Source: Nitrospirota bacterium
GTDB taxonomy: Bacteria; Nitrospirota; Thermodesulfovibrionia; Thermodesulfovibrionales; Dissulfurispiraceae
NCBI GenBank assembly: GCA_040758355.1
Contig: JBFLWF010000005.1
Coordinates: 32,001 to 96,000, forward strand
Reading direction: 5' to 3'
Length of the DNA stretch: 64,000 bases
Positions 1 to 64,000 of this stretch are shown piece by piece; positions within the stretch are counted from its first letter, which is position 1; each line of letters begins with the position of its first letter. The notes below the pieces were generated by a model. It worked only from the letters and a program-made list of their open reading frames with translations, ran no database searches and had not been told where the DNA came from. The translations under genes were made by a program, and so were the position numbers.

Positions 1-360
1 TGTGTAGTAGCGGGAGCCCACATCCTGCATGTCTATTGCCATAATATCGATATCCTTCAGCATTTCAGGTTCAGGTTTTCTTGCATGTCCATAAAGGCTG
101 TAAACAGGAAGGCCTGTTTTTTTATCTGTAAAACCCTCCCATTCAATCATGTTGTCCTGGGTTTCTCCCCTGATTCCGTGCTGGGGGCCGAAGAATGCAT
201 TTAATTGAAACTTCTTCGATTTCAATGCAAAGTCTGCTGCATGCTCAAGTTTTTTATTAACAGAAGCAGGATGCACCACAAGCCCCACCCTTGCGCCTTT
301 CAATTGCTTCGGCCAATGTTTCTCAAGTTTGTCCAATCCAGTTAATATCGATTTAGCCAT
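1..360 (-). CDS. DUF1343 / NamZ-like exo-beta-N-acetylmuramidase, 5' part only (runs off window start)
   Basis: Hand translation from ATG 360: MAKSILTGLDKL...RVGLVVHPAS...FGPQHGIRGETQD...GLPVYSLYG...DMQDVGSRYYT, typical DUF1343 motifs. Confidence 0.85.
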   Translation of the reverse strand, partial: MAKSILTGLDKLEKHWPKQLKGARVGLVVHPASVNKKLEHAADFALKSKKFQLNAFFGPQHGIRGETQDNMIEWEGFTDKKTGLPVYSLYGHARKPEPEMLKDIDIMAIDMQDVGSRYYT

Positions 361-396
361 GACAATATAGTAACATTTCTGCTAAAATTTTCTGCC
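361..396. promoter_or_regulatory. Overlapping divergent extended -10 promoters
   Basis: Minus strand TG-T-TACTAT 6 nt before ATG 360; plus strand TG-C-TAAAAT (380-388) 8 nt before ATG 397; no SD visible. Confidence 0.5.
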
Positions 397-1299
397 ATGT
401 TACTGCAGCAGTTGATAAACGGTCTGACACTGGGCGGGGTTTATGCCATTATAGCCATCGGCTATACGATGGTCTATGGAATACTCGAACTCATAAACTT
501 TGCCCACGGCGAGATTTATATGCTCGGCGCTTACCTCGCAATCATATTCTTGGGTCTTTTTACCGCAATGGGATTAACAGCAACAAGCCTTCCCCTCGCA
601 CTTATTTTAACCGCCATACTGACAATAATCTTCTGCTCTGCTTACGGCTTTACAATGGAAAAGGTTGCATATAAGCCATTGAGAAATGCGCCAAGGCTCA
701 GCCCTTTGATAAGCGCAATAGGGGTATCCATCTTCCTTCAAAACTATGTCATGCTCACACAGGGAGCGACGGACAAGGTCTTTCCTCAGCGATTCGGAGA
801 AGCAGGCTTTCAGTTTATGAATGTCAATGTGACTTATCTTCAGGCAATGATAATATTAGTCTCAGGGTTGTTAATGTTTTTCCTTCATCTATTCATTCAC
901 AAGACACGAATGGGCAAGGCAATGAGGGCAACTGCGCAGGACAAGACAATGGCAGCCCTTGTGGGAATAAATGTGGACAGCATCATATCCGTTACATTCA
1001 TCATCGGCGCCGGTCTTGCAGCAGTGGCAGGCATTATGGTCGCTTCATACTACGGCCTTGTAAATTATTTCATCGGATATATCGCAGGGATTAAGGCCTT
1101 TACAGCAGCAGTCCTCGGAGGAATCGGGAATATTCCCGGTGCAATGTTAGGAGGCATAATCCTCGGCCTCGTGGAAAGCACCGGTGCAGCATACATATCC
1201 AGCGAATACAAGGATGCATATGCATTCATCATACTTATCGTCATTTTGCTCATAAAGCCATCAGGAATACTCGGAAAAACCACAGAGGAAAAGGTATGA
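397..1299 (+). CDS. livH: Branched-chain amino acid ABC transporter permease
   Basis: LQQLINGLTLG...INFAHGE...KAFTAAVLGGIG motifs. Confidence 0.95.
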   Translation: MLLQQLINGLTLGGVYAIIAIGYTMVYGILELINFAHGEIYMLGAYLAIIFLGLFTAMGLTATSLPLALILTAILTIIFCSAYGFTMEKVAYKPLRNAPRLSPLISAIGVSIFLQNYVMLTQGATDKVFPQRFGEAGFQFMNVNVTYLQAMIILVSGLLMFFLHLFIHKTRMGKAMRATAQDKTMAALVGINVDSIISVTFIIGAGLAAVAGIMVASYYGLVNYFIGYIAGIKAFTAAVLGGIGNIPGAMLGGIILGLVESTGAAYISSEYKDAYAFIILIVILLIKPSGILGKTTEEKV

Positions 1300-2393
1300 A
1301 ACCGATTCTCATTGCCCTGCTGGCAGCCTTGTTATTCCTTCCATTCAAAGGCCTGAATGCAGCGGGCATAATGTTTATAGGTGTTCTCGCCTTGTTGTCT
1401 GCTGTCTCTCTTTTAAAAAAAACAAAAGTTATCGATGCAATAAAAGCCATTCGCATTCCTGAAATTGGAAGGTTTAGGACATTTTTCATCCCTGTCTTGC
1501 TGATTTCGTCTCTCGTCTTTCCTTTCATATTAAAGGATTATTATATCGATGTTCTAATAATGTCAGGGATATACATCCTTCTTGCCCTTGGCTTAAATAT
1601 CATCGTTGGTTTCACAGGGCTTCTTAATTTAGGCTTTGCTGCCTTTTATGCCATAGGCGCTTACACATATGCTATTCTCAATACAAAGATAGGTCTCAGT
1701 TTCTGGGCATCGCTGCCCATTTCTGCATCCCTTGCTGCGCTTGCAGGGCTGTTGCTTGCAATACCTGCCCTGAGGCTCAGAGGCGACTATTTAGCAATAG
1801 TAACTCTGGGATTCGGTGAAATAGTCCGCCTTGTCCTGAACAACTGGGACAGCCTTACAAACGGCCCAAACGGCATAACAGGAATATCCCGTCCTTTGCT
1901 CATGGGATTTTCTCTTGCACAACTCGAATATTACTACTATCTCATATTTGTCATTGTAATTTTCGCTGTAGTGGTGATCAAAAGAGTTGAATCATCGAGG
2001 ATCGGCAGGGCATGGATAGCAATAAAGGAGAACGAAATCGCTGCATCTTCGATGGGAATAAACACAACGAAATATAAACTATACGCCTTTACCTTTGGAA
2101 CATTCTGGGCAGGAATAGCAGGAATATTATTTTCTGCAAAGATGCAGTTCGTCTCGCCCGAAAGCTTTACCTTTATGGAATCTATTTTAATCCTGAGCAT
2201 GATTATACTTGGAGGGATAGGAAATACATATGGTGCGATTATTGGTGCATTTATTCTTGTTATCCTGCCTGAAGTGTTGAGAGAAGTCCAGTTATACAGA
2301 ATGCTCATTCTTGGAATCGGCCTTGTCCTTCTCATGATATTCAGGCCACAGGGAATCTTAGGGGGAGTAAAGGGTGTACATTTTAGAAGTTAG
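1296..2393 (+). CDS. livM: Branched-chain amino acid ABC transporter permease
   Basis: LGLNIIVGFTGLL, LRLRGDYLAIVTLGFGEI motifs. Confidence 0.95.
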   Translation: MKPILIALLAALLFLPFKGLNAAGIMFIGVLALLSAVSLLKKTKVIDAIKAIRIPEIGRFRTFFIPVLLISSLVFPFILKDYYIDVLIMSGIYILLALGLNIIVGFTGLLNLGFAAFYAIGAYTYAILNTKIGLSFWASLPISASLAALAGLLLAIPALRLRGDYLAIVTLGFGEIVRLVLNNWDSLTNGPNGITGISRPLLMGFSLAQLEYYYYLIFVIVIFAVVVIKRVESSRIGRAWIAIKENEIAASSMGINTTKYKLYAFTFGTFWAGIAGILFSAKMQFVSPESFTFMESILILSMIILGGIGNTYGAIIGAFILVILPEVLREVQLYRMLILGIGLVLLMIFRPQGILGGVKGVHFRS

Positions 2394-3138
2394 GGAATTA
2401 ACCAAGCACTTCGGCGGAATAAGGGCAGTTGAGGATGCGAGTTTTAAGGTAAAGGGAGGAGACATAGTCAGCATCATAGGCCCCAATGGCGCAGGAAAGA
2501 CCACCCTTTTCAACTGTCTTACCGGAATAACAAAGCCTACAAAAGGACACATATATTTTATGGACAATGAAATCTCAAAGCTCCCTGCCCATAAAGTCTC
2601 AGAGATCGGCATTTCACGGACATTCCAGAATATAAGGTTGTTTTCAGAAATGACCGTAATGGAGAATGTTATGGTCTCTCAGCATGCCAGAACGAAATAC
2701 GGCTTTTTGAGCGCAGTATTGCAGGGAACCAATTTCAGGAAAAAAGAGCAGATAATAAGGGAAAAGGCATTTGAATATTTAGAGCTTGTCGGGCTTGAAA
2801 ATTATGTAGATAATATGGCAAGTAATCTCCCCTACGGAAGCCAGAGAAGGCTTGAGATCGCAAGGGCTTTGGCAACCGAGGCAAAGATAATTCTTCTGGA
2901 TGAACCCACGGCCGGCATGAACCCAATGGAGACCTCGGAAGTTATGTCATTAATAAAAAAGATTCAGGAACTTGGAAAGACCATAATCCTCATAGAACAT
3001 GATATGCGGCTCGTGATGGGCATATCCGACTGGGTGATTGTGTTAGACCACGGGGTCAAGATTGCAGAAGGACTGCCAGAAAATGTAAAAAACGACCCGC
3101 TGGTAATAGAGGCGTATCTCGGAAGGGAGGTACATTAA
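2374..3138 (+). CDS. livG: Branched-chain amino acid ABC transporter ATPase
   Basis: GPNGAGKTT, RTFQNIRLF, LPYGSQRRLEIARAL, VIEAYLG. Confidence 0.95.
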   Translation: MYILEVRELTKHFGGIRAVEDASFKVKGGDIVSIIGPNGAGKTTLFNCLTGITKPTKGHIYFMDNEISKLPAHKVSEIGISRTFQNIRLFSEMTVMENVMVSQHARTKYGFLSAVLQGTNFRKKEQIIREKAFEYLELVGLENYVDNMASNLPYGSQRRLEIARALATEAKIILLDEPTAGMNPMETSEVMSLIKKIQELGKTIILIEHDMRLVMGISDWVIVLDHGVKIAEGLPENVKNDPLVIEAYLGREVH

Positions 3139-3230
3139 GTGATTTTATATGTCAGGCACTGCTCAAAGACTCCCTCTTTTCGCAGCACCTGACATATATA
3201 TTTAGATTAAAATTGCACAATTTAGGTTAA
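3133..3230 (+). mobile_element. Internally deleted (ends-only) copy of the ~210-bp inverted-repeat element
   Basis: GATTTTATATGTCAGGCACTGCTCAAAGACT joined directly to TCTTTTCGCAGCACCTGACATATA...AATTGCACAATTTAGGTTA; matches both ends of the copy at 53666-53887 in reverse complement. Confidence 0.8.
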
Positions 3231-3234
3231 GATT

Positions 3235-3948
3235 ATGCTTAAGCTTGAATCCATACATACATCATACGGTCATATAAAGGCATTAAAAGGTATAGACATT
3301 GAGGTTAATAAAGGCGAAATTGTCTGCCTTATAGGCAGCAATGGCGCTGGAAAAACGACTACTCTTTTGACAATCTCAGGTATTTTAAGACCTGTCTCCG
3401 GAGATATAATCTTTGAAGGAGAATCTTTAAAAAATGAATCTCCTCACAATATTGTAAATAAAGGCATCTGCCATATTCCTGAAGGAAGGAGAATATTTCC
3501 AAGGCTTACAGTGCTGGAAAACCTTGAAATGGGGGCGTATTCTGTAAATTTCAAATATCAAATTTCAAATTTCAAAAATAACATTGAAAAGGTCTTCAGC
3601 CTATTCCCTGTCCTTAAAGAAAGGACAAAACAACCTGGAGGGACGCTGAGCGGCGGAGAACAGCAGATGTTAGCCATCGGAAGGGCTTTGATGGCAAATC
3701 CAAAACTCCTTCTCCTCGATGAGCCATCCCTCGGCCTTGCACCCATAATGGTGAGCAAGATATTCAGGACCATTAAAGAGATAAATGAAGAAGGGGTTAC
3801 GATCCTTATAGTCGAACAGAATGCAAAGGCAGCGCTGAGGCTCTCACACAGGGGCTATGTCCTCGAAAACGGCACGATAAAACTACAGGGAAGCGGAGAA
3901 GACCTCTTGCACAACGAGGATGTGAAAAAGGCTTATCTGGGGGAATAG
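3235..3948 (+). CDS. livF: Branched-chain amino acid ABC transporter ATPase
   Basis: GSNGAGKTT, PEGRRIFP, LSGGEQQMLAIGRALM, DEPSLGLAP. Confidence 0.95.
   Translation: MLKLESIHTSYGHIKALKGIDIEVNKGEIVCLIGSNGAGKTTTLLTISGILRPVSGDIIFEGESLKNESPHNIVNKGICHIPEGRRIFPRLTVLENLEMGAYSVNFKYQISNFKNNIEKVFSLFPVLKERTKQPGGTLSGGEQQMLAIGRALMANPKLLLLDEPSLGLAPIMVSKIFRTIKEINEEGVTILIVEQNAKAALRLSHRGYVLENGTIKLQGSGEDLLHNEDVKKAYLGE
3546..3573 (+). repeat. 7-bp tandem array (AAATTTC)x4 inside livF
   Basis: aaatttc aaatatc aaatttc aaatttc; encodes NFKYQISNF. Confidence 0.8.
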
Positions 3949-3953
3949 TTTTT

Positions 3954-5915
3954 TCATCCCTCATACACCACTTTCCCCATATCCCTTATATCATATCCTC
4001 CAAGGGATTCGACTGTTTGTCTGAATTCTTCATTATTTCTGATTATTTCGAGGATGATTTGTACCATCTCTGTATCCATAAATTCATGAGGCATGGCTAA
4101 ATCATAGCGCTCATTGGCAACCGGAATGAAGTCGAGGCCGAGGGCATTTGCAGAGGAATAGACGGCAAGGCCGGTGTCTGCAAGGCCTGTGAGCACTGCT
4201 GATGCAACGGCCATGTGTGTATATTCCTCCCTGTCGTACCCCTTCACCATGTATGGATTAATTCCGAGTTCTTTTAAATGTTTGTCCAGCAAAAGCCTTG
4301 TGCCCGAACCTCCCTGCCTGTTAATGAAAATAACATCATTCCTTATGAGGTCTTCAAAACCTTTGATATTCTTTGGATTGCCTTTTTTTACCAAAAGCCC
4401 CTGCCGGCGATAGACGAGATTCACGAGTACAATTTTTTTATCTGACAGCAATCTTTTTATGAACGGTATATTATATTCACCCGACTGTTCATCCAGAAGA
4501 TGCGTTCCTGCAAAATGCGCCTCCCCTCTCTTTAATGCCATAAGGCCGCCCATTGAACCTACGTGGGCAGACGATAGAGAAAATTCCGGATAGTTTTTCT
4601 TTATAGTATTTGCAAGGATGTCGAGTGTATTATCATGGCTGCCTATGCATACTATAGTATTTTTAATTTCGTTTTTCTTTCTTATGAGTTCAACATCAAC
4701 CTCCGTCCCTGCACTTAAAGCCTCTGTGTGTGCAGGAATCCTTACAATGCCGTCTGCCCTTACAAGTGACATAAGCAGTCCTGCGCCTCTGCCAACAGGT
4801 GTTGCAATGTACTTGTCATTAACGACACCGACCTTTACCCTTATGAATTCATCAATACCCATTGGTGATGCAATCTGCCTTGAGACCGTTGCTTTTATCT
4901 TTTCGTTCTCTTCTGCTGTTATACCAAGAAATCTTGCAATAACAGGCTTCACGAACAGTTGAAACGTCAAATACGCAGAGACAGGATAGCCTGGAATTCC
5001 GAATACAGGCTTATTGTTCACAAAGCCTGCAATCAAAGGCTTGCCCGGCTTAATGGAGACTCCATTTACAATCGCCTCGCCAAGCTCTTCTATTGCAGTT
5101 AATGTATAATCCTCGGAGCCCCTTCCTGAGCCTGCATTTATGAGGACTATATCGGATATCTTTGATGCCTCAACTATTGCGTTTTTAATTTCCTGCAAAT
5201 CGTCTTTGACTATTGAAAATCTAATGACCTCGGCACCAAGTTCCACAGCAAGTCCTGAAAGCACTGCAGAGTTATATTCAACTATTTCAGGAGGCTGGGG
5301 CAGCCTGTCCTTCACTGTCTCAGGCTCTATAATCTCTGTGCCTGTGGGAATTATCGCAACCTTCGGTTTCTTCCGTACAGATACTCCTGTGTGGCCGCTT
5401 GCAAGCATGGCTCCAATATCTATGGGTCTTATTCTGTGATTCTCAGGGATGATCAACTCTGTTGCAACAATATCTTCTCCGATTGTTCTCACATGCTGAT
5501 AAGGGGTGGCAGGCTGATAAATCTCAATATATTCTTCCTCTTGACCCTTGACCCCTGACCCTTGACCCGTAATGATATTCACATCCTCGATCATAATAAC
5601 CGCATTAAAGCCCTCCGGCATTGGGTCTCCAGTATCGACATACACGGCTTCGTATCCGATTTTGAGCATGCATGGAGACGTCTCGGATGCCGTGAACGTA
5701 TCGGTGAACCTCACTGCATAACCGTCCATTGCAGCGGAATGATAGAAAGGCGATGAGTACCGTGCAAATACAGGCTCTGCGGTTATCCGGTCAAGGGAGT
5801 CGGTAATATTTATGACTTCAGAAGAAAGGCGATTAAGCCCCATTGCATCGAGGTGTTTAAATAAAATCGAAATTGCTTCTTCAAGGGAAAGGCTGTCAAG
5901 GAATACCTGTTTCAT
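3954..5915 (-). CDS. moeA: Molybdopterin molybdenumtransferase MoeA fused to C-terminal PBP (LysR-substrate-like) domain
   Basis: SAAMDGYAV, DTGDPMP, IKPGKP, GIPGYPVS; C-terminal GSHD...VGSMGGL...FINRQGGSGTR; start revised to ATG 5915 (MKQVFLDS). Confidence 0.9.
   Translation of the reverse strand: MKQVFLDSLSLEEAISILFKHLDAMGLNRLSSEVINITDSLDRITAEPVFARYSSPFYHSAAMDGYAVRFTDTFTASETSPCMLKIGYEAVYVDTGDPMPEGFNAVIMIEDVNIITGQGSGVKGQEEEYIEIYQPATPYQHVRTIGEDIVATELIIPENHRIRPIDIGAMLASGHTGVSVRKKPKVAIIPTGTEIIEPETVKDRLPQPPEIVEYNSAVLSGLAVELGAEVIRFSIVKDDLQEIKNAIVEASKISDIVLINAGSGRGSEDYTLTAIEELGEAIVNGVSIKPGKPLIAGFVNNKPVFGIPGYPVSAYLTFQLFVKPVIARFLGITAEENEKIKATVSRQIASPMGIDEFIRVKVGVVNDKYIATPVGRGAGLLMSLVRADGIVRIPAHTEALSAGTEVDVELIRKKNEIKNTIVCIGSHDNTLDILANTIKKNYPEFSLSSAHVGSMGGLMALKRGEAHFAGTHLLDEQSGEYNIPFIKRLLSDKKIVLVNLVYRRQGLLVKKGNPKNIKGFEDLIRNDVIFINRQGGSGTRLLLDKHLKELGINPYMVKGYDREEYTHMAVASAVLTGLADTGLAVYSSANALGLDFIPVANERYDLAMPHEFMDTEMVQIILEIIRNNEEFRQTVESLGGYDIRDMGKVVYEG
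5541..5568 (-). repeat. 7-bp tandem array (GGGTCAA)x4 inside moeA
   Basis: Plus strand ttgaccc ttgaccc ctgaccc ttgaccc; encodes GQGSGVKGQ. Confidence 0.85.
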
Positions 5916-5921
5916 AACTTT

Positions 5922-5950
5922 ATGATATGCAAATCTTCTTAAGTATTCAA
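5922..5950 (-). promoter_or_regulatory. Sigma70 promoter for moeA (probably leaderless)
   Basis: TTGAAT-17nt-TATCAT-6nt-ATG. Confidence 0.6.
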
Positions 5951-5994
5951 TATCTTTTTGGGGAATAGCAGCCAAAAATTAAGACATGATCTGT

Positions 5995-6375
5995 CTATTT
6001 CGCGGATGCTTCTTTATTTGGAAAGTCGATTACTTTTGTTTCATCCTTCTGAATAATGGAACGTCCCTCAAATATGCCGCCCTCTGCAACAGACAATGTG
6101 CTTGTATGAATATCCCCCAGCAGCTTGCCCGTGTGTTTGATCTCCACAAGCTCATCTGCATTGACATTGCCCTCCACGCTGCCGCCGATTACCACGCATC
6201 GTGCCTTTATATCGCCTGTGACGGATGCGTCATCACCGAGGATAACCGAATCTGCAATAATGTTTCCTGTTAACTTTCCGTCAATCCTTAAAGTTCCATT
6301 GGCGGTTATATCGCCTTTGAATTCTGAATCAGGACCGATTAATGCCTCAAGTTTATTGTTTTTCTTTAGAAACAT
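5995..6375 (-). CDS. Bactofilin (polymer-forming cytoskeletal protein, CcmA family)
   Basis: IGPDSEFKGDITANGTLRIDGKLTGNI...VEGNV...AEGGIFEG beta-helix. Confidence 0.92.
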   Translation of the reverse strand: MFLKKNNKLEALIGPDSEFKGDITANGTLRIDGKLTGNIIADSVILGDDASVTGDIKARCVVIGGSVEGNVNADELVEIKHTGKLLGDIHTSTLSVAEGGIFEGRSIIQKDETKVIDFPNKEASAK

Positions 6376-7222
6376 TTTTTGCCTCCTTGATGAATGCCAT
6401 AGGGTTTACGGCCTTGCCGTTATGCCATACCTCATAGTGCAGATGAGGCCCTGTAGTATTTCCTGTAGAGCCAACATTAGCTATGATATCTCCCCTCTTT
6501 ACCTTCTGCCCCACCCTGACAACAATCGAACTGTTGTGGGCATAAAACGTGGAATATCCGAATCCATGCTCTACAACTACGAGATTTCCGTTCCCCGCGC
6601 TCCATCCCGAGAAGCTTACAATCCCGTCTGCAGTTGCCTTCACAGGTGTGCCTGTGCCTGCAGAAATATCAAGCCCTGAATGGAACTCCTGTCCTCCGTA
6701 CCTTGGATTCTCCCTGTTGCCGAATTCCGATGTTATCCTTCCCATAATAGGCCAGCCCTTTGGGGTCGAAATGTATATGTCTTTTTGGTTTTTCAAAAAA
6801 TCCTGAATCTCGGCAACTCTCTCAACGGTATTCTTTATCTGGTCTTTCAATAGATCCATGTCCAGCGAGCCGGCATCATGTATATTGACTTTGGAATTGA
6901 CATTCTCGAGTATCTTGTCCTTGCTCTTAAAGGATAAAAGCCTTTTAAACTCCGACTCTGCCTTTTCCAGCAGGGATATGGTTGTTTTAAGCTCCACAAA
7001 CTGGCCCATGTAAAAATTCAATTTGCTTTTCATATTGTAGTATTCGATGGTGTCTATGGCAACCGAGACGACGTATATAGAGCCGACCAGCCATAATATC
7101 ACGGATGACACAACGCCGATGGATGGGAGTTTTATATTGATTGTCCGCTTGCTGTCATGGGGTATGAGCATTATAGTGACGGGGGTGAAAAGTTTTCTAA
7201 AAAATCTTCTTAGTTTATACAT
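6353..7222 (-). CDS. M23 family metallopeptidase with N-terminal TM and coiled coil
   Basis: HSGLD, YAH, STGNTTGPHLHYEV; start revised to ATG 7222 after AGGAGG. Confidence 0.9.
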   Translation of the reverse strand: MYKLRRFFRKLFTPVTIMLIPHDSKRTINIKLPSIGVVSSVILWLVGSIYVVSVAIDTIEYYNMKSKLNFYMGQFVELKTTISLLEKAESEFKRLLSFKSKDKILENVNSKVNIHDAGSLDMDLLKDQIKNTVERVAEIQDFLKNQKDIYISTPKGWPIMGRITSEFGNRENPRYGGQEFHSGLDISAGTGTPVKATADGIVSFSGWSAGNGNLVVVEHGFGYSTFYAHNSSIVVRVGQKVKRGDIIANVGSTGNTTGPHLHYEVWHNGKAVNPMAFIKEAKNVSKEKQ

Positions 7223-8246
7223 AGCGTATCTTTTCTCCTCCTTTTTCGATAAATCCAATATGGTAAGCATCAAACCCATATTGTTTTAAAACGGAGATCG
7301 AGAGGTCGGAATTTTCTTTAGGTAGTACTATAACATATCCGATGCCCAGATTAAAGGTTTTTTTCATATCCTCATCAGGGACATTACCAAGTCTTTTGAT
7401 AATATTAAATATAGGCAGCATTGGCCATGAGTTTTCTTTTATTACCGATGTCAGTCCATCTCCGATTATTCTCGGCACATTGCCCACAATGCCGCCGCCT
7501 GTTATATGAGCCATTCCATGAACATCCATCTTATCTTTCAATGCATCGAATGCCTTTACATATATCTTCGTGGGCTTAAGAAGTTCTTCTCCGATTGTAG
7601 TACCAAGCTCGGGTATGTGTGTATCAATATCGAATTTAGCTGCATCGAAAAATACCTTCCTTGCAAGGGAATAGCCATTGCTGTGCAGGCCGCTGGATGC
7701 TATTCCTATTATGACATCTCCCTCTTTTATCTTTGAGCCGTCAATGATTTTATCTCTATCCACAACACCAACTGCAAAGCCTGCAAGGTCATATTCGTCT
7801 TCCCCATAAAATCCTGGCATCTCTGCCGTCTCTCCACCAATCAATGCGCATCCCGATTCTTTGCAACCTTCTGCAATTCCTTTTACAACATCCTTTGCCT
7901 TTTCTGATTTGAGTTTTCCTGTTGCAAAGTAATCGAGGAAAAATAAAGGCTCTGCACCGAGGGTGAGAATGTCATTTACGCACATTGCCACAAGGTCAAT
8001 GCCAACGGTGTCGTGCTTGTCCATCATGAATGCAATCTTTAATTTTGTCCCTACGCCGTCGGTTCCGCTCACAAGCACCGGCTCTTTATACTTTTTAATA
8101 TCCAGTTTGAACAATGCGCCAAAAGAGCCTATTTCGGTCATAACCTCTGGTCTGAATGTCTTTTTCACCAGAGGCGAGATGAGGCTAACAAACCTGTCGC
8201 CTTCGTCTATATCAACGCCGGCCTTTTTATACGTTAACTCTTCCAT
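7215..8246 (-). CDS. purM: Phosphoribosylformylglycinamidine cyclo-ligase
   Basis: YKKAGVDI, SGTDGVGTK, GGETAEMPG, GLHSNGYS; start revised to ATG 8246. Confidence 0.96.
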   Translation of the reverse strand: MEELTYKKAGVDIDEGDRFVSLISPLVKKTFRPEVMTEIGSFGALFKLDIKKYKEPVLVSGTDGVGTKLKIAFMMDKHDTVGIDLVAMCVNDILTLGAEPLFFLDYFATGKLKSEKAKDVVKGIAEGCKESGCALIGGETAEMPGFYGEDEYDLAGFAVGVVDRDKIIDGSKIKEGDVIIGIASSGLHSNGYSLARKVFFDAAKFDIDTHIPELGTTIGEELLKPTKIYVKAFDALKDKMDVHGMAHITGGGIVGNVPRIIGDGLTSVIKENSWPMLPIFNIIKRLGNVPDEDMKKTFNLGIGYVIVLPKENSDLSISVLKQYGFDAYHIGFIEKGGEKIRYV

Positions 8247-8253
8247 ATCACCT

Positions 8254-9102
8254 CTAAACAATCTTCATGCTTATATCCACAGCCCTTGCAGAGTGCGTCA
8301 ATGCGCCGATTGATATTATATCAACTCCTGTCTCTGCAATGCTCCTGATATTTTCGAGATTCACATTTCCCGATGCCTCAAGCAAAATTCTATAACTTCG
8401 AATTTCGAATTTCGAATCTCGAATTTTAACAGCCTTTGTCATATCAGGTATAGACATATTATCGAGCATAATGACATCAGCCCCTGCATCCAATGCCTCT
8501 TTTAATTCATCAAGGCTTTTTACTTCGATCTCAATTTTTAAGAGATGGTGTCCCTTCTTTGCAAGCACAACAGCCTTTTTTACACCACCCGCTATCTTTA
8601 TATGATTGTCCTTGATCAAAATCCCATCATAAAGCCCGAATCTGTGATTAGCCCCTCCGCCGATTTTTACACCATATTTTTCCATAATACGCATTCCTGG
8701 TATGGTCTTTCTGGTATCGGCAATTTTCACTGATAATCCCTCGACCTTTTTCACAAACTGATTTGTCATCGTAGCAATTCCAGATATGCGCTGAAGGATG
8801 TTCAATGAAATCCTTTCTCCTGCAAGAAGGCTTCTTGCATTTCCAGAAATCCCTGCTATTATATCACCCTTTTTGACACTGGAGCCTTCATCGAAAAATA
8901 CATTTATTACAACATCAGTGTCTATCGCATTAAATACTTCCTTTACAAAAGGCATCCCTGCAAGGATAAAATCTTCTTTTGCAATAATATTCGCTTTGGC
9001 TTTTTTACCCTTGGGAACAATCAAAAGGGATGTTATATCGCCATGACCGATATCTTCGAGTATCGCAAGGCGTATCGTTTCTTTTAGGAGTTCAATAGTC
9101 AT
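8254..9102 (-). CDS. nadC: Nicotinate-nucleotide pyrophosphorylase (QAPRTase)
   Basis: ED..GDITS, DTRKT.PG, NHRFGL, IKDNH, MLDNM, EASG. Confidence 0.96.
   Translation of the reverse strand: MTIELLKETIRLAILEDIGHGDITSLLIVPKGKKAKANIIAKEDFILAGMPFVKEVFNAIDTDVVINVFFDEGSSVKKGDIIAGISGNARSLLAGERISLNILQRISGIATMTNQFVKKVEGLSVKIADTRKTIPGMRIMEKYGVKIGGGANHRFGLYDGILIKDNHIKIAGGVKKAVVLAKKGHHLLKIEIEVKSLDELKEALDAGADVIMLDNMSIPDMTKAVKIRDSKFEIRSYRILLEASGNVNLENIRSIAETGVDIISIGALTHSARAVDISMKIV
8397..8424 (-). repeat. 7-bp tandem array (ATTCGAA)x4 inside nadC
   Basis: Plus strand ttcgaat ttcgaat ttcgaat ctcgaat; encodes IRDSKFEIR. Confidence 0.85.
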
Positions 9103-9581
9103 CTTTTCTTAAAAATTGAAAACAATCCGAATATCCCTCCTGCAACAGCGCCTATTGCAAGTGCAGAACGCCAGTCGAGAAGCGTGGTTACATTGCCGCT
9201 TATGTTTTTACCTATCATGAGGATCGAAGTGCTGTTGTTGGAATTTATCTCCCTCGCAGCAATAACACCGGCAGCGCTCTTATTTACAACTGCCTCTTCT
9301 GCAGAAACTGCAACAGGCGCAAAGGAGAAATTAAGATTTGTGGTATTCCCTGCTGTCAGTACCCCTATGCTCTGGTTTAAAGAGAGGTTTGCGCCGCGCA
9401 TCAACACGGACGCTCCCTGCGTGACCTCAACCCGCTCGCCGTCAATGCTCAATGCACCGACCTGCTGCAGCTCGATATGACCTCCTTCTACTGATCTGAT
9501 AGTGCTCTGCCTGATATTCATAAATTCTGCTTCGACCATACCAAGGTTTTTATTCTCCATCTCTATGATCTCTTTCTCCAT
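9099..9581 (-). CDS. Hypothetical protein, beta-solenoid-like repeats with C-terminal membrane anchor
   Basis: In-operon ORF with RBS; ~15-aa periodic beta pattern; hydrophobic C-terminus followed by KKR. Confidence 0.75.
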   Translation of the reverse strand: MEKEIIEMENKNLGMVEAEFMNIRQSTIRSVEGGHIELQQVGALSIDGERVEVTQGASVLMRGANLSLNQSIGVLTAGNTTNLNFSFAPVAVSAEEAVVNKSAAGVIAAREINSNNSTSILMIGKNISGNVTTLLDWRSALAIGAVAGGIFGLFSIFKKR

Positions 9582-9597
9582 GGTTCCACCCCCTATT

Positions 9598-12411
9598 TTA
9601 TTGTTCTATTGTTTTGAGTAGTTTTATGTTATCCTCTATTTTTGCCTTTTTATGTGTAAGGTCTTCAAACTTCGCCCTCTCCTTTTCCACAACAGCCTGT
9701 GGAGCATTTTTCACAAAATCTTCATTGGCAAGCTTTTTGGTGAGGGTTGCCATTGCATCGTCTATCTTTGACTTCTCCTTCCGAAGCCTTTCTATCTCTG
9801 CCTTTACATCTATTAGCCCTTCTATTGGAATGTAGATTTCCATCCTATCCTTCACAGATACAGCAGAGCCCTTTACCCTCGTAATATCAGGTCCGATGCT
9901 TATCTCTTTACACCGCGTTAATTTCATTATGGAGGCGAGATTGTTTTTAAGAATATCCTCAACCTCTTTTGATGCTGTCTTTATATCTGCCCTGATTTCG
10001 AGCGAGGGAGCTATATTCAATTCACCTCTCACACTCCTTATGCCTGTGACTGCGTTTATCACATAGTTCATCTTTTCTTCTGCATCAGGGTATCCGGGAA
10101 GTTCTTCAGGATAAGGTGATACCATAATGCTCTGATGGCGTTCAAACACTGTATTCCACAATTCCTCGGTAACATACGGCATAAATGGATGAAGCAACTG
10201 AATGGTCTTCTCAAGAACAAAGAATAAACAGTTTATAACCATTGCCTTCTCTTCGCTGCCTCCCTGATAAAGGACAGGTTTTGTAAACTCGATGTACCAG
10301 TCGCAGAATTCATGCCAGACAAACTGGTATATGCTGTTAGCTGCATCATTGAATCTGTAGTTCTCAAGATTTCTATTCACATCTTCTGCTGTAAATGCCA
10401 GCCTGCTCAGAATCCATCTTTCGGGCAAAGTTAACGGCTGACTGCTGACTGCTGACTGCTGGTAGCCCTGAGATACTATGAATTTCGCTGCATTCCATAG
10501 TTTATTTATGAAGTATCTGTATCCCTCGACACGATCTTCAGAAAATCTCACGTCCCTTCCCTGTGCAGCAAATGCAGCGAGAGTGAATCTGAATGCGTCA
10601 GCACCATATTTATCTATCATCACGAGAGGATCTATCACATTGCCTTTTGACTTGGACATCTTCTGTCCCTTTGAATCGCGTACAAGGGCATGGATATAAA
10701 CATCCTTGAACGGCACGTTATTCATAGATTTAAGCCCCATCATAATCATGCGTGCAACCCAGAAGAAAAGAATGTCAAAGCCTGTGACAAGGACACTGGT
10801 GGGATAAAACATCTTTAAGTCTTCTGTTTCCTCAGGCCATCCTAATGTCGAGAAAGGCCATAGTGCCGATGAAAACCATGTGTCAAGGACATCAGGGTCA
10901 CGGATTATGTTTCTGCTGCCGCATTCAGGGCACTCCTTTAAATCATCCTTCCGGCAGATTGATTTAACGCTCTTTGATATTCTTATGATCTTCGAATTTT
11001 CGATTATGTCGTCGTGGCTCATTCCTGACCGTCTTAGCTCTGAATATATACCGCCTGTGATCTTTCTTCCGTCTTTGAGCATGGCAGGTTCAAAAAATAT
11101 GTGCTCTATCATCTCTCCCTGAGGCGGCATTCCATTCTCTCCTTTACAATCAGGGCAATACCAGACAGGTATCTGGTGGCCCCACCATATCTGACGGGAT
11201 ATGCACCAGTCCTTTATGTCCCTCATCCATGCAAAATAGTTGTTTTCCCACTGCTCTGGAACAAGCCTTATACTTTTTCCCTCAACTGCCTTTACCGCTT
11301 CTGCAGCAAGGGATTCTATCTTCACATACCACTGAATCGTAAGGATAGGCTCTATTATGGTCTTGCATCTGTAACAATGTCCAACAGAGTGGCGATGCTT
11401 TTTGTCGCCTTCGAGCAGGTCGAGTTCCTGTAAATCTTCTATGACCTTTTTCCTGCAGGCATATCTGTCAAGGCCGCTGTATCGCTCTCCTGCATCTGCT
11501 GACATGCGGCCGTCTTCTGCAATAACGCTTATAGACTTAAGATTATGGCGCTTACCAATTGCTTCATCATTGAAATCATGTGCAGGCGTTACTTTCACTG
11601 CTCCAGTTCCAAAGGCAGGGTCGACTGCCGGATCCGCAATTACGGGTATTTTTCTGCCAGTCAGTGGCAGGTCAAGACTTTTACCGATAAGGTCTTTATA
11701 TCTCTCATCTTCAGGATGCACTGCAACTCCTGTATCGCCAAGCATTGTCTCAGGCCTTGTGGTTGAAACCGTGATATACCCATCCCCCTCTGTAAGCGGA
11801 TATTTTATGTCATACAGTTTGCCGTCAATCTCTTCATACTCCACTTCAAGGTCAGAAAGTGCAGTATGGCACCTCGGGCACCAGTTGATTAAGCGATTAT
11901 CCCTATATACGAGCCCTTCTTCAAATAGCCTTACAAAGACCTCCCTGACAGCCCTCGATAATCCTTCGTCTAAGGTAAATCTCTCCCTCGACCAGTCGCA
12001 AGACGCACCAAGCTTTTTAAGCTGATGGATTATTCTTCCGCCGTATTCTGCCTTCCACTTCCAGACCCTCTCGATAAATGCATCCCTTCCCAGCTTATGC
12101 CTGTCGACTCCTTCCTTGGAGATTTCTCTCTCTACAACATTCTGGGTCGCAATCCCGGCATGGTCTGTCCCGGGAAGCCACAATACTTTAAAACCCAACA
12201 TCCTTTTCCATCGTGTGAGGATATCCTGAATCGTGGCATTAAGGGCATGACCCATATGCAGGGATCCCGTAACATTAGGCGGCGGTATGACTATGCAGAA
12301 AGGCGATTTGGCAGCATCAGGATCAGGCCTGAAATATCCCTTTTCTTCCCAAAAAACATACCATCTGTCTTCTATGTCTTCCGGACTGTAAGTTTTCTTT
12401 AATTCGATCAT
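9598..12411 (-). CDS. valS: Valine--tRNA ligase
   Basis: PPPNVTGSLHMGH, DWCISRQIWWGH, KMSKS, C-terminal coiled coil. Confidence 0.98.
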   Translation of the reverse strand: MIELKKTYSPEDIEDRWYVFWEEKGYFRPDPDAAKSPFCIVIPPPNVTGSLHMGHALNATIQDILTRWKRMLGFKVLWLPGTDHAGIATQNVVEREISKEGVDRHKLGRDAFIERVWKWKAEYGGRIIHQLKKLGASCDWSRERFTLDEGLSRAVREVFVRLFEEGLVYRDNRLINWCPRCHTALSDLEVEYEEIDGKLYDIKYPLTEGDGYITVSTTRPETMLGDTGVAVHPEDERYKDLIGKSLDLPLTGRKIPVIADPAVDPAFGTGAVKVTPAHDFNDEAIGKRHNLKSISVIAEDGRMSADAGERYSGLDRYACRKKVIEDLQELDLLEGDKKHRHSVGHCYRCKTIIEPILTIQWYVKIESLAAEAVKAVEGKSIRLVPEQWENNYFAWMRDIKDWCISRQIWWGHQIPVWYCPDCKGENGMPPQGEMIEHIFFEPAMLKDGRKITGGIYSELRRSGMSHDDIIENSKIIRISKSVKSICRKDDLKECPECGSRNIIRDPDVLDTWFSSALWPFSTLGWPEETEDLKMFYPTSVLVTGFDILFFWVARMIMMGLKSMNNVPFKDVYIHALVRDSKGQKMSKSKGNVIDPLVMIDKYGADAFRFTLAAFAAQGRDVRFSEDRVEGYRYFINKLWNAAKFIVSQGYQQSAVSSQPLTLPERWILSRLAFTAEDVNRNLENYRFNDAANSIYQFVWHEFCDWYIEFTKPVLYQGGSEEKAMVINCLFFVLEKTIQLLHPFMPYVTEELWNTVFERHQSIMVSPYPEELPGYPDAEEKMNYVINAVTGIRSVRGELNIAPSLEIRADIKTASKEVEDILKNNLASIMKLTRCKEISIGPDITRVKGSAVSVKDRMEIYIPIEGLIDVKAEIERLRKEKSKIDDAMATLTKKLANEDFVKNAPQAVVEKERAKFEDLTHKKAKIEDNIKLLKTIEQ
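10437..10464 (-). repeat. 7-bp tandem array (AGTCAGC) inside valS
   Basis: Plus strand gctgact x3 then gctggta; encodes YQQSAVSSQ. Confidence 0.8.
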
Positions 12412-12415
12412 AATT

Positions 12416-12630
12416 AAATTAAACGATTTTAATTTCAGCGATATATGTCAGACGCGGATCAAAGACTTTAAACTCCGCACTTGTAAAGACATTTACTTTG
12501 CATCCGTCATCTACTACATTGGATACTTGTTGGGTGATGCAATTATAATCCTTTGTTATACACATGAAATACGACTTTTTAAAAGGCTTTGAGCCGTGCC
12601 TGACATATAGCAGAATCGCTCAGCTTAGCT
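12416..12630 (-). mobile_element. ~210-bp inverted-repeat element, copy A
   Basis: TATATGTCAG...AAAGACTTTAAA...TTTAAA.GGCTTTGAGCCGTGCCTGACATATA; colinear with copies B, C and D. Confidence 0.85.
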
Positions 12631-13606
12631 CTGAAGTAATTTTTTCTATCTCTTTCTTTATCAATGTTTCGGCAACTTCAGGTACGATCCTTTTAATCGC
12701 AGCCTCGATCTCGCCCCTCATGGATCCCATCAAGTCCTTCATCAACTCCCTTGTTACATTCTCAATAATATCCGGCGCTATTGATGATACTGCCTGTTCA
12801 ACCGAATCCTTTATTGCTGAAGATATCTGGGGTAATACATCGCTAACTATGACGCCTGAAATTTTTTCTTCAACGATTCCCTGCGGTATTTCTGAAACCT
12901 GTTCAATTACGGGTGCTGCCAACGGCTCTTTAAGTTCTTCGGTAGCAGGGATTTCTTCTTCTTTCATTGTCTCGGCCATAGCTTCGGCCATGGCTCCGGA
13001 TAGCTCAGCCTCAAAACCCTTTGCCTCATATTCCTCTTCTGCCATCACCTGTTCCTCTGCCTTTTCCTCAGCTACAGGGATCTCTTCATCCCACCTCGGC
13101 TCCTGAACTGCCAATTTAGATAATTCAACCGATTCGGCCATAGCTCCGGATAATCCAACAGAGACTTCAGGAGTACCGGCCTCAGACAGCAATTCCTCCT
13201 CCTGAATTTCTTCGGCCTCAGCCTGTTTTGCAGGCTCAAAACTCTTGAGCAAAGCCTTTACCTTGCTGATCAATTCCTGAGATTCAAAAGGCTTGATGAT
13301 AAAGTCATCCGCATAAACTGATTTCGCGTACTCTTCGTCAAATGGTTCGAATGCGCCTGCAAGAAGGATTACGGGGATCATGGCAGTGGCCATGTCATTC
13401 TTTATCTTTTCGCAGAGTTGATAGCCGTTTAATTTTGGCATCTCGATATCCGCAAGAATAATATCGGGTTTGAATGAGTCCAATGCCTGAAGGGCCTGCT
13501 CTCCGTCATTAAAGGTCCTTATCTCAAAATCTTCGGGAGCAAGGACAAGCTCGACCACCTTCTGGATAGTAAGGCTGTCATCCGCTAACAGCAGTTTATA
13601 AGGCAT
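12620..13606 (-). CDS. RomR-like response regulator (REC, acidic linker, helical C-terminus)
   Basis: N-terminal REC (LLADDS, DIEMP, KPF); Glu-rich linker; C-terminal IVPEVAETLIKKEIEKI; adjacent to valS. Confidence 0.75.
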   Translation of the reverse strand: MPYKLLLADDSLTIQKVVELVLAPEDFEIRTFNDGEQALQALDSFKPDIILADIEMPKLNGYQLCEKIKNDMATAMIPVILLAGAFEPFDEEYAKSVYADDFIIKPFESQELISKVKALLKSFEPAKQAEAEEIQEEELLSEAGTPEVSVGLSGAMAESVELSKLAVQEPRWDEEIPVAEEKAEEQVMAEEEYEAKGFEAELSGAMAEAMAETMKEEEIPATEELKEPLAAPVIEQVSEIPQGIVEEKISGVIVSDVLPQISSAIKDSVEQAVSSIAPDIIENVTRELMKDLMGSMRGEIEAAIKRIVPEVAETLIKKEIEKITSELS

Positions 13607-13659
13607 AATCCCCCTTTGTCGTACAGGTTATAAACTCTATAATGCTATGACGCTGTTTG

Positions 13660-14031
13660 TCAAGACTTTTTCTTGCTTCTGTAGTCCTCTATTGCCTTCC
13701 TTAATGCATCGGCACCGAGATTGGAGCAGTGCATCTTCTGGGGTGGAAGCCCGCCCAGTTCCTGAGCAACCGCCTCTTTGGATATGCTTAATGCCTCATC
13801 AAGGGTTTTGCCCTTGACCATTTCTGTAATCATGCTGCTCACAGCAATGGCAGCCCCGCATCCAAATGTCCTGAACTTCGCATCAACAATCACATCATTT
13901 TCAATTTTTATAAACAACTGCATAGCATCGCCGCATGTGGGATTGCCCTCCATGCCTACGCCATCCGCATCAGGGATCTCACCCACATTCCTCGGGTTCA
14001 TGAAATGATCCATTACTTTTTGAGAATACAT
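13660..14031 (-). CDS. iscU: Fe-S cluster scaffold IscU/NifU-N
   Basis: YSQKVMDHFMNPRNVG, NPTCGD, FGCGAA, LPPQKMHCS. Confidence 0.95.
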   Translation of the reverse strand: MYSQKVMDHFMNPRNVGEIPDADGVGMEGNPTCGDAMQLFIKIENDVIVDAKFRTFGCGAAIAVSSMITEMVKGKTLDEALSISKEAVAQELGGLPPQKMHCSNLGADALRKAIEDYRSKKKS

Positions 14032-14043
14032 ATTAAACCTCCT

Positions 14044-15252
14044 TTATCCTGTGTAACATTTTTCCCCTTCACCTGATTCGCCCCACCCTTTTGCAAACGG
14101 AGACATTTCTCTCAATCTATTAATAATCTGTGGAAACTCGTTGATGAAATAATCCACATCTTCATCCGTATTGCCCGTACCGAGACTGAATACAATAGAT
14201 CCCTGTGCAAGGGCTGATGAAATTCCAAGAGACAATAATACCGGTGAAGACTTAAGTGCCTTTGAAGAGCAGGCAGAGCCGCTTGCTGCGTATATGCCTT
14301 TCATTGAGAGCATTAACAGCATCGCCTCTCCTTCGATGAATTCAACCACAAAGCTCGCATGATGCGGCAATCTTTTATTAAGGTTATTGGCAGGATGCCC
14401 TGTAAGGTACACATTCGGTATTTTAAGCGCACTTTCTATTATTCTATCACGGAGCCTTTTACAGTGCTCCATTCTCTTGCCCATCTCATTCTTTGCAAGC
14501 TCTGCAGCCCTGCCCATGCCGACTATGGCAGGGACATTCTCTGTGCCTGCCCTCCTGCCGCCTTCCTGAATGCCTCCGTAAATAAGGGGGACTATCCTTA
14601 ATCCCTCCCTTACATACAAAGCGCCTGCTCCTTTGGGCCCATAGAACTGATGCGCTGCCATGCTCAAAAGGTCAACACCAAGCTCCTTCACATCAACAGG
14701 GATGTTTCCTGTTGTCGCCACGGCATCCGTGTGGAGTATTATATTCCTTTCCTTTGCTATTGCTGCTATCTCTTTTATTGGCTCTATAGAGCCGATCTCG
14801 CTGCTTGCATGTGCTACCGAAATAAGTATAGTTTCCTTTGTAATTGAGTCTTTAACAACATCTGGATCGACAAGCCCGTGCTTGTCAACAGGAAGGTATG
14901 TGACTGCAAAGCCGCTCTTTTCGAGGAAGCGCGCTGAATTGAGAATGGAATGGTGTTCCACTTTCGATACAATCACGTGCTTGCCCTGATTCTGTTTTGC
15001 AATGGCTATTCCCCTGAGGGCAAAATTATTTGCCTCTGCACCGTTTGCAGTGAAAACTATGGTTGACGGCTTTGCGTTTATCAGGGAGGCGACAGATGTG
15101 CGTGCATTTTCTATTGCATCCCGTGCATTCATGCCGAGGTCATATACGCTCAAAGGGTTTCCGAACTCTTCCTTAAAATAAGGCATCATTGCGTCCAGAA
15201 CATCCGGATGCAACGGGTTTGTTGCAACATGGTCAAAATAACACTTCCTCAT
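14044..15252 (-). CDS. iscS: Cysteine desulfurase IscS/NifS
   Basis: EHHSI, HTDAV, AHQFYGPKG, RAGTEN, SGSACSS. Confidence 0.93.
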   Translation of the reverse strand: MRKCYFDHVATNPLHPDVLDAMMPYFKEEFGNPLSVYDLGMNARDAIENARTSVASLINAKPSTIVFTANGAEANNFALRGIAIAKQNQGKHVIVSKVEHHSILNSARFLEKSGFAVTYLPVDKHGLVDPDVVKDSITKETILISVAHASSEIGSIEPIKEIAAIAKERNIILHTDAVATTGNIPVDVKELGVDLLSMAAHQFYGPKGAGALYVREGLRIVPLIYGGIQEGGRRAGTENVPAIVGMGRAAELAKNEMGKRMEHCKRLRDRIIESALKIPNVYLTGHPANNLNKRLPHHASFVVEFIEGEAMLLMLSMKGIYAASGSACSSKALKSSPVLLSLGISSALAQGSIVFSLGTGNTDEDVDYFINEFPQIINRLREMSPFAKGWGESGEGEKCYTG

Positions 15253-15533
15253 ATCGTCTCCTTTTTAGCTATTAGCTGATAGCTGTCAGCTTTTTTCCTC
15301 ACATAAAACTTGTAATAGTCCTCATCCTCATCCATTCCTATGAACTCGTTCCCTGTCTTTTCGCACCATTGCGGTATATCTTCGAGTGCGCCGTCATAAT
15401 CTGTAAGTATTTCAAGCACCTGTCCCATTTCAAGCCCCTTTATCATCTCGTCGAGCTTAAGAAGATGCATGGGGCACATCATATACACAATGTCTGCTGT
15501 TATATCCGCCTTTATATCATGAACAAACTTCAT
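15249..15533 (-). CDS. TusA/SirA family sulfur carrier
   Basis: D...MCPMHL motif, DIPQWCEKTGNE. Confidence 0.88.
   Translation of the reverse strand: MKFVHDIKADITADIVYMMCPMHLLKLDEMIKGLEMGQVLEILTDYDGALEDIPQWCEKTGNEFIGMDEDEDYYKFYVRKKADSYQLIAKKETI
15266..15290 (-). repeat. 7-bp tandem array at 3' end of tusA-like gene
   Basis: Plus strand tagctat tagctga tagctgt cagc; encodes ADSYQLIA. Confidence 0.7.
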
Positions 15534-15549
15534 AACAAGTACCGGAGTG

Positions 15550-16050
15550 TCACAGTTTCAATAGCGTCATAGCCTTTGGCTCTTTGATGCTTTTAGATTT
15601 TGACTTTGTTACTCTGACACTTTGACTTTTTGACACTTTTAAAAAGTCTCCCGTTATTAAATTCCTAAGGGTTATTGTTCTCAGGAATGCCTCAACCTGC
15701 TCTCCCAATGCCTTCCACAACAAATGCGTGACACAACTGTCAACCCTTACACATCCCTCTTCGGGATCAAGACACGATGTTAAAGCAACAGGCCCCTCCA
15801 GTTCGTTTAAAATAGAGGCTATGCTTATATTTTCAGGGCTCTTGTTCAATATATAACCGCCTCCCGGGCCTTTTATGCTTCTTATGAGGCCGGCCTTCCT
15901 GAGTTTATTGAGTATCTGTTCGAGATAGGCAACAGAGACATCCTGCCTTTCGGAAATCTCCTTGATCGTTACAGGAGTTTCAGGATAACCCCTCGCTATC
16001 TCATACATGGCCCTGACGCCATACTGTCCCTTTGTCGATAATCTCAGCAT
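15550..16050 (-). CDS. iscR: Rrf2 family regulator, IscR-like
   Basis: STKGQYGVRAM, YLEQI, GPGGGY, three Cys then THLLW; heads the isc operon. Confidence 0.85.
   Translation of the reverse strand: MLRLSTKGQYGVRAMYEIARGYPETPVTIKEISERQDVSVAYLEQILNKLRKAGLIRSIKGPGGGYILNKSPENISIASILNELEGPVALTSCLDPEEGCVRVDSCVTHLLWKALGEQVEAFLRTITLRNLITGDFLKVSKSQSVRVTKSKSKSIKEPKAMTLLKL
15574..15638 (-). repeat. Degenerate 8-bp tandem array encoding the C-terminal tail of IscR
   Basis: Plus strand ttttgact ttgttact ctgacact ttgacttt ttgacact; encodes KVSKSQSVRVTKSKSK. Confidence 0.65.
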
Positions 16051-16056
16051 GATACT

Positions 16057-16089
16057 ATGCTATAATACCCTACCATTTTTGTCAAGTAT
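16057..16089 (-). promoter_or_regulatory. Sigma70 promoter overlapped by IscR-type box
   Basis: TTGACA-17nt-TAGCAT-6nt-ATG; 25-bp ATACTTGACAAAAATGGTAGGGTAT (16065-16089) resembles the IscR type-1 palindrome. Confidence 0.75.
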
Positions 16090-16153
16090 TTTTATGAAAT
16101 AAATTGATAAGCAGAATTGGCTTGAGCGAATTGATATTTTTTGGTAACGGTTC

Positions 16154-16777
16154 CTACTTCGCCTTTTCCTCAAACAGCTCTTCTTCCTGTTTGTTCTTCA
16201 TCCTCTTGACGAGTTCTTCGTAGGAATCGGTGCGGATAATCTTATTGAATTGTGTCCTGTAGTTGTTTACCAGACTTACGCCCTCTATTACCACATCATA
16301 CACTTCCCACTTGCCGTCCTTCTTGAGAAGCCTGTATTCTATGGGAATCTCAACATTCCTCTTCGTGACTATCTTGGTATCAACCTCTGCATATTCACCA
16401 TTTATCTTTTCGTTTAAATACAGGATTTTCTCATCTGTATAGCTCTCGATCTTTTTGATATACGACCTTTCAAGAAGGTCTGTGTATAGCGGCACAAATT
16501 CTTTTTTTTCCTCCGGCGTCCTTTTTTTCCAGTGAAGGGCAAGAGACCTCTTTGCCATCTCCTCAAAATCGAACCTCTCGGAAATCGTCCTGCGTATTAC
16601 CGTCCTGCGTTCCTTGGTCTTCTCGGGCCTTTTAAGCTCCTTATTCCTTAATATGTCGAGCACCTTATCAACCGTCTGTCTGACCTGCTGTGTAGGGGTG
16701 TCGGCATATGCATATGAGATGTCTGATATAAAAGTGAAAATAAAAAGCAGTGCAAAAAATAATTTGAAGATCATCAT
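16154..16777 (-). CDS. mlaC: MlaC/Ttg2D phospholipid-binding protein
   Basis: FDFEEMAKRSL, WEVYDVVIEGVSLVNNYRTQF. Confidence 0.92.
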   Translation of the reverse strand: MMIFKLFFALLFIFTFISDISYAYADTPTQQVRQTVDKVLDILRNKELKRPEKTKERRTVIRRTISERFDFEEMAKRSLALHWKKRTPEEKKEFVPLYTDLLERSYIKKIESYTDEKILYLNEKINGEYAEVDTKIVTKRNVEIPIEYRLLKKDGKWEVYDVVIEGVSLVNNYRTQFNKIIRTDSYEELVKRMKNKQEEELFEEKAK

Positions 16778-16791
16778 AAAAATAGAACCTC

Positions 16792-18147
16792 CTATTTTAT
16801 CTCCTGAATATCCATTCCTGTTGCGTATAAAAGGTTCGCAAATGACATCCTGTGATTATATATGGAACGGAGATTATTTGCCTTCATCTGTGCATAAGCC
16901 ATTGCAGCATCTGCCACTTCCTTTGCATCGCCTATTCCCATATCGAAGTTTGCCACTGCCGCGACAAGCCACTTCCTCGCATTTTTATATGCCTTCTCTG
17001 TCTCCACAATGTTCTTCTTTGCCTCTTCCATATCGAGATACGCCTTTCTCACCTGAAAAGGTATGGCCTCGTCGGCAAACTTCTTCTTCTCTATCAATTT
17101 ATGATATTCAGCCCGGGCTTCTTTCACCCTTCCCTCTGTTATTCCAAAATCTATAGACCATTTAAGCCCCATGAACGCAGCACCGTAGGAATGGTTGAAA
17201 TTATCATAAATATATGGGTTGTCCACTTTATCCCTGTTTGTTGCACCTGCTATGGATGCCTTTAAACCCACAAACAAATGAGGATAGTAATTGCTCTTCT
17301 CTACACCGACAAGGGCATTTCTTGCGTTCAGTCCCTCTTTAAGCTGGATAAATTCAGGCCTTAACTCCACGGCATTTTTTAAATAATTATTCAGCTCTTC
17401 CGGAATTCTTATTTCGGGTGTCAGGGACAGCTCGGCAGTATCAAAATCAGTTCCCCTCGGAAGCCCAATGCTGGTAACGATGGCATCCTTTGCGAGTGTG
17501 ATTCCCTTTTCTGCCTCGTTCAGATTCTTATCCACCTCTCCTAAGAACGCCCTGAGTTTAAATAAGTTGACCTCATCTGCCCATGGAGAGCCTATCTCGA
17601 TCTGCTTTTCTGCCTTTTTTATGGATTCGACAAGCTCGTCCTTGACCTCCAGGACAAGGTTTCTCATGTCCTTTGCAAGGAGGAGGCTGTAATACAATTC
17701 CTTAGTCCTTAAAACGATATCCGATGTTTTCTTGTCCACGCCTGCCTTTGCCACTTTCATGCCGCTCGAGGCAGCCTCTCTATAACTGCTTATCTTGCCG
17801 AACGTATATACAGGCTGGATTAATGTCGCATCAGCACTGCCGAATATTCCATTAATCGTTGTTGCCACTGATGTATTAATTGAAGGGCTTATATATTCCC
17901 TTTTTGCTTCTGGAGAAGGTCCTGTTATTGCAAGCACCTCGATCTGAGGATAGACTGCCGAATCCGCCTGTAGCTTTTTCGATTTATATGCCTCCTCGTC
18001 ATAGCGCGATTCGCCTATCTCCGGGCTGACCTCAACAGCCTTCTTTATGCATTGATCGAGATTCAAGACAATCTTTCGATTGGTATCTTGCCCATAGGCT
18101 GGTGGTAAAATCAATAAGCAGAAAGCAATCGCCACCCATTTCACCAT
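16792..18147 (-). CDS. TolC family outer membrane protein
   Basis: Signal peptide, LNLDQCIKKAV, QPVYTFGK, YYP, duplicated OEP-like helical pattern. Confidence 0.85.
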   Translation of the reverse strand: MVKWVAIAFCLLILPPAYGQDTNRKIVLNLDQCIKKAVEVSPEIGESRYDEEAYKSKKLQADSAVYPQIEVLAITGPSPEAKREYISPSINTSVATTINGIFGSADATLIQPVYTFGKISSYREAASSGMKVAKAGVDKKTSDIVLRTKELYYSLLLAKDMRNLVLEVKDELVESIKKAEKQIEIGSPWADEVNLFKLRAFLGEVDKNLNEAEKGITLAKDAIVTSIGLPRGTDFDTAELSLTPEIRIPEELNNYLKNAVELRPEFIQLKEGLNARNALVGVEKSNYYPHLFVGLKASIAGATNRDKVDNPYIYDNFNHSYGAAFMGLKWSIDFGITEGRVKEARAEYHKLIEKKKFADEAIPFQVRKAYLDMEEAKKNIVETEKAYKNARKWLVAAVANFDMGIGDAKEVADAAMAYAQMKANNLRSIYNHRMSFANLLYATGMDIQEIK

Positions 18148-18156
18148 GTTGCCCTC

Positions 18157-18597
18157 CTAAACTTCTCCAAATACGTACTTGGAAATCAACTCTTCGAGGT
18201 CCACTGCAGACTCGGTTTCCCTGATTTTTCCACCATCCGGAATAATCTTCTCAGAGCCTCCGGGTGCTATCTGGACATACTTCTCGCCTATAAGCCCCTT
18301 TGTCTTTATGGACGCTATGGCATCCTCCTGAATCTTTACATCCCTATAAATTGTGAGCTCAACCAATGCCTGATAATCATTAAGCCTTATGCTCTTTACC
18401 TTTCCAACCTCTACTCCTGCTATTTCAACGATAGAGCCCGATTTGATCCCGCCTGCCTTTTCAAACTCGGCATACACAGTATATCCCTTTCCGCCTATGA
18501 CCTCAAGCTTTCCCAACTTTATGGATATGTATCCGAGGGCAAGAATGCCTATCAGTACAAAAAAGCCTACAGCCAGTTCAAGGTCAAACTTCTTCAT
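18157..18597 (-). CDS. mlaD: MCE domain protein MlaD
   Basis: ELAVGFFV, VEIAGVEVGKV, TKGLIGEKYV. Confidence 0.93.
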   Translation of the reverse strand: MKKFDLELAVGFFVLIGILALGYISIKLGKLEVIGGKGYTVYAEFEKAGGIKSGSIVEIAGVEVGKVKSIRLNDYQALVELTIYRDVKIQEDAIASIKTKGLIGEKYVQIAPGGSEKIIPDGGKIRETESAVDLEELISKYVFGEV

Positions 18598-18611
18598 TAC
18601 TATATACTCCT

Positions 18612-19355
18612 TTAAGGTTTAAACGATGGGACTTCCATACCAATTATAAACTGTCTCACTATTGGATTTAAAGAGTTTTTAATCTCATCTGGCGTCCCCA
18701 CCTCTACTATTACTCCATTATGAAGCATTGCGACCCTGTCGGCAACATCAAATATTTCAGGAATATCATGGCTTATTATCACGCCTGTAAAGCCGTATTT
18801 TTTATGGGTATCCATTATAAGTCTGTGGATGGAGTTCAGAATAATGGGATCAAGGCCTGTAGTCGGCTCATCAAAGAATACGATCTTCGGTTCCGTTATC
18901 AAGGCGCGGGCAAGTGCTACCCTCTTTCTCATGCCGCCGCTTATTTCCGCGGGATATTTTTTCTCCATACCCCAGAGCCCTACATCCTCAAGTGCCTGCA
19001 TTACCCTGTCATGGATCTCCTTTTTGCTCACCTTTGTTTTTTCCCTCAGTGGAAATGCTACATTTTCATAGACAGTTAGAGAGTCGAATAGTGCACCTCC
19101 CTGGAAGACCACGCCAAGCTTTTCTCTTATACTGTCCAGTTCCCTTCCGCCAAGCTTCGTGATATCAATGCCATCAACGAGCACGCTTCCTTTATCTGGT
19201 TTAAGAAGGCCGATAAGGTGCTTTAAAAACACGCTCTTGCCTCCTCCGCTCTTCCCTATGATGGCCATTAATTCTTTATCAAAAATAGTAAGATTTACAC
19301 CATCCAAAACCCTCTGGCTATCGAAGGATTTCTCAAGGTCTATAACTTCTATCAT
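18612..19355 (-). CDS. mlaF: MlaF ABC ATPase
   Basis: GKSGGGKS, FQGGALFDSL, ISGGMRKRVALARA, DEPTTGLDP. Confidence 0.93.
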   Translation of the reverse strand: MIEVIDLEKSFDSQRVLDGVNLTIFDKELMAIIGKSGGGKSVFLKHLIGLLKPDKGSVLVDGIDITKLGGRELDSIREKLGVVFQGGALFDSLTVYENVAFPLREKTKVSKKEIHDRVMQALEDVGLWGMEKKYPAEISGGMRKRVALARALITEPKIVFFDEPTTGLDPIILNSIHRLIMDTHKKYGFTGVIISHDIPEIFDVADRVAMLHNGVIVEVGTPDEIKNSLNPIVRQFIIGMEVPSFKP

Positions 19356-19364
19356 CTGTTCTCC

Positions 19365-19452
19365 AAGTAATTAAGTCATTAAGTTATTAAGTTATTGATA
19401 ACCAAGAAATCGACAATCCAATTACTCATTTACCCATTTACTTAATAACTTA
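19365..19452. repeat. Inverted pair of 8-bp tandem arrays between mlaE and mlaF
   Basis: aagtaatt aagtcatt aagttatt aagttatt ... caattact catttacc catttact taataact. Confidence 0.8.
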
Positions 19453-20220
19453 CAACAATACCGAGCCTAAGAAGTAATCCCATATAAGAATTAATACAGA
19501 AGACATGACAACCGCCTCTGTGGTTGCTTTGCTGACGCCTTCTGCTCCGTACCCCGTATAAAAACCTTTATAGCAGCATACCCATGAGACAATAACTCCA
19601 AAACTGATGGACTTGTATATTCCCTGCCTTATATCTTCCATATCGACAAAAACCTCCATCTGGGAGAAATAAGTCCCCTCGCTCATTCCTAAAAGTTTTA
19701 CTGCAACGGCATAACCACCGTATATGCCGATTACATCGAAAATAGCTGCAAGCAAGGGGAAAACCATTATTGCAGCAACCATATTTGGAACGATCAGATA
19801 CCTCATTGGATTCAGAGCCATTGCAGTAAGAGCATCGATCTGCTCGCTGATCCTCATTATGCCAATCTCGGCAGTAAGAGCAGAGCCTGCCCTTCCTGTG
19901 ACCATAAGGGCAGAAAGCACGGGACCGAGCTCCCTTATAAGACTTAAGGCTATGGCAGGACCTAATAATGCCTCGGAGCCGAATTTTCTTAAGGTATAAA
20001 ATAACTGAAGGGCAAGTACCATGCCTGTGAATGAGCCTGTAAGAAGGATTATCGCCATGGACTTGTTTCCGAAAAACCTAATCTGCTTCAGAAGCAAGCC
20101 AAACTTAAAGGGAGGAACAAAAATAAAATAAAAGGCATTTACCATGAATGTGGACATATGTCCCATTCTCCTGATGACAGAGAGTGCCCATGAGCCCAAT
20201 ATCCTTAATAATTTTTCCAT
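19450..20220 (-). CDS. mlaE: MlaE permease
   Basis: RELGPVL..LMVTGRAGSA, MRISEQIDAL, GAEGVSKATT. Confidence 0.94.
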   Translation of the reverse strand: MEKLLRILGSWALSVIRRMGHMSTFMVNAFYFIFVPPFKFGLLLKQIRFFGNKSMAIILLTGSFTGMVLALQLFYTLRKFGSEALLGPAIALSLIRELGPVLSALMVTGRAGSALTAEIGIMRISEQIDALTAMALNPMRYLIVPNMVAAIMVFPLLAAIFDVIGIYGGYAVAVKLLGMSEGTYFSQMEVFVDMEDIRQGIYKSISFGVIVSWVCCYKGFYTGYGAEGVSKATTEAVVMSSVLILIWDYFLGSVLL

Positions 20221-20236
20221 ATAAAAGCTTTATCTA

Positions 20237-20441
20237 AATTCTAATTTAGAAAATATATGTCAGGTACGGCGAAAAGACTTTAAACTCCGCACTTGTATTA
20301 ACATCTCTCCTGTATCCGTAATCTACAACATTGAATACTTGTTGGATAATGCAATTATAATCTTTTATAATACACTTGAACTAACACTTTTTAAAGTCTT
20401 CGAGCCGTGCCTGACATATATAATAACCGCTCAATTTAGCC
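20237..20441 (-). mobile_element. ~200-bp inverted-repeat element, copy B
   Basis: TATATGTCAGGTACGGCGAAAAGACTTTAAA...TTTAAAGTCTTCGAGCCGTGCCTGACATATA...GCTCAATTTAGCC. Confidence 0.88.
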
Positions 20442-20445
20442 TTTA

Positions 20446-20474
20446 ATAATAAAAAATGCCTGTAGTGTTGTCAA
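20446..20474 (-). promoter_or_regulatory. Sigma70 promoter of mla operon
   Basis: TTGACA-17nt-TATTAT. Confidence 0.7.
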
Positions 20475-21347
20475 TTAATTTTGCTTTAAAACCGTTACTT
20501 TTTCGCCTTTGTTGATATCAAAGAGCCTTGAAGCGCTATCCATATTAACAAAGAACTCTAAATGGCCGGAACTATTGATGAGGCAGTAAAGGCTGTTGTC
20601 AGACGCCTGAGAGTAGTTTTTTACAGTCCGGACAATTTTACCTTTTATTTCCACCGAAAATTTTTCGCCCAATCCCTGCAAATCGCTTTTTCTGATATTG
20701 GTAATTACATTCCCAAATGTGTCTACATAAATAATTTCCCCAGAAATCTTATCCCCTTCAACCTTCGGCAACGGAACTTCAAACCTCTTAAAGTCGTCAA
20801 TTGTGCATCCGAATGCTTCTAATGCAATCCCCTTCGATAGCCATGCAGCAACAGGGGCAAATACATCCCTCCCCTGAAAAGTCGGACTGTCTATAGCCCA
20901 CAAGGGGGACATTGTCCCCCTTGTGAAAACCCCCTTTAAAGCATGGTTCCCAAAAAATCTCCAGATTTTTTGCGGTGTTGCCTCTGTTATTTGAATAACC
21001 TTTAATTTTTCTGAAAAAGACATTACATAAGAGAAAATCCCGTTATCAGGACCTACGAAATAGTAACCGTCTGCCTCAATGATGATAGGCCTTCTTTCAG
21101 AGCCGACCCCAGGGTCAACGACTGCAATATGAATGGTTTCTGACGGAAAATATTTATAACTGGAGCCAATGATGAATGCACATTCTTCTATCTTATGCGG
21201 CTCTATTCCGTGGGTTATATCAACAAGAGTTACAGAGGGGTTTATGGATAAGATAACCCCCTTCATCTCGCCGACAAAAGGGTCTTTGTATCCGAAGTCT
21301 GTAGTTAGGGTAATTATTTTATGCCTTAAGGCTTCCGATGATCTCAT
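20475..21347 (-). CDS. SAM hydroxide adenosyltransferase / chlorinase-fluorinase family (DUF62) with in-frame insertion
   Basis: [38 protein letters not shown]. Confidence 0.92.
20893..20982. mobile_element. Double-hairpin palindromic insert inside the DUF62 gene
   Basis: Perfect 13-bp arms CACAAGGGGGACA-T-TGTCCCCCTTGTG (20899-20925) and 10-bp arms CAAAAAATCT-CC-AGATTTTTTG (20951-20972); boundaries approximate. Confidence 0.65.
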
Positions 21348-22260
21348 TTATATCAGACAGCCCTTCCTCTATCAGAAACTTTTCAAGCCCTTCTATTATT
21401 TCGATAGTCGCAGTTGGATTTATGAAATTTGCAGTACCGACAGCAACAGCCCTTGCACCTGCTATCAAAAATTCGAGGGCATCATTGGCAGCCATTATCC
21501 CTCCCATGCCTATAATGGGTATCTTTACTGCCTTATACACCTCCCATACCATCCTCACTGCTATTGGCCTTACAGCAGGACCTGAAAGCCCGCCTGTGTT
21601 ATTTGCAAGCACCGGCCTCCGTTTTTTCACATCCACGACCATACCGGTTATGGTATTTATCAGAGATATCGCATCAGCGCCTGCGTTTTCCGCTACTTTT
21701 GCCGTAAGACCGATGTCCGTAACATTGGGTGAAAGCTTGACTATCAGGGGAAGATCGGTCGTTTTCCTCACAGCAGTTACAACATGCTCCATTGTTTTAG
21801 GATCTGTTCCGAAGACTATCCATCCTGCCTGTTTATTCGGGCATGATATATTCATCTCAAGGGCATGAACACCCTCTGCATTGCTCAGCACCTCTGCTGC
21901 ATGAATGTATTCATCTATGCTGTCTCCAAAGAAATTTGCAATGACAGGGGTATTGAATTGCCTTAAAAAGGGGAGTTTATCTTTTATAAACGCCTTAACA
22001 CCTATATTTTGAAGTCCAATGGCATTGAGCATTCCTGCAGGTGTTTCCACAATTCTCGGCGTTGGATTGCCTTGCCTCGGTGTGATGGAAAGTCCTTTAA
22101 CAACAATCGCTCCGAGCCTATTCAAATCAAGAAACTCTGAATATTCCTCTCCATATCCGAATGTGCCTGATGCGGTCATCACAGGATTCTTAAGCTTTAA
22201 TCCCGCGATATCTACCGATAAGTTCGGAGTTCTGAGTTCGGAGTTTGGAGTTATTCCCAT
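21319..22260 (-). CDS. pyrD: Dihydroorotate dehydrogenase B, catalytic subunit
   Basis: [39 protein letters not shown]. Confidence 0.95.
22221..22252 (-). repeat. 7-bp tandem array at pyrD N-terminus
   Basis: Plus strand agttcgg agttctg agttcgg agtttgg; encodes [10 protein letters not shown]. Confidence 0.8.
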
Positions 22261-23018
22261 ATAATATCCTTTATGTCAAATACAGGTCCTTCTTTGCAAA
22301 CCCTTTTATTGCCTGAAACAGTTTTGATAACACAGCCAAGGCATGCACCTACACCGCATGCCATGTGTTCTTCCAAGGAAACATAACACTTTATATCTTT
22401 GCCTGCAACAACTTTAGAGAGTTCTCTCAACATCGGTGTTGGGCCGCAAGCGTAAAGAGGTAATGGGTAATGGGTAATGGGTAATGAGTTAAAAAACTTC
22501 ATTAAAGAATCTGTTATTAATCCCTTTTCCCCTTCAGAGCCGTCATCTGTAGTTATAAATGATTCTTTTGATAGGGCCTTTGCTTCATTTAGCATTACCA
22601 GTTCTTCCTTGTTCCTCGCACCATAGAAAAGATGGGCCTTGTTTTTAAATCTCGCCAGAAGATGCAATAATGAGGCAATCCCGATGCCGCCTGCAAGGGC
22701 AATGAAATCGCCATGGGGTTCTGGATAACTGTTTCCAAGTGGACCGATTGCATTAATAATATCTCCGCTTTTAAGGTGCGAAAGCGATAGTGTCCCTTTG
22801 CCCCTTATCCTGTAAAGAAAGCTCAGCGAATTATCTTCATGTCTGAAAATACTAAAGGGCCGTTTTAAAAGCGGGTCGTAGGTATCGCCAGCCTGAAGCA
22901 TATAGAATTGGCCCGGTTGAGGAATGTCTATGTCCGATAATGGACTGAGATTTAATAACCTGAAGTGTTTGTTTAAAGAGATGTTATCGACTGTCTTTGC
23001 TTTGAAGTATTTAGACAA
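22251..23018 (-). CDS. pyrK: Dihydroorotate dehydrogenase electron transfer subunit
   Basis: [26 protein letters not shown]...CKEGPVF. Confidence 0.95.
22459..22486 (-). repeat. Perfect 7-bp tandem array (CATTACC)x4 inside pyrK
   Basis: Plus strand ggtaatg x4; encodes LPITHYPLP. Confidence 0.88.
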
Positions 23019-23484
23019 AGTTAATCTCTGTGATCTCGTATTCTATAGTCCTTGCAGGCGCCTTTACTACTGCGACATCGCCCACCTCTTTTCCAATCAG
23101 TGCCCTTCCTACAGGTGAGCTTATGGAGATCTTTCCGCTTTTTACATTAGCCTCGTCAGGACCTACAAGGGTGAATTCATACTCTGTATCAGCCTCTATA
23201 TCAACAACCTTTACCTTTGCACCAAATGCAATCTTTGACTGGTTTATCCTGGCCGGGTCTATGACATCAGCCATTGCCAGTTTTGCCTGAAGTTCCTGAA
23301 TACGCCCTTCTATAAAAGACTGCCGCTCCTTTGCAGCATGGTATTCCGCATTTTCTGACAGATCGCCATGCGCTCTCGCCTCGGCTATGTCCTGTATGTT
23401 CTTGGGTCTTTCTACCTTTATAAGTCTATCAAGCTCGTCCTTGAGCTTCTGATAGCCTTCGGGTGTCATTGGGACACGATTCAT
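23011..23484 (-). CDS. greA: Transcription elongation factor GreA
   Basis: AHGDLSENAEY, ISISSPVGRAL. Confidence 0.96.
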   Translation of the reverse strand: MNRVPMTPEGYQKLKDELDRLIKVERPKNIQDIAEARAHGDLSENAEYHAAKERQSFIEGRIQELQAKLAMADVIDPARINQSKIAFGAKVKVVDIEADTEYEFTLVGPDEANVKSGKISISSPVGRALIGKEVGDVAVVKAPARTIEYEITEINFV

Positions 23485-23608
23485 TATAGTTACATCCTCC
23501 GCAAACCGTTTAAACTTTCAAACTATTTAAGATTAAGAATAACACTTTCACATCGATTTTTTCAAAACCATAATCCGTAGTCAAGGGAAGCAGGCACGGG
23601 GATTGAAA

Positions 23609-24043
23609 TTACGTCTTTTGTGTCTCTTTTGACAGAGAAGGCACCGGAACCCTGAAGGAATAACGCTCGTCTTCGAGGATTATCTGTGTTGCCTTTAGTT
23701 TGGATATGTTAACAATTATAGGGGCCTTTAAATTTGCATTCAGCCTGTTATCAGCAACATTGAGAATTACAAGGACAATGGTCTCTGCTACATCCGTGAT
23801 CTCAAGGAATTGTTCAACATCGTCCTCTATAGTAAGAGAGTAGTCAGGGAAAAGGCCAAAGGGCTCGGTAACTATAAATGCAATATCGGGATCATCCACT
23901 GCGTGAAGCCACTTTATAGGGTCTTTATAGTCCAGAAGTATGTACCTTTTCAGATTGGTAAATCCAGGGATTCCCAATGGGAAATTAATAATCTTGGCAT
24001 CTTCTATTTCTATTTCCCCGAATCTTGTCGTATTTATTTTCAT
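23609..24043 (-). CDS. fliW: Flagellar assembly factor FliW
   Basis: TTRFGEIEI, FPLGIPGF, ANLKAPI; next to csrA; start uncertain. Confidence 0.92.
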   Translation of the reverse strand: MKINTTRFGEIEIEDAKIINFPLGIPGFTNLKRYILLDYKDPIKWLHAVDDPDIAFIVTEPFGLFPDYSLTIEDDVEQFLEITDVAETIVLVILNVADNRLNANLKAPIIVNISKLKATQIILEDERYSFRVPVPSLSKETQKT

Positions 24044-24061
24044 CTTCACCCCGGACAATTG

Positions 24062-24289
24062 TTAAGTATTTTTTATTTCAAGAAAATCCTTAAGTTTATC
24101 CATATCCAATTTTGCCGATTCCACATTCAACTGCTTCAATTTTTCGTAAAGTTCTTCTCTGTAGATGGGAAGCTCGCGGGGCGCTTCGATTCCAAGTTTT
24201 ACAAAGCCATTACCGATCTCGACAATTTTAATTTTTATATTGTCTCCGATGTTTATTGTCTGATTGGCTTTTCGTGTTAGAACAAGCAT
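24062..24289 (-). CDS. csrA: Carbon storage regulator
   Basis: MLVLTRK...VKLGIEAP...IYREE. Confidence 0.95.
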   Translation of the reverse strand: MLVLTRKANQTINIGDNIKIKIVEIGNGFVKLGIEAPRELPIYREELYEKLKQLNVESAKLDMDKLKDFLEIKNT

Positions 24290-24308
24290 TTTATCCTTAT
24301 GTTCCGGC

Positions 24309-26069
24309 TCATTTTAAGAAGTCAAAGAGACTTGTTCTTAAGAAGTCTGATGAAGCTACACGCAGGCTCTCCAATGCAGCCTGACTTTGTACCAGTTCAG
24401 ATGTCAGTTTTGGAATATCGGCATCCTGATCATTGGATATGTATGTACTTAAATCATATTCCCTGTTATCCTGGAATCTCCCTTCTGCATCGAGTTTATT
24501 CAATCTGGCTCCCACCTCTGCCTGCTGCTGATAAACTTTTTCTGCCACCTTGCCGACATAATCAATTGCCTTCTGTATTCTTCCCGTATCGTTCATTTCG
24601 AGGGAGACTTTTAAGAAGTGCAGTGCCCTCAATATATTGTTCTCGTTGAGATAGTTGTTATTAAAACTGTAATAGTTGGGATTGTTGGTTCTGTCGGTAA
24701 TGTAGTTATAATTCGCAATACCGTCTGCGTCGAGTTTCATATTTGACTTAACCGTGTCGTCCTGATAGTCCGGGTCAAACGAGAATCTGTTAAGGCCAGC
24801 CCCCGCACCGTCACTTACGGCCTGGGATGCAACAATTTTAACCTCTCCGGATTGTCCGACCGGATTCGAAGCAATAACGAGCCTGTAATCGTTGGTTGCA
24901 AACTTTATAATATTCGCCTTTACACTTGCATTCGCCTTATTTATAGTATCGCGGACCTGATTTAAAGTTGCACCTGCGGCTAAATTAACATCCCCTACAC
25001 TGCTGTCGCTGGTAATGCCTGTACCTATTGTCTTGTCCGTAGAATTGAATCCGAGAATTTGTTCTATCGTATTATTCGCATGACCAAATTCTATGGTCGT
25101 TGCTCCTGCCGAGGTAATGTTAAATTTCCTTGTATCGGTATCGTAGGTTGCCTTTATCAATGTCCCTCCACCGAGGGCAGAAAGGGCTGTCGCAAACTCG
25201 CTGCCGGTATAAATATTATTGGCAATTGCGTAGTCATTACCGTCAATTCTGATCGTGTTATTCGAGGCATTTATGAGAAATCCTCCAGCAGATGCTGTGG
25301 CATCGTTCTCCCCTACCGTTATAGTCAGGAAACCCCCATTAGTTGTACCTGAATTGGCAACAGTAGGATTGGCCTCGCCACCTCCGTCTCTCATATGTAT
25401 TGCAGATAACGGATCTGCATCCGGAGGGGTCTCCGGCTCTCCGGTAAGGGGGTCATTTGTTGAGTCAAAATTGTAGTTATATGACGGTAAAACAGCGTTT
25501 TGAGGATCGGTTGAATTTACCCGCTTGAAACTGAATAATTCGCTTGCCGGGATGTTTAACCCGATCTCTATGGTCTGGCTTATATTTATCTCGAAGATAT
25601 TGGTATCGGCAACAAACTCACCTGTGTTGACATCGACAGGTGCAATATTTGATTTAAAGCCCGAGAATATATATCTATCGCCGACTTTCGTATTTGCGAT
25701 GCCAACGGCGCTTTCAAACAGAACGCCCACTTCCCGTGCAATCATGAGTCTCGAATTTGGGTCAGTGGTACCTGTTGCTCCGCTCAGTGAAAGTTCCTTT
25801 GCCCTTATTAAGATATCATTTAACCCTGAGAAGGACGAATCTGCAGCCTCAAGAGAGCCTTTAGCTGAATCTATTGCCCTTTTGTACTCACCGATTGCCG
25901 ATATATGCGTTGTGTAACCGATAATCCTCGACATTGCCGTAGGATCATCGGAAGGACGATTAATCTTTTTCCCTGTTGCGATCTGTTCGCTGGCCTTGAA
26001 TATAGATTCCATGTTCCTCTGCATATCGGAAAGAAACCTGTCATAGAACATCTTTGTAGTAATCCTCAT
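24309..26069 (-). CDS. flgL: Hook-associated protein 3 with large central insertion
   Basis: MRITT...TGKKINRPSDDP, YIFSG, VGARLN, SLFDFLK; ATG 26069 preferred over TTG 26078, which lies in a repeat. Confidence 0.92.
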   Translation of the reverse strand: MRITTKMFYDRFLSDMQRNMESIFKASEQIATGKKINRPSDDPTAMSRIIGYTTHISAIGEYKRAIDSAKGSLEAADSSFSGLNDILIRAKELSLSGATGTTDPNSRLMIAREVGVLFESAVGIANTKVGDRYIFSGFKSNIAPVDVNTGEFVADTNIFEINISQTIEIGLNIPASELFSFKRVNSTDPQNAVLPSYNYNFDSTNDPLTGEPETPPDADPLSAIHMRDGGGEANPTVANSGTTNGGFLTITVGENDATASAGGFLINASNNTIRIDGNDYAIANNIYTGSEFATALSALGGGTLIKATYDTDTRKFNITSAGATTIEFGHANNTIEQILGFNSTDKTIGTGITSDSSVGDVNLAAGATLNQVRDTINKANASVKANIIKFATNDYRLVIASNPVGQSGEVKIVASQAVSDGAGAGLNRFSFDPDYQDDTVKSNMKLDADGIANYNYITDRTNNPNYYSFNNNYLNENNILRALHFLKVSLEMNDTGRIQKAIDYVGKVAEKVYQQQAEVGARLNKLDAEGRFQDNREYDLSTYISNDQDADIPKLTSELVQSQAALESLRVASSDFLRTSLFDFLK

Positions 26070-26076
26070 AATTTTC

Positions 26077-26157
26077 AAGTAGTTAAGTATTTAAGTAGTT
26101 AAGTATTTAAGGGAAAGAATTTCTAACCCCTTAACTACTTAACACCTTGACTACTTG
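26077..26157. repeat. Inverted pair of 8-bp tandem arrays between flgK and flgL
   Basis: aagtagtt aagtattt aagtagtt aagtattt ... aacccctt aactactt aacacctt gactactt. Confidence 0.8.
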
Positions 26158-26163
26158 TTACCA

Positions 26164-29004
26164 TCACCTCCCTGCCATATTTATAAGTGCCTCCAGAAGC
26201 TCATCCGCAACGCTTATCATCTTTGCAGCAGCCTCAAAGGACTTTTGATATTTGATGAGGTTAGCAGCCTCTTCATCCAGATTGACTCCCGATGCCTCCT
26301 GCCTTTTCCTCTCCAGTTCTTCAACCATGGTGTTGTGGAATTTCTGGCTTATCTTTGCCGAGCTCGCTTCTACGCTGACATCGGTGACTATCGAACGGTA
26401 GTAATCGCTGGGCGTACTGCCTTTAATAAATCCGCTCAATGAAAGGGAAGCAATTAGTTTTGCATTACTATTGTCGCCGGGTAAAAATGGATACACTTCA
26501 AAATCGCTGGAATCGGTTCCTCCGCCGGATGTAATAATGGAATTAGAGATGAATCCAAAAACGGTTTCCGATGTAGTTGTTGTATGCGCCCAGTCCAAAA
26601 CGATACTATTCGGGTTTCCGCCGTTATTGGTGATAGTATATGCTTTGGTATTGAAATTGTACGTAACAGTATATGCATATGAAGTACTTGCATCAGCACT
26701 TTCCATGGCACTTTTCAATGCAAGCGCAAGCTCGTTCCTTGTATAGGTCCCCTTAGGGAGGGTAACAGTTATATACGAAGTACCTCCGTCTTCACTGAAC
26801 CTGATTGTATTATTTGAGCTGTCTATGACAATCGAGCCGCCTTTGATTTCATTTGTGCCTTCAGCATAACCTCCAACCGGGATAGTGGAATCGGAGTTAG
26901 GTGTAAACCCGAAAAGATCCTCAGCCGTTGTCGAGAGATTTGTCCAGTTTACAATGATCTGATTGGGATTGGGATTCGTACCGTTATTAAGAATCTTATA
27001 CTTGTTGGTTGCGGCATCAAACGCGACGGTATAGTTATAATTTGTGGCTCCGTCAGCCCTTTCAAGTGCCTGCTTAAGTACTTCCGCAAGCCTTACCCTT
27101 GTGTATATCCCTGCGGGTATAGTGGCGGTTACATACGTTGCTCCATTGTCTTCGCTGAACCTGATTGTATTATTTGAGCTGTTAACCTGAATATAGCCGG
27201 CCCCTACCTGAAAATCGCTGGAGTCAGAAGCAGCAGGGGCAATGGAAGAGTTCGCTGCAAAGGCAAATACATCCTCTGCTGTGGTATTCTGATGCGTCCA
27301 GTCAAAGATAATCGTCTGTGGATTCGGTGCACCAGCACCATCTATCTGATTGGTAATTATAAACCTTCTGTTAGTACTGTCATAAGCAACTGTATAATCA
27401 AAACCGCCTCCTGCAGCCTCCATTTGTGTTTCTAATTCTGCTGCAAGGGCGCTCCATGTGTATGTACCCGCTGTAAGGGTTATATTTGTATAGCCTCCTC
27501 CATTGTCTTCGCTAAACCTGATTGTATTGTTGGAGCTGTCTATAACTATGGTATTGAGATATGTCGGTGCTATATCGCCTGCCGCTGCAGCTACCTTATT
27601 GGGGTCTGAAATCGCTACACCCATATTCATAGCAGCATTGGAATAGGGGCGTATAGTGAATGTTTCAAAGGTCGGAGAAGTGGCTAACAAATTAGCCTGG
27701 GTACCGTCTATCTTGACATCGATACCGTAGAACTTAAGAGTCCTTGTGTTTGCAACAGTGGTATCGATATTAATCTTAGCGGTATTAACAGTTGTCCATG
27801 TCTTCCCATCTGTGGACTCCTGAATACGCCAGTAGATATCCACTCCACCGGCTTCTTCCTTTATATATTCATCCTTTTCCGATTGAGACAGCGCATTCCA
27901 CGTGGTCTCGTTTATATAATCTATTTTATACTGCTTTTCAAAATCCACCATATGAAGATTCGATATGGTCACATTGGCATCTGTAACAGACCCGCCGGAT
28001 GTGCTCGAATCCTTTGTCGTAAAAGGCGAGCTTATATTACTGAAGAAATAATTTCCTGTAGAGTTATCGAGCCCGTAGCCGCTCCTGTGGTATTCATTCA
28101 TTGTTAAAGTAAGGTCAAGGGCAAAGGCATTCAGCCTGTTCATAATGGAAGGGGTGTCGGTCTCCCTTAAATCAATATTCGCCTTTAACTCGCCGCTTGT
28201 TATATCATTGGTGATCTCCTTTGTTTCGCCGGGCAGAGTTATATAAAAATGCATGTTGTTTTCTGTATCGGTGGAAACGCTCATATTATAGGTCTCTCCC
28301 CCATCGATAAGGGGTGCCCCGCCTATGAGTATGGAATATCTGCCCACGTTATCCTCAAAGGTGCTGACCTTAACTATTTCATTCAGTCTCTCGATAAGAT
28401 AATCCCTCTGGTCTTTTAGATCCAATGCACCGGGGGATGTAGATATCTTTTCATTCAGATCCGCAATCTTTGCTGCAATGCTGTTTACCTCTGCCACGAG
28501 GCTCTGGCTGCTCTTGTATAACTCCGTACGTTCATCATCCAGTGACGAATACGCCCTGCTTATACGTGAGGTGAGATATTCGGCCTTTTTAATTAACAGC
28601 GTTCTCTGTGCATACCCTTCTGGATTCTGCGATACCTCCTGCCATGCATTGAAGAAATCCGTAATTGCAGGACTTATCCCTGTGTCTGATGCTTCATTAA
28701 AGACATTCTCTATTTTTACGATGCCCTTCTCATAGGCATCCCAGTATGAAAAACTCGATTTTTCCGTCCTTACCTGGAGACTGGCAAAGGTATCATACAT
28801 CCTCTTTATCTCTGTAATCCTGACTCCTCTGCCTGTCATGCCGACAGAGGTTATTGTTCCTGTAGGTATGTTTTCTAAGATAACATCCTGTCTCGTATAA
28901 CCCGGTGTTGAGGCATTGGCAACATTATGTGCCGTGGTATCGAGCGCCCTTCTTGTCGTCAGCAAGGCGGTTTTGCCGATGTCAAACAGGCCGAGTACAG
29001 ACAT
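26164..29004 (-). CDS. flgK: Hook-associated protein 1, long form with three internal repeats
   Basis: HNVANASTPGYTRQ; C-terminal SGVNLDEEAANLIKYQKSF. Confidence 0.93.
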   Translation of the reverse strand: MSVLGLFDIGKTALLTTRRALDTTAHNVANASTPGYTRQDVILENIPTGTITSVGMTGRGVRITEIKRMYDTFASLQVRTEKSSFSYWDAYEKGIVKIENVFNEASDTGISPAITDFFNAWQEVSQNPEGYAQRTLLIKKAEYLTSRISRAYSSLDDERTELYKSSQSLVAEVNSIAAKIADLNEKISTSPGALDLKDQRDYLIERLNEIVKVSTFEDNVGRYSILIGGAPLIDGGETYNMSVSTDTENNMHFYITLPGETKEITNDITSGELKANIDLRETDTPSIMNRLNAFALDLTLTMNEYHRSGYGLDNSTGNYFFSNISSPFTTKDSSTSGGSVTDANVTISNLHMVDFEKQYKIDYINETTWNALSQSEKDEYIKEEAGGVDIYWRIQESTDGKTWTTVNTAKINIDTTVANTRTLKFYGIDVKIDGTQANLLATSPTFETFTIRPYSNAAMNMGVAISDPNKVAAAAGDIAPTYLNTIVIDSSNNTIRFSEDNGGGYTNITLTAGTYTWSALAAELETQMEAAGGGFDYTVAYDSTNRRFIITNQIDGAGAPNPQTIIFDWTHQNTTAEDVFAFAANSSIAPAASDSSDFQVGAGYIQVNSSNNTIRFSEDNGATYVTATIPAGIYTRVRLAEVLKQALERADGATNYNYTVAFDAATNKYKILNNGTNPNPNQIIVNWTNLSTTAEDLFGFTPNSDSTIPVGGYAEGTNEIKGGSIVIDSSNNTIRFSEDGGTSYITVTLPKGTYTRNELALALKSAMESADASTSYAYTVTYNFNTKAYTITNNGGNPNSIVLDWAHTTTTSETVFGFISNSIITSGGGTDSSDFEVYPFLPGDNSNAKLIASLSLSGFIKGSTPSDYYRSIVTDVSVEASSAKISQKFHNTMVEELERKRQEASGVNLDEEAANLIKYQKSFEAAAKMISVADELLEALINMAGR
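26494..27549 (-). repeat. Three ~119-aa tandem modules in FlgK
   Basis: (D/N)SSNNTIRFSED(N/G)G recurs with starts near 27549, 27192 and 26832. Confidence 0.9.
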
Positions 29005-29442
29005 TTATGCCTCCACCGATATCTTCCGGCGTGCGCTTACATCAAAGTTATTCAAAAAATTGTATGAGGTCTTTATATAATAAAGGGACTTCTCAATCAA
29101 TATGCTGTTAAATCTGTTAAGCTCTGATATGCTGTGGATTATGGATGTAAACTTGGAGGCTATGCTTGTCAATCTCTCCCTGTAACTGCTTTCTGCCATC
29201 CCGGCAACCTCGGATATGGTCTTGTTCTTAAAACCGAGGTTATCCAGTATCTTTTCACGGGTCTCGTCGCATACCCTTATCTGGGTTGTTATAGCCTCTT
29301 TGTCGCCCAGTAACAGCTCGAGTGCCCTTGGGTCAAGGCTCGCTATAACGTCTTTCTCTTTTTGCAAAAGCTCAACCAGTTGTGTACAGAGGGAAAGCTC
29401 CTTCTCCAGCACATCAATTAAATCCTCATACAAGTGAGTCAA
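29005..29442 (-). CDS. flgN: Flagellar export chaperone FlgN
   Basis: Helical ~145 aa protein between flgM and flgK; N..N..LI pattern. Confidence 0.8.
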   Translation of the reverse strand: MTHLYEDLIDVLEKELSLCTQLVELLQKEKDVIASLDPRALELLLGDKEAITTQIRVCDETREKILDNLGFKNKTISEVAGMAESSYRERLTSIASKFTSIIHSISELNRFNSILIEKSLYYIKTSYNFLNNFDVSARRKISVEA

Positions 29443-29719
29443 TGATAGCCTCCTTCAAAAGTTTGCCTGCTACCGCCTCGCCTTTGACATCGTAGGTTCC
29501 GGCATTGATAGCGTTTTTAATTTCCTCCACACGGTCTGCCCGTATCTCGGGGAGTTTACTGACCTCCACCTGGAGCCTGCCAATCTCTTTGGCCTTTTCC
29601 GAGACCGTTACCTGATCCTTGGATAAAACCTCCTCGGATCTTTCCCCTCCTTTTTCCTTAGGCCTGTCGGGCTTCTGTAAATTAGGCCCAACGACTTCTA
29701 ACTTATCCGTTATTCTCAT
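29426..29719 (-). CDS. flgM: Anti-sigma28 factor
   Basis: DQVTVS, RADRVEEIKNAINAGTYDV. Confidence 0.92.
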   Translation of the reverse strand: MRITDKLEVVGPNLQKPDRPKEKGGERSEEVLSKDQVTVSEKAKEIGRLQVEVSKLPEIRADRVEEIKNAINAGTYDVKGEAVAGKLLKEAIIDSLV

Positions 29720-29744
29720 CTTCTTATCCTCCTTCTTTTGTTTT

Positions 29745-29775
29745 TATAGGTCTTATAAGTCTTATAAGACCTATA
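29745..29775. repeat. 9-bp-period palindromic array in flgM leader
   Basis: TATAGGTCTTAT-AAGTCTT-ATAAGACCTATA, 12-bp perfect arms. Confidence 0.75.
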
Positions 29776-29780
29776 TCTAT

Positions 29781-29807
29781 ATATCGGAGGATTTAACCAA
29801 AAATTAA
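29781..29807 (-). promoter_or_regulatory. Sigma28 promoter for flgM
   Basis: TTAA-N15-TCCGATAT versus consensus TAAA-N15-GCCGATAA. Confidence 0.6.
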
Positions 29808-30496
29808 CCAATCATGCCCGTTGGATCTACCGGTACCCCTTCTTTCCTTACCTCAAAGTGCAGATGGGGACCTGTGGACCTCCCGGATGAGCCTGACAGT
29901 GCTAAAACTCTATTTTTATCAACAACATCTCCGGTCTTTACGAGATTTAAAGAATTATGGGCATAAAGGCTGGTCAGTCCGTTCTCATGCTCTATAATCA
30001 CGCAATTGCCGTATCCGGATGAAAAACCGCTGAAAACAACCCTACCAGGTGCCGCGGATGGCACGGGGGTACCCTCTGGCATGGCAATATCTATTCCGCT
30101 GTGATGCCTCAGCCTTCCATCAATGGGGTCATGCCTCAAACCGTATCTTGAAGTCACTTTGCCCACCGCAGGAAGTTTCAGCTTTCCGTCAAATGGTAAC
30201 GTGTTTTGGGGTAACGGGTTTTGGGATTTTGTATCCTGAATGCCTGCTGATGGGGTTCTTAAAAAGAAATCACCAACGCCTATGCCCCTTTCGGTAATGG
30301 ACTTGGCAATCTCTGATGTTATATAAGGCATATAGGTCGAAACAGTCCTGTCTTTGCCAAAGGATGTCTGCTCCATCATTATCCTTAAAAACTCGTTCAA
30401 AAAAACGGTTTCTATCTGCTTTGCCATGACCTTTGGGTCTGATGAGTCCTTGATTTGGAACTCAGGATTTGGAGTTATGCCTGCTACTGTCTTCAC
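29804..30496 (-). CDS. FlgJ-like rod-binding domain fused to M23 peptidase
   Basis: AKQIETVFLNEFLRIM...GIGVGD rod-binding-like N-terminus; HSGID, YAH, STGPHLHFEV; immediately after flgI. Confidence 0.8.
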   Translation of the reverse strand: MKTVAGITPNPEFQIKDSSDPKVMAKQIETVFLNEFLRIMMEQTSFGKDRTVSTYMPYITSEIAKSITERGIGVGDFFLRTPSAGIQDTKSQNPLPQNTLPFDGKLKLPAVGKVTSRYGLRHDPIDGRLRHHSGIDIAMPEGTPVPSAAPGRVVFSGFSSGYGNCVIIEHENGLTSLYAHNSLNLVKTGDVVDKNRVLALSGSSGRSTGPHLHFEVRKEGVPVDPTGMIG

Positions 30497-31614
30497 ATTA
30501 TCACCAGTTCTGCCTTAAGACTTCCAGATGTCTTTATTGCTTGCAAAATTGCTACCAGATCCTTTGGCGTTACACCCAGCACGTTGAGCGCCTTGACAAG
30601 TTCGCCAATTGTTGTTCCCTTCACCTCTACCAGCGGCGCCTTTTTCTCTTCTGCCTTCATTTCTACCTTTGGAACAACTACTGTTTCTGCTGTTTTAGGC
30701 GCAAAGGGAGGTGGTTGAACTACTTCATATTCAACCTTAATCTCTATGGTTAATCCTCCGTGGGCAAGGGCAATGGGACTGATGGTTACATTGTCGCCTA
30801 TGACAATTGTGCCTGTCCTTTCATTGATAACAACCCTCGCAGGCACATCCACATCAACATTTATGAGTTCTATTTTTGACATCAAATCCACTACCCTGTT
30901 CGCATAGGCATCGGGTACCTTTATGGAGATGACAGAAGGACCCTCGGCCTTGGCAAAGACCCCTCCAAGACCCATATTTATCCTATCCGCAGTCTTTTTG
31001 GCAGTTGTGATATCCGGAACGGTCAATAAGAGATCAAGCCTGTTTTTGTCGTTTAATTGCACCGGCACCTCTTTCTCCACAATTGCGCCATTCGGAACCG
31101 AACCTGTATTAGGATGGTTCTTAATCGCCTGCGCACCTGCCCCCCCAGCCAGAAATCCGCCGATAGATACAGGGCCCTGTGCAACTGCATAGACATTTCC
31201 ATCAGGACCCTTCAAAGGCGCCATTAAAAGAGTTCCTCCCTGAAGACTCTTTGCATCTCCGATGGACGATACATGCACATCCACCTTTGATCCCGGCTTT
31301 ACCATTGTGGGCAGTTTTGCAGTAACTATTACTGCTGCTATATTCTTTGTCTTTCCCTTTATATCAGCAGCATTGACACTGATCCCCATTCTGGTGAGCA
31401 TGTTGGCAAAAGGCTGGAATATGTATGTTCCGTCCTTATCGCCTGTCCCGTTGAGTCCGACAACAAGACCGTATCCTATAAGCTCATTTTCCCTTATGCC
31501 GGAAAATGCGGCGATGTCCTTTATACGCTCAGCAAATGCCGTAATGCGTAATGCGTGAAGCGTTAAGAGTAAAAATACAATAAATACAAAATTAACGATT
31601 CTCTTTCCTTTCAC
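30493..31614 (-). CDS. flgI: Flagellar P-ring protein
   Basis: ERIKDIA, LIGYGLVVGLNGTGD, SLQGGTLL, NERTGTIV; GTG 31614 follows GGAGG. Confidence 0.95.
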   Translation of the reverse strand: MKGKRIVNFVFIVFLLLTLHALRITAFAERIKDIAAFSGIRENELIGYGLVVGLNGTGDKDGTYIFQPFANMLTRMGISVNAADIKGKTKNIAAVIVTAKLPTMVKPGSKVDVHVSSIGDAKSLQGGTLLMAPLKGPDGNVYAVAQGPVSIGGFLAGGAGAQAIKNHPNTGSVPNGAIVEKEVPVQLNDKNRLDLLLTVPDITTAKKTADRINMGLGGVFAKAEGPSVISIKVPDAYANRVVDLMSKIELINVDVDVPARVVINERTGTIVIGDNVTISPIALAHGGLTIEIKVEYEVVQPPPFAPKTAETVVVPKVEMKAEEKKAPLVEVKGTTIGELVKALNVLGVTPKDLVAILQAIKTSGSLKAELVIM

Positions 31615-31666
31615 TATTTCCTCCAATCAACATATTCTTATTACTCATTACGCATCACCCATTACG
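31540..31666. repeat. Inverted pair of 7-bp arrays straddling the flgI start
   Basis: cgtaatg cgtaatg cgtgaag cgttaag (31540-31567) versus ttattac tcattac gcatcac ccattac g (31638-31666). Confidence 0.75.
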
Positions 31667-31670
31667 ATTT

Positions 31671-32447
31671 TTAAAACGGCCACACCTTATCCAAAAACCT
31701 CACCAGCCAGCCCTGCGATTGCTTGTCGTCCAGAACGCCGTCGCCCACAAGGTATATCTGGGCATCAGCCACATACTGCGATGAAATCGTATTGTTCGGG
31801 GCTATGTCATCGGGTCTGACGATACCCCTCAATACCAGTATCTCCTTTTCATTGTTCACTACGACCTCTTTCCTCGATTCAAGCACCAAATTTGAATTAG
31901 GCAAAACCTCCACAACTTTTGCCGTTACAGTTCCCGCAAGCTTGCCTTCCCTTGTTGTATCGCCTTTTCCTTTGAAGTCGGATTCAGCATTTCCTTTAGC
32001 AGACGGAGAAAACACATTCGTGCCTTTATAAAACCCATTCACCATGGGGAGCTTCTGTATGCCAAAGTCCGTATCCATGCCGAAAAAGTTCTCCAATCCA
32101 TAATCACCAGAAGAATCACGGCTCGCATTAGTTGTTGCCTTTTTGGATGCAGTAGACTTTTCGTTAATCAGTATGGTCACAAGGTCATTTACCCTCTTTG
32201 CCCTTCTGTCTTCGAAAAGGGATGCGCTGTCCTTCCATAGAGAACCTTCAGACGAATAAATTTCTTTCTCCTTTGTCTCCACATACCTTGGCGGCATAGG
32301 CGCATTTTTTATATCTCTGGCATCCTTGAGGCCGGAACAACTAATAAGTAGAGTAGACAGTAGACAGTAGACAGTAAACAGTAAAAAAATTTTTAAACTT
32401 TTCCTTTCTGACTGCTGACTGCTAACTGCTGACTGCAGACTTTTCAT
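31671..32447 (-). CDS. flgH: Flagellar L-ring lipoprotein
   Basis: Lipobox LISC, GSLW, LFEDRRA, GIVRPDDI, GWLVRF. Confidence 0.94.
   Translation of the reverse strand: MKSLQSAVSSQQSERKSLKIFLLFTVYCLLSTLLISCSGLKDARDIKNAPMPPRYVETKEKEIYSSEGSLWKDSASLFEDRRAKRVNDLVTILINEKSTASKKATTNASRDSSGDYGLENFFGMDTDFGIQKLPMVNGFYKGTNVFSPSAKGNAESDFKGKGDTTREGKLAGTVTAKVVEVLPNSNLVLESRKEVVVNNEKEILVLRGIVRPDDIAPNNTISSQYVADAQIYLVGDGVLDDKQSQGWLVRFLDKVWPF
32353..32442. repeat. Two 7-bp arrays encoding the FlgH signal peptide
   Basis: gtagaca x3 gtaaaca (FTVYCLLST) and ctgactg ctgactg ctaactg ctgactg (LQSAVSSQQS). Confidence 0.85.
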
Positions 32448-33166
32448 ATCTTCACCCTCACTGTATTCGGTGATATTAAGACCCCGCTTACCTCTTTTTT
32501 AGAGACATCGCACAATACCTTTGCCACACCACCGACCACGGTGTCATTCCTTAATACCCCATGAGTCGATATAACAACATTGCCCCCTTCCACCACAACA
32601 TCCACCTTTTGTCCTCTTTTAATGCTCAGCTGATTTGTCAGGTGATCGGCCCTTATAATAACTCCCTGTCCAATATTGTTTTTAAGTATCTTTTTTTCAA
32701 CATCATTTCTGCCCAGTACAGCAGCAACAGGCAGTTTTGAGCTTTTTTGCTTTACAGCATAAAAATCATCCGCTGTTAGTACAGTCCCCTTTGTAAGGGG
32801 TCTTGAGGAAATAAAAACATCCACAAGAACATCATAAGACGCTTCAACAATTATATTTTTTCTACTCATTCTCTTATCTCTAAGGCCAACCATAAAATTC
32901 ACTTTATTACGGCCAGCATATCCATTCATCGCAACAGTATTGATTTTATAGCCCTCTAAATTTTCTAAAGCATCCATCCCTTCAAGCACCCTCAATCCAG
33001 TAATTTCTACGTCCTCGGAAATTGCATTTCTTAGTTCCTTCACTATTGCCTGCTTGATATTGCCCATTAAGTCTTGCTGACCGGCAAGTACGATGCCGGC
33101 AAACAGTAAGCAGACCAATGGAGTAATGGAGTATTGGAGTGTTGTTTTAAAATTTCTGACTTTCAT
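32444..33166 (-). CDS. flgA: P-ring formation chaperone
   Basis: SAF-like domain, IKRGQKV, position between flgG and flgH. Confidence 0.85.
   Translation of the reverse strand: MKVRNFKTTLQYSITPLVCLLFAGIVLAGQQDLMGNIKQAIVKELRNAISEDVEITGLRVLEGMDALENLEGYKINTVAMNGYAGRNKVNFMVGLRDKRMSRKNIIVEASYDVLVDVFISSRPLTKGTVLTADDFYAVKQKSSKLPVAAVLGRNDVEKKILKNNIGQGVIIRADHLTNQLSIKRGQKVDVVVEGGNVVISTHGVLRNDTVVGGVAKVLCDVSKKEVSGVLISPNTVRVKI
33116..33144 (-). repeat. 8-bp array in FlgA signal peptide
   Basis: caatggag taatggag tattggag tgttg; encodes TLQYSITPL. Confidence 0.7.
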
Positions 33167-33167
33167 T

Positions 33168-33956
33168 TTATCTCCTCAATGCAGCAGCGGTCTGAAGCAT
33201 CTCATCCGATGCCTGAACAGCCTTTGAATTAAGGTCATACGCCCTCTGAGCGATTATGAGATTTGCCAGCTCTTCCACGACATTAACATTGGACATCTCA
33301 AGGAAGCCCTGATTCAGGTTGCCCCGCCCCTCTGTCCCCGGTGTTCCGGTTGCGGCCTCCCCGGAGGCATCCGTGGAGAGGAACAGGTTTTTGCCAATTG
33401 CCTGAAGTCCGGCGGGATTTATGAATCTTGCTGTCTCGATAGTGCCAATCTCAACAGGCGTGGTACTGCCAGCCTGCAGCACGGTGACGCGTCCATCGGA
33501 GGCTATGGTGATTTTGGTTGTATCTGAAGGGATGGTAATTGCCGGTTCAAGGGGATAGCCGTCTGAAGTCACAATCCTTCCGTCCCTGTCAAGCTTAAAC
33601 GCCCCAGCCCTCGTGTAAGCTATAGTTCCATCAGGCCTCGTAACCTGGAAAAAGCCGTCTCCTTCTATAACGAGGTCAAGGTCGTTGCCGGTATTGATGA
33701 AATCTCCCTGCGTGAAAAGCTTTTGCACAGCAACGGGCTTGACGCCAAGACCGATCTGTATTCCTGTCGGCAACTGGACACCTTCTCCTGATGGCGCACC
33801 CGGGGCCTTTATTGTCTGATAAACCAGATCCTGAAAATCGGCCCTACCCCTCTTATAACCAACAGTATTTACATTTGCAAGGTTATTCGATATAACATCC
33901 ACATTAAGAGATTGTGCATGCATGCCTGTTGCTGCTGTAAAGAGCGACCTGATCAT
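33168..33956 (-). CDS. flgG: Distal rod protein
   Basis: [33 protein letters not shown]. Confidence 0.96.
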
Positions 33957-33969
33957 TCCATATACCTCC

Positions 33970-34704
33970 TTATACTTTTGCTATCTCAGAAACAACCCTC
34001 TGCGAAAGGTCATCAAAGTTTTTAATGACCTTCTGGGCTGTTTCGTACTGTCTTAATGCAGTTATTATGCCAACCATCTCCTGTATTGGATTAACATTGG
34101 ACATCTCAAGGCTGCCCTGCAGTATCTCGCCCTTGGAAGCACCCGTTTCATTCCCTGAAAATAATGAATCTCCAACATGCTGTATATTATTCAGATTTAC
34201 GAGCTTAAGTTTGCTTAAGACATTGCCGTTTACATAAATATTCCCGTCAGAAGCTATATTTATATTGGCTATGCTTATATTTTCCCCCTCTATCCTGACA
34301 GGTTTATTTGCAGTATCGAGCACCCTCTGTCCGCTTCCGGTAACCAGGAATCCATCTTTATTCATGCTGAAAGAGCCGTTTCTGGTGTAATAGGTCTTGC
34401 CTTTGCTTTCAACTGCAAAGAAGCCATCTCCCTTTACAGCAAGGTCAAGGGGGTTTCCCGTGGTCCTTATATTTCCCTCCGATGTATCGATATGATACGC
34501 ACCATAATAAGTCATTGCCCTTGCATCTGGATAAATCGAGTCCTGTCTTTGAGAAGTGCCTTCCAGCAATGGATAAAGGCGTGAGGAGAATGAGGTCTTC
34601 TTGTACCCTGCGGTGCTGGCATTCGCCAAATTATTGGCGACACTGTCCAGTTCTTGACTTCTCAGCACCGCCCCTGTCATTGCAATGTATGTGCCTTTGT
34701 ACAT
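33970..34704 (-). CDS. flgF: Proximal rod protein
   Basis: [34 protein letters not shown]; upstream of flgG. Confidence 0.9.
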
Positions 34705-34741
34705 TCAGCCTTCCCTGTTTTTAGACTTAATTAAGATATTA

Positions 34742-34758
34742 AGCAATATTAATGCCAG
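34742..34758 (-). promoter_or_regulatory. Sigma54 promoter for flgFGAHI
   Basis: CTGGCATTAATATTGCT = GG-N10-GC. Confidence 0.8.
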
Positions 34759-34760
34759 AT

Positions 34761-34869
34761 TAGCTGATAGCTGATGGCTGATAGCTCATAGCGGGAAAAC
34801 TACAACTAAAAGCCCATGAAATATCAATGTGACTTTAACTATGAGCCATGAGCTATGAACTATGAGCTA
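34761..34869. repeat. Inverted pair of 7-bp arrays upstream of the sigma54 promoter
   Basis: tagctga tagctga tggctga tagctca ... ctatgag ccatgag ctatgaa ctatgag. Confidence 0.82.
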
Positions 34870-34872
34870 CTT

Positions 34873-34911
34873 CGGTGGGAAATTTTTTCCTGCGGTAGGA
34901 AAATTATACCT
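34873..34911. promoter_or_regulatory. Candidate tandem enhancer sites for a sigma54 activator
   Basis: CGGTGGGAAATTTTTTCCT and CGGTAGGAAAATTATACCT, 20 bp apart, ~115-150 bp upstream of the -24 element. Confidence 0.45.
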
Positions 34912-35086
34912 CTATATCTATGCCCTCTTTTGTCTCTTCTTTGGTCTTTTTGGGAAGCTCTTTTTCTTCTTTGGTTGTTTTTTTAGCCTGTCTCACGACT
35001 CTTGTTTTAGGAAAGACATGGGCGACCCCTATGCTCCGTATGCCCGAGATCCTGTAAGGTTCTCTTATGCCTTCATCTCTTGCCAT
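34904..35086 (-). CDS. Small basic protein ending in GIDIEV, sigma28-driven
   Basis: 60-aa ORF from ATG 35086 directly after a sigma28 promoter; start uncertain. Confidence 0.6.
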   Translation of the reverse strand: MARDEGIREPYRISGIRSIGVAHVFPKTRVVRQAKKTTKEEKELPKKTKEETKEGIDIEV

Positions 35087-35096
35087 CTTGCCTTTT

Positions 35097-35123
35097 TTAT
35101 CGGGCAAAAAATAAAATTCTTTA
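35097..35123 (-). promoter_or_regulatory. Sigma28 promoter
   Basis: TAAAG-N14-CCCGATAA. Confidence 0.75.
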
Positions 35124-35129
35124 AGAAAC

Positions 35130-35203
35130 AAGTCATTAAGTCAATGAGTAATTGAGTCATTGAGAATTTTTAATAGCTTATTGACTTATTTACTTAATGA
35201 CTT
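35130..35203. repeat. Inverted pair of 8-bp arrays after the HDOD gene
   Basis: aagtcatt aagtcaat gagtaatt gagtcatt ... tattgact tatttact taatgact. Confidence 0.8.
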
Positions 35204-35205
35204 TT

Positions 35206-36048
35206 TTACTCCAGAAGCTGGGCCTTTTGTTCGGTGTATGCCTTCTTTATCTTTTCCTGCAATTCATTGAATTTTTCTTCTGACATGCCGAGGTGCTCCA
35301 GTTCGATTTTCGAAACATCAACAGGGCGTCTCAAACCAATGCCCATGTTCAGGCAGACTGCATCCGCTATCCTGATGATCTCGCAGAATGTCTCAAAATT
35401 GCTGTCTTCAAAGGTAGGAAATGTTTCGGCATGATGATATTCTATAACAATCTCGAGATTTTTAGGCAGTTTCCATTTACGTGCGATGAGGCCACCCACA
35501 TTGCAGTGGTTAAACCCGAGCATCTCGTCCTCGACCTCTATAAAAGGCAGTCCTTCTTCATAGACCTTCTCAATAACCACAGAGTATTGCTCCGGCAGGC
35601 TGTTGTTAAGAACTGTTTTTCCAACATCATGGATCAGCCCTGCAACAAGTGCCTCCTCTGATTGTACCAGCTTTGTCTCCATGGCGATGATGGATGCTGC
35701 AATGGAAACCCCGAGGCTGTGCTCCCAGAGCCTCTGTTCAAAAAGACCGAACTTCCTGTGAATATCCTTCAATGATGCAGCAACCACAAGATTTTTCATG
35801 GTGTTAAAGCCAATAAGAATTATAGCCGTAGATATCGTGTCTATGCTCCTGCCGCGGCCGTAATATGGAGAATTGGCAATCCTGAGAAGCCTTGTGGAAA
35901 ATGACTGGTCCCTGGAAATAATCTTTTCGAGCTCGTTTATGGACGAGTAGTCGTTATTCATCAACTGCAAGACCTTCATTGCCACTGTAGGTAGGCTCGG
36001 AATATCTACGGTCTCTAAAATAATCTTTTCTAACATCTCTTCCTTCAT
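35206..36048 (-). CDS. HDOD domain protein
   Basis: IPSLP, LLRIANSPYY, LWEHS, GLIHDVGK, WKLP, YHH. Confidence 0.92.
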   Translation of the reverse strand: MKEEMLEKIILETVDIPSLPTVAMKVLQLMNNDYSSINELEKIISRDQSFSTRLLRIANSPYYGRGRSIDTISTAIILIGFNTMKNLVVAASLKDIHRKFGLFEQRLWEHSLGVSIAASIIAMETKLVQSEEALVAGLIHDVGKTVLNNSLPEQYSVVIEKVYEEGLPFIEVEDEMLGFNHCNVGGLIARKWKLPKNLEIVIEYHHAETFPTFEDSNFETFCEIIRIADAVCLNMGIGLRRPVDVSKIELEHLGMSEEKFNELQEKIKKAYTEQKAQLLE

Positions 36049-36057
36049 TGTTATTCC

Positions 36058-36423
36058 TTAACCGTTTTCGAGCTCCATGAGTATATTTCTAAGCATTTCC
36101 AGTTTAAAGGGCTTGTTTATAACCTTTACGCCCTCTTTTTTTATAAACTCATCAAGCCTTTCATTCAGCACAGCGCCGGTAACAATAATGAATCTCTTTG
36201 CAAGTTCGCTGTTCATCTCCTTGATCCTGTAATAGAGATTATCTCCCGTAGCCCACGGCATCATGTAGTCGCAGAATACCGCCCAGTATTTATTGTTAAG
36301 AACAGCCTCCATGGATTCCTCGCATGACAGAAACACATCGGCCTCGTATCCGATGTTGTTCAGAAAGATCCTGATCAATTCGGCCACATCGGGTTCGTCA
36401 TCAACCACAAGTATCCTCTTCAT
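36058..36423 (-). CDS. Single-domain response regulator
   Basis: ILVVDDE, DYMMP, TG, KPF. Confidence 0.9.
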   Translation of the reverse strand: MKRILVVDDEPDVAELIRIFLNNIGYEADVFLSCEESMEAVLNNKYWAVFCDYMMPWATGDNLYYRIKEMNSELAKRFIIVTGAVLNERLDEFIKKEGVKVINKPFKLEMLRNILMELENG

Positions 36424-36424
36424 A

Positions 36425-37843
36425 TCATCCCCCGCACCGCTTAAGACTGATTATAACAGATAATCCATTATTCGTCACAAAGTCAATATCCCCGCCGTAA
36501 TTTCTTATCACGGAATAGGCTGTCGAGAGTCCCATTCCAAGGCGGCCGAACTCCTTTGTAGTGAAGAACGGTTCGATAAGCCTGCTGAGGAGTTCCCGTG
36601 GCACTCCGGCGCCGGTATCGCTGATTGTAATTATAACATTATCGTTATGTGCCCGGGATTTGACCGTCAATACCCTTTTATCAGCATCGCTCATGGCCTC
36701 TATGGCATTGGTTGCAATATTATAAAAAGCCCTGATAACGTCTTCCCGCGCCATTATGGAGGGCTCCGATGCATCGAACTCGGCTACTACAGACACCCCC
36801 CTGTTTTCGATCTCTTTCTGTAAAATGGAGAGGGTATTTTTCAGAGCCTCATTGATGGACACGGGATGAAGCGGCGCACTGTCAACGCCTGCAAAGTCCA
36901 TGAGTATTTTCATCAGTTTACTTATCCTTTCAGTTGCCTCCCTGATCTTCCCGCAGGCCTCTCTAAACCTTTCCTCATCCGAAAAACCTATGTCGGCAGC
37001 GAGCTGAACATAGCCGCTTATTATTGCGAGGGGATTGTTTATCTCGTGGGCAAGGCCCGATATAAGCCTTCCCACAGCAGCCATTTTTTCGGAGTCCTTG
37101 ATCCTTTCCTGCATTTCCGCCACATCGGTGATGTCCCTTATATCCTCAATCACGAACTGTATATTACCCTCCTTGTCCCTGAAAGGAGTGTAGACTATAT
37201 TGTGGATATGCCGTCTTCCCTTTATCGAATGGACATGGGTTATGCTTCTTTGGATCCCATCCTTATAAACCTCTTCTAAATAACACACTTCTCCCATTTC
37301 ATTGCAGGGTTTGCTATAGGAGTGAACTACCTCCCAGCATTTTTTTCCTACGACCTCGTCGCGGCTCAGCCCTGTATCGTTAAGAAACCTCTCATTGACC
37401 TCCACGATGGACTTGTTTGGAGATACGATAATCACATAATTCGATATGGAGTCATAGAGCTGCTTGAAATAATTTTTGGCATCGTCCAGTTCCTTTGTAA
37501 GCAGATTGATGTCTTTAGCCATTCTGTTAAATGCATCATGCACCCTTTGAAAATCCTCGATATCCACATCAGGGACCCTGTAATCGAAATCTCCATTGGA
37601 AAACCTCTCTGCCGCGGTCACCAACTCCTTCAGCGGCTTTTCGGTCTTTGAAGCAAATATGTACGAGACAATAAAAGAGAAGACGATTAAAAGAAGTATA
37701 AATCCCATGAAAAACAGCTTTAGGCCAAAAGGCTCCATGCCTTTCTCCTGCAGATAAACAGATATAATCGTGAACAGCATTACGGGGAGCACTGCAAGGG
37801 AGGCAGATACAATAAATAGCCTTGTAAATAGATTTCTCCTCAT
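36425..37843 (-). CDS. Sensor histidine kinase (2TM-HAMP-PAS-HisKA-HATPase)
   Basis: AHEINNPL, NAIEAM, DTGAG, PFFTTK; start revised to ATG 37843 (ATGA overlap). Confidence 0.9.
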   Translation of the reverse strand: MRRNLFTRLFIVSASLAVLPVMLFTIISVYLQEKGMEPFGLKLFFMGFILLLIVFSFIVSYIFASKTEKPLKELVTAAERFSNGDFDYRVPDVDIEDFQRVHDAFNRMAKDINLLTKELDDAKNYFKQLYDSISNYVIIVSPNKSIVEVNERFLNDTGLSRDEVVGKKCWEVVHSYSKPCNEMGEVCYLEEVYKDGIQRSITHVHSIKGRRHIHNIVYTPFRDKEGNIQFVIEDIRDITDVAEMQERIKDSEKMAAVGRLISGLAHEINNPLAIISGYVQLAADIGFSDEERFREACGKIREATERISKLMKILMDFAGVDSAPLHPVSINEALKNTLSILQKEIENRGVSVVAEFDASEPSIMAREDVIRAFYNIATNAIEAMSDADKRVLTVKSRAHNDNVIITISDTGAGVPRELLSRLIEPFFTTKEFGRLGMGLSTAYSVIRNYGGDIDFVTNNGLSVIISLKRCGG

Positions 37844-38451
37844 TCCCACCTCATGGAAAATCCCAGCATCAATATCAGAAAGCCCACCGGCCTGATAATA
37901 TGCCCTGCCATCCACGGAAACGATCTAACATCCGCAGGAAAGAATAAGAATACAGAACTTACTGCAACAAGAAAAAAGCCGACTGTTATAGCGCCAATAT
38001 GCTTTTTTCTGTCCCTGATGTATTCGGACAGATATATTACAGACAGAAGAGATGATAAAAACGCCGTGGGCATCCAGAGTGAAAACCTTGTCTTAAAGAA
38101 GTCTGCCATCATACTGCTTGACAAAAACAGTACGGTCAACAGGACAAAAAATATCGAAGGGATGTATTTTTTAACCCTGCTTTCCTTTCTTACAAATGGA
38201 GATGCAAGTATAGAAGCAAAGCCGGTCAGGTAGCCCATAAGAGAACCGTATAAAAGCCCCTGAACCTCGCCGAAAACGTGACCCATAATATGGATGGCGC
38301 TGCTCACCGAAAGGATAAAGAACCCTTCTGCGGTCATGAAGGAGAGGCTGTCAGGCGTCTGTCTGTGCCTTTTTGCCATTGCAAACGCAATTATAAAGCA
38401 GGCAATGCTGACAATGAGCTCTTCTAAGTTGTGGTAGAGATAGCCTTTCAT
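37840..38451 (-). CDS. Multi-pass (about 7 TM) membrane protein
   Basis: Hydrophobic segments throughout; translationally coupled to the kinase. Confidence 0.75.
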   Translation of the reverse strand: MKGYLYHNLEELIVSIACFIIAFAMAKRHRQTPDSLSFMTAEGFFILSVSSAIHIMGHVFGEVQGLLYGSLMGYLTGFASILASPFVRKESRVKKYIPSIFFVLLTVLFLSSSMMADFFKTRFSLWMPTAFLSSLLSVIYLSEYIRDRKKHIGAITVGFFLVAVSSVFLFFPADVRSFPWMAGHIIRPVGFLILMLGFSMRWE

Positions 38452-38465
38452 ATAGGATAATTATA

Positions 38466-39731
38466 TCAGCCCACGAATTGTTTTACAGCAACATACTCTT
38501 CGCCTGCCTTAAGCTGGGCATCGAGCCGCACATCATTGAGATGCCTGAAATATGCTCTTGCCACATCCACGATGCTTTTATCAAGACTATTGTTTTTAGC
38601 CATGTCCTCTATTATTTTTAATGCATCTTCTCCTGACATTCCCTTCCTGTAAGGTCTATCCTCTGTTATAGCAGTGAAGACATCCGCCACTGCCATAATC
38701 CGTGAGCCTATGGGCAACTCGCCTCCTTTTATATGAAACGGATAGCCTTTTCCATCCATCCGTTCATGGTGAAAAGAGGCCCATGTATTTATAATATCAA
38801 GCCCTGATACTGCCTCGAGTATTCTGTAGGAGTGGTAAACATGACTCTTCATGATATTGAATTCTTCATCAGAAAGCCTTGCGGGTTTTTCGAGTATCTC
38901 CGAGGGGACAGCCAGTTTGCCGATGTCGTGGAGATAACCTGCAACCGACATCATCCTGCACTCTATTTCCGAGAAACCTATCATCTGCGCCAATAATGTT
39001 GCTACTGCACTGACGCCTGCTGAATGGACTGCTGTAAATGGGCTCCTGTAATCGACGACATGACTGAAAAGCTTAGCAATCATTAGAAGGCCTTCCATAT
39101 CCAATTCTATATCAGGCAATGCATTTCTATCCGAAATTATCTGGTCAATCTCCGGCGATGCTGCATCAAACCAGAAAGATTCTTTAGCTGACAGATTCTC
39201 AAAGACTTCTACAAGATCGGGCACAAATATATTATTAGAGCGGGATTTAATTGCATCCACCACTTTTTTCTTTTGACTTAATATCTCCTGTTGTTTATCG
39301 ATAAGCACCTCTACCCTGTCGGCAAGATGAATGATATGGCCGCCAACAGGGATTTCCTCCCCATTAAACCTGCACCCCTCGCCTCCTTCCCACGGGATAT
39401 GATGGTAACGGATAAGCTTGGAGATGGCGGGGTACATATCAAAGTCCTTGATAAGCAGATATCCCCTTTCAGCATGCAGGTAAGGGTTTTTAATCTCGAA
39501 TTCGAGGGCATCGATCTTTTCATGTTCGGAAAAAACACCAATGTCATGAATTGCCGATGCTAAAAATATATCATTTCTATCCTGCCGTGAGAGCCCTGAT
39601 TCCTTTGCTATCTCACTGGCAATTACAGCCACCCTCAGATGATGGTTAGCAACTTTTGGATTAACAAAATCCAGCGCCTTTGAAAAAGAGAGAACAAGAT
39701 CAGAAAGTTTAATCCTTATGTTTCCTATCAC
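38466..39731 (-). CDS. Tandem HD / HD-GYP phosphodiesterase
   Basis: Two HDIG motifs; second domain [11 protein letters not shown] and EDRPYR. Confidence 0.9.
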
Positions 39732-41701
39732 GCCTCAGCCTCAAGTCTTGCGAGTATGGAGATAATCTCATCAACAAGTTTTACCGACTCTGCTATGCAT
39801 GTTTTTGTTAATTCCCTGTCTCCCCGCCGGGCTGCCTCATAGGCATTAAGACCTAACTCGTGCAATCTCTTGTGAGGAGACTCTATCTCTCTAAAGGCTC
39901 CGAGGCTTCCAAAGAATTCCTTCCCTTCTCCGTAATGCCATTTCCCCATCCTTGATTTATCGGCCTGCAATTCATCCATGTTCATGGATATATCCCGCGC
40001 ATCGATCAAATCCATGATCCTGTAGAGCCATAAGACGTAGTCTGCCTTTGTCACTCCTATTTTCATTTTAGGATCATAAAAACCATCCAGCAATTTAAGA
40101 AATTCCTTTGCATTGACGCCGAATTTATTGAAAGAGGCTGTCATATCTTTCACTGCGTGAGAGCTTTCTTTTGCATTTTCGGCTATGTTTGTCAAGTTGG
40201 TCGATATCTCTGTTACAGTGGCCGACTGCTCTTCGGTTGCCGTAACAATCTGGTGTACCATGTCGGCAACCCTCTGGAAACTGCTATGTATATCTCCGAA
40301 AGACTCGTCAAGGTGCCGGGCTATAGCAGCAGTGGCCTTTACCTTTTCCACAGCCACATCCATCATGTCGGTTGCGCTTATCGTGCCTGTATGGATGGAG
40401 CTTAGGATATTATTGATCTCTGCTGTGGCGTTTGTAGTCCTCTGGGCAAGTTTTCTCACCTCGTCGGCCACAACCGCAAAGCCCCTGCCCTGCTCTCCTG
40501 CCCTTGCCGCTTCGATAGCTGCATTCAGGGCAAGGAGATTGGTCTGGTCTGCAATGTCCTTTATCATGACCACGATCTCGTCTATCTTTTTTGAGAATTC
40601 GGACAGGTCTCTGACCTTATCCGAAGCCATTTCTATCTGTGTGTTCACGCCATCTATAGAGGAGACGGTCTCATCAATCATCCCTTTGCCTTTAAGCGAT
40701 ACATTCATTGCATTCTCGGCTGCCTGCGATGCAACATTGATGTTTCTTGCTATATCGCCGATTGTGGACGACATCTCCTCTGTTGCGGTTGCAGCAGTGG
40801 TTGTACGTTCAAGGTCCTTGTCAACCCTATGCGATACATCCTTTCCGTAAAGTGTGAGATTGGTGGCATCCTTGAGGATGTGAGCAGTCTTATTCGCCAC
40901 GTCCCTCATAACATGCCGCGTCGCCTTTATTATGCTCGTTACATCATCCGCCACTTTTCCGAACTCATCGCCGGTCTTTGATTCGACCTTGACCGTAAGG
41001 TCTCCTTTGGCAACTTTTTCTGCTGAGGAGCTTATGCCATGAAGGACGCCGATAACATACCTGTTGATGAACCAAAAAGAAAACGCAAAGGCTACGGCAA
41101 ATATGGCTACTACAATGACTATTACCGTTGTTATGGTGGTCTTTATTTCCCTGTTTATGGTCCCCATATTCAGGACAAATTGTTTTCTTGAGGACTCTAT
41201 TATCTCATTGGCAATGCCAATAAACGCCTTAGACCTCTCTGCCTGAACAGTCCCGAGAATTTTTAGGGCATCGCTGACCTTGCCGTCCTTTACAAGGGGC
41301 ACAAGTTCTTTTGAGATCGTGTCCCTAAAGGGATTCAGCGCCTTTTCCATTCCGCCTATCTTTTCCCTGAATATCCCCTTTTTAAGTTTTGACATGTTCT
41401 CATCTATAGCTTCCGAGATAGAAGCAATGACGCCTTCCTGGTTTTCCCAGACATCGGGGTCCTTTGCTATTGCCATCCTCAAGAACGCTGCCCTGATTCC
41501 ATTGATGTCCGCCTTGAGCTGGTTTATAAGCTGGATATCGTTGCTCACGGCATTCATGGAATCATAGCGTGACTTGATATTCAGAAAGCTGATGCCTATG
41601 ATGCCTATGATTCCGCATATCAGAACGCTCATGAAGACATAGCCCATCAATACCTTTTTCTTCAGGCTAATGGAAAGCAAACGATTAATCAACCCTCTCA
41701 T
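39728..41701 (-). CDS. Methyl-accepting chemotaxis protein with C-terminal degenerate CZB domain
   Basis: 2 [41 protein letters not shown]-terminal ..W...GKW...H..LH. Confidence 0.92.
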
Positions 41702-41712
41702 CCTGCCTCCAT

Positions 41713-42768
41713 CTACACCGCATTTATAATCTCTCCTGCCATCTCCTCTAAAGACAATACCTTATCCGCTATGCCGGCATCCACAACCGCCTTCGGCATT
41801 CCATAGACAACGCAGGTATCTTCGTTCTGGGCAAATATCCTTCCGCCTGTCTTCTTTAATTCAGTAAGTCCTTTAAGCCCGTCGTTTCCCATGCCGGTAA
41901 GTATTACTCCCAGCGCCCTGCCTGGAAAAAATTCCGCTACAGAAAACATAAGGGCATCGACAGATGGACGGTAAATAAACTCCTCTTTGCCCTCGGAAAT
42001 GGTGATGACGGTCTCTATTCCCCTTGGTCTCTTCACCCTCATATGGCCCCTGCCGGGCGCTATATATGCAACACCATTTTTTAAAGATTCTCCCTCCTCT
42101 GCCTCCTTCACCGTGATCTGGCTGAGCTGATTCAGCCTCTCGGCAAAGGGGCCGGTAAAGTTTGGAGGCATATGCTGGGCTATGACTATGGGTGTGGGGA
42201 AGTCCTTTGGCAGTTTGGGGATTATCTCCTGAAGCGCCTTAGGCCCGCCGGTAGAAGTCCCTATGGACACCAGGTTTATCCTGCGCTCTCCCGTTGTTCT
42301 CACGGGCATTGATTTGGGAATTTCTATTGCCTTTGGTGCTGTTACCGGCCTGATGCGCCTTTTCACAATGCCTTTCCGGGCAATATGCTTTATTTTGTCA
42401 ATCAATATCTCTCTTATCTTCACAATATTTATCGAAAGGTCGGAGAGGTTTTTGGGTATAAAGTCCACAGCGCCGAGGTCAAGGGCATCCAGTGTAACCT
42501 TTGCTCCCTCTGTGGTAATGGAGCTTACCATAATTACAGGAACGGGATTCTTCTCCATTATATGCTTCAGTGCAGCGATGCCGTCCATCCTCGGCATTTC
42601 AACGTCCATCGTCACAATATCGGGGTTGAGGCTCGCAACCTTTTCCAGCGCCTCAAGGCCGTCCCTCGCTGTGCCGACAATCTTGATCTCAGGGTCGGAT
42701 GAAAGCATGTTGGACAGCGCATTCCTCATGAATGCCGAATCGTCAACAATTAGAACCTTTACAATCAT
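41713..42768 (-). CDS. cheB: Chemotaxis methylesterase
   Basis: REC domain plus [22 protein letters not shown]. Confidence 0.96.
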
Positions 42769-45218
42769 ACCTTAAACCAGCCTGCCATTGAGTTCAATTC
42801 TGTGGCAAGTCTTGATAGGTCTCCTGCTGCGCGTTTTATTTCAACAATGGAGTTGCCCAGTTCCCTCGTTATTACTGCAATGTTCTCCATATTATGGGAA
42901 ACCTCCTCAGAAGCCGAAGACTGCTCCTCGGTAGCCACAGCGATCCTCTGAACCATGTCAGCAACCTGCTCTACATAAGCGACTATATCGTCTATGGACT
43001 TCAATGTACTGTTTACGTGCTCAAGCACCTTTCCGACAGATTCCCTTTCTTCCTTCATGAAATGCACAGAATCCGCAACCTCAGTCTGCATTGCCCTAAC
43101 AGTGTTTCCAATATCGCCGGTTGCAACAGTTGTCCTTTCTGCAAGTTGTCTGACATTGTCCGCCACCACAGCAAACCCCCTTCCCTGCTCCCCTGCACGG
43201 GCTGCTTCTATAGCTGCATTCAATGCAAGGAGATTGGTCTGGTCTGCTATATCCTTTATCAATGTTATGACATTATTTATCTCCTCCGATTTCTGTCCGA
43301 GGGATTCCACCTTTTCTGCGGATTCCTTGACTGTATCGGCAAATTTCTGCAGTTCCTGCATTGTTATATGCATTGCATCTTTGCCCTGAAGTGCTATTTT
43401 CTTCATCTTCTGAGCAGTATCCGCTGTGTGGGATGCATTCTTTGCCACATCCAGTGTTGTCTGTGACATCTCTGTCATTGCCGTTGCAGACTGCTCTATC
43501 TGCATGCCCTGTTCATGGGAGCCCTTCTCTATCGTAGTTGCGGTAGCCGACAGCTCCTCTGAGCTGCTTGCAAGACTTCCCGTAGATGTCCTTATCTTTC
43601 CGACTATATCTTTCAGGTTCGATACCATTGTGCACATGGATGACTGAACTGTGCCAATCTCGTCCACAGGACGCGCACATATCTCGGATGTCAGGTCGCC
43701 TTTTGCCACATTGTTTGAAATCCCTATGAGTTCGTTTAAAGGCCTTGCTATGGACCTGTAAACCCATGTGCCAAAGGCAATGCCGAATACGATCGCACCT
43801 ATTCCTATGGCTGCAATGAGTATTGTGCTGAATCTCACCATCTTGTTCACCGTTCCGATAGATTTTTCCTGCTCTCCCTGAGCAGCGGTAACGGTCTCCT
43901 TTCCCTTTGCTGCCTGTTTCAGGACTATCTCCCTCAATCTCTCGGTAGCCTGCAAAGCCTTCTCCTTCATGGTAAGCTGATGTCTTATCTTTGCAATTAT
44001 GCCGTCCCTTGCGAGCAGCATTCCTTTAATGGAATTCAATGCCGCTTTAACGCCATCGAGTGTCTTAACCTCTTCTTTGACCTCTAATTTTTTAAGCGCA
44101 GTCTCGATGGGTTTAATTACATTATCTATTTTCTCAAAGGTCTTTTTGATCTCCGATTCTATAACATCGACTTCTTTTGTGCTCGATATCGAAGTAAAGA
44201 GCCTGGTCGTCAATCCCTCTACATGAGAACTGAGCGCAACAAGCTTCGAACTCCTTATGAGGGCGTTATTGGCTGTATTTGCCTCTACCACAAGGCTCCC
44301 CTGCCTTGCTGCCTCAGCCGCAGATTTTTCACTGGCAGATGCTATCTCTTGCTCTGTGTTCAATAAAATAGCCGAGAGTTTCTCTGTTACTCCTTTCAAG
44401 ATTTCTTCGAATTTTGTTTTATCGGCACCGGTCTTTTCGAGTATTTCCATCTGGCGCTCTACAAGATTACCTATCCTTTCAGCGACGAGCTTGATATCGT
44501 CATGAAGGTGTTTGGATTCTTTCACATGCTCATTCTGCAATGCCTTATTTATTGCTGAATTGGCCTTGCCACGGGCTATGATAAGGGATTTCTTGTCGGT
44601 CGCTCGTTGTATCTCAAAAATGGAAACCTGTAAATCCTTTAATACCACCTTTAGATTCTCTATGTTTCTCATTTTCGATGTAATCACCTTTGTATCTTCC
44701 ATCGATGTATTAAAGGCTGCAGAACGGTTAAACTGGACGGATCTCACTTTTGTATCCATATCATCCAATTTCACAGAGGCATCTTTCAGCCTCTGAGTAA
44801 TGGTCTTGTTTGCGGTAACCGCATCTTCTTCAGCCTTTAATCTGCCTTCCGTTATCTCGAAAACCTCTTTTGCTATACGGCTCAATTCATTGTAGGTCTC
44901 CATCTTTGAGCCCCCTGACAGAGACTCCAATGAATCCTGGGTATTCTTAACCTCTGACAGAGATTTTTCGGCTTCTGCGCGATGGGTCTTATATTCTTCC
45001 ATGCTTTTCGATGCGCTTACCTTTACGAGATCGGCAGTAGTCCCCTGTATTGCCCTTTGAAGTTCGAGCGTCCTCACCTGATAAGGCGTACTCCGTTCCG
45101 TAAGATAAAAGAGCTTGCTCTTAACAAACCCCATGCCTATAATGCTCGTGGCAGCAACGACGCCGACAATCACGATTACGATAATTACATTCCATGTCAG
45201 CTTGGTCTTTATAGTCAT
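42765..45218 (-). CDS. Methyl-accepting chemotaxis protein with ~430-aa helical periplasmic domain
   Basis: 2 TM, HAMP, MCP signalling hairpin [17 protein letters not shown]. Confidence 0.92.
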   Translation of the reverse strand: MTIKTKLTWNVIIVIVIVGVVAATSIIGMGFVKSKLFYLTERSTPYQVRTLELQRAIQGTTADLVKVSASKSMEEYKTHRAEAEKSLSEVKNTQDSLESLSGGSKMETYNELSRIAKEVFEITEGRLKAEEDAVTANKTITQRLKDASVKLDDMDTKVRSVQFNRSAAFNTSMEDTKVITSKMRNIENLKVVLKDLQVSIFEIQRATDKKSLIIARGKANSAINKALQNEHVKESKHLHDDIKLVAERIGNLVERQMEILEKTGADKTKFEEILKGVTEKLSAILLNTEQEIASASEKSAAEAARQGSLVVEANTANNALIRSSKLVALSSHVEGLTTRLFTSISSTKEVDVIESEIKKTFEKIDNVIKPIETALKKLEVKEEVKTLDGVKAALNSIKGMLLARDGIIAKIRHQLTMKEKALQATERLREIVLKQAAKGKETVTAAQGEQEKSIGTVNKMVRFSTILIAAIGIGAIVFGIAFGTWVYRSIARPLNELIGISNNVAKGDLTSEICARPVDEIGTVQSSMCTMVSNLKDIVGKIRTSTGSLASSSEELSATATTIEKGSHEQGMQIEQSATAMTEMSQTTLDVAKNASHTADTAQKMKKIALQGKDAMHITMQELQKFADTVKESAEKVESLGQKSEEINNVITLIKDIADQTNLLALNAAIEAARAGEQGRGFAVVADNVRQLAERTTVATGDIGNTVRAMQTEVADSVHFMKEERESVGKVLEHVNSTLKSIDDIVAYVEQVADMVQRIAVATEEQSSASEEVSHNMENIAVITRELGNSIVEIKRAAGDLSRLATELNSMAGWFKV

Positions 45219-45345
45219 AATACTCTCCCCCTTCCTTCAAAACCTCCCCCCTCATCCTGTCCTTCCTCCCTTATGAGAAAGGACAGTCTCCTCTTTAGCA
45301 TGAGGAATTTATTACTGTTAATTTTTGTTTTATCTTTATCCATTT

Positions 45346-46110
45346 CTACTGTTTTATATATTTCTGACCTTCGCCTTTTATGAAATCTATTAATTTCTGG
45401 ACATTTGGAGACGGTTTGCCTTTAGTAAGCAGGATTATCGGCCTCGCTACTTCAGGGGTTTCAGGAGACTTTACAGTGGCATCAACAACCGCTGCAGGGC
45501 CTATCCCCACTGCCTCTGGATTCGATGCAACATTCTGTCTCACATCTTCTGCTGTTGTTGCTTCAAGGACATCCTTTGTCTGAGCCTGACCATCGAGCAT
45601 ATTCTTTACGAATAAACTGTTTGTTCCGGGAATGAGCTTGCCCCATACGACTATAATAGGCATATCTTTTCCGCCCACGTCCTTCCAGTTGGCTATTTTC
45701 CCGGTGAATATGCCCTTTAACTGCTCTTTTGAAAGCTTTGAGACAGGATTGTCTTTATGTAAAAGGACGATAATCTTATCCTTTCCGATGGTCACCTGCT
45801 GCAGTGATGCCGGGTCTTTAACCTCTGCCCCCTCTTTTTTCATGAGGCCCATCCAGTCATCGAAGGTAAGGCCTGCTGCGGCGGCGTCAACAGTACCCTT
45901 TTCCAGATCCTGCAGAGCAATCTTTGGTCCTGAAGCAATAATCTGAAGTTTTATTCCTGTTGCCTTTTCAAAATGTTCTTTTACGGGCTTCAAAACATTC
46001 TCCGTCGGTGCAGCGCCTGCCCCCACCTTGACTTCCTGTGCATAGGCGCTGATACTTAATGACAAAAGAAAAATAACAACTACTGCCAAAACCAGCCCAT
46101 ACCTTTTCAT
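45346..46110 (-). CDS. Periplasmic substrate-binding protein (PstS-like, PBP type 2)
   Basis: Signal peptide, NPVSKLSKEQLKGIFTGKIANWKDVGG, PGT; start revised to ATG 46110. Confidence 0.85.
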   Translation of the reverse strand: MKRYGLVLAVVVIFLLSLSISAYAQEVKVGAGAAPTENVLKPVKEHFEKATGIKLQIIASGPKIALQDLEKGTVDAAAAGLTFDDWMGLMKKEGAEVKDPASLQQVTIGKDKIIVLLHKDNPVSKLSKEQLKGIFTGKIANWKDVGGKDMPIIVVWGKLIPGTNSLFVKNMLDGQAQTKDVLEATTAEDVRQNVASNPEAVGIGPAAVVDATVKSPETPEVARPIILLTKGKPSPNVQKLIDFIKGEGQKYIKQ

Positions 46111-46175
46111 ATTCTCCCCCAAAAATTAAGATATTGCCACCAAAGGTGGATAGTTAACGGTTTGAACCGTTAAGA

Positions 46176-47351
46176 TCAGAATCCGAATTCCTTCAAAAGG
46201 TCATCCACATCTGCCTGGGAGACCTCTTCGGGAGTTACTTCTGCCTTTGCACCGTGTTCTATCTTTACTCCGAAGGTTGCTATCAACTTAACAAGCTCTT
46301 CTTCTATGTCGCCCACAAGTTTAATCACCTTCTTTATTGTCTGGCCCGTAATATCCTGAAAGGACTGGGCAGTAAGTATCTCTGTCAGATCGTCCTCAAG
46401 TTTATTCTTAAAATCCTTTAAATAGGCTACAGATTCATCGGGTTCCTTGAGGTTTCTTATGTGCGTGGCAAGGTCGTCCATTCCGAGTATATATTTCTCG
46501 ACTATGCCCATTGTCTTATTTGCTGCATCTTCTGTTTTCTCTATAACAAACTGAAGCTTGTCGATTGCGCTGGGCATATCCGTTATTGCCATGTCCTTAA
46601 GCCTCGGATCTATTGCCTCTTTGAAGCTCCTTATGGCATCGTGAAGTTTTCTTGTAACCTTTCCAACCTCTTTAAAAAGATCGCTCTGGCCTTTATTCAT
46701 TATTTTCTGGATAGCCTCGTCAGCCTTCTCGTAATCCTGCGCTGCTATGGCATTCATAAAACCGACCATATCATCAAGGAGGGCGTATCTTGGATCGTTG
46801 GAGCTTATACCCTTTTTCTCGAAAAAGTCCTTTGCATCCATCACTTCTTTGACCACCATCTCTCCACCCATCCCCTCTATTTTCTTCACAACCTCAACCT
46901 TATCGCCCGCCTCCTTTACCTCAAACACCTCTTCTTCAAAAATGCTCATGTCCTCAACAGGGATGAGCTTTTTTGTATCGAGCATCACGACAAGTTTATC
47001 ATCGACCTTTGCAACCCCCGATACAATATCGGAGGCATTAAAATCCGTGGGCGGCTCTATCTCCGACTCCTCTATCGTAATCACGCCGGTTATGCTGTCA
47101 ACAAGAACTCCAAAGGTAATGCGACCGCTTGTAACGACGATTACCTTTTCTCCAACAGTGCCGCCGTTCAAACCGGCAAGTTTCTTAAGATCCACAACAG
47201 GTATTATTCTTCCCCTGAGATTGGCAATACCCTCTATATAACCGGGCGCCTGCGGCAGTTTTGTCAAAGACGGCAAGTTTATAATCTCCTGAACCTTTAA
47301 TATTGGTATTGTGTATTCGTTGTTGTTCATTGTAAAACCTATATATTGCAT
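46176..47351 (-). CDS. CheW-CheZ fusion protein
   Basis: N-terminal CheW (VQEII, GIANLRGRIIPVVDL, GVLVD); C-terminal CheZ (TEDAA, QSFQDITGQ, SQADVDDLLKEFGF). Confidence 0.88.
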   Translation of the reverse strand: MQYIGFTMNNNEYTIPILKVQEIINLPSLTKLPQAPGYIEGIANLRGRIIPVVDLKKLAGLNGGTVGEKVIVVTSGRITFGVLVDSITGVITIEESEIEPPTDFNASDIVSGVAKVDDKLVVMLDTKKLIPVEDMSIFEEEVFEVKEAGDKVEVVKKIEGMGGEMVVKEVMDAKDFFEKKGISSNDPRYALLDDMVGFMNAIAAQDYEKADEAIQKIMNKGQSDLFKEVGKVTRKLHDAIRSFKEAIDPRLKDMAITDMPSAIDKLQFVIEKTEDAANKTMGIVEKYILGMDDLATHIRNLKEPDESVAYLKDFKNKLEDDLTEILTAQSFQDITGQTIKKVIKLVGDIEEELVKLIATFGVKIEHGAKAEVTPEEVSQADVDDLLKEFGF

Positions 47352-47373
47352 ATATGCCCCTCCATAAAATTAT

Positions 47374-49125
47374 TTACTTACTCGTTTTAAATATTCCTCT
47401 TGAAACTACTGCGAGGTCGAGGATTAAAACAACCTTTCCATCGCCCGTAATTGTTGCCCCCAGGATGCCGCACTCTTCGGACTCTATGCCGTTGATGGTC
47501 TTAATAACAATCTCTTCCTGTCCTAACAACTCATCTACGGATATGCAGAATCTCCTGTCGCCAACTGTTGCAACAAGTACATAGCTGTTATCATGGTCTA
47601 TTTCGGACATCCTCCTTACACCAAGCACCTCAGACATTTCGAACATGGGCAAAACCTTACCGCGTATGGTCAATACCCTCTGGCCTGTTACATCCTTTAT
47701 GTCGCTCTTTTTAACCCTGAGTGTCTCTTCTATCATGGACTGTGGTATTGCATAATACTCGCCGCCTATTCTCACCATCATTGCCTGAAGGATTGCAAGG
47801 GTTAACGGCAGGCTTATTTTGAACGTGCTTCCGATATCCTTTTTAGTGATTACCTCAACATATCCATTCAGCTTTGCCACATTTGTCTTTACGACATCCA
47901 TTCCAACGCCGCGGCCGCTCAGTTCTGTGGAAACCTCCTTTGTGGAAAATCCTGGCAGGAATATAAGGTTTATTGCCGCATCATCAGACATCCTCTGCGC
48001 CTCTTCCTCTGTTATCAGACCTTTTGACAACGCCTTTTTCTTGACAGACTCAACGTCTATGCCCTTTCCGTCATCGGATACCTCTATAACAATCATCGTG
48101 CCCTTCTGATAGGCACTGATAATTATCCTGCCCTTCTTCAGCTTTCCTTTGGCTTCCCTTTCTTCAGGGGATTCTATGCCGTGGTCTATGGAATTTCTTA
48201 TGATATGCACAAGGGGATCGCCGATATTTTCTATGACTGTCTTATCCACCTCTGTATCTTCGCCGAATATTTCTAAATCAATGTCCTTTCCTAAATTCCT
48301 CGACATATCTCTGACCATCCTCGGAAACTTGCCGAAGACCTTCTGGATGGGCTGCATCCTCATCTTCATTACAGCTAACTGCAAATCCGATGTAACCCTG
48401 TCGAGAAATCCCGTTGTCTCAAGAAGGCTTTCAACATGAGGGTCTCCAGAATAGCTGAGGTCGAGTTTGGCAGCAAGGTTAAGGAGCCTGTTTCTCGCAA
48501 GCACGATCTCTCCTGCGAGGTCCATTACCTTATCTATTCTCGACACATCGACCCTGAGCGTAGAGACAACCTCCCGCTCCTTTGTTATCTGCTGCACCTC
48601 TTCAACAGCAGGTGAAGGTAAAGGTTTAGGTGACTCTGCTCTCACTTCAACCTTTTCCTCTGCTTTTTCTTCTATCTCTTCCTTTGCCTCTATCTTTTCC
48701 TTTTCCTTAACCTCTGCTTTTGCCTCTCCTCCTGCAACTGCCATTTCCAGAGCAGAATCCAGCCCTCTTAAAAGGTCTGATGTATCTTCCTCTATTCCAT
48801 CCTTGAGTTTTATATGAAATATAAGAAGCCTTAAGGTATCCACGCTCTTAAGGATTACATCCATCAATTCCCGTGAAAGGGCGACTTCGCCGTCACGGAG
48901 CCTTTTCATGATGCTCTCTGCCCTGTGGGCAACATCCACAATCTGCTGAAAGCCCAGGAATCCTGCAGCACCCTTAAGGGTATGCATTCCCCGGAATATT
49001 TCATTGAGAATGTCCTTGTCATACCCCTTTGTCTCCAGCTCCACAAACATGGGGTCGATTTTTTCCAGAGTTTCTTCCGCCTCTGTAACAAATTCGCTTA
49101 TAATCTCATCCATCTCGTCAGCCAT
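47374..49125 (-). CDS. cheA: Chemotaxis histidine kinase
   Basis: HPT HTLKG, LVHIIRNSIDHG, DDGKG, SGRGVGMD, C-terminal CheW domain. Confidence 0.96.
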   Translation of the reverse strand: MADEMDEIISEFVTEAEETLEKIDPMFVELETKGYDKDILNEIFRGMHTLKGAAGFLGFQQIVDVAHRAESIMKRLRDGEVALSRELMDVILKSVDTLRLLIFHIKLKDGIEEDTSDLLRGLDSALEMAVAGGEAKAEVKEKEKIEAKEEIEEKAEEKVEVRAESPKPLPSPAVEEVQQITKEREVVSTLRVDVSRIDKVMDLAGEIVLARNRLLNLAAKLDLSYSGDPHVESLLETTGFLDRVTSDLQLAVMKMRMQPIQKVFGKFPRMVRDMSRNLGKDIDLEIFGEDTEVDKTVIENIGDPLVHIIRNSIDHGIESPEEREAKGKLKKGRIIISAYQKGTMIVIEVSDDGKGIDVESVKKKALSKGLITEEEAQRMSDDAAINLIFLPGFSTKEVSTELSGRGVGMDVVKTNVAKLNGYVEVITKKDIGSTFKISLPLTLAILQAMMVRIGGEYYAIPQSMIEETLRVKKSDIKDVTGQRVLTIRGKVLPMFEMSEVLGVRRMSEIDHDNSYVLVATVGDRRFCISVDELLGQEEIVIKTINGIESEECGILGATITGDGKVVLILDLAVVSRGIFKTSK

Positions 49126-49141
49126 GTTTAGCCCCCTGATA

Positions 49142-49546
49142 TTATCCCGCCTTTAGGGATGTTTTCTTATCTGCTATCTTTTCAAGCTTCTCTTTCAATA
49201 CCTCGGCTGTAAATGGTTTCACAATATAATTATCAACTCCTGACTTGATTGCCTCGATAACCTTTTCCTTTTCGGCCTCGGCAGTTACCATGAGGAATGG
49301 TATATTTTTCAGCGGCTCCGCCTCCTGCCTGATATTTCTCAGGAGGTCTATGCCTTCCATATTGGGCATGTTCCAATCAGATACTACTAATCCGTAATTT
49401 CCGCTTTTCAGTTTATTAAGTGCTTGCACACCGTCCTCAGCCTCATCTATATTCTCAAAACCTATTTGTTTGAGAAGGTTTTTCACTATCCTCCTCATCG
49501 TCGGGAAGTCGTCCACCACAAGCACCTTGATGCCAAAGTTAAACAT
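49142..49546 (-). CDS. cheY: Chemotaxis response regulator
   Basis: [34 protein letters not shown]. Confidence 0.93.
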
Positions 49547-49931
49547 TACCCTCACCTCCTGTACTAAACATCTTTTTAAGTATCTTTTTTATGCTTTCAT
49601 TTATCTGATCCGCATTGGTGGGTTTGACCAAATAGTCGTCGGCGCCGGCTTCAAATGCCCTTTTCTTCTCATCCTCGTCAGCTTCTGTAGTAACCATGAC
49701 AATGGGAATGTTGCTTAATGACGGGTCCGACTTCAAGTTCTTTGTCAGCTCTATTCCATCCATATAAGGCATGTTCATATCGGTAAGGATGAAGTTGATA
49801 TTCTCTGTTCCCACCTTTTCCATGGCATCCAGCCCGTTTTCTGCGGTTATTACCTCGTATCCCTTGCCTTTGAGGTACAAACTTAACAATTTCCTTGTGG
49901 TTTTGTCATCATCAACAACCAATATCTTCAT
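49539..49931 (-). CDS. Single-domain response regulator (CheY-like)
   Basis: VVDDD, DMNMP, TTE, KP. Confidence 0.9.
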
Positions 49932-49947
49932 CTATAACCTCCACCCC

Positions 49948-50778
49948 TTATACTTTCTGATAGACAATTACCTTATTAATAACAATAGGTCTGAAAGCCC
50001 TCGTCACATTGTGAAGGCTTTCTGACGTGCCCACAAACAGATAACCGTTCGGCCTCAATGCGTCGTACAGGTTGGCAACCGCCCTCTGTTTTGCCTTATC
50101 ATCGAAATATATGAGGACATTCCTGCAGAATATGATATCAACACCGCGTACTGCTTTTACGTCTCTGTCCTCTATAAGATTGACCTTCATGAACCTGGTC
50201 AGGGATTTTACACTATGCGATATGGAATACTGCTGGTTGGCCCCATTAAAATACTTCTTTAAATACACTTCCGGAACATTCCTGATTGCATACGACCCAT
50301 AAACGCCGGACTTTGCAGAGCTTAAAACAGACTCGCTGATGTCAGAGGCGTATATCTCTTTTCTAATGGCACCCGCCTCTAATTTCTCCATGAGTATCAT
50401 TGCAATGGTATAGGGCTCTTCTCCTGTTGAACATGCTGCGGACCATATCTTTATGTCCTTACGTCCGGTTTTGGTATTTTCAGCTATGATGCGGTTAAAA
50501 AGTTCCCCGGCAAAAACATCGAACTGCTGCGGCTCCCTGAAAAAGAATGTCTCATTGGTGGTCACCAGATTAAACATTATATTGAGCTCGTTTTTATCGG
50601 AACCGTATTTCAGGATATAGAGGTAGTCTTCGTATCCCTTGAGATTCTTTTCCTGCACCCTTCTTCCAAGCCTGTTTTCGAGAAAATATTTCTTGTTATC
50701 GGGGATGAAAATGCCGCTCCTCTCGTATATAAAATCCCTGAGTTGTTTGAAAACATCATCGGTCATTAATAGGCTCAT
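49948..50778 (-). CDS. cheR: Chemotaxis methyltransferase
   Basis: TTNETFFFRE, WSAACSTGEEPY, FCRNVLIYFD. Confidence 0.96.
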   Translation of the reverse strand: MSLLMTDDVFKQLRDFIYERSGIFIPDNKKYFLENRLGRRVQEKNLKGYEDYLYILKYGSDKNELNIMFNLVTTNETFFFREPQQFDVFAGELFNRIIAENTKTGRKDIKIWSAACSTGEEPYTIAMILMEKLEAGAIRKEIYASDISESVLSSAKSGVYGSYAIRNVPEVYLKKYFNGANQQYSISHSVKSLTRFMKVNLIEDRDVKAVRGVDIIFCRNVLIYFDDKAKQRAVANLYDALRPNGYLFVGTSESLHNVTRAFRPIVINKVIVYQKV

Positions 50779-52640
50779 AGAGAGTTTAATGCCTCCTTTA
50801 TCTTGTCTCTCACGTCAGGATTGGGATGTTCCTCGTGAACAGCCAATGCCTCGTATGCCTCCCTTCCGCCTATTTCACCGATTGCATCGATGGCAGACAT
50901 GACAACAGGGATAAATTCATCGTGGAGCATTGTGCCTATCATGCTTATGGCCTTTTCCTTATCGCATGAGAAGGCTATTGCCTTAATGGTATAAAATCGC
51001 ACCCACGGGTCGTCATCCTGCAGGGCATTAAATAACTCAGGAGGGCAATAGTGCGTCTCGCCGAGAGCTACCACCGCTGCTTTTCTTATATCAGAATCTC
51101 TGTCTCTCAAAAAACTGATGAGCATGGCAGTGGCGTCGTCGGTTGCAGTACGTCCAAGTCCGTATATTGCAGCTATCTTCACTTTCTTATTCTGGTCATC
51201 TGCAAGTTTCGAAAGAACATCCACATCAGATACGGTCTTCGCTATTATCTCACGGACATTGTCGCGGTACTTTGGCATATCAGCCAAAAAGATATCCGCA
51301 TCTATCTTTATAAGTGATTCAACGATCTTTTCGATAACATCATAATACTTCTCCACCTCTAATAGATCCATCAATGCTTTAAATGCATCCTTTGCCTGTA
51401 TATTGCCGAGGGCCTCTATGGCAGAGCGTCTGACATGGGCATCCACATCCTTCAAGGATACTTCGAGGAGGTGTCCCGTGGATCTCGGCTCTCCTATTTC
51501 ACCGAGGGCCTCGACAGACGCCCTTCTTAAGTCCCTCCTCATGTCATCGAGATAATCGACCAGCTTTGAGACAGCCTTTTTGCTTCTGGTAGTGCCCAGT
51601 ATTTCTATGGCAAAAGACTTGCCCCTGTATTTCATGTCAGGCGAGTCGAGCAGATTCAATAATTCATCCTCCGAGTCCATAGAACTGATAGCATCCCTCA
51701 ATAATACAATCCTCTCTTCGCTTTCAGGCAACGACGGGTCTAAAGAACCTGCAATATCCACCAGCACAGGCACCGCCTCCCGGCAGTTTAAGGAAACAAT
51801 GCCCTTCAGGGCTATCTCCTTTTCCTCCCAGTCTCCGTCCTTGAGCAGCTTTATAAGATGTCCCGACAGGTCGGCCATTTCAGGGGTAATCCCTATTTGG
51901 ATAAGGCTCTTTATAACTGCACTCCCTTCATCAACAGACGCCTTTGGCAAATATCCTATCAGCGCATCCACAGCCTTGTCAGAGCCGAGCTTTCCCAATG
52001 CCTCGATAGCAGCAAAACAGACTGCTGCAGACGAATTGGCGAGGAGGAACGCTATATCTCTCACAGCCTCCCCGGCCTTGAGCTCTCCAAGGGCATCGAG
52101 TGCAGAAAAACATACCCACTCTTCATCCTTAAGCGCCTTTATCAATTCCGGAATAGAATCCCTGTATCCCAGCAAACCAAGGCTCTTTGCGGCAGCAGCC
52201 CTTACATTTGCGTTAGGGTCTTTGAGGAGCGGCATAATCATTGACGGCTCGACTCCTCTCTTTATATCTCCCATAAGGTCGATGGCAAACTTCCTGATAT
52301 CATCGTCCTTATCCTTTAAGAGTGGGTAGAGGAGCGGCACTGCCACTCCGTCAAGTGCAGTGAGGATGATTAAAGCGGTATTTCTAAGATAGGAATTCTC
52401 CCTTAACAGTGGCAACACCATGTAACCGGCGACTTCGCCTGAATAACCATCCCCCAGTCCTATAGCGATAAGGGAGCGCATCGAGGCATCCTGAACCCCT
52501 GCATTCTCATCGCTCAGCGCCTTAATAAGCGGATATATCGCCCTCTCGTCCCCTCCTGATAAATCTTCTGCAGCCCTCCTTCTTATAGAAGGGTCTTTAT
52601 CACCGAGCTTCTGGATCAGTTTTTTAATGTTTTTGATCAT
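50775..52640 (-). CDS. HEAT/PBS-lyase repeat protein
   Basis: Repeated L.D.D..VR..A..ALG units. Confidence 0.9.
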   Translation of the reverse strand: MIKNIKKLIQKLGDKDPSIRRRAAEDLSGGDERAIYPLIKALSDENAGVQDASMRSLIAIGLGDGYSGEVAGYMVLPLLRENSYLRNTALIILTALDGVAVPLLYPLLKDKDDDIRKFAIDLMGDIKRGVEPSMIMPLLKDPNANVRAAAAKSLGLLGYRDSIPELIKALKDEEWVCFSALDALGELKAGEAVRDIAFLLANSSAAVCFAAIEALGKLGSDKAVDALIGYLPKASVDEGSAVIKSLIQIGITPEMADLSGHLIKLLKDGDWEEKEIALKGIVSLNCREAVPVLVDIAGSLDPSLPESEERIVLLRDAISSMDSEDELLNLLDSPDMKYRGKSFAIEILGTTRSKKAVSKLVDYLDDMRRDLRRASVEALGEIGEPRSTGHLLEVSLKDVDAHVRRSAIEALGNIQAKDAFKALMDLLEVEKYYDVIEKIVESLIKIDADIFLADMPKYRDNVREIIAKTVSDVDVLSKLADDQNKKVKIAAIYGLGRTATDDATAMLISFLRDRDSDIRKAAVVALGETHYCPPELFNALQDDDPWVRFYTIKAIAFSCDKEKAISMIGTMLHDEFIPVVMSAIDAIGEIGGREAYEALAVHEEHPNPDVRDKIKEALNSL

Positions 52641-52670
52641 TAATTACCCCCATTGCAGAGTCAGGATTAT

Positions 52671-52705
52671 AGAATACAAGATGCAGGATACAAGATACAA
52701 GGTAT
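52671..52705. repeat. 7-bp tandem array abutting element copy C
   Basis: agaatac aagatgc aggatac aagatac aaggtat. Confidence 0.75.
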
Positions 52706-52714
52706 CCACCACAT

Positions 52715-52910
52715 AAATTGAGCAATTCTTATTTTAGAATTATGTGTCAGGTGCTGCGAAAAGACTTTAAACCACGCACTTGTATTAACTTTTATCTTGT
52801 ATCCGTCATCTACTACATTGGATACTCGATGGTTATTGCATTTATTCTCTCTCATATGCACTTGAAATAGCACTTTTTAAAGGCTTTGAGCAGTGCCTGA
52901 CACATAAAAT
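52715..52910 (-). mobile_element. ~200-bp inverted-repeat element, copy C
   Basis: AAATTGAGCAATTC...TATGTGTCAGGTGCTGCGAAAAGAC...TTTGAGCAGTGCCTGACACATA. Confidence 0.88.
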
Positions 52911-52916
52911 TAAGCA

Positions 52917-53657
52917 TCACCTTCTAAATTTCTCCATCCTGCTTTTCAGCTTAACAAGGACCTTGCCGTGCAGTTGACAGACCCTCGACTCGCTGATATC
53001 CAGAACCCTGCCTATTTCCTTCATTGTAAGTTCTTCAAAATAATAAAGTGTTATCACAAGCCTCTCTTTCTCAGGAAGTTCGTCTATGGCGCTGCCGAGG
53101 GCAGACCTTAACTCCTTTAGATTCAACTCATCCAGCATGTCCCTCTCATCCTCTTTTGATATACATTCGAGAATATCGAGCGATTCGCCGTCCTTGCTTA
53201 CTCCTAAATCCTCCAGACTTATCATGTTCATGGTATTGGCTATGGATAAGGTCTTGTAGAGCTCGTCGAGGGTTATGTTCAGCCTTTCCGCAACCTCTTC
53301 ATCCGTGGCAATCCGGTTAAAGCTCTTTTCGAGTTCGGAATAGGCTTTTCTAACCGCTTCCAGCTTCTTTCGTGCATCCTTTGATGCCCACTGCATGGAG
53401 CGGATCTCATCGATTATGGCGCCCCTTATTCTAAAGTCTGCAAAGGTGCTGAGCGTTGCGTTCATGGAGGGGTCATACCGCTCTATTGCCTCTAAAAGTC
53501 CTACTATTCCTGCCGATACTAAATCTTCAATGCTTAATTCCGGAGGGAGGCAAAAGGCATATTTGCTCGCATAATATTTTACCCTCGGCAAAAACTGCTC
53601 TATTATCCTCTCTTTCTCTTTTTCGGATACTTTTCGTTTTTTTGATATTTTTCCCAT
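52917..53657 (-). CDS. fliA: Flagellar sigma factor 28
   Basis: DLVSAGIVGL, RIRGAIIDEIR, LYYFEELTMKEIG, SESRVCQLH. Confidence 0.96.
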   Translation of the reverse strand: MGKISKKRKVSEKEKERIIEQFLPRVKYYASKYAFCLPPELSIEDLVSAGIVGLLEAIERYDPSMNATLSTFADFRIRGAIIDEIRSMQWASKDARKKLEAVRKAYSELEKSFNRIATDEEVAERLNITLDELYKTLSIANTMNMISLEDLGVSKDGESLDILECISKEDERDMLDELNLKELRSALGSAIDELPEKERLVITLYYFEELTMKEIGRVLDISESRVCQLHGKVLVKLKSRMEKFRR

Positions 53658-53665
53658 TGATTAAT

Positions 53666-53887
53666 TATAACCAAATTGAGCAATTCTGATTTAGAAAATA
53701 TATGTCAGGTGCGGCGAAAAGACTTTAAACCCCGCACTTGTATTAACATTTATCTTGTATCCGTCATTTACAACATCGGATACTTGTTGGGTGATGCACT
53801 TATAATCTCCTGTAATACACTTGAAATAGCACTTTTTAAAGTCTTTGAGCCGTGCCTGACATATAAAATCGCTCAATTCAGGCTATA
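53666..53887 (-). mobile_element. 222-bp inverted-repeat element, copy D (most intact)
   Basis: Outer IR TATAACCAAATTGAGC / GCTCAATTCAGGCTATA; inner IR TATATGTCAGG...AAAGACTTTAAA / TTTAAAGTCTTT...CCTGACATATA. Confidence 0.9.
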
Positions 53888-53896
53888 ACAAGTTCC

Positions 53897-54715
53897 TTAC
53901 CCAACCCTCAGTGCCTTTTTTAAGAAGAACTGTATATTCCCCTTTACCTCATTGAGTGGATTATCAAGCACCTTCTTTCCTATGGCTGCCAGCCTTTTCG
54001 TGAAGTTGCTGTTCGGATACATTGCTATAAAGCCCTTCTGGGCAATTATCGCATCCTTCACATGCTGGTCAAAGGGCAGATATCCAAGGTAATCTATCGA
54101 GAGGTTAAGGAACTTATCAGCAACGATTGCCAGTTTCCTGAAGGTATCGAATGCCTCCTTCTCGGAGCGGGCTGTGTTGACGAGGATCCTGAAATGCCTT
54201 TCCTGAAAATCCCTCGAAAGCACCTTTATCAGGGCATATGCATCGGCTATGGATGTTGGCTCCGGGGTTACGACCACTATCGTTTCCTGTGCAGCACTGC
54301 AGAAAAACAATACATTGTCCGATATGCCTGCACCGGTATCGATCAAGAATATATCAAATGCCATATCAAACTCATCCAGCTCCGAAACAAGCTTTAATCT
54401 ATGCCTGTCTGTCAGCTTTGTAAGCTCTCTGATGCCCGAGCTTGCCGGAAGTATCATTATCCCAAGAGGCCCTGTGACGATAATGTCCTTTATCCTCTTT
54501 TCTCCCAGAAGCACGTGCTTGAGATTGTATTTGGGGGCTATGCCGAATAACACATCTATGTTGCTCAGTCCTAAATCGGCATCGAGTACGAGCACCCTCT
54601 TATTGAGGCTTGCGTAGAACAGGGCAAGGTTGGCGACGAAATTTGTCTTTCCAACACCGCCCTTTCCGCTTGAGACAGCAATTATCCGCGGCCCGCTGAT
54701 ATTATTAACGTTCAT
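53897..54715 (-). CDS. flhG: MinD-like ATPase FlhG/FleN
   Basis: SGKGGVGKT, DADLGL, DTGAGI, TPEPTSIADAYA. Confidence 0.93.
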   Translation of the reverse strand: MNVNNISGPRIIAVSSGKGGVGKTNFVANLALFYASLNKRVLVLDADLGLSNIDVLFGIAPKYNLKHVLLGEKRIKDIIVTGPLGIMILPASSGIRELTKLTDRHRLKLVSELDEFDMAFDIFLIDTGAGISDNVLFFCSAAQETIVVVTPEPTSIADAYALIKVLSRDFQERHFRILVNTARSEKEAFDTFRKLAIVADKFLNLSIDYLGYLPFDQHVKDAIIAQKGFIAMYPNSNFTKRLAAIGKKVLDNPLNEVKGNIQFFLKKALRVG

Positions 54716-55761
54716 TAAACACCTCCGACAATCAGACCTGCAAGAAATTCAGGAGTAGGAATCCTTATGTCATCAGGGACATCCGGACCTGTAGCAACAA
54801 AGGATAATGGACGGCTGGTAAGGAGTGAAAGGTTATAAAGGCTTCCATACTGTGTCGCCATATCCAGCTTTGTAAAACCTATGGAATCGATCATATCGGG
54901 ATTGCACCTCTGCCATGCCTTTAGCGCTGCCTGCGTATCCATGGAGGCATCCATAAGAAAGCATTTCTTCATCGGGAACCCTGAAGGAAATATCTCCCTT
55001 ATATCCTCCAGTATTTCTTTATACTCATATCCAGGCGTATCGATGAGGATGGGACCTCTTCCCATCTCACGGTATACGATCTTCGGCAGGTCACTCACAT
55101 TTCTTATAACCCTCAACGGGCACTTGATCTGTTTTGAAAGCTCCTTCATGTATGCCATAGAGCCTATCCTGTTGTCATCGAGGGAGATGAGATTTACCGG
55201 TTTCTTTTTCGATGCAAGCAAATGGGCCACCTTTGACATGGTCGTGGTTTTGCCGACGCCGGGAGGGCCGAGGAATATAAGCCCGCTCTCCTCTGCAGGC
55301 AGCATACCCTGTATCTTTAAATCATTCTTTATAACGCCCTTGAGACTGTCCAGAGAGTCCTGCGCCCTTTCGAGCAAGATTATGGCGAACTGTGTATCAA
55401 CGCCCTGTTTCACGAGGAGATTGAACAATCCCTTTTTATCCTTTCCGATCCTGAGGGCAGGCACTATTGGCCGCAGTGTTTCCTTTAAGAAGCCCATCTC
55501 ATCCCTTAGTCCCCTTATCTCTTTCAGTATCTCCTCGACATCTGAAAATCCCGCCTTTACAGCAGGATTAATGTTTACTGCAATATCCCCCATAGAATCG
55601 TCTATGGCAGCAGTGACTTCAACGGCATCTTTGTTGATGATCCCGAAAGGCCCTGTCTTTACAGACTTGCTCGAAAGTATTATTGCGTCAGGCCCGAGCT
55701 CCTTCTTCACCGTCTCAAGGGCTTCTTTAAAACTACGACCAACGAATTTCTTGATTTTCAT
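54715..55761 (-). CDS. flhF: SRP-family GTPase FlhF
   Basis: MKIKKF...VKKELGPDAII, GPPGVGKTT, DTPG, TKLD. Confidence 0.92.
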   Translation of the reverse strand: MKIKKFVGRSFKEALETVKKELGPDAIILSSKSVKTGPFGIINKDAVEVTAAIDDSMGDIAVNINPAVKAGFSDVEEILKEIRGLRDEMGFLKETLRPIVPALRIGKDKKGLFNLLVKQGVDTQFAIILLERAQDSLDSLKGVIKNDLKIQGMLPAEESGLIFLGPPGVGKTTTMSKVAHLLASKKKPVNLISLDDNRIGSMAYMKELSKQIKCPLRVIRNVSDLPKIVYREMGRGPILIDTPGYEYKEILEDIREIFPSGFPMKKCFLMDASMDTQAALKAWQRCNPDMIDSIGFTKLDMATQYGSLYNLSLLTSRPLSFVATGPDVPDDIRIPTPEFLAGLIVGGV

Positions 55762-55782
55762 CTATCTGCCCCCCTCTTTAAT

Positions 55783-55851
55783 AGTCATTAAGCTATTAAG
55801 TCATTGAGTTATTAAGTTATTAATTACTATTTACTTAATTACTTATTTACT
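55783..55851. repeat. Inverted pair of 8-bp arrays between flhA and flhF
   Basis: agtcatta agctatta agtcattg agttatta agttatta / ttacttaa ttacttat ttact. Confidence 0.8.
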
Positions 55852-57892
55852 CTATCTTTATCGTTCCTATCGAATAAACCTTTGTGCCCGGTGCAATTTC
55901 ACCGTGGGATACCACCATGATGCTTCCAGAAACCCGCTCTGTCAGCTTTTTCGCGAACCTCCTTATTGCCGGAGAACATAAAAGCACAGGCTGGTACCCC
56001 TTCTGCATGCCTTCCTCAAAACTCTTTCGTATGCCTTCAACGACCTTCTCGGTTGTTGCTGGATCGAGGGCGAGATACGAACCCTGCGGCGTTGTTTGCA
56101 CCGCCTCGATGATCGATCGCTCAACCCTCGGGTCGATCAATATAACGGACACGGAACCATCTGGATTTTGCAACTGTCTTGTTATGCCCCGTGCCAATGC
56201 CTGCCTCACATACTCCGTGAGGATATCCGTATCTTTGGTAACATTCGCATAATCTGACAATGCCTCGAGGATAGTCTGCAGGTCTCTTATGCAGACCCTT
56301 TCCCTGAGAAGGTTCTGAAGCACCTTCTGAACAGCACCCAGATTCAAAAGCCCGGGGATAAGGTCTTCAACAACCTTCGGATGCGTTTTTGAAAGATTAT
56401 CCAGCAGTTTCTGGACATCCTGCTTGCCGAGGAGTTCATGGGCATAGTTCTTTATCACCTCTGTAAGATGGGTCGTAATAACAGAAGGGACGTCCACAAC
56501 AGTGTAGCCGGCAAGCTGCGCCCTTTCCACATCCCTTTCATCTATCCATAGGGCAGGCAATCCGAATGTAGGGTCTTTGGCTGGTATACCCTCTATCCTG
56601 ACCTTCTCTGTTCCAGGTGATATAGCGAGATATTTATTGATCATTACCTCTGCAGATGCAACCTCAACGCCTTTGATGAGAAGGGAATACTGCGTTGGCT
56701 TTAAAGACAGATTATCCTTTATATGAACAGGCGGGACGATGAACCCCATGTCTGTTACCATCTGCTTCCTGATCGCCTTGATCCTCGTCAAAAGCGGGCC
56801 TCCTTCTTCCACAAGCGGGATAAGACCGTAACCGATTTCGAGGGCGAGGGGATCAAGTGGCAGTAGTGACTCGAGGGTCTCCACAGGCTTAGCTTCTTCA
56901 GCAGGGGCCGGTGCAGCCTCTTCTTCCCTTTTAGCCGCCTTGCTTAAGAAATATGCGCCTGTCCCCGTAATTGTAGCAAGCATCAGGAATGGGACGTGCG
57001 GCAATCCCGGAATAAGACCGAAAAACGCCAGTATGCCTGCAGCCGTTCCCAATGCCTTTGGATTTATCAGTAACTGTTTTACCACCTCTGCGCCTAAATT
57101 GGCTTCTGTGGCGGCTCGGCTCACGATAATGCCTGCTGCTGTGGATGTAATAAGGGCGGGTATCTGGGCAACAAGTCCGTCGCCGATTGTGAGGATTGTG
57201 TAAGTCTTTGCAGCATCGGCAATTGGCATTCCTTTTTGCAAAACGCCGATGAGGAAACCGCCTATTATGTTAATGACCATTATGATTATGGCTGCAATGG
57301 CATCACCCCTGACGAATTTGCTTGCGCCGTCCATGGCTCCGTAGAAATCAGCCTCCCTGCTTATCTCCTGCCTCCGCCTCCTTGCCTCTGTCTCGTCGAT
57401 AAGACCTGCATTCAGATCGGCATCGATGCTCATCTGTTTGCCCGGCATTGCATCGAGGGTAAACCTTGCAGAGACCTCGGCGATTCTTCCTGCACCCTTT
57501 GTTATGACCACGAAATTTATGATGATCAGGATAAAGAATATGACAAAGCCGACCACATAGTTGCCGCCGACAACAAATTCTCCAAATGACTTTATAACCT
57601 TTCCTGCTGCCTCTGTGCCTATATCCCCCCTCATCAGTATCAGCCTTGTGGCAGCTATGTTCAGGGAGAGCCTGAGCAGCGTTGATATGAGAAGGATTGA
57701 CGGGAATACCGAGAAGTCAAGGGGCTTATAACTGTACGCAGAAACAAGAAGAACCACAACCGACAGGGTGATGCTGAAAGAAAGCGCCATGTCCAGCAAT
57801 ATTGGCGGCATGGGTATTATCATCAAACCGAGGATTACGACAATACCAACTGCCAGCACAAGATCGCTCTGTCTCAATAATCTATCGAGCAT
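55847..57892 (-). CDS. flhA: Flagellar export gate protein
   Basis: RIAEVSARFTLDAMPGKQMSIDADL, FYGAMDGASKFVRGD. Confidence 0.97.
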   Translation of the reverse strand: MLDRLLRQSDLVLAVGIVVILGLMIIPMPPILLDMALSFSITLSVVVLLVSAYSYKPLDFSVFPSILLISTLLRLSLNIAATRLILMRGDIGTEAAGKVIKSFGEFVVGGNYVVGFVIFFILIIINFVVITKGAGRIAEVSARFTLDAMPGKQMSIDADLNAGLIDETEARRRRQEISREADFYGAMDGASKFVRGDAIAAIIIMVINIIGGFLIGVLQKGMPIADAAKTYTILTIGDGLVAQIPALITSTAAGIIVSRAATEANLGAEVVKQLLINPKALGTAAGILAFFGLIPGLPHVPFLMLATITGTGAYFLSKAAKREEEAAPAPAEEAKPVETLESLLPLDPLALEIGYGLIPLVEEGGPLLTRIKAIRKQMVTDMGFIVPPVHIKDNLSLKPTQYSLLIKGVEVASAEVMINKYLAISPGTEKVRIEGIPAKDPTFGLPALWIDERDVERAQLAGYTVVDVPSVITTHLTEVIKNYAHELLGKQDVQKLLDNLSKTHPKVVEDLIPGLLNLGAVQKVLQNLLRERVCIRDLQTILEALSDYANVTKDTDILTEYVRQALARGITRQLQNPDGSVSVILIDPRVERSIIEAVQTTPQGSYLALDPATTEKVVEGIRKSFEEGMQKGYQPVLLCSPAIRRFAKKLTERVSGSIMVVSHGEIAPGTKVYSIGTIKIE

Positions 57893-58952
57893 GGCCTGCC
57901 TTTTTGTTTTTCAGTTTATACACATTCGCAAGTATCGTTGCTACTGCCCTGTACAGTGTTTCGGGAATCTCCTGTCCAATGTTCAGCTTAAATAAAGTCC
58001 TTGCAAGGGGCTTGTCCTCAAAAACAGGCACGCCGCTTTTTGCAGCAATTTCCTTTATCTTCTCCGCAACAATGTTTGCTCCCTTTGCAACGATTGTCGG
58101 AGCACCCATCTTTGACGAGTCATACTTTAACGCAACAGCAAAATGCGTGGGGTTCGTTATGACCACGTCGGCCTTTGGAACCTCCTGCATCATCCTCTTC
58201 CGTGCCATCTCCCTCTGAAGGCTCTTTATCCGCGCCTTAACACGGGGATCGCCCTCCACCTCTTTGTACTCTTCCTTCACTTCCTGTTTGGTCATCCTCA
58301 AGTTGCGTTCAAACTGCCATCTCTGGTAGGCAAAATCCGCAACTGCAAAAACAGTCAGGACAACAGCCGAGATAAGTAAAAGCTTTCTTATCTGGTTGAA
58401 TGAAAAGCCCATAATTGACTGTATGTCCATATCTACAAGCAGGGGGAGATTTATCAGTTCCTTTTTTATAAGGAGATAAATAATAAGGCCGAGGACAATA
58501 ACCTTCAAGACGCCCTTTAAGGTTTCGAAAATTGTATTAAGACTGAAGAATTTCTTTATCCCCTGAATAGGATTGATCTTGTTAATATCCGGACTCAAAG
58601 GAGCAGGCGAGAGCAAAAAGCCTGTCTGTAAAAAGTGCACAATCACGATAACAAAAAGCATAAGCCCCAGGAAGGGGGCCATTATCAATGCAACATGTAC
58701 CGTGTCTGTCTTGAATACATCCATAAATGAAACCTCGTTCAAAGAAATCTCAAAACCCCTTTTCAACGATGTCTTCATATATGTAAGCAGAGAGGTGAAC
58801 ATAAAGCCGCCGAAGGAGAGATACAAAAACACCACCCACAGGGGCATAATTCCTGTAAGCTCCCTGCTCCTCGGTATTTCGCCCTTTTCCCGTGCCTTTT
58901 GACGCCTTCGGGGCGTCGCTTGTTCCGTTCGCTCTTCAAACTCTTCAGGCAT
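57882..58952 (-). CDS. flhB: Flagellar export switch protein
   Basis: RTEQAT, EGDP, NPTH cleavage motif. Confidence 0.96.
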   Translation of the reverse strand: MPEEFEERTEQATPRRRQKAREKGEIPRSRELTGIMPLWVVFLYLSFGGFMFTSLLTYMKTSLKRGFEISLNEVSFMDVFKTDTVHVALIMAPFLGLMLFVIVIVHFLQTGFLLSPAPLSPDINKINPIQGIKKFFSLNTIFETLKGVLKVIVLGLIIYLLIKKELINLPLLVDMDIQSIMGFSFNQIRKLLLISAVVLTVFAVADFAYQRWQFERNLRMTKQEVKEEYKEVEGDPRVKARIKSLQREMARKRMMQEVPKADVVITNPTHFAVALKYDSSKMGAPTIVAKGANIVAEKIKEIAAKSGVPVFEDKPLARTLFKLNIGQEIPETLYRAVATILANVYKLKNKKAGHAR

Positions 58953-58955
58953 CTG

Positions 58956-59693
58956 TTACCTCGTAAAGACCATTATCGCATCCTTTACATTCATAAAGGC
59001 CTTTGAAACGACCATCAATACAAGTGGCAATGAAAGCGCCATAAAAATAATCCCGCTGGTAATGAGCAGCGGAAAACTTATAAAGAATATATTGGCCTGC
59101 GGCAGCGCCCTCGAAAGAAAGCCCATGGCAAGATTGATCAATACCTGAACAAGAATGACAGGGGCTGCTATTTTAAAGGCCAGCGGAAACAAAATAGAGT
59201 TGAGCTTTATAATGGAATCGAATATCCCTTTGTACTGGATGCTGCTGATATCAAAGCTGCGCGCAATGCCCTCGATGAAATAGTGATGCATATCGAGTAC
59301 GAAAAAAAGCCCCATGGAAATAAATGTGTAAAAAAGGCTCAGGGGTCCGAGCTGTTCGCCAAACATGGGGTTGAAAACAGCAGCCACGCCGATTCCCATC
59401 TCTATGCTCATCCACTGGGCTGCCGTTTCAACAGCGCCGAGGATTATCCTTGCTGTTAAACCTATTGCAGAGCCGATAAAGAACGCCTCAAAAACTGCCC
59501 TTACCGGACTTTCTGTCTTCACATTCGCAACAGGCAGAAGGAGCAGTGTCAGTGCAATGGCAAGCCCTGCCCTAACCATTATTGGTGTCATTCGCGCCCC
59601 GATAAACGGAATGAAAGAGAGGATAACAGCAACCCTTATGAATACGGGGATGAACTTTTCAGCATACGTGTTTATAAGGTTATAAAGCTCCAT
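58956..59693 (-). CDS. fliR: Flagellar export protein
   Basis: Hydrophobic; AAP, RALPQANIF; position. Confidence 0.92.
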   Translation of the reverse strand: MELYNLINTYAEKFIPVFIRVAVILSFIPFIGARMTPIMVRAGLAIALTLLLLPVANVKTESPVRAVFEAFFIGSAIGLTARIILGAVETAAQWMSIEMGIGVAAVFNPMFGEQLGPLSLFYTFISMGLFFVLDMHHYFIEGIARSFDISSIQYKGIFDSIIKLNSILFPLAFKIAAPVILVQVLINLAMGFLSRALPQANIFFISFPLLITSGIIFMALSLPLVLMVVSKAFMNVKDAIMVFTR

Positions 59694-59694
59694 C

Positions 59695-59964
59695 TTACCT
59701 CACATACATTGGTATATTCTCGAATATGCTTCTTGTGAATCCAACCAGCACCTTAACCATCCACGGCAGTGCAACGAGCAGGGTAATGAAAACAGCTATT
59801 ATCTTCGGTACAAAGGTCATTGTCATTTCCTGAAGCTGTGTGATTGCCTGAAAAATACTTATCAGCACTCCGATGATAAGGCTGACCAGCAATACAGGCC
59901 CGCCGACAAGCAATATTGTCTCAAATGTCTGCCTCGATATCTGGTTAAGCAATTCGGTGGTCAT
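59695..59964 (-). CDS. fliQ: Flagellar export protein
   Basis: FQAITQLQEMTMTFVPK. Confidence 0.96.
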   Translation of the reverse strand: MTTELLNQISRQTFETILLVGGPVLLVSLIIGVLISIFQAITQLQEMTMTFVPKIIAVFITLLVALPWMVKVLVGFTRSIFENIPMYVR

Positions 59965-61001
59965 TTAAACCCCCCGATAAGCGAGCCTATCAACAAATCC
60001 CATCCATCAACAAGGACGAACAGAAGCAATTTAAAAGGCATGGAGACCATAATAGGAGGAAGCATCATCATGCCCATCGAGAGGAGCACACTGGCAACAA
60101 CCATATCAATGACTAAAAAGGGCAGGAATATAAGAAAGCCTATCTCAAATGCCTTTTTAAGCTCGCCGATGGCAAAGGCAGGAATAACAACCCTCATCGG
60201 CAGATCCATGGGTGTTGCAGGCCTTTCAGATTTTGACATCTTTAAAAAAAGCGCAAGGTCTTTTTCCCTGGTCTGCTTCAGCATAAATTCCTTCAACGGA
60301 ACTCCTGCCCTGTTAAGGGCTTCTTCCGCATTTATCTCCTTTTTTGTATAAGGCTGGTAGGCATCAGCGTAAATCCTGTCCACAACAGGCGACATGACAA
60401 AGAGGGTAATGAAGAGGGACAGACCAATTATTACCTGCGTGGGAGGAACCTGCGGAGTTCCAAGCGCCTGCCTGAGAAAGGAAAGGACCACAACAATTCT
60501 TGTAAAGCATGTGGTCATGACAAGGATTGCAGGCAGTATGGAGAGCAGTGTGAGGAATAAGAGCAATTCAAGAGGGGTGGTTAAACCAAGGAATCCTCCG
60601 GCAGGCGGAGGAGGCGCCGGTGCAGCAAAGGATAAATCAGGCAACAGGCACGAGGCTATAGGCAATAGGGCAAAGTAAAAAAATTTTCTTTTTATAAAAT
60701 TTTTTATACCGAGTGGCTGGTGGCTGGTAATCGCTGGCTGCTGTTTCATCGCTTCTTCCACATCCGATGGGTTAGGCTTGCTCAGAATGGATATGCTTTC
60801 ATCAGCAATTCCCAGAACAAGGTATTCCTTTAAAACCTTAACAATTGCAACTCCCTTTTTAGGGCCAAAAGGCTGATATTGGACAATCTCGATCAATCCT
60901 TTATTGGGTAAAACCCTCTGTTTCAGAAATCTGAGGAGTAAATACAGACCGCCGAGGACAATCAGCAGTGCAACTGTAACCTTAATTAACTCAAAGCCCA
61001 A
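59961..61001 (-). CDS. fliP: FliO-FliP in one reading frame
   Basis: N-terminal FliO-like TM plus GPKKGVAIVKV..EYLVLG; C-terminal FliP (TCFTRIVVVL, FLPFLVIDMVV, PFKLLLFVLVDGW). Confidence 0.9.
   Translation of the reverse strand: MGFELIKVTVALLIVLGGLYLLLRFLKQRVLPNKGLIEIVQYQPFGPKKGVAIVKVLKEYLVLGIADESISILSKPNPSDVEEAMKQQPAITSHQPLGIKNFIKRKFFYFALLPIASCLLPDLSFAAPAPPPPAGGFLGLTTPLELLLFLTLLSILPAILVMTTCFTRIVVVLSFLRQALGTPQVPPTQVIIGLSLFITLFVMSPVVDRIYADAYQPYTKKEINAEEALNRAGVPLKEFMLKQTREKDLALFLKMSKSERPATPMDLPMRVVIPAFAIGELKKAFEIGFLIFLPFLVIDMVVASVLLSMGMMMLPPIMVSMPFKLLLFVLVDGWDLLIGSLIGGFK
60639..60742 (-). repeat. 7-bp arrays in FliO-FliP junction / FliP signal region
   Basis: aggcaac aggcacg aggctat aggcaat (LLPIASCLLP) and tggctgg tggctgg ... 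tggctgc (QQPAITSHQP). Confidence 0.7.
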
Positions 61002-61007
61002 ATTAAC

Positions 61008-61047
61008 CCTCCATGTTTCATTACTCCATCACTCCAACACTCCATTA
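61008..61047. repeat. 8-bp array starting at the fliN stop codon
   Basis: tttcatta ctccatca ctccaaca ctccatta. Confidence 0.75.
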
Positions 61048-61374
61048 CCTAAGTTGCCTCACTCTTTCAGTCGGGCTTATAATGTCAGTGAGTCTGATGC
61101 CGAACTTCTCATTGACAACAACAACCTCTCCTCTGCCGATCAGTCTCTCGTTCACGTATACTTCCATGGGCTCTCCTGCCAGTTTTTCGAGGGCGATAAC
61201 AGATCCCTGACCGAGCTGAAGCAGTTCCTGAACGAGAATCTTTGTCCTGCCGATAACAACGGTCAGCTCAAGGGGGACATCAAGGATAAAATTTATATCC
61301 CTCTGGGAAACCTGAGGCGATTGTGCCTCTCCCTGAAATTCCTGTACATCCAAATTTTTTACTTCATCTGCCAT
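61045..61374 (-). CDS. fliN: Flagellar motor switch protein
   Basis: ILDVPLELTV, GEVVVVNEKFGIRLTDI. Confidence 0.95.
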   Translation of the reverse strand: MADEVKNLDVQEFQGEAQSPQVSQRDINFILDVPLELTVVIGRTKILVQELLQLGQGSVIALEKLAGEPMEVYVNERLIGRGEVVVVNEKFGIRLTDIISPTERVRQLR

Positions 61375-61402
61375 TTTCATTCCTCCTTACGCCTTTTACG
61401 CC

Positions 61403-62365
61403 TTATACAACCTTTGTTATTTTTAATGCATACGAGCCTTTATAAACCCCGAATCTTCCCTTAAACTTCTGGGCTCCCTCGACAAGTACGTTGATATCTT
61501 CGTCCACCCTCTGACCGAGGATTATTACATCCGATACCTTCATATCAAGAACATCCTGAACCGTGACCCTTGTATCTCCAAGTCTGCCTGTTACGGTTAC
61601 AGGAATCTCTTTAAGCCTTTCCTTTAATCTCTCAAGCCACTTTATGTCCAGTTCATCCCTGTCAGCAGAAAATGCACTGTAAAGTTTTTCTTTTATCGGT
61701 TCTACTGTTCCATATGGTATACAGAGAAATGCCCGACACTGCTTACCTTCGATTTCAAGGACAAATTCGACCTTTATCACCACATCCACAGGGGTAACGA
61801 TGGTAACAAACTGCGGGTTCATCTCGGAGCGCACATACGTGGGTATTACCGGATAGATGGGTTTCCATGCTTCTTCCATGTCATTGAAGAACATCATCAC
61901 CACTTTGTGTATTATCTTCTGCTCTATAGGGGTGAACTCCCTGCCTTCAGGCTTGTAATAGCCCTTGCCTGTGCCGCCGAAGAAAAATTCAATGAGGCTG
62001 AATATCATCGGTGCATCAAACACAAGAAGGCCAAAGCCCCTCAGTGGCTCCATCCTGAAAACATTTATACTCGATGGAAAAGGAACACCGCGCATGAAGT
62101 CATAGAACTTTGTGATATTGACATTCACATTGGTTACATCAACCATGCGCCTGATCGCTGCAGACAAAGACAGGCGGAAGTTTCTGGCGAGCCTTTCGTT
62201 CGCTATGTCGAGGGAAGGCATTCTCCCCCTGACGATTTTTTCCTGACCTGTAAAGTCATAGGGCTTTATGCCTGAGACCTCTTCTACCTTCTCGGTCTCT
62301 ACAGCGCCTTCTGCTATTCCTTTTAGCAGCGCATCAACTTCTTCTTGCGAAAGAATATCTTCCAT
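61403..62365 (-). CDS. fliM: Flagellar motor switch protein
   Basis: ILSQEEVDALL, YDF, FGG.G, REFTPIE. Confidence 0.96.
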   Translation of the reverse strand: MEDILSQEEVDALLKGIAEGAVETEKVEEVSGIKPYDFTGQEKIVRGRMPSLDIANERLARNFRLSLSAAIRRMVDVTNVNVNITKFYDFMRGVPFPSSINVFRMEPLRGFGLLVFDAPMIFSLIEFFFGGTGKGYYKPEGREFTPIEQKIIHKVVMMFFNDMEEAWKPIYPVIPTYVRSEMNPQFVTIVTPVDVVIKVEFVLEIEGKQCRAFLCIPYGTVEPIKEKLYSAFSADRDELDIKWLERLKERLKEIPVTVTGRLGDTRVTVQDVLDMKVSDVIILGQRVDEDINVLVEGAQKFKGRFGVYKGSYALKITKVV

Positions 62366-62380
62366 TTTACTCCTTGTTAT

Positions 62381-62430
62381 AAGTTAATGAGTCACTCATC
62401 AACTCTTTTACCCATCTACTCATTCACTTT
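62381..62430. repeat. 8-bp array with short inverted partner between fliL and fliM
   Basis: aagttaatgagt / actcatca actctttt acccatct actcattc. Confidence 0.65.
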
Positions 62431-62434
62431 GTTT

Positions 62435-62929
62435 TTACTGCATTACGAAATCCGTAAGATATACATTTTTTACTGAGTTCTCTCCAAGCACCTGGTTAAT
62501 CCTTATATTTATCTCGTCCTTAAGCTGCAGTTTTCCTTCAGGAGAGATCAATGCATCGGATGTCTTGCTTGTAAGAAGCGTAATAATCGCATCCCTTATC
62601 TGAGGGGTCTTTGTTTTTGCCTTTTCCATAACAGCAGGCCCGGTAAGCTCAAGCTGCAAAGATACCTTTAAAAACCTTGTCCCTGTCGGGTCGCTTAGGT
62701 TAACGACAAATGGCTCAAGTGCAAATGTTACTCCTTCTGCAGCCTTTGTCTCTTCAGTCTTTTGTGCCTTATTACCACCTGATTTTGTGAAAAAGAAGAA
62801 TGCACCTGCACCGCCGGCAAGGACAGCAACTGCAATAATGATAATCAAGATCAAATTCTTCCCTTTTTTCTTTTTCGGCTCCTGACCTTCTTCTTCGCCT
62901 TCCAATTTCTCTTCTTTCTCATCAACCAT
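62435..62929 (-). CDS. fliL: Flagellar basal body protein
   Basis: TM, LEPFVVNL, IRDAII, VYLTDFVMQ. Confidence 0.94.
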   Translation of the reverse strand: MVDEKEEKLEGEEEGQEPKKKKGKNLILIIIIAVAVLAGGAGAFFFFTKSGGNKAQKTEETKAAEGVTFALEPFVVNLSDPTGTRFLKVSLQLELTGPAVMEKAKTKTPQIRDAIITLLTSKTSDALISPEGKLQLKDEINIRINQVLGENSVKNVYLTDFVMQ

Positions 62930-62944
62930 AAAAAACCTCCATAT

Positions 62945-63068
62945 TTAAGTAGTTAAGGGGTTAAGTAGTTAAGGGGTTAAGGGTAAAGTTCCATTAACTA
63001 CTTAATCCCTTTGCGTCGTGCGCGAAGTGTGGGCGCTCTGACTCACGACGCTCAACGCTTTACGCACA
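62945..63068. repeat. Back-to-back inverted 8-bp and 7-bp arrays in the fliL leader
   Basis: ttaagtag ttaagggg ttaagtag ttaagggg / ttaactac ttaatccc; then tgcgtcg tgcgcga / cgctcaa cgcttta cgcacaa. Confidence 0.75.
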
Positions 63069-63079
63069 AATTGTGCCAA
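63063..63079 (-). promoter_or_regulatory. Sigma54 promoter for fliL operon
   Basis: TTGGCACAATTTGTGCG = GG-N10-GC. Confidence 0.75.
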
Positions 63080-63118
63080 AGATTAACTAATTGAATTTTA
63101 ACAAATATGGAGCAGGAA

Positions 63119-63176
63119 GGTCAAAAAAATGACGGATAGATCCCAACTACAGGGAGCTAACCGTCAAAAAATCACA
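63119..63176. promoter_or_regulatory. Candidate FleQ/FlrA-type enhancer boxes
   Basis: GTCAAAAAAATGAC (63120-63133) fits the GTCA-N6-TGAC box; second site CCGTCAAAAAATCAC at 63161. Confidence 0.55.
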
Positions 63177-63209
63177 TAAATCCTTTTTCTATCACCTATT
63201 GCCTATATC

Positions 63210-64000
63210 TTATCTCTTAAGCTGCATTAATTCAGTCAACATATCGTCTGTAGTGGTAATAACCCTCGTATTCGCCTGAAAGCCTCTCTGATACGCAATC
63301 ATCTTAACAAACTCTTCTGCCAGGTCCACACTGGATGTTTCAAGGGAGCTTGCCATGACCCTACCCCTTCCTGATGTATTGGGAGAGCCTATGATCGGGC
63401 TGCCTGAAGCAGCCGATTCGGTGTAAAGGTTTCTTCCCTGTTTCGTAAGCATGGTAGGGGCTATAAACCTTGCTAAATAAATCTCTGCAATCTTCAGTGT
63501 CTGTCCGTTGGTGAATGCTCCGACCATTGTTCCTGTATTGTCGATAGTAAGGCTCTTCAAACTACCCGAGGCATATCCGTCCTGTTGCTGGAATATAACA
63601 GACGAAGCAGAGCCATACTGGGTTGTTGCATCACGTCCGCTCCCACCCGCTGCCGTGCCTATACCAAAATCGAAATCTATGGTCTGGGACTGTGTTACGC
63701 CGCCTGTGAAATCAAAGGCAGCGCCAGGCGTATTTCCATACTGCTGGATATCCCTTACAAGACGCCCATCCGTATCGAATTCGAGATAGCCCTGTGCTCC
63801 GATCTGTATCTGTCCTTGGCTGCTGTCCGCAGACTGTACGACTGCATAGTAGTGCCATCTGTTTCCAGTAGTGGTATCCGTCCCCGAACCGTCAAGATCA
63901 ACGGATTCTGCAGTCTTCCTGAAGTAGGCAGTAATAAGATGGCCATAGCCGAGGGAATCATAGAGGGTAATGGATGTAGAAAAATCGGATGTAGTGGAAG
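63210..64000 (-). CDS. flgE: Flagellar hook protein, 3' part (runs off window end)
   Basis: Frame open to window end: ITLYDSLG...QDGYASG...LETSSVDLAEEFVKMIAYQRGFQANTRVI. Confidence 0.93.
   Translation of the reverse strand, partial: STTSDFSTSITLYDSLGYGHLITAYFRKTAESVDLDGSGTDTTTGNRWHYYAVVQSADSSQGQIQIGAQGYLEFDTDGRLVRDIQQYGNTPGAAFDFTGGVTQSQTIDFDFGIGTAAGGSGRDATTQYGSASSVIFQQQDGYASGSLKSLTIDNTGTMVGAFTNGQTLKIAEIYLARFIAPTMLTKQGRNLYTESAASGSPIIGSPNTSGRGRVMASSLETSSVDLAEEFVKMIAYQRGFQANTRVITTTDDMLTELMQLKR

Follow-up and report, generated by a model that had tools for sequence, protein, structure and literature searches.

To our knowledge, only slippage and regulation have so far been proposed to explain why 7-nt repeats are overrepresented in scattered bacteria; cyanobacterial STRRs are heptamer arrays of a class comparable to those considered here. 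Avd is an accessory protein of DGRs, and PF05635 is a large protein family for which we know of no assigned function. The closest described counterparts of our arrays are the heptamer repeats of Xanthomonas and Nostoc (Rehm 2015, PMC4692102) and the TAACTGA repeats of Beggiatoaceae (MacGregor 2015, PMC4679880), which, in the sections of those papers drawn on here, form 7-nt arrays and inverted pairs (70 of the latter in Xcc), some of them in ORFs, with the purine-rich strand after stops and the pyrimidine-rich strand before starts. Those sections describe a scattered taxonomy, one unit per genome, no linked cargo gene and no mechanism, and according to the Xanthomonas/Nostoc report the repeats have no association with mobile elements. 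In the Coxiella intervening sequence (IVS) of 23S rRNA, as the relevant part of the report has it, a four-helix-bundle ORF (S23p/PF05635) lies within complementary ends of a ~430-bp element with heptamers before the ORF and a ~30-bp stem (PMC4990558). Rickettsia palindromic elements (RPEs), in the portion cited, are ~150-bp families encoding a conserved peptide, and like our arrays are small repeats in frame within unrelated protein genes (PMC10969869). Finally, SPDIR in Acinetobacter baylyi is described, in the passages used here, as the replacement of 3 to ~100 bp at microhomologies by a heterologous ssDNA donor, a process that rises with DNA uptake, needs no dedicated recombinase and is suppressed by RecA/RecJ/ExoX (10.1101/2023.11.22.568220, 10.1101/2024.07.02.601687).

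The window, a stretch of 64,000 nucleotides from a Nitrospirota bacterium (GCA_040758355.1, JBFLWF010000005.1:32001-96000), carries the elements listed in Table 1, including all 12 sites at which a sequence-only reading had placed short-period tandem arrays. Because the arrays come and go among close relatives and cargo lies between the arms at two shared junctions, they are likely leftovers of mobile cassettes; that they are footprints of small, repeat-armed cassettes is a conclusion in which we have considerable confidence.

Table 1. Array elements of the window, with positions counted from its first nucleotide
Position	Strand	Element	Remarks
3546..3576	+	In-frame 7-mer array within livF	
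5540..5568	-	In-frame 7-mer array within moeA	
8397..8426	-	In-frame 7-mer array within nadC	Net +21 nt vs five relatives
10437..10461	-	In-frame 7-mer array within valS	Beyond the range of the sequence-only reading
19365..19452	-	Arms-only 8-mer pair, mlaE-mlaF	5' arm opens with mlaE stop codon
22221..22252	-	Single 7-mer arm from pyrK stop, before pyrD	2-bp gap in 7/12 relatives
22459..22486	-	In-frame 7-mer array within pyrK	Peptide around PITHYPLP
26077..26157	-	Arms-only 8-mer pair, flgK-flgL	
29745..29775	.	Short self-complementary 9-mer block, flgM leader	Weak member
31535..31666	-	7-mer pair, flgH-flgI	3' arm in frame, forming end of FlgI signal peptide
32352..32441	-	7-mer pair forming FlgH lipoprotein signal peptide	Purine arm is n-region, pyrimidine arm is hydrophobic region
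33117..33144	-	8-mer arm in FlgA signal-peptide coding region	
34761..34869	-	7-mer pair upstream of flgF	
35130..35203	-	8-mer pair after HDOD gene	Begins 4 nt past HDOD stop
52671..52704	-	Single 7-mer arm, pyrimidine-rich sense strand	Directly before ribosome site of HEAT-repeat gene
55783..55851	-	8-mer pair, flhA-flhF	69-bp insert providing flhA stop
61008..61047	-	Single 8-mer arm	Opens with fliN stop codon
62381..62430	-	Degenerate 8-mer pair, fliL-fliM	
62945..63012	-	8-mer pair upstream of fliL	
63012..63068	-	Degenerate 7-mer pair	Weak, reached by 13/300 shuffles

A strict scan of the whole genome found 218 arrays of period 7, 72 of period 8 and 5 of period 9, where one block shuffle gave none of any of the three periods; with looser settings the count was 598, compared with 12 in each of two shuffles, placing the periodicity far above chance, as the sequence-only reading had expected. 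The excess of 7-nt tandem arrays (218 vs 0) is that of the heptamer LSSR/STRR class, as is the inverted pairing with the purine-rich strand after stops: 73 of 82 close pairs run purine arm first, and 50 of 251 non-internal arrays start between -15 and +12 nt from a stop with the purine-rich strand as sense, compared with 6 in which the sense strand is pyrimidine-rich. The adjacency to stop codons noticed earlier at mlaE, flhA, fliN and the HDOD gene was borne out (Table 1). Periods range from 7 to 9 here and include 6 in relatives, with 4.6, 4.4 and 3.4 copies per array for 7-, 8- and 9-mers. Arrays have a median length of 31-35 nt with a sharp upper end, the lower limit being set by the score threshold used, and so match the cargo arms (~33 nt). 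We set aside a constant copy number, suggested by the idea of a pentamer, as constant length fits at least as well.

Of the 489 arrays scoring at least 12, 151 lie no further than 1.2 kb from a reverse-complement partner, in most cases no more than 60 bp away, against 19 with random placement. The inverted pairing reported for ten sites of the window holds for nine, whose stem strength was unmatched by any of 300 shuffles; the pair at 63012-63068 is weak (13/300), and 29745-29775 is a single short 9-mer block. Stems have a median of 30 nt in the 82 arms-only pairs and 37 nt in 65 cargo cassettes, with ~76-78% of positions paired. Same-phase mismatches are somewhat over expectation in the arms-only pairs (374 vs ~268) and barely so in the cassettes (650 vs ~593). 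With 161 distinct units in the genome and ends that vary among copies, these elements do not share the fixed terminal inverted repeats of IS or MITE copies. Units in the window had all been taken as unrelated, which does not apply to the 8-mers at 19365, 35130, 55783 and 62381; these read as variants of one family. An Rfam search of the window gave no matches.

Across relatives, the same junctions may be bare, carry one arm or two, or hold a cassette that is either full or half-deleted, and sites are re-used by unrelated units. The mlaE-mlaF gap measures 9-12 bp without the element in G002, G019, G022 and G035, and the flgK-flgL gap -1 to 3 bp in 11 of 16 relatives, the other 5 carrying other inserts; the flhA-flhF element is missing in L048, which is 97.9% identical, and is skipped in runs X2, X3 and X5. 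Runs X2, X3 and X4 skip the pair upstream of flgF (joint 34757-34874), which adjoins a motif that we take to be sigma54-like. The fliN arm is skipped in run X3, with bare gaps or other units in relatives, while the pair upstream of fliL is skipped in run X2 and exchanged for another array in L048. Run X2 also replaces the FlgA arm (joint 33080-33157) and the region of the single arm at 52671..52704, and run X3 has 404 other letters in place of the fliL-fliM pair. At the flgM leader, G002, G003 and G022 have a similar block and G006 an 8-mer pair. Short, duplication-like overlaps of no fixed length occur at flhA-flhF and flgK-flgL (G022). The 5' arm often provides the upstream stop, and the 3' arm often joins the reading frame of the gene that follows, in some cases as its signal peptide. 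The suggestion of empty sites or scars thus survives in its second half: alleles that are truly empty lack arrays altogether (flgK-flgL in 11/16 relatives; flhA-flhF in L048).

This turnover bears on whether the pairs are regulatory mRNA hairpins, or sites of an oligomeric host protein that tunes operon expression. Such a role would suit sites directly after stops and before ribosome sites, stems of ~30 bp and 4-5 copies per arm, and a translational role was proposed for the TAACTGA repeats in the part of PMC4679880 consulted. However, near-identical strains lack the element or carry unrelated units, the genome has 161 of these, many single arms lie inside ORFs, and the sense strand is the better-folding one in just 28 of 48 cases. 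The periodic mRNA hairpins suggested by the sequence-only reading are unsupported: the sense strand has G-U and A-C mismatches in equal measure (83 vs 78, and 132 vs 153 for cargo cassettes), and strains can do without the elements or exchange them. We therefore consider a regulatory origin very improbable.

Nor are the arrays confined to gene junctions, as had been supposed. The FlgI arm lies in signal-peptide coding sequence, and further arrays lie in flgH, flgA, pyrK, valS, nadC, moeA and livF; these, together with the re-use of sites by unrelated units, had been overlooked. Genome-wide, 142 of 489 arrays sit in frame deep within long ORFs, a count that is approximate because ORF calls are crude. 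The pyrK loop has other units in G001/G002/G019, G003 and G022 and no array in G024, G036 and G044; the FlgH signal-peptide site has other units in 7 relatives; and the moeA site is 21 nt shorter in G004 and holds an unrelated unit in G019. The valS array takes the place of the native loop, with a net loss of 12 nt compared with four relatives and of 6 nt compared with one, and for livF no ortholog was recovered for comparison. Host sequence at in-ORF sites is replaced, with net changes of -51 to +55 nt, and no target duplication recurs consistently. Relative to the sister species G002, where the comparison covers the 166 of 412 elements with both flanks inside 1.15 Mb of that genome, 33 of the 36 in-ORF sites that differ in length do so by a multiple of 3, and an unrelated unit occupies 19 of 60 sites within ORFs, against any array in 32 of 1500 random windows (2%). 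Microhomology of at least 4 nt marks 16% of 68 junctions versus 2% simulated, a modest signal that could stem from deletions in G002; array-to-array swaps show no such signal (4% vs 2%).

These sites also speak to local polymerase slippage from native sequence, with template switching supplying the inverted partner and the cargo link being incidental. Slippage has been proposed as the source of the heptamer excess (Mrazek 2007, as related in the section of PMC4679880 used here), and changes of 21 nt, or three units, as in moeA, indicate that it acts on existing arrays. As their origin it is already contradicted by the narrow array length with its upper limit, by native orthologous sites of the valS and nadC arrays at which no seed unit was seen, by unrelated units at the same site, by units common to cargo arms and by a fixed purine-first polarity. 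The earlier judgment that simple slippage is insufficient for the layout therefore stands, and we give this origin very little credence.

Evidence for a cassette origin comes from orthologous junctions, which, as the sequence-only reading had anticipated, hold cargo between the arms; the connection it drew to four-helix-bundle and GxxExxY genes thereby passes the test proposed with it. At fliL-fliM, among 20 relatives, G029 has an intact four-helix-bundle (PF05635) gene between arms, G009 a half-deleted four-helix-bundle cassette and 7 a bare gap of 10-19 bp; at flgH-flgI, G011 carries a complete four-helix-bundle gene flanked by arms, the 3' one of which codes for the signal peptide of FlgI. 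The window's own genome has a half-deleted cassette (the C20 copy). Filled alleles carry a PF05635/TIGR02436 ORF and the window's own elements carry none. Arms flank relatives' PF05635 genes downstream in 63 of 75 cases and on both sides in 46 of 75, compared with 5 of 137 control windows. Exact matches link units of this genome's arrays to cassette arms of other genomes for 77 of 329 7-mers (15.5 expected) and 18 of 141 8-mers (1.7 expected). Nearest-neighbour cargo proteins have a unit in common in 32% of 68 cases versus 1% in shuffles, a comparison of unit with cargo clade that relies on pairwise identity, the tree at hand being a quick one; such tracking is expected from co-inheritance alone and is no demonstration of binding.

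The cargo is PF05635 or PF13366 only, with no transposase among it, and its dN/dS of 0.05-0.25 in unsaturated pairs indicates purifying selection. GxxExxY arms score poorly, with both arms reaching at least 9 in 1 of 9 cases. Cassettes neighbour protein genes or a CRISPR array. Four-helix-bundle sequence lies within 150 nt of only 8 of 489 arrays, each a known cassette, so most footprints are not individually assignable to a cargo. Array density correlates weakly with cargo count in 16 relatives (rho 0.44, p 0.09, kin not being independent), and G023, G024 and G026 have cargo and no arrays in the sampled loci.

Every footprint, even in essential genes, might once have been a full cassette whose cargo, often with one arm and host bases, was deleted later. 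The half-deleted cassettes of G009 and of the C20 copy fit such a history, as do complete cassettes of one cargo clade that nest in frame within methylase genes of many phyla: in 42 of 44 the host frame continues without a stop across the cassette, and where five of the nested cargo ORFs have an early stop it stays open across the tested span in 4 of 5. The underlying GTDB scan used one query protein and thus covers only its clade, as the best 80 of at least 515 matches. Among Nitrospirota, however, a stop-free host-type frame occurs in only 1 of 111 cassettes; the other 110 have at least 3 stops in each alternative frame, so that full insertion would cut an essential gene. Moreover, against the 142 arrays deep in ORFs there are just 2 nested Nitrospirota cassettes, both in a methylase (one being L267). 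The nested search gave 3 candidates from 37 testable cases, two of them artefacts, and no clear one from 17 testable. Split-gene candidates L041, L098, L264 and L287 proved to be chance fusions or multi-domain paralog matches. We regard a universal full-cassette stage as unlikely.

We lean instead towards a footprint origin with replacing, transposase-free recombination at the arms as the entry route, whereas a step involving an ssDNA patch is a more tentative part of the scheme. A cassette would consist of a purine-rich repeat arm, a four-helix-bundle (or GxxExxY) gene and a pyrimidine-rich repeat arm, and its DNA would enter by illegitimate, replacing recombination at the arms, often at one arm only. 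The donor may be single-stranded on arrival, through uptake or as a cassette-derived intermediate, and joining would occur at short microhomologies in an SPDIR-like manner. Often just an arm-sized patch would be integrated, or the cargo would soon be lost by microhomology deletion. Selection would then retain the harmless insertions, past stops, in signal peptides and in tolerant loops with an intact frame, and full cassettes would persist only at junctions, at N-termini or where the cargo is readable in the host frame. A putative role of the cargo protein would be to bind its own unit and so to promote the integration step. ComEC is present here, as it is in 10 of 14 control genomes. The likeness to SPDIR is by outcome only: as portrayed in the excerpts cited above, SPDIR is very rare and sequence-blind, whereas here the arms are specific and periodic and the events abundant.

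Alternatively, movement could be RNA-borne, as in a generalised 23S IVS whose arms pair and are cut by RNase III, the RNA or its cDNA being written back into transcribed genes. The Coxiella IVS has heptamers before its S23p ORF and, in the part of the report consulted, an RNase III cut inside the stem (PMC4990558); the RNase III gene is present in our genome. Cassettes are oriented with their neighbours (upstream 82 vs 5, downstream 68 vs 12), but this equally follows from selection for promoterless expression. Three of five cargo proteins match the DGR Avd model NF033474 as distant homologs, with E values of 1e-5 to 1e-10, below the cut-off. Against this, neither a reverse transcriptase (PF00078) nor a template/variable repeat was found in this 99%-complete genome, and G-U pairs are not in excess on the sense strand. 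An RNA route is thus, in our estimation, decidedly unlikely.

The cassettes share complementary ends with a ~30-bp stem with the 23S IVS but lie in operons, signal-peptide regions, a CRISPR array and coding sequence rather than in rRNA genes, the window's sites being in protein operons; furthermore, their cargo is under purifying selection and most copies are cargo-free arms. In contrast to the heptamer repeats as characterized in the cited sections of PMC4692102 and PMC4679880, this genome has many units, which match cargo clades and re-use sites. Unlike RPEs as outlined in the quoted part of PMC10969869, the arrays are ~33-nt periodic, many-unit patches that take the place of host bases and for which there is a candidate parent cassette. 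Only pieces of this overall design were found in the literature.

More speculatively, these elements could represent transposase-free and RT-free mobility in which each clade of four-helix-bundle pentamers recognises its own 4-5-unit arm and overwrites ~33-nt chromosomal patches. Such a system might be where the heptamer repeats of many phyla come from. In lineages of this kind it might also be the chief source of new signal peptides and of new surface loops in essential proteins, and some of its clades might live as second reading frames inside host genes. The locus gives the full series of states in one lineage, including an arm swapped for another unit, and thereby opens the origin to testing: for each cargo clade, a unit to be bound and a patch to be delivered can be predicted. 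PF05635 gains a candidate function. Between sister species, non-homologous DNA has rewritten the signals that direct export of FlgA, FlgH and FlgI, as well as loops in ValS, NadC, MoeA and PyrK, and such rewriting bears on annotation (start calls and low-complexity peptides) and on models of signal-peptide evolution.

Short tandem arrays are real and widespread in the genome under study (2.77 Mb, 99% complete), and their best interpretation is as footprints of cassettes that resemble an IVS, have repeat arms and lie outside rRNA. Every site reported in the sequence-only reading is present in the window (contig C5, 32001-96000), a region of clustered flagellar genes and of housekeeping genes that lie almost entirely on the minus strand. 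A strict genome scan for periodicity found 218 arrays of period 7 and 72 of period 8, where a block shuffle gave none, and a looser scan found 598 against 12. Inverted pairing likewise exceeded background, with a partner within 1.2 kb for 151 of 489 arrays (score at least 12) versus 19 in controls; of the ten pairs first reported, nine exceeded all 300 shuffles, but that at 63012-63068 did not. The purine-rich arm leads in 73 of 82 close pairs, and the suggested adjacency to stop codons extends genome-wide, with arrays starting at a stop in 50 cases where the purine strand is sense versus 6 where it is not (n = 251). Median lengths are 32 nt for period 7 (n = 329), 35 nt for period 8 (n = 141) and 31 nt for period 9 (n = 19), the lower end of the range being a product of the detection threshold; among 55 perfect 7-mer arrays the commonest length is 33 nt (13 arrays) and none exceeds 39 nt. 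There are 161 distinct consensus units.

The window also holds a different multi-copy element of ~140-190 bp (12415-12600), lacking any Rfam match, with dozens of copies, 70-86% identical, in each of five relatives. Read pile-ups were also seen around 20240-20450 and 52700-53880.

Additional coding features of the window
Feature	Position	Strand	Basis
Unlisted ORF of 60 codons, lying between flgF and the HDOD gene	34904-35086	-	Start conserved in relatives
FliO and FliP matches on one ORF, apparent fusion	59961-61001	-	Domain matches

The genome has six PF05635 (four-helix-bundle) matches and one PF13366 (GxxExxY) match, and all seven cargo genes are, as judged by eye, flanked by inward-facing arrays with a unit of their own. 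Both arms passed the arm scorer in four of the five PF05635 copies scored, and neither did for the GxxExxY gene. Across PF05635 loci of this genome and its relatives (n = 75), an arm was present upstream in 52, downstream in 63 and on both sides in 46, versus 5 of 137 control windows; median arm lengths were 30.5 and 33 nt. Nearest-neighbour cargo proteins have a common unit in 32% of 68 cases versus 1% in shuffles, a comparison that includes some orthologous-locus pairs, and array units of the genome are identical to arm units of other genomes' cassettes in 77 of 329 and 18 of 141 cases (15.5 and 1.7 with shuffled units). Of 117 cargo loci, 111 keep a reading frame open for 95 codons or more, and dN/dS is 0.05-0.25 in cargo pairs with unsaturated synonymous sites.

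Relatives also carry cassettes with 6-nt units (L117, L121, L122, L133, L145, L275, L282), each with a separate cargo clade. One relative (G003) holds a single cassette twice at distant loci (L101 and L127; 95% identity over 532 bp), with an internal TAA in each copy. In genomes of different families, L102 (G004) and L106 (G056) are 91% identical over the cassette and downstream gene (cargo 98%, pS 0.03), which suggests that the entire junction was transferred recently. A four-helix-bundle cassette (L002:120-660, contig C24 of the genome under study) lies amid repeats at an array end that we take, from their repeat-spacer pattern, to be CRISPR-like; the sister species G002 has another cassette with another unit in the same place (L118).

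Flagellar regions were compared in two sets of 20 relatives, drawn from the 55 and 58 that had a match. Cargo does occur between arms at two of the reported junctions. At fliL-fliM, G029 has an intact four-helix-bundle gene, and in G009's copy of the same cassette a deletion at a 3-nt overlap has removed the greater part of the gene along with some of the 3' arm. Seven of 20 relatives have a bare 10-19-bp gap there, and others have arms, with five or more additional units among them; in the strain of sequencing run X3 (~97% identical) the junction is occupied by 404 other letters, known by their count. A complete cassette also occupies flgH-flgI in G011, where the cargo stop codon overlaps the start of flgI, the 3' arm is coding sequence for the FlgI signal peptide, and the 5' arm crosses an assembly gap. 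The flgK-flgL gap is -1 to 3 bp in 11 of 16 relatives, and the other five have inserts, each terminating in its own ribosome site. An exact 69-bp piece at flhA-flhF is missing from a 97.9%-identical strain and is likewise skipped in runs X2, X3 and X5; in the window this piece alters the final flhA codon and provides the stop, and the old stop persists past the 3' arm. No cargo was found at mlaE-mlaF, flgK-flgL or flhA-flhF among the loci examined. Since junctions in relatives are variously bare without an array, filled, half-deleted or occupied by arms, the arrays are not empty target sites, one of the readings that had been proposed, and are instead left behind or laid down. By eye, the flgE-fliL gap of G004 (L029) has the apparent first ~20 codons of a four-helix-bundle gene directly before fliL.

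Placement at gene junctions had been emphasized, and such sites are present, but many further arrays, overlooked in that reading, lie within ORFs. By crude ORF calls, 142 of 489 arrays (29%) are internal and in frame, more than 70 codons into long ORFs that stay open, and 52 are N-terminal pyrimidine-strand arrays, most encoding hydrophobic signal or anchor segments. Coding arrays within the window occur in FlgA, FlgH, FlgI, PyrK, ValS, NadC, MoeA and LivF. The FlgH signal has different units in seven relatives and ordinary sequence in 12, one PyrK loop has four units across the genomes compared, and the ValS and NadC arrays, missing in all five relatives compared, replaced native codons with net changes of -12 and +21 nt. 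Set against several relatives, the valS, nadC and flhA sites thus record a gain. Several in-frame arrays also lie within the comEC ORF (contig C39, 12459-13857).

Comparison with a 1.15-Mb portion of the sister species G002 (88-90% identical) recovered both flanks for 166 of 412 elements, 60 of them in ORFs. Among these 60, lengths were equal in 24 and differed by a multiple of three in 33 of the other 36; the unit in G002 was the same at 20 sites, related at six and unrelated at 19, with none at 15. Because random G002 windows rarely contain any array (32 of 1500), the unrelated units indicate that in-ORF sites are overwritten repeatedly.

An N6/N4 DNA methylase gene contains a full cassette at an identical position in both G014 and G032, and in G032 the host frame is open across the whole cassette. 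When GTDB was queried with the nested cargo protein, 44 of the best 80 of at least 515 matches had methylase flanks on both sides (host frame open in 42 of 44); in these best 80, the host frame was open in 54 overall, and either arm was scored in 64 and both in 20. Across many phyla, this cargo clade (L267, L296-L375) is nested in N6/N4 and Eco57I-type methylase genes, where it is read in a second frame, and it also occurs within one large Ig-domain protein. Nested methylase cassettes show one possible route to a coding footprint, in a special clade. That each coding footprint was once a full cassette is argued against: nested full cassettes are rare among the Nitrospirota cassettes (two found), yet coding arrays form over a quarter of the total, and in ordinary cargo both remaining frames contain stops, with only 1 of 111 Nitrospirota-panel cassettes stop-free in a host-type frame.

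Layout, junction states, replacement, site re-use, frame keeping and cargo selection are direct observations. Cassette DNA is probably joined through illegitimate, replacing recombination at the arms, in the manner of SPDIR as described in two preprints (10.1101/2023.11.22.568220, 10.1101/2024.07.02.601687; Harms 2016 is cited through them); joining would frequently leave a single arm alone, and cargo would also be lost later through microhomology deletion. Junction microhomology of at least 4 nt was found in 16% of 68 sites with no array in G002 and 4% of 76 with another array, versus 2% simulated. This modest signal counts against the cassette-footprint reading, as do the weak GxxExxY arms, cargo remnants near only 8 of 489 arrays and a weak correlation between array density and cargo count. 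No reverse transcriptase was found in the genome, no transposase as cargo, and no fixed target duplication in the flhA-flhF strain comparison or at in-ORF sites against G002. The alternative of mRNA hairpins predicts a G-U bias that was not found in 48 oriented pairs (83 versus 78) or 65 cassettes (132 versus 153); cassettes are oriented the same way as neighbor genes. Putative binding of the cargo protein to its own unit is attractive, given four to five units per arm and a pentameric Xanthomonas homolog, as noted in part of PMC4990558, though constant array length fits equally.

Related background includes STRRs, Elhai 2008 and the function of Avd. In the portions cited here, Coxiella IVS is described with heptamer repeats and a stem cut by RNase III (Warrier 2016, PMC4990558); Rehm 2015 (PMC4692102) describes inverted heptamer pairs of the same polarity as ours, not linked there to mobile elements; MacGregor 2015 (PMC4679880), which summarizes Mrazek 2007, reports TAACTGA repeats, a few of them within ORFs, with no spread mechanism evident in those portions; and a review (PMC10969869) covers in-frame insertion of Rickettsia palindromic elements (RPEs). 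The literature searched, with subscription papers and supplements outside its scope, yielded no paper that connects the arrays with non-rRNA cassettes of PF05635 or PF13366, with re-use of sites or with nesting. The cassettes resemble an IVS-type selfish cassette in their working but fall outside the rRNA IVS class by location. On this reading, where the heptamer repeats of bacteria come from and what PF05635 does become directly testable.

Follow-up and report, generated by a model that had tools for sequence, protein, structure and literature searches.

Five copies of a nested inverted repeat of about 210 bp lie in the 64,000-nucleotide stretch of Nitrospirota DNA analysed here (the window), occupying spacers within the liv, valS, mla and flagellar operons, and all five read alike in their operons. 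An earlier note on this DNA, which described the copies and paired changes in their stems, left two origins side by side: a non-autonomous mobile element, or a dispersed RNA under selection to fold in mRNA. What placed these copies, and what oriented them? Following the repeat through the 2.77-Mb genome that contains the window (G000), its four congeners (G001–G004) and further relatives, we describe a MITE family of IS1380 type that is real and apparently undescribed. The repeat is a MITE that carries the 16-bp ends and the 5-bp TNNNA target duplication of one IS1380 group. It was likely spread in trans by the transposase of that group, and its orientation bias is probably due to the disappearance of copies in the more harmful orientation.

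The five copies align, with bounds slightly shifted from those first drawn (Table 1), and belong to a family far commoner than five: a whole-genome nhmmer search of G000 returned 76 repeat loci, a family of about 70 copies that makes up 0.5% of the genome. Forty are full subfamily-1 copies of ~212 bp each (range 210–220 bp), ~14 are mini copies of 76–100 bp and 16 are long subfamily-2 copies with other ends, fragments making up the remainder. The repeat is short, non-coding and multi-copy, with a 16-bp terminal inverted repeat (TIR). By BLAST it is present in 8 of 31 genomes, every one in the same bacterial family and all four congeners among them, and its central motif turns up in 8 genomes among 301 from the phylum, 7 of those 8 in the same bacterial family; viral contigs gave no exact match to one core pattern. 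An Rfam search of the 64-kb window, one of the checks proposed earlier, produced no match above the gathering threshold (best E value 1.4, around copies C and D), and a scan around the same two copies found two promoter-like sites, against 3.0 expected, and no terminators.

Table 1. Repeat copies in the window and the parts of copy D
Feature	Position	Strand	Remarks
Copy D, full element, 213 bp	53670..53882	- (mRNA strand)	Alignment; empty in G002; flhG/minD-like gene upstream, fliA downstream
Target duplication of D, left, 5 bp	53665..53669	.	TTATA; single TTATA at the empty G002 site
Target duplication of D, right	53883..53887	.	CTATA, one change from left
TIR of D	53670..53685	+	13/16 to consensus CCTAARTTGAGCGATT; similar to the IS right-end type (A at position 6)
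Other TIR of D	53867..53882	-	14/16 to consensus
Inner 31-bp stem of D, left arm	53699..53729	+	TG and GA dinucleotides
Inner 31-bp stem of D, right arm	53835..53865	+	
Central 26-nt motif	53753..53778	+	Sequence kept across subfamilies; weak apical stem in subfamily 1 only
Copy C	52712 to ~52914	-	Downstream of fliA; right terminal repeat lost
Copy B	20233..20440	-	Upstream of mlaE; left terminal repeat damaged
Copy A	12413..12629	-	Includes stop codon of upstream response-regulator gene; ends 2 nt before valS start
Mini copy	3140..3226	+	Between livG and livF; lacks the interior and the outer part of one terminal repeat

The conserved sequence ends on either side in an inverted repeat of 16 bp with the consensus CCTAARTTGAGCGATT. 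At the 33 of 76 loci in which both ends match at least 12 of the 16 positions, exact 5-bp duplications flank 7, against 0.69 expected from shuffled pairings, and the mean identity of the 5-bp flanks is 0.61, against 0.42 expected; lengths of 2–4 and 6–10 bp are not enriched at these 33 loci. The target pattern, TNNNA, is symmetric, with T at −5 in 27 of the 33. The TA read earlier at both ends of copy D gives way to a 5-bp duplication, TTATA/CTATA, and TA duplication is not enriched across the family, 2-bp matches occurring at 2 of 33 loci where 3.5 are expected. Because 5 bp are duplicated and TA is not enriched, the repeat is not of the TA-targeting Correia/ERIC/RUP kind; what stands of that earlier proposal is a non-autonomous element, here an IS1380-type MITE with 5-bp duplications and empty sites.

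Empty orthologous sites at D and at C1:129205 differ from their filled counterparts by the element plus 5 bp, the length difference of 218 bp between G000 and G002 at D being 213 + 5. The mini copy, flanked by TTAAG at 3135-3139 and 3227-3231, occupies a site that is empty in G001, G002 and G003. Copies A and B are common to G000 and G002, with a remnant of A in G003 and B absent in G001, and the spacer of copy C holds a subfamily-2 element in G002 and none in G001 and G003; the X1 contigs, from a relative ~90% alike, have deletions inside sites C and D and not clean empty sites. Over the 0.8 Mb of G002 covered by the spacer comparison, 479 orthologous G000/G002 spacers divide into 444 with a copy in neither genome, 15 filled in G000 only, 13 in G002 only and 7 in both.

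Other features of these spacers deserve record. In G003 a 5.3-kb insertion (C1:1338265-1343549) lies near the site of copy B. Short 7-base arrays are found in spacers at G001 C41:35332-35431, window 52660-52700 and L012:2470-2590, the G001 pair being inverted and at the place of copy A. A second, unrelated nested-palindrome repeat of ~230–290 bp with ATCCAGCGATAAGGAT-like ends (G000 C1:115590-115880; ~24 loci, also C3:118687, C8:13912, C12:9256 and C18:45625) often occupies a G000 spacer whose G002 counterpart has the MITE. Within or beside the G004 MITE copies (L012:2257-2311, L148, L149) there is a ~25-bp palindrome (CCTGTCTGCGTGCAACGCACAGGC-like), which sits at the CAGG/CCTG stem and was not found in G000.

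The genus also contains a candidate partner for these ends. Locus L012 of G004 encodes an IS1380 transposase, a match to NF033539 at 207.5 bits (cut-off 180), with a left end that is the MITE repeat at 15/16 positions and a right end beyond the contig edge; loci L011 and L013 score 207.7 and 243.2 bits against the same cut-off. We examined the ends of 22 relatives of L012 and six loci from the order, and 12 related IS1380 loci carry a MITE-type repeat at both ends (13–16/16), with an end-to-end spacing of 1716–1914 bp and, in one, 1352 bp. Where the flanks are readable, TNNNA stands on both sides in 9/9 and exact duplications are present in 3/9. Members of the IS1380 family have CC ends and duplicate 4–5 bp, as the partner elements do. 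Excerpts of PMC3281130 give 16/13-bp inverted repeats and a 5-bp direct repeat for IS1247, an IS1380 member, and those of PMC9330008 describe members that misread their ends and carry neighbouring DNA. One IS end in G088, of the same order, equals an end in a Nitrospirota record.

Autonomous elements with the identical end type thus exist, none of them in G000: no IS1380 transposase was found there by HMM and tblastn searches, and PF13701, which has matches in 2 of the 5 genomes of the genus, has none in G000, G001 or G002. Mobilisation in trans is accordingly inferred, and spread within G000–G002 would need a partner that is lost, unassembled or visiting. The MITE interior has no match among the IS interiors, so the MITE is not a simple deletion derivative. 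A longer version with an ORF between the same ends, which the earlier note had proposed to look for, was not found in G000, where single-end matches outside the known loci proved to be half-elements, chance sites and one diverged copy of 229 bp. Further DDE transposase loci (PF01609) were rejected as partners, their ends being different. Separately, locus L182 (G036:C2:54009-56884) contains two IS1380 transposase matches in tandem.

Orientation relative to genes, called with a simple in-house caller, could be classed for 70 of the 76 loci in G000 (the six dropped were four of low score and two composite): 49 are co-oriented with transcription, 7 anti, 8 divergent, 3 convergent and 3 at a contig edge (co:anti p 7e-9). 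Co-orientation, complete in the window, therefore holds genome-wide in 49/56. Ratios of co to anti are 9:1 in G001, 21:1 in G002, 14:1 in G003 and 16:2 among 29 metagenome loci, counts that are non-independent across genomes in that copies are shared; the three matches examined in G004 are two anti, pieces of one interrupted copy, and one divergent. The upstream stop codon falls within the duplication or the element in 13/26.

Such a bias might be set at insertion, the same IS1380-type MITE entering with the transposase placing its left end towards the upstream gene or following the geometry of transcription or replication, with RNA effects minor; we judge this possible, though unlikely. Position 6 of the ends leaves room for it, as it is G in 19/33 mRNA-5′ and A in 25/33 mRNA-3′ ends of the MITE, mirroring the IS (right ends A in 12/12, left ends G in 9/17), so that the mRNA direction of the MITE is the left-to-right direction of the IS; the target pattern, against this, is symmetric. 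The bias is equally strong in single-genome copies as in shared ones (not counted separately), yet seven anti copies exist, and one spacer carries opposite orientations in G000 and G002. Replication alone is insufficient. Co-oriented copies lie on the inferred leading strand in 36/49, and sampled genes in 362/548 (66%); where gene direction runs against that strand, 13 copies follow the gene and 4 show the reverse (5 versus 3 at a stricter skew cut-off), and the inferred leading strand does not explain orientation better than gene direction.

On the reading we prefer, an IS1380-type MITE whose more harmful orientation is lost after insertion, an IS1380 transposase that is not in the G000 assembly would mobilise the passenger element in trans, and insertions would persist chiefly in AT-rich spacers, either at a stop codon or just past it. 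In the common orientation the predicted mRNA hairpin would be broken by two 2×2 internal loops and present a C-poor loop; the rare orientation would instead offer a longer helix and a U-rich loop with more C than G (C 23%, G 12%, U 36%), on which RNase III, RNase E or Rho could act. The genome encodes both RNase III and Rho. Copies in the harmful orientation would be lost through this putative filter. For comparison, excerpts of PMC2229807 (section 10), PMC3049150 and PMC10969869 describe an orientation-dependent effect of ERIC on mRNA and the cutting of Correia by RNase III.

A different explanation of orientation, which we consider improbable, is that fixed copies are cis-regulatory mRNA hairpins, processing or stabilising sites in operons, kept by host selection. 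The pairing of the inner stem speaks for it. Pair counts used 110 of 118 long sequences, 8 inherited or duplicate copies being dropped, and stem counts used 93 copies of subfamily 1, drawn from four genomes and from relatives; in these 93, the inner 31-bp stem is Watson–Crick in 2299 of 2505 cells, compared with 862 of 1366 in the terminal repeats. Parsimony, on a tree built from non-stem columns and distorted by conversion, counts 119 Watson–Crick-to-Watson–Crick jumps against 2–12 in slid registers, with 10 mismatch-to-pair steps, and on the strength of 119 versus 2–12 the covariation of the inner stem is real. The compensatory changes first seen in the window are likewise genuine, both TATAT/ATATA to TATGT/ACATA and GCGGC/GCCGT to GCTGC/GCAGT, the latter pair of states splitting the family 38:46 of 93. 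Two other stems described there need narrowing: TGTATTA/TAATACA exists but is a minority variant in the family, and the apical GTATCC/GGATAC stem, itself weak, is confined to subfamily 1, three of its six pairs being disrupted in subfamily 2.

The strand that pairs best is nevertheless the wrong one for an mRNA hairpin. The tandem UG/GU and GA/AG mismatches, both conserved, can form pairs on the non-mRNA strand alone; in copy D these tandem G-U and G-A pairs are formed, on the + strand, by the TG and GA dinucleotides of the left arm (Table 1). Tandem G-A is kept, per pair, in 86/92 and 75/93 copies and tandem G-U in 75/93 and 81/93, and both persist while the sequence of the outer stem turns over. 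Tandem G-U and G-A pairs stabilise stems. In 90/93 and 14/17 copies the non-mRNA strand has the stronger inner stem, the longest helix reaching a median of 17 bp there versus 12 bp on the mRNA strand, and whole copies are more stable as the mRNA strand in only 35/93; copy D folds much more stably than its shuffles on either strand (z −7.9 and −7.4). Wobble events in the inner stem number 51 on the mRNA strand versus 43 on the opposite one, while unpaired sites already have a mutation bias of that direction, with 7.3 C>U and 4.8 G>A events per site on the mRNA strand. A small mRNA-strand excess does appear in the apical stem (29:17, p 0.10) and the terminal repeats (122:92, p 0.047), and the sense-only G-U pairs noticed earlier are borne out for the apical variants of copies A and B, though not family-wide. 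Covariation is thus present and wobble favouring the transcribed strand is not; given the non-canonical pairs and the stronger stem on the other strand and no inner wobble excess, selection for an mRNA fold, as the earlier note had proposed, is not supported.

The history of individual copies bears on the same hairpin. Six inherited copies, chosen by similarity, differ between G000 and G002 at 38 of 1212 bases (3.1%), where nearby synonymous sites differ by 16–32% and 62 element-free spacers by a median of 5.6%; this slow divergence hints at constraint, against a purely neutral view, and excerpts of PMC2229807 (section 10) and PMC10969869 report that ERIC and Correia change mRNA stability. Set against host-selected hairpins is a fast positional turnover: of 35 spacers with a copy, 28 have it in just one of G000 and G002, and among the 7 occupied in each of them, 3 contain different variants. 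Full and mini forms also share one site in close relatives, in two cases.

How, then, might the stems covary in a MITE that has lost its more harmful orientation? Most of the paired changes may stem from events in DNA, namely the copying of one arm from the other (template switching) and conversion between copies, and not from selection acting on individual mRNAs. The 119 pair-to-pair jumps, against only 10 mismatch-to-pair steps, count for this reading, as do two-base changes, in copy A and in L104 versus G000 C8, by which one arm becomes exactly complementary to its partner. Such changes are what template switching within an inverted repeat would give (PMC8604942, PMC7202029), a process described in PMC8604942 as homogenising the arms; orthologous copies also show conversion tracts. 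Arm copying should, on the other hand, erase the tandem G-A and G-U mismatches, yet these are persistent in 72/93 and 69/93. On balance, arm-to-arm DNA conversion with loss of the RNase III- or Rho-prone orientation appears likelier than mRNA-fold selection.

The last alternative turns on the ends. One core of 167 bp is found between four end types, A to D, of which B and C constitute subfamily 2; types A, B and C measure 211–218 bp where both ends survive, and type D comprises two full 245-bp copies in G003 without duplication. Type B ends match the better end of IS1380 L011 at 13/15, with three degenerate positions in the consensus pattern, and type D ends match IS1380 L013 at up to 16/18, the transposases of L011, L012 and L013 being 22–33% identical; type C ends have no partner among the 30 IS1380 loci examined of at least 46 matches. 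Multiple end types may mean that a selected core switched ends, or that one old family drifted. The core could accordingly be imagined as the functional unit, an ssDNA hairpin or antisense RNA on the non-mRNA strand that aids mobilisation or re-targeting and whose IS1380 ends changed several times, an idea that we find rather doubtful. The tandem pairs kept through outer-stem turnover, the resemblance of B and D ends to those of such dissimilar elements and a pair of nested insertions that used the TTTA(A) of the stem itself all favour it. DDE transposases, however, act on double-stranded ends, so that a hairpin is unneeded; the common length of types A to C fits one old family with drifted ends, type C is partnerless and type D rests on its two copies, and RAYT genes are not flanked by the core. 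We give as little credence to its fuller form, in which the core would be a parasite module of long standing, folding on the non-mRNA strand with rRNA-style tandem G-A/G-U pairs and a fixed 26-nt loop motif, surviving loss of its helper IS through the ends of other IS1380 transposases and re-inserting into its own older copies.

A RAYT/REPIN link is rejected, the 10 Y1_Tnp loci scanned being without a flanking repeat pattern and having nearby only one ordinary repeat copy two genes off and a weak end of 40 bp. In G000, the RAYT-like Y1 transposase genes L173 (C21:13013-13318, broken by stops) and L177 (C10:9258-9584) are each bounded by a short GGGACA...TGTCCC-type inverted repeat. Other side observations concern type-A ends: a 59-bp element that consists of two of them alone (L039:3038-3096) is the right end of an IS copy in a Scalindua record, and type-A ends with stem motifs surround a far more diverged interior at G000 C6:41026-41255 and G001 L117 and L119, variants that define the conserved part of the core.

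An IS1380-type MITE filtered by orientation, the account that we favour, would matter in two ways. It is an abundant MITE family tied to IS1380, a family known to move resistance genes. It is also a warning case, because strong covariation and a shared direction with transcription, which commonly mark a structured RNA, can arise from DNA arm copying and insertion filtering. If the end-switching reading were true, the family would further show how a non-autonomous element may persist once its transposase is gone. The MITE reviews PMC10969869, PMC2229807 and PMC3184786 make no mention of IS1380 in their main text, nor does a MITE census of 183,232 genomes (PMC11602168), whose supplement may list such elements; no IS1380 MITE was found in the literature searched, which included excerpts of PMC11578231, PMC9330008, PMC10813416, PMC3281130 and PMC3542288.

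Known systems resemble the present family in different respects. IS1380 elements (IS1247, ISPme1, ISEcp1) share with it CC...GG ends of ~16 bp and a 5-bp duplication (for IS1247, excerpts of PMC3281130), and the ends of one IS1380 group found in the present analysis are identical to those of the MITE; unlike them, it is without transposase, 212 bp long as against ~1.7 kb, unrelated in its interior and present in tens of chromosomal copies. ERIC/IRU, Correia and RUP are also short MITEs inside operons with long stem-loops, ERIC having orientation-dependent mRNA effects, Correia being cleaved by RNase III, and RUP, BOX and SPRITE inserting into one another; RUP and Correia, however, duplicate TA, and RUP is tied to IS630, whereas the present MITE has a 5-bp duplication and goes with IS1380. 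In excerpts of PMC11578231, MITEPye1 of Paracoccus yeei is likewise placed in an IS family on the evidence of its ends; it is intergenic and folds into a long stem-loop, but it belongs with IS1182 and has 1–3 copies per chromosome. By analogy, the closest phenomenon appears to be bcr1 of the Bacillus cereus group. In excerpts of PMC3184786 and PMC6199540, bcr1 is shown to be transcribed, whereas the present MITE is known from sequence alone, and no transposase is named for it there, whereas the present MITE has an IS with matching ends. As described in the same excerpts (section 8 of PMC3184786 for its size and repeats), bcr1 is an element of ~155 bp with 5-bp direct repeats (TTTAT), and, like the MITE, it occupies positions unconserved between strains and shows compensatory changes in a long stem.
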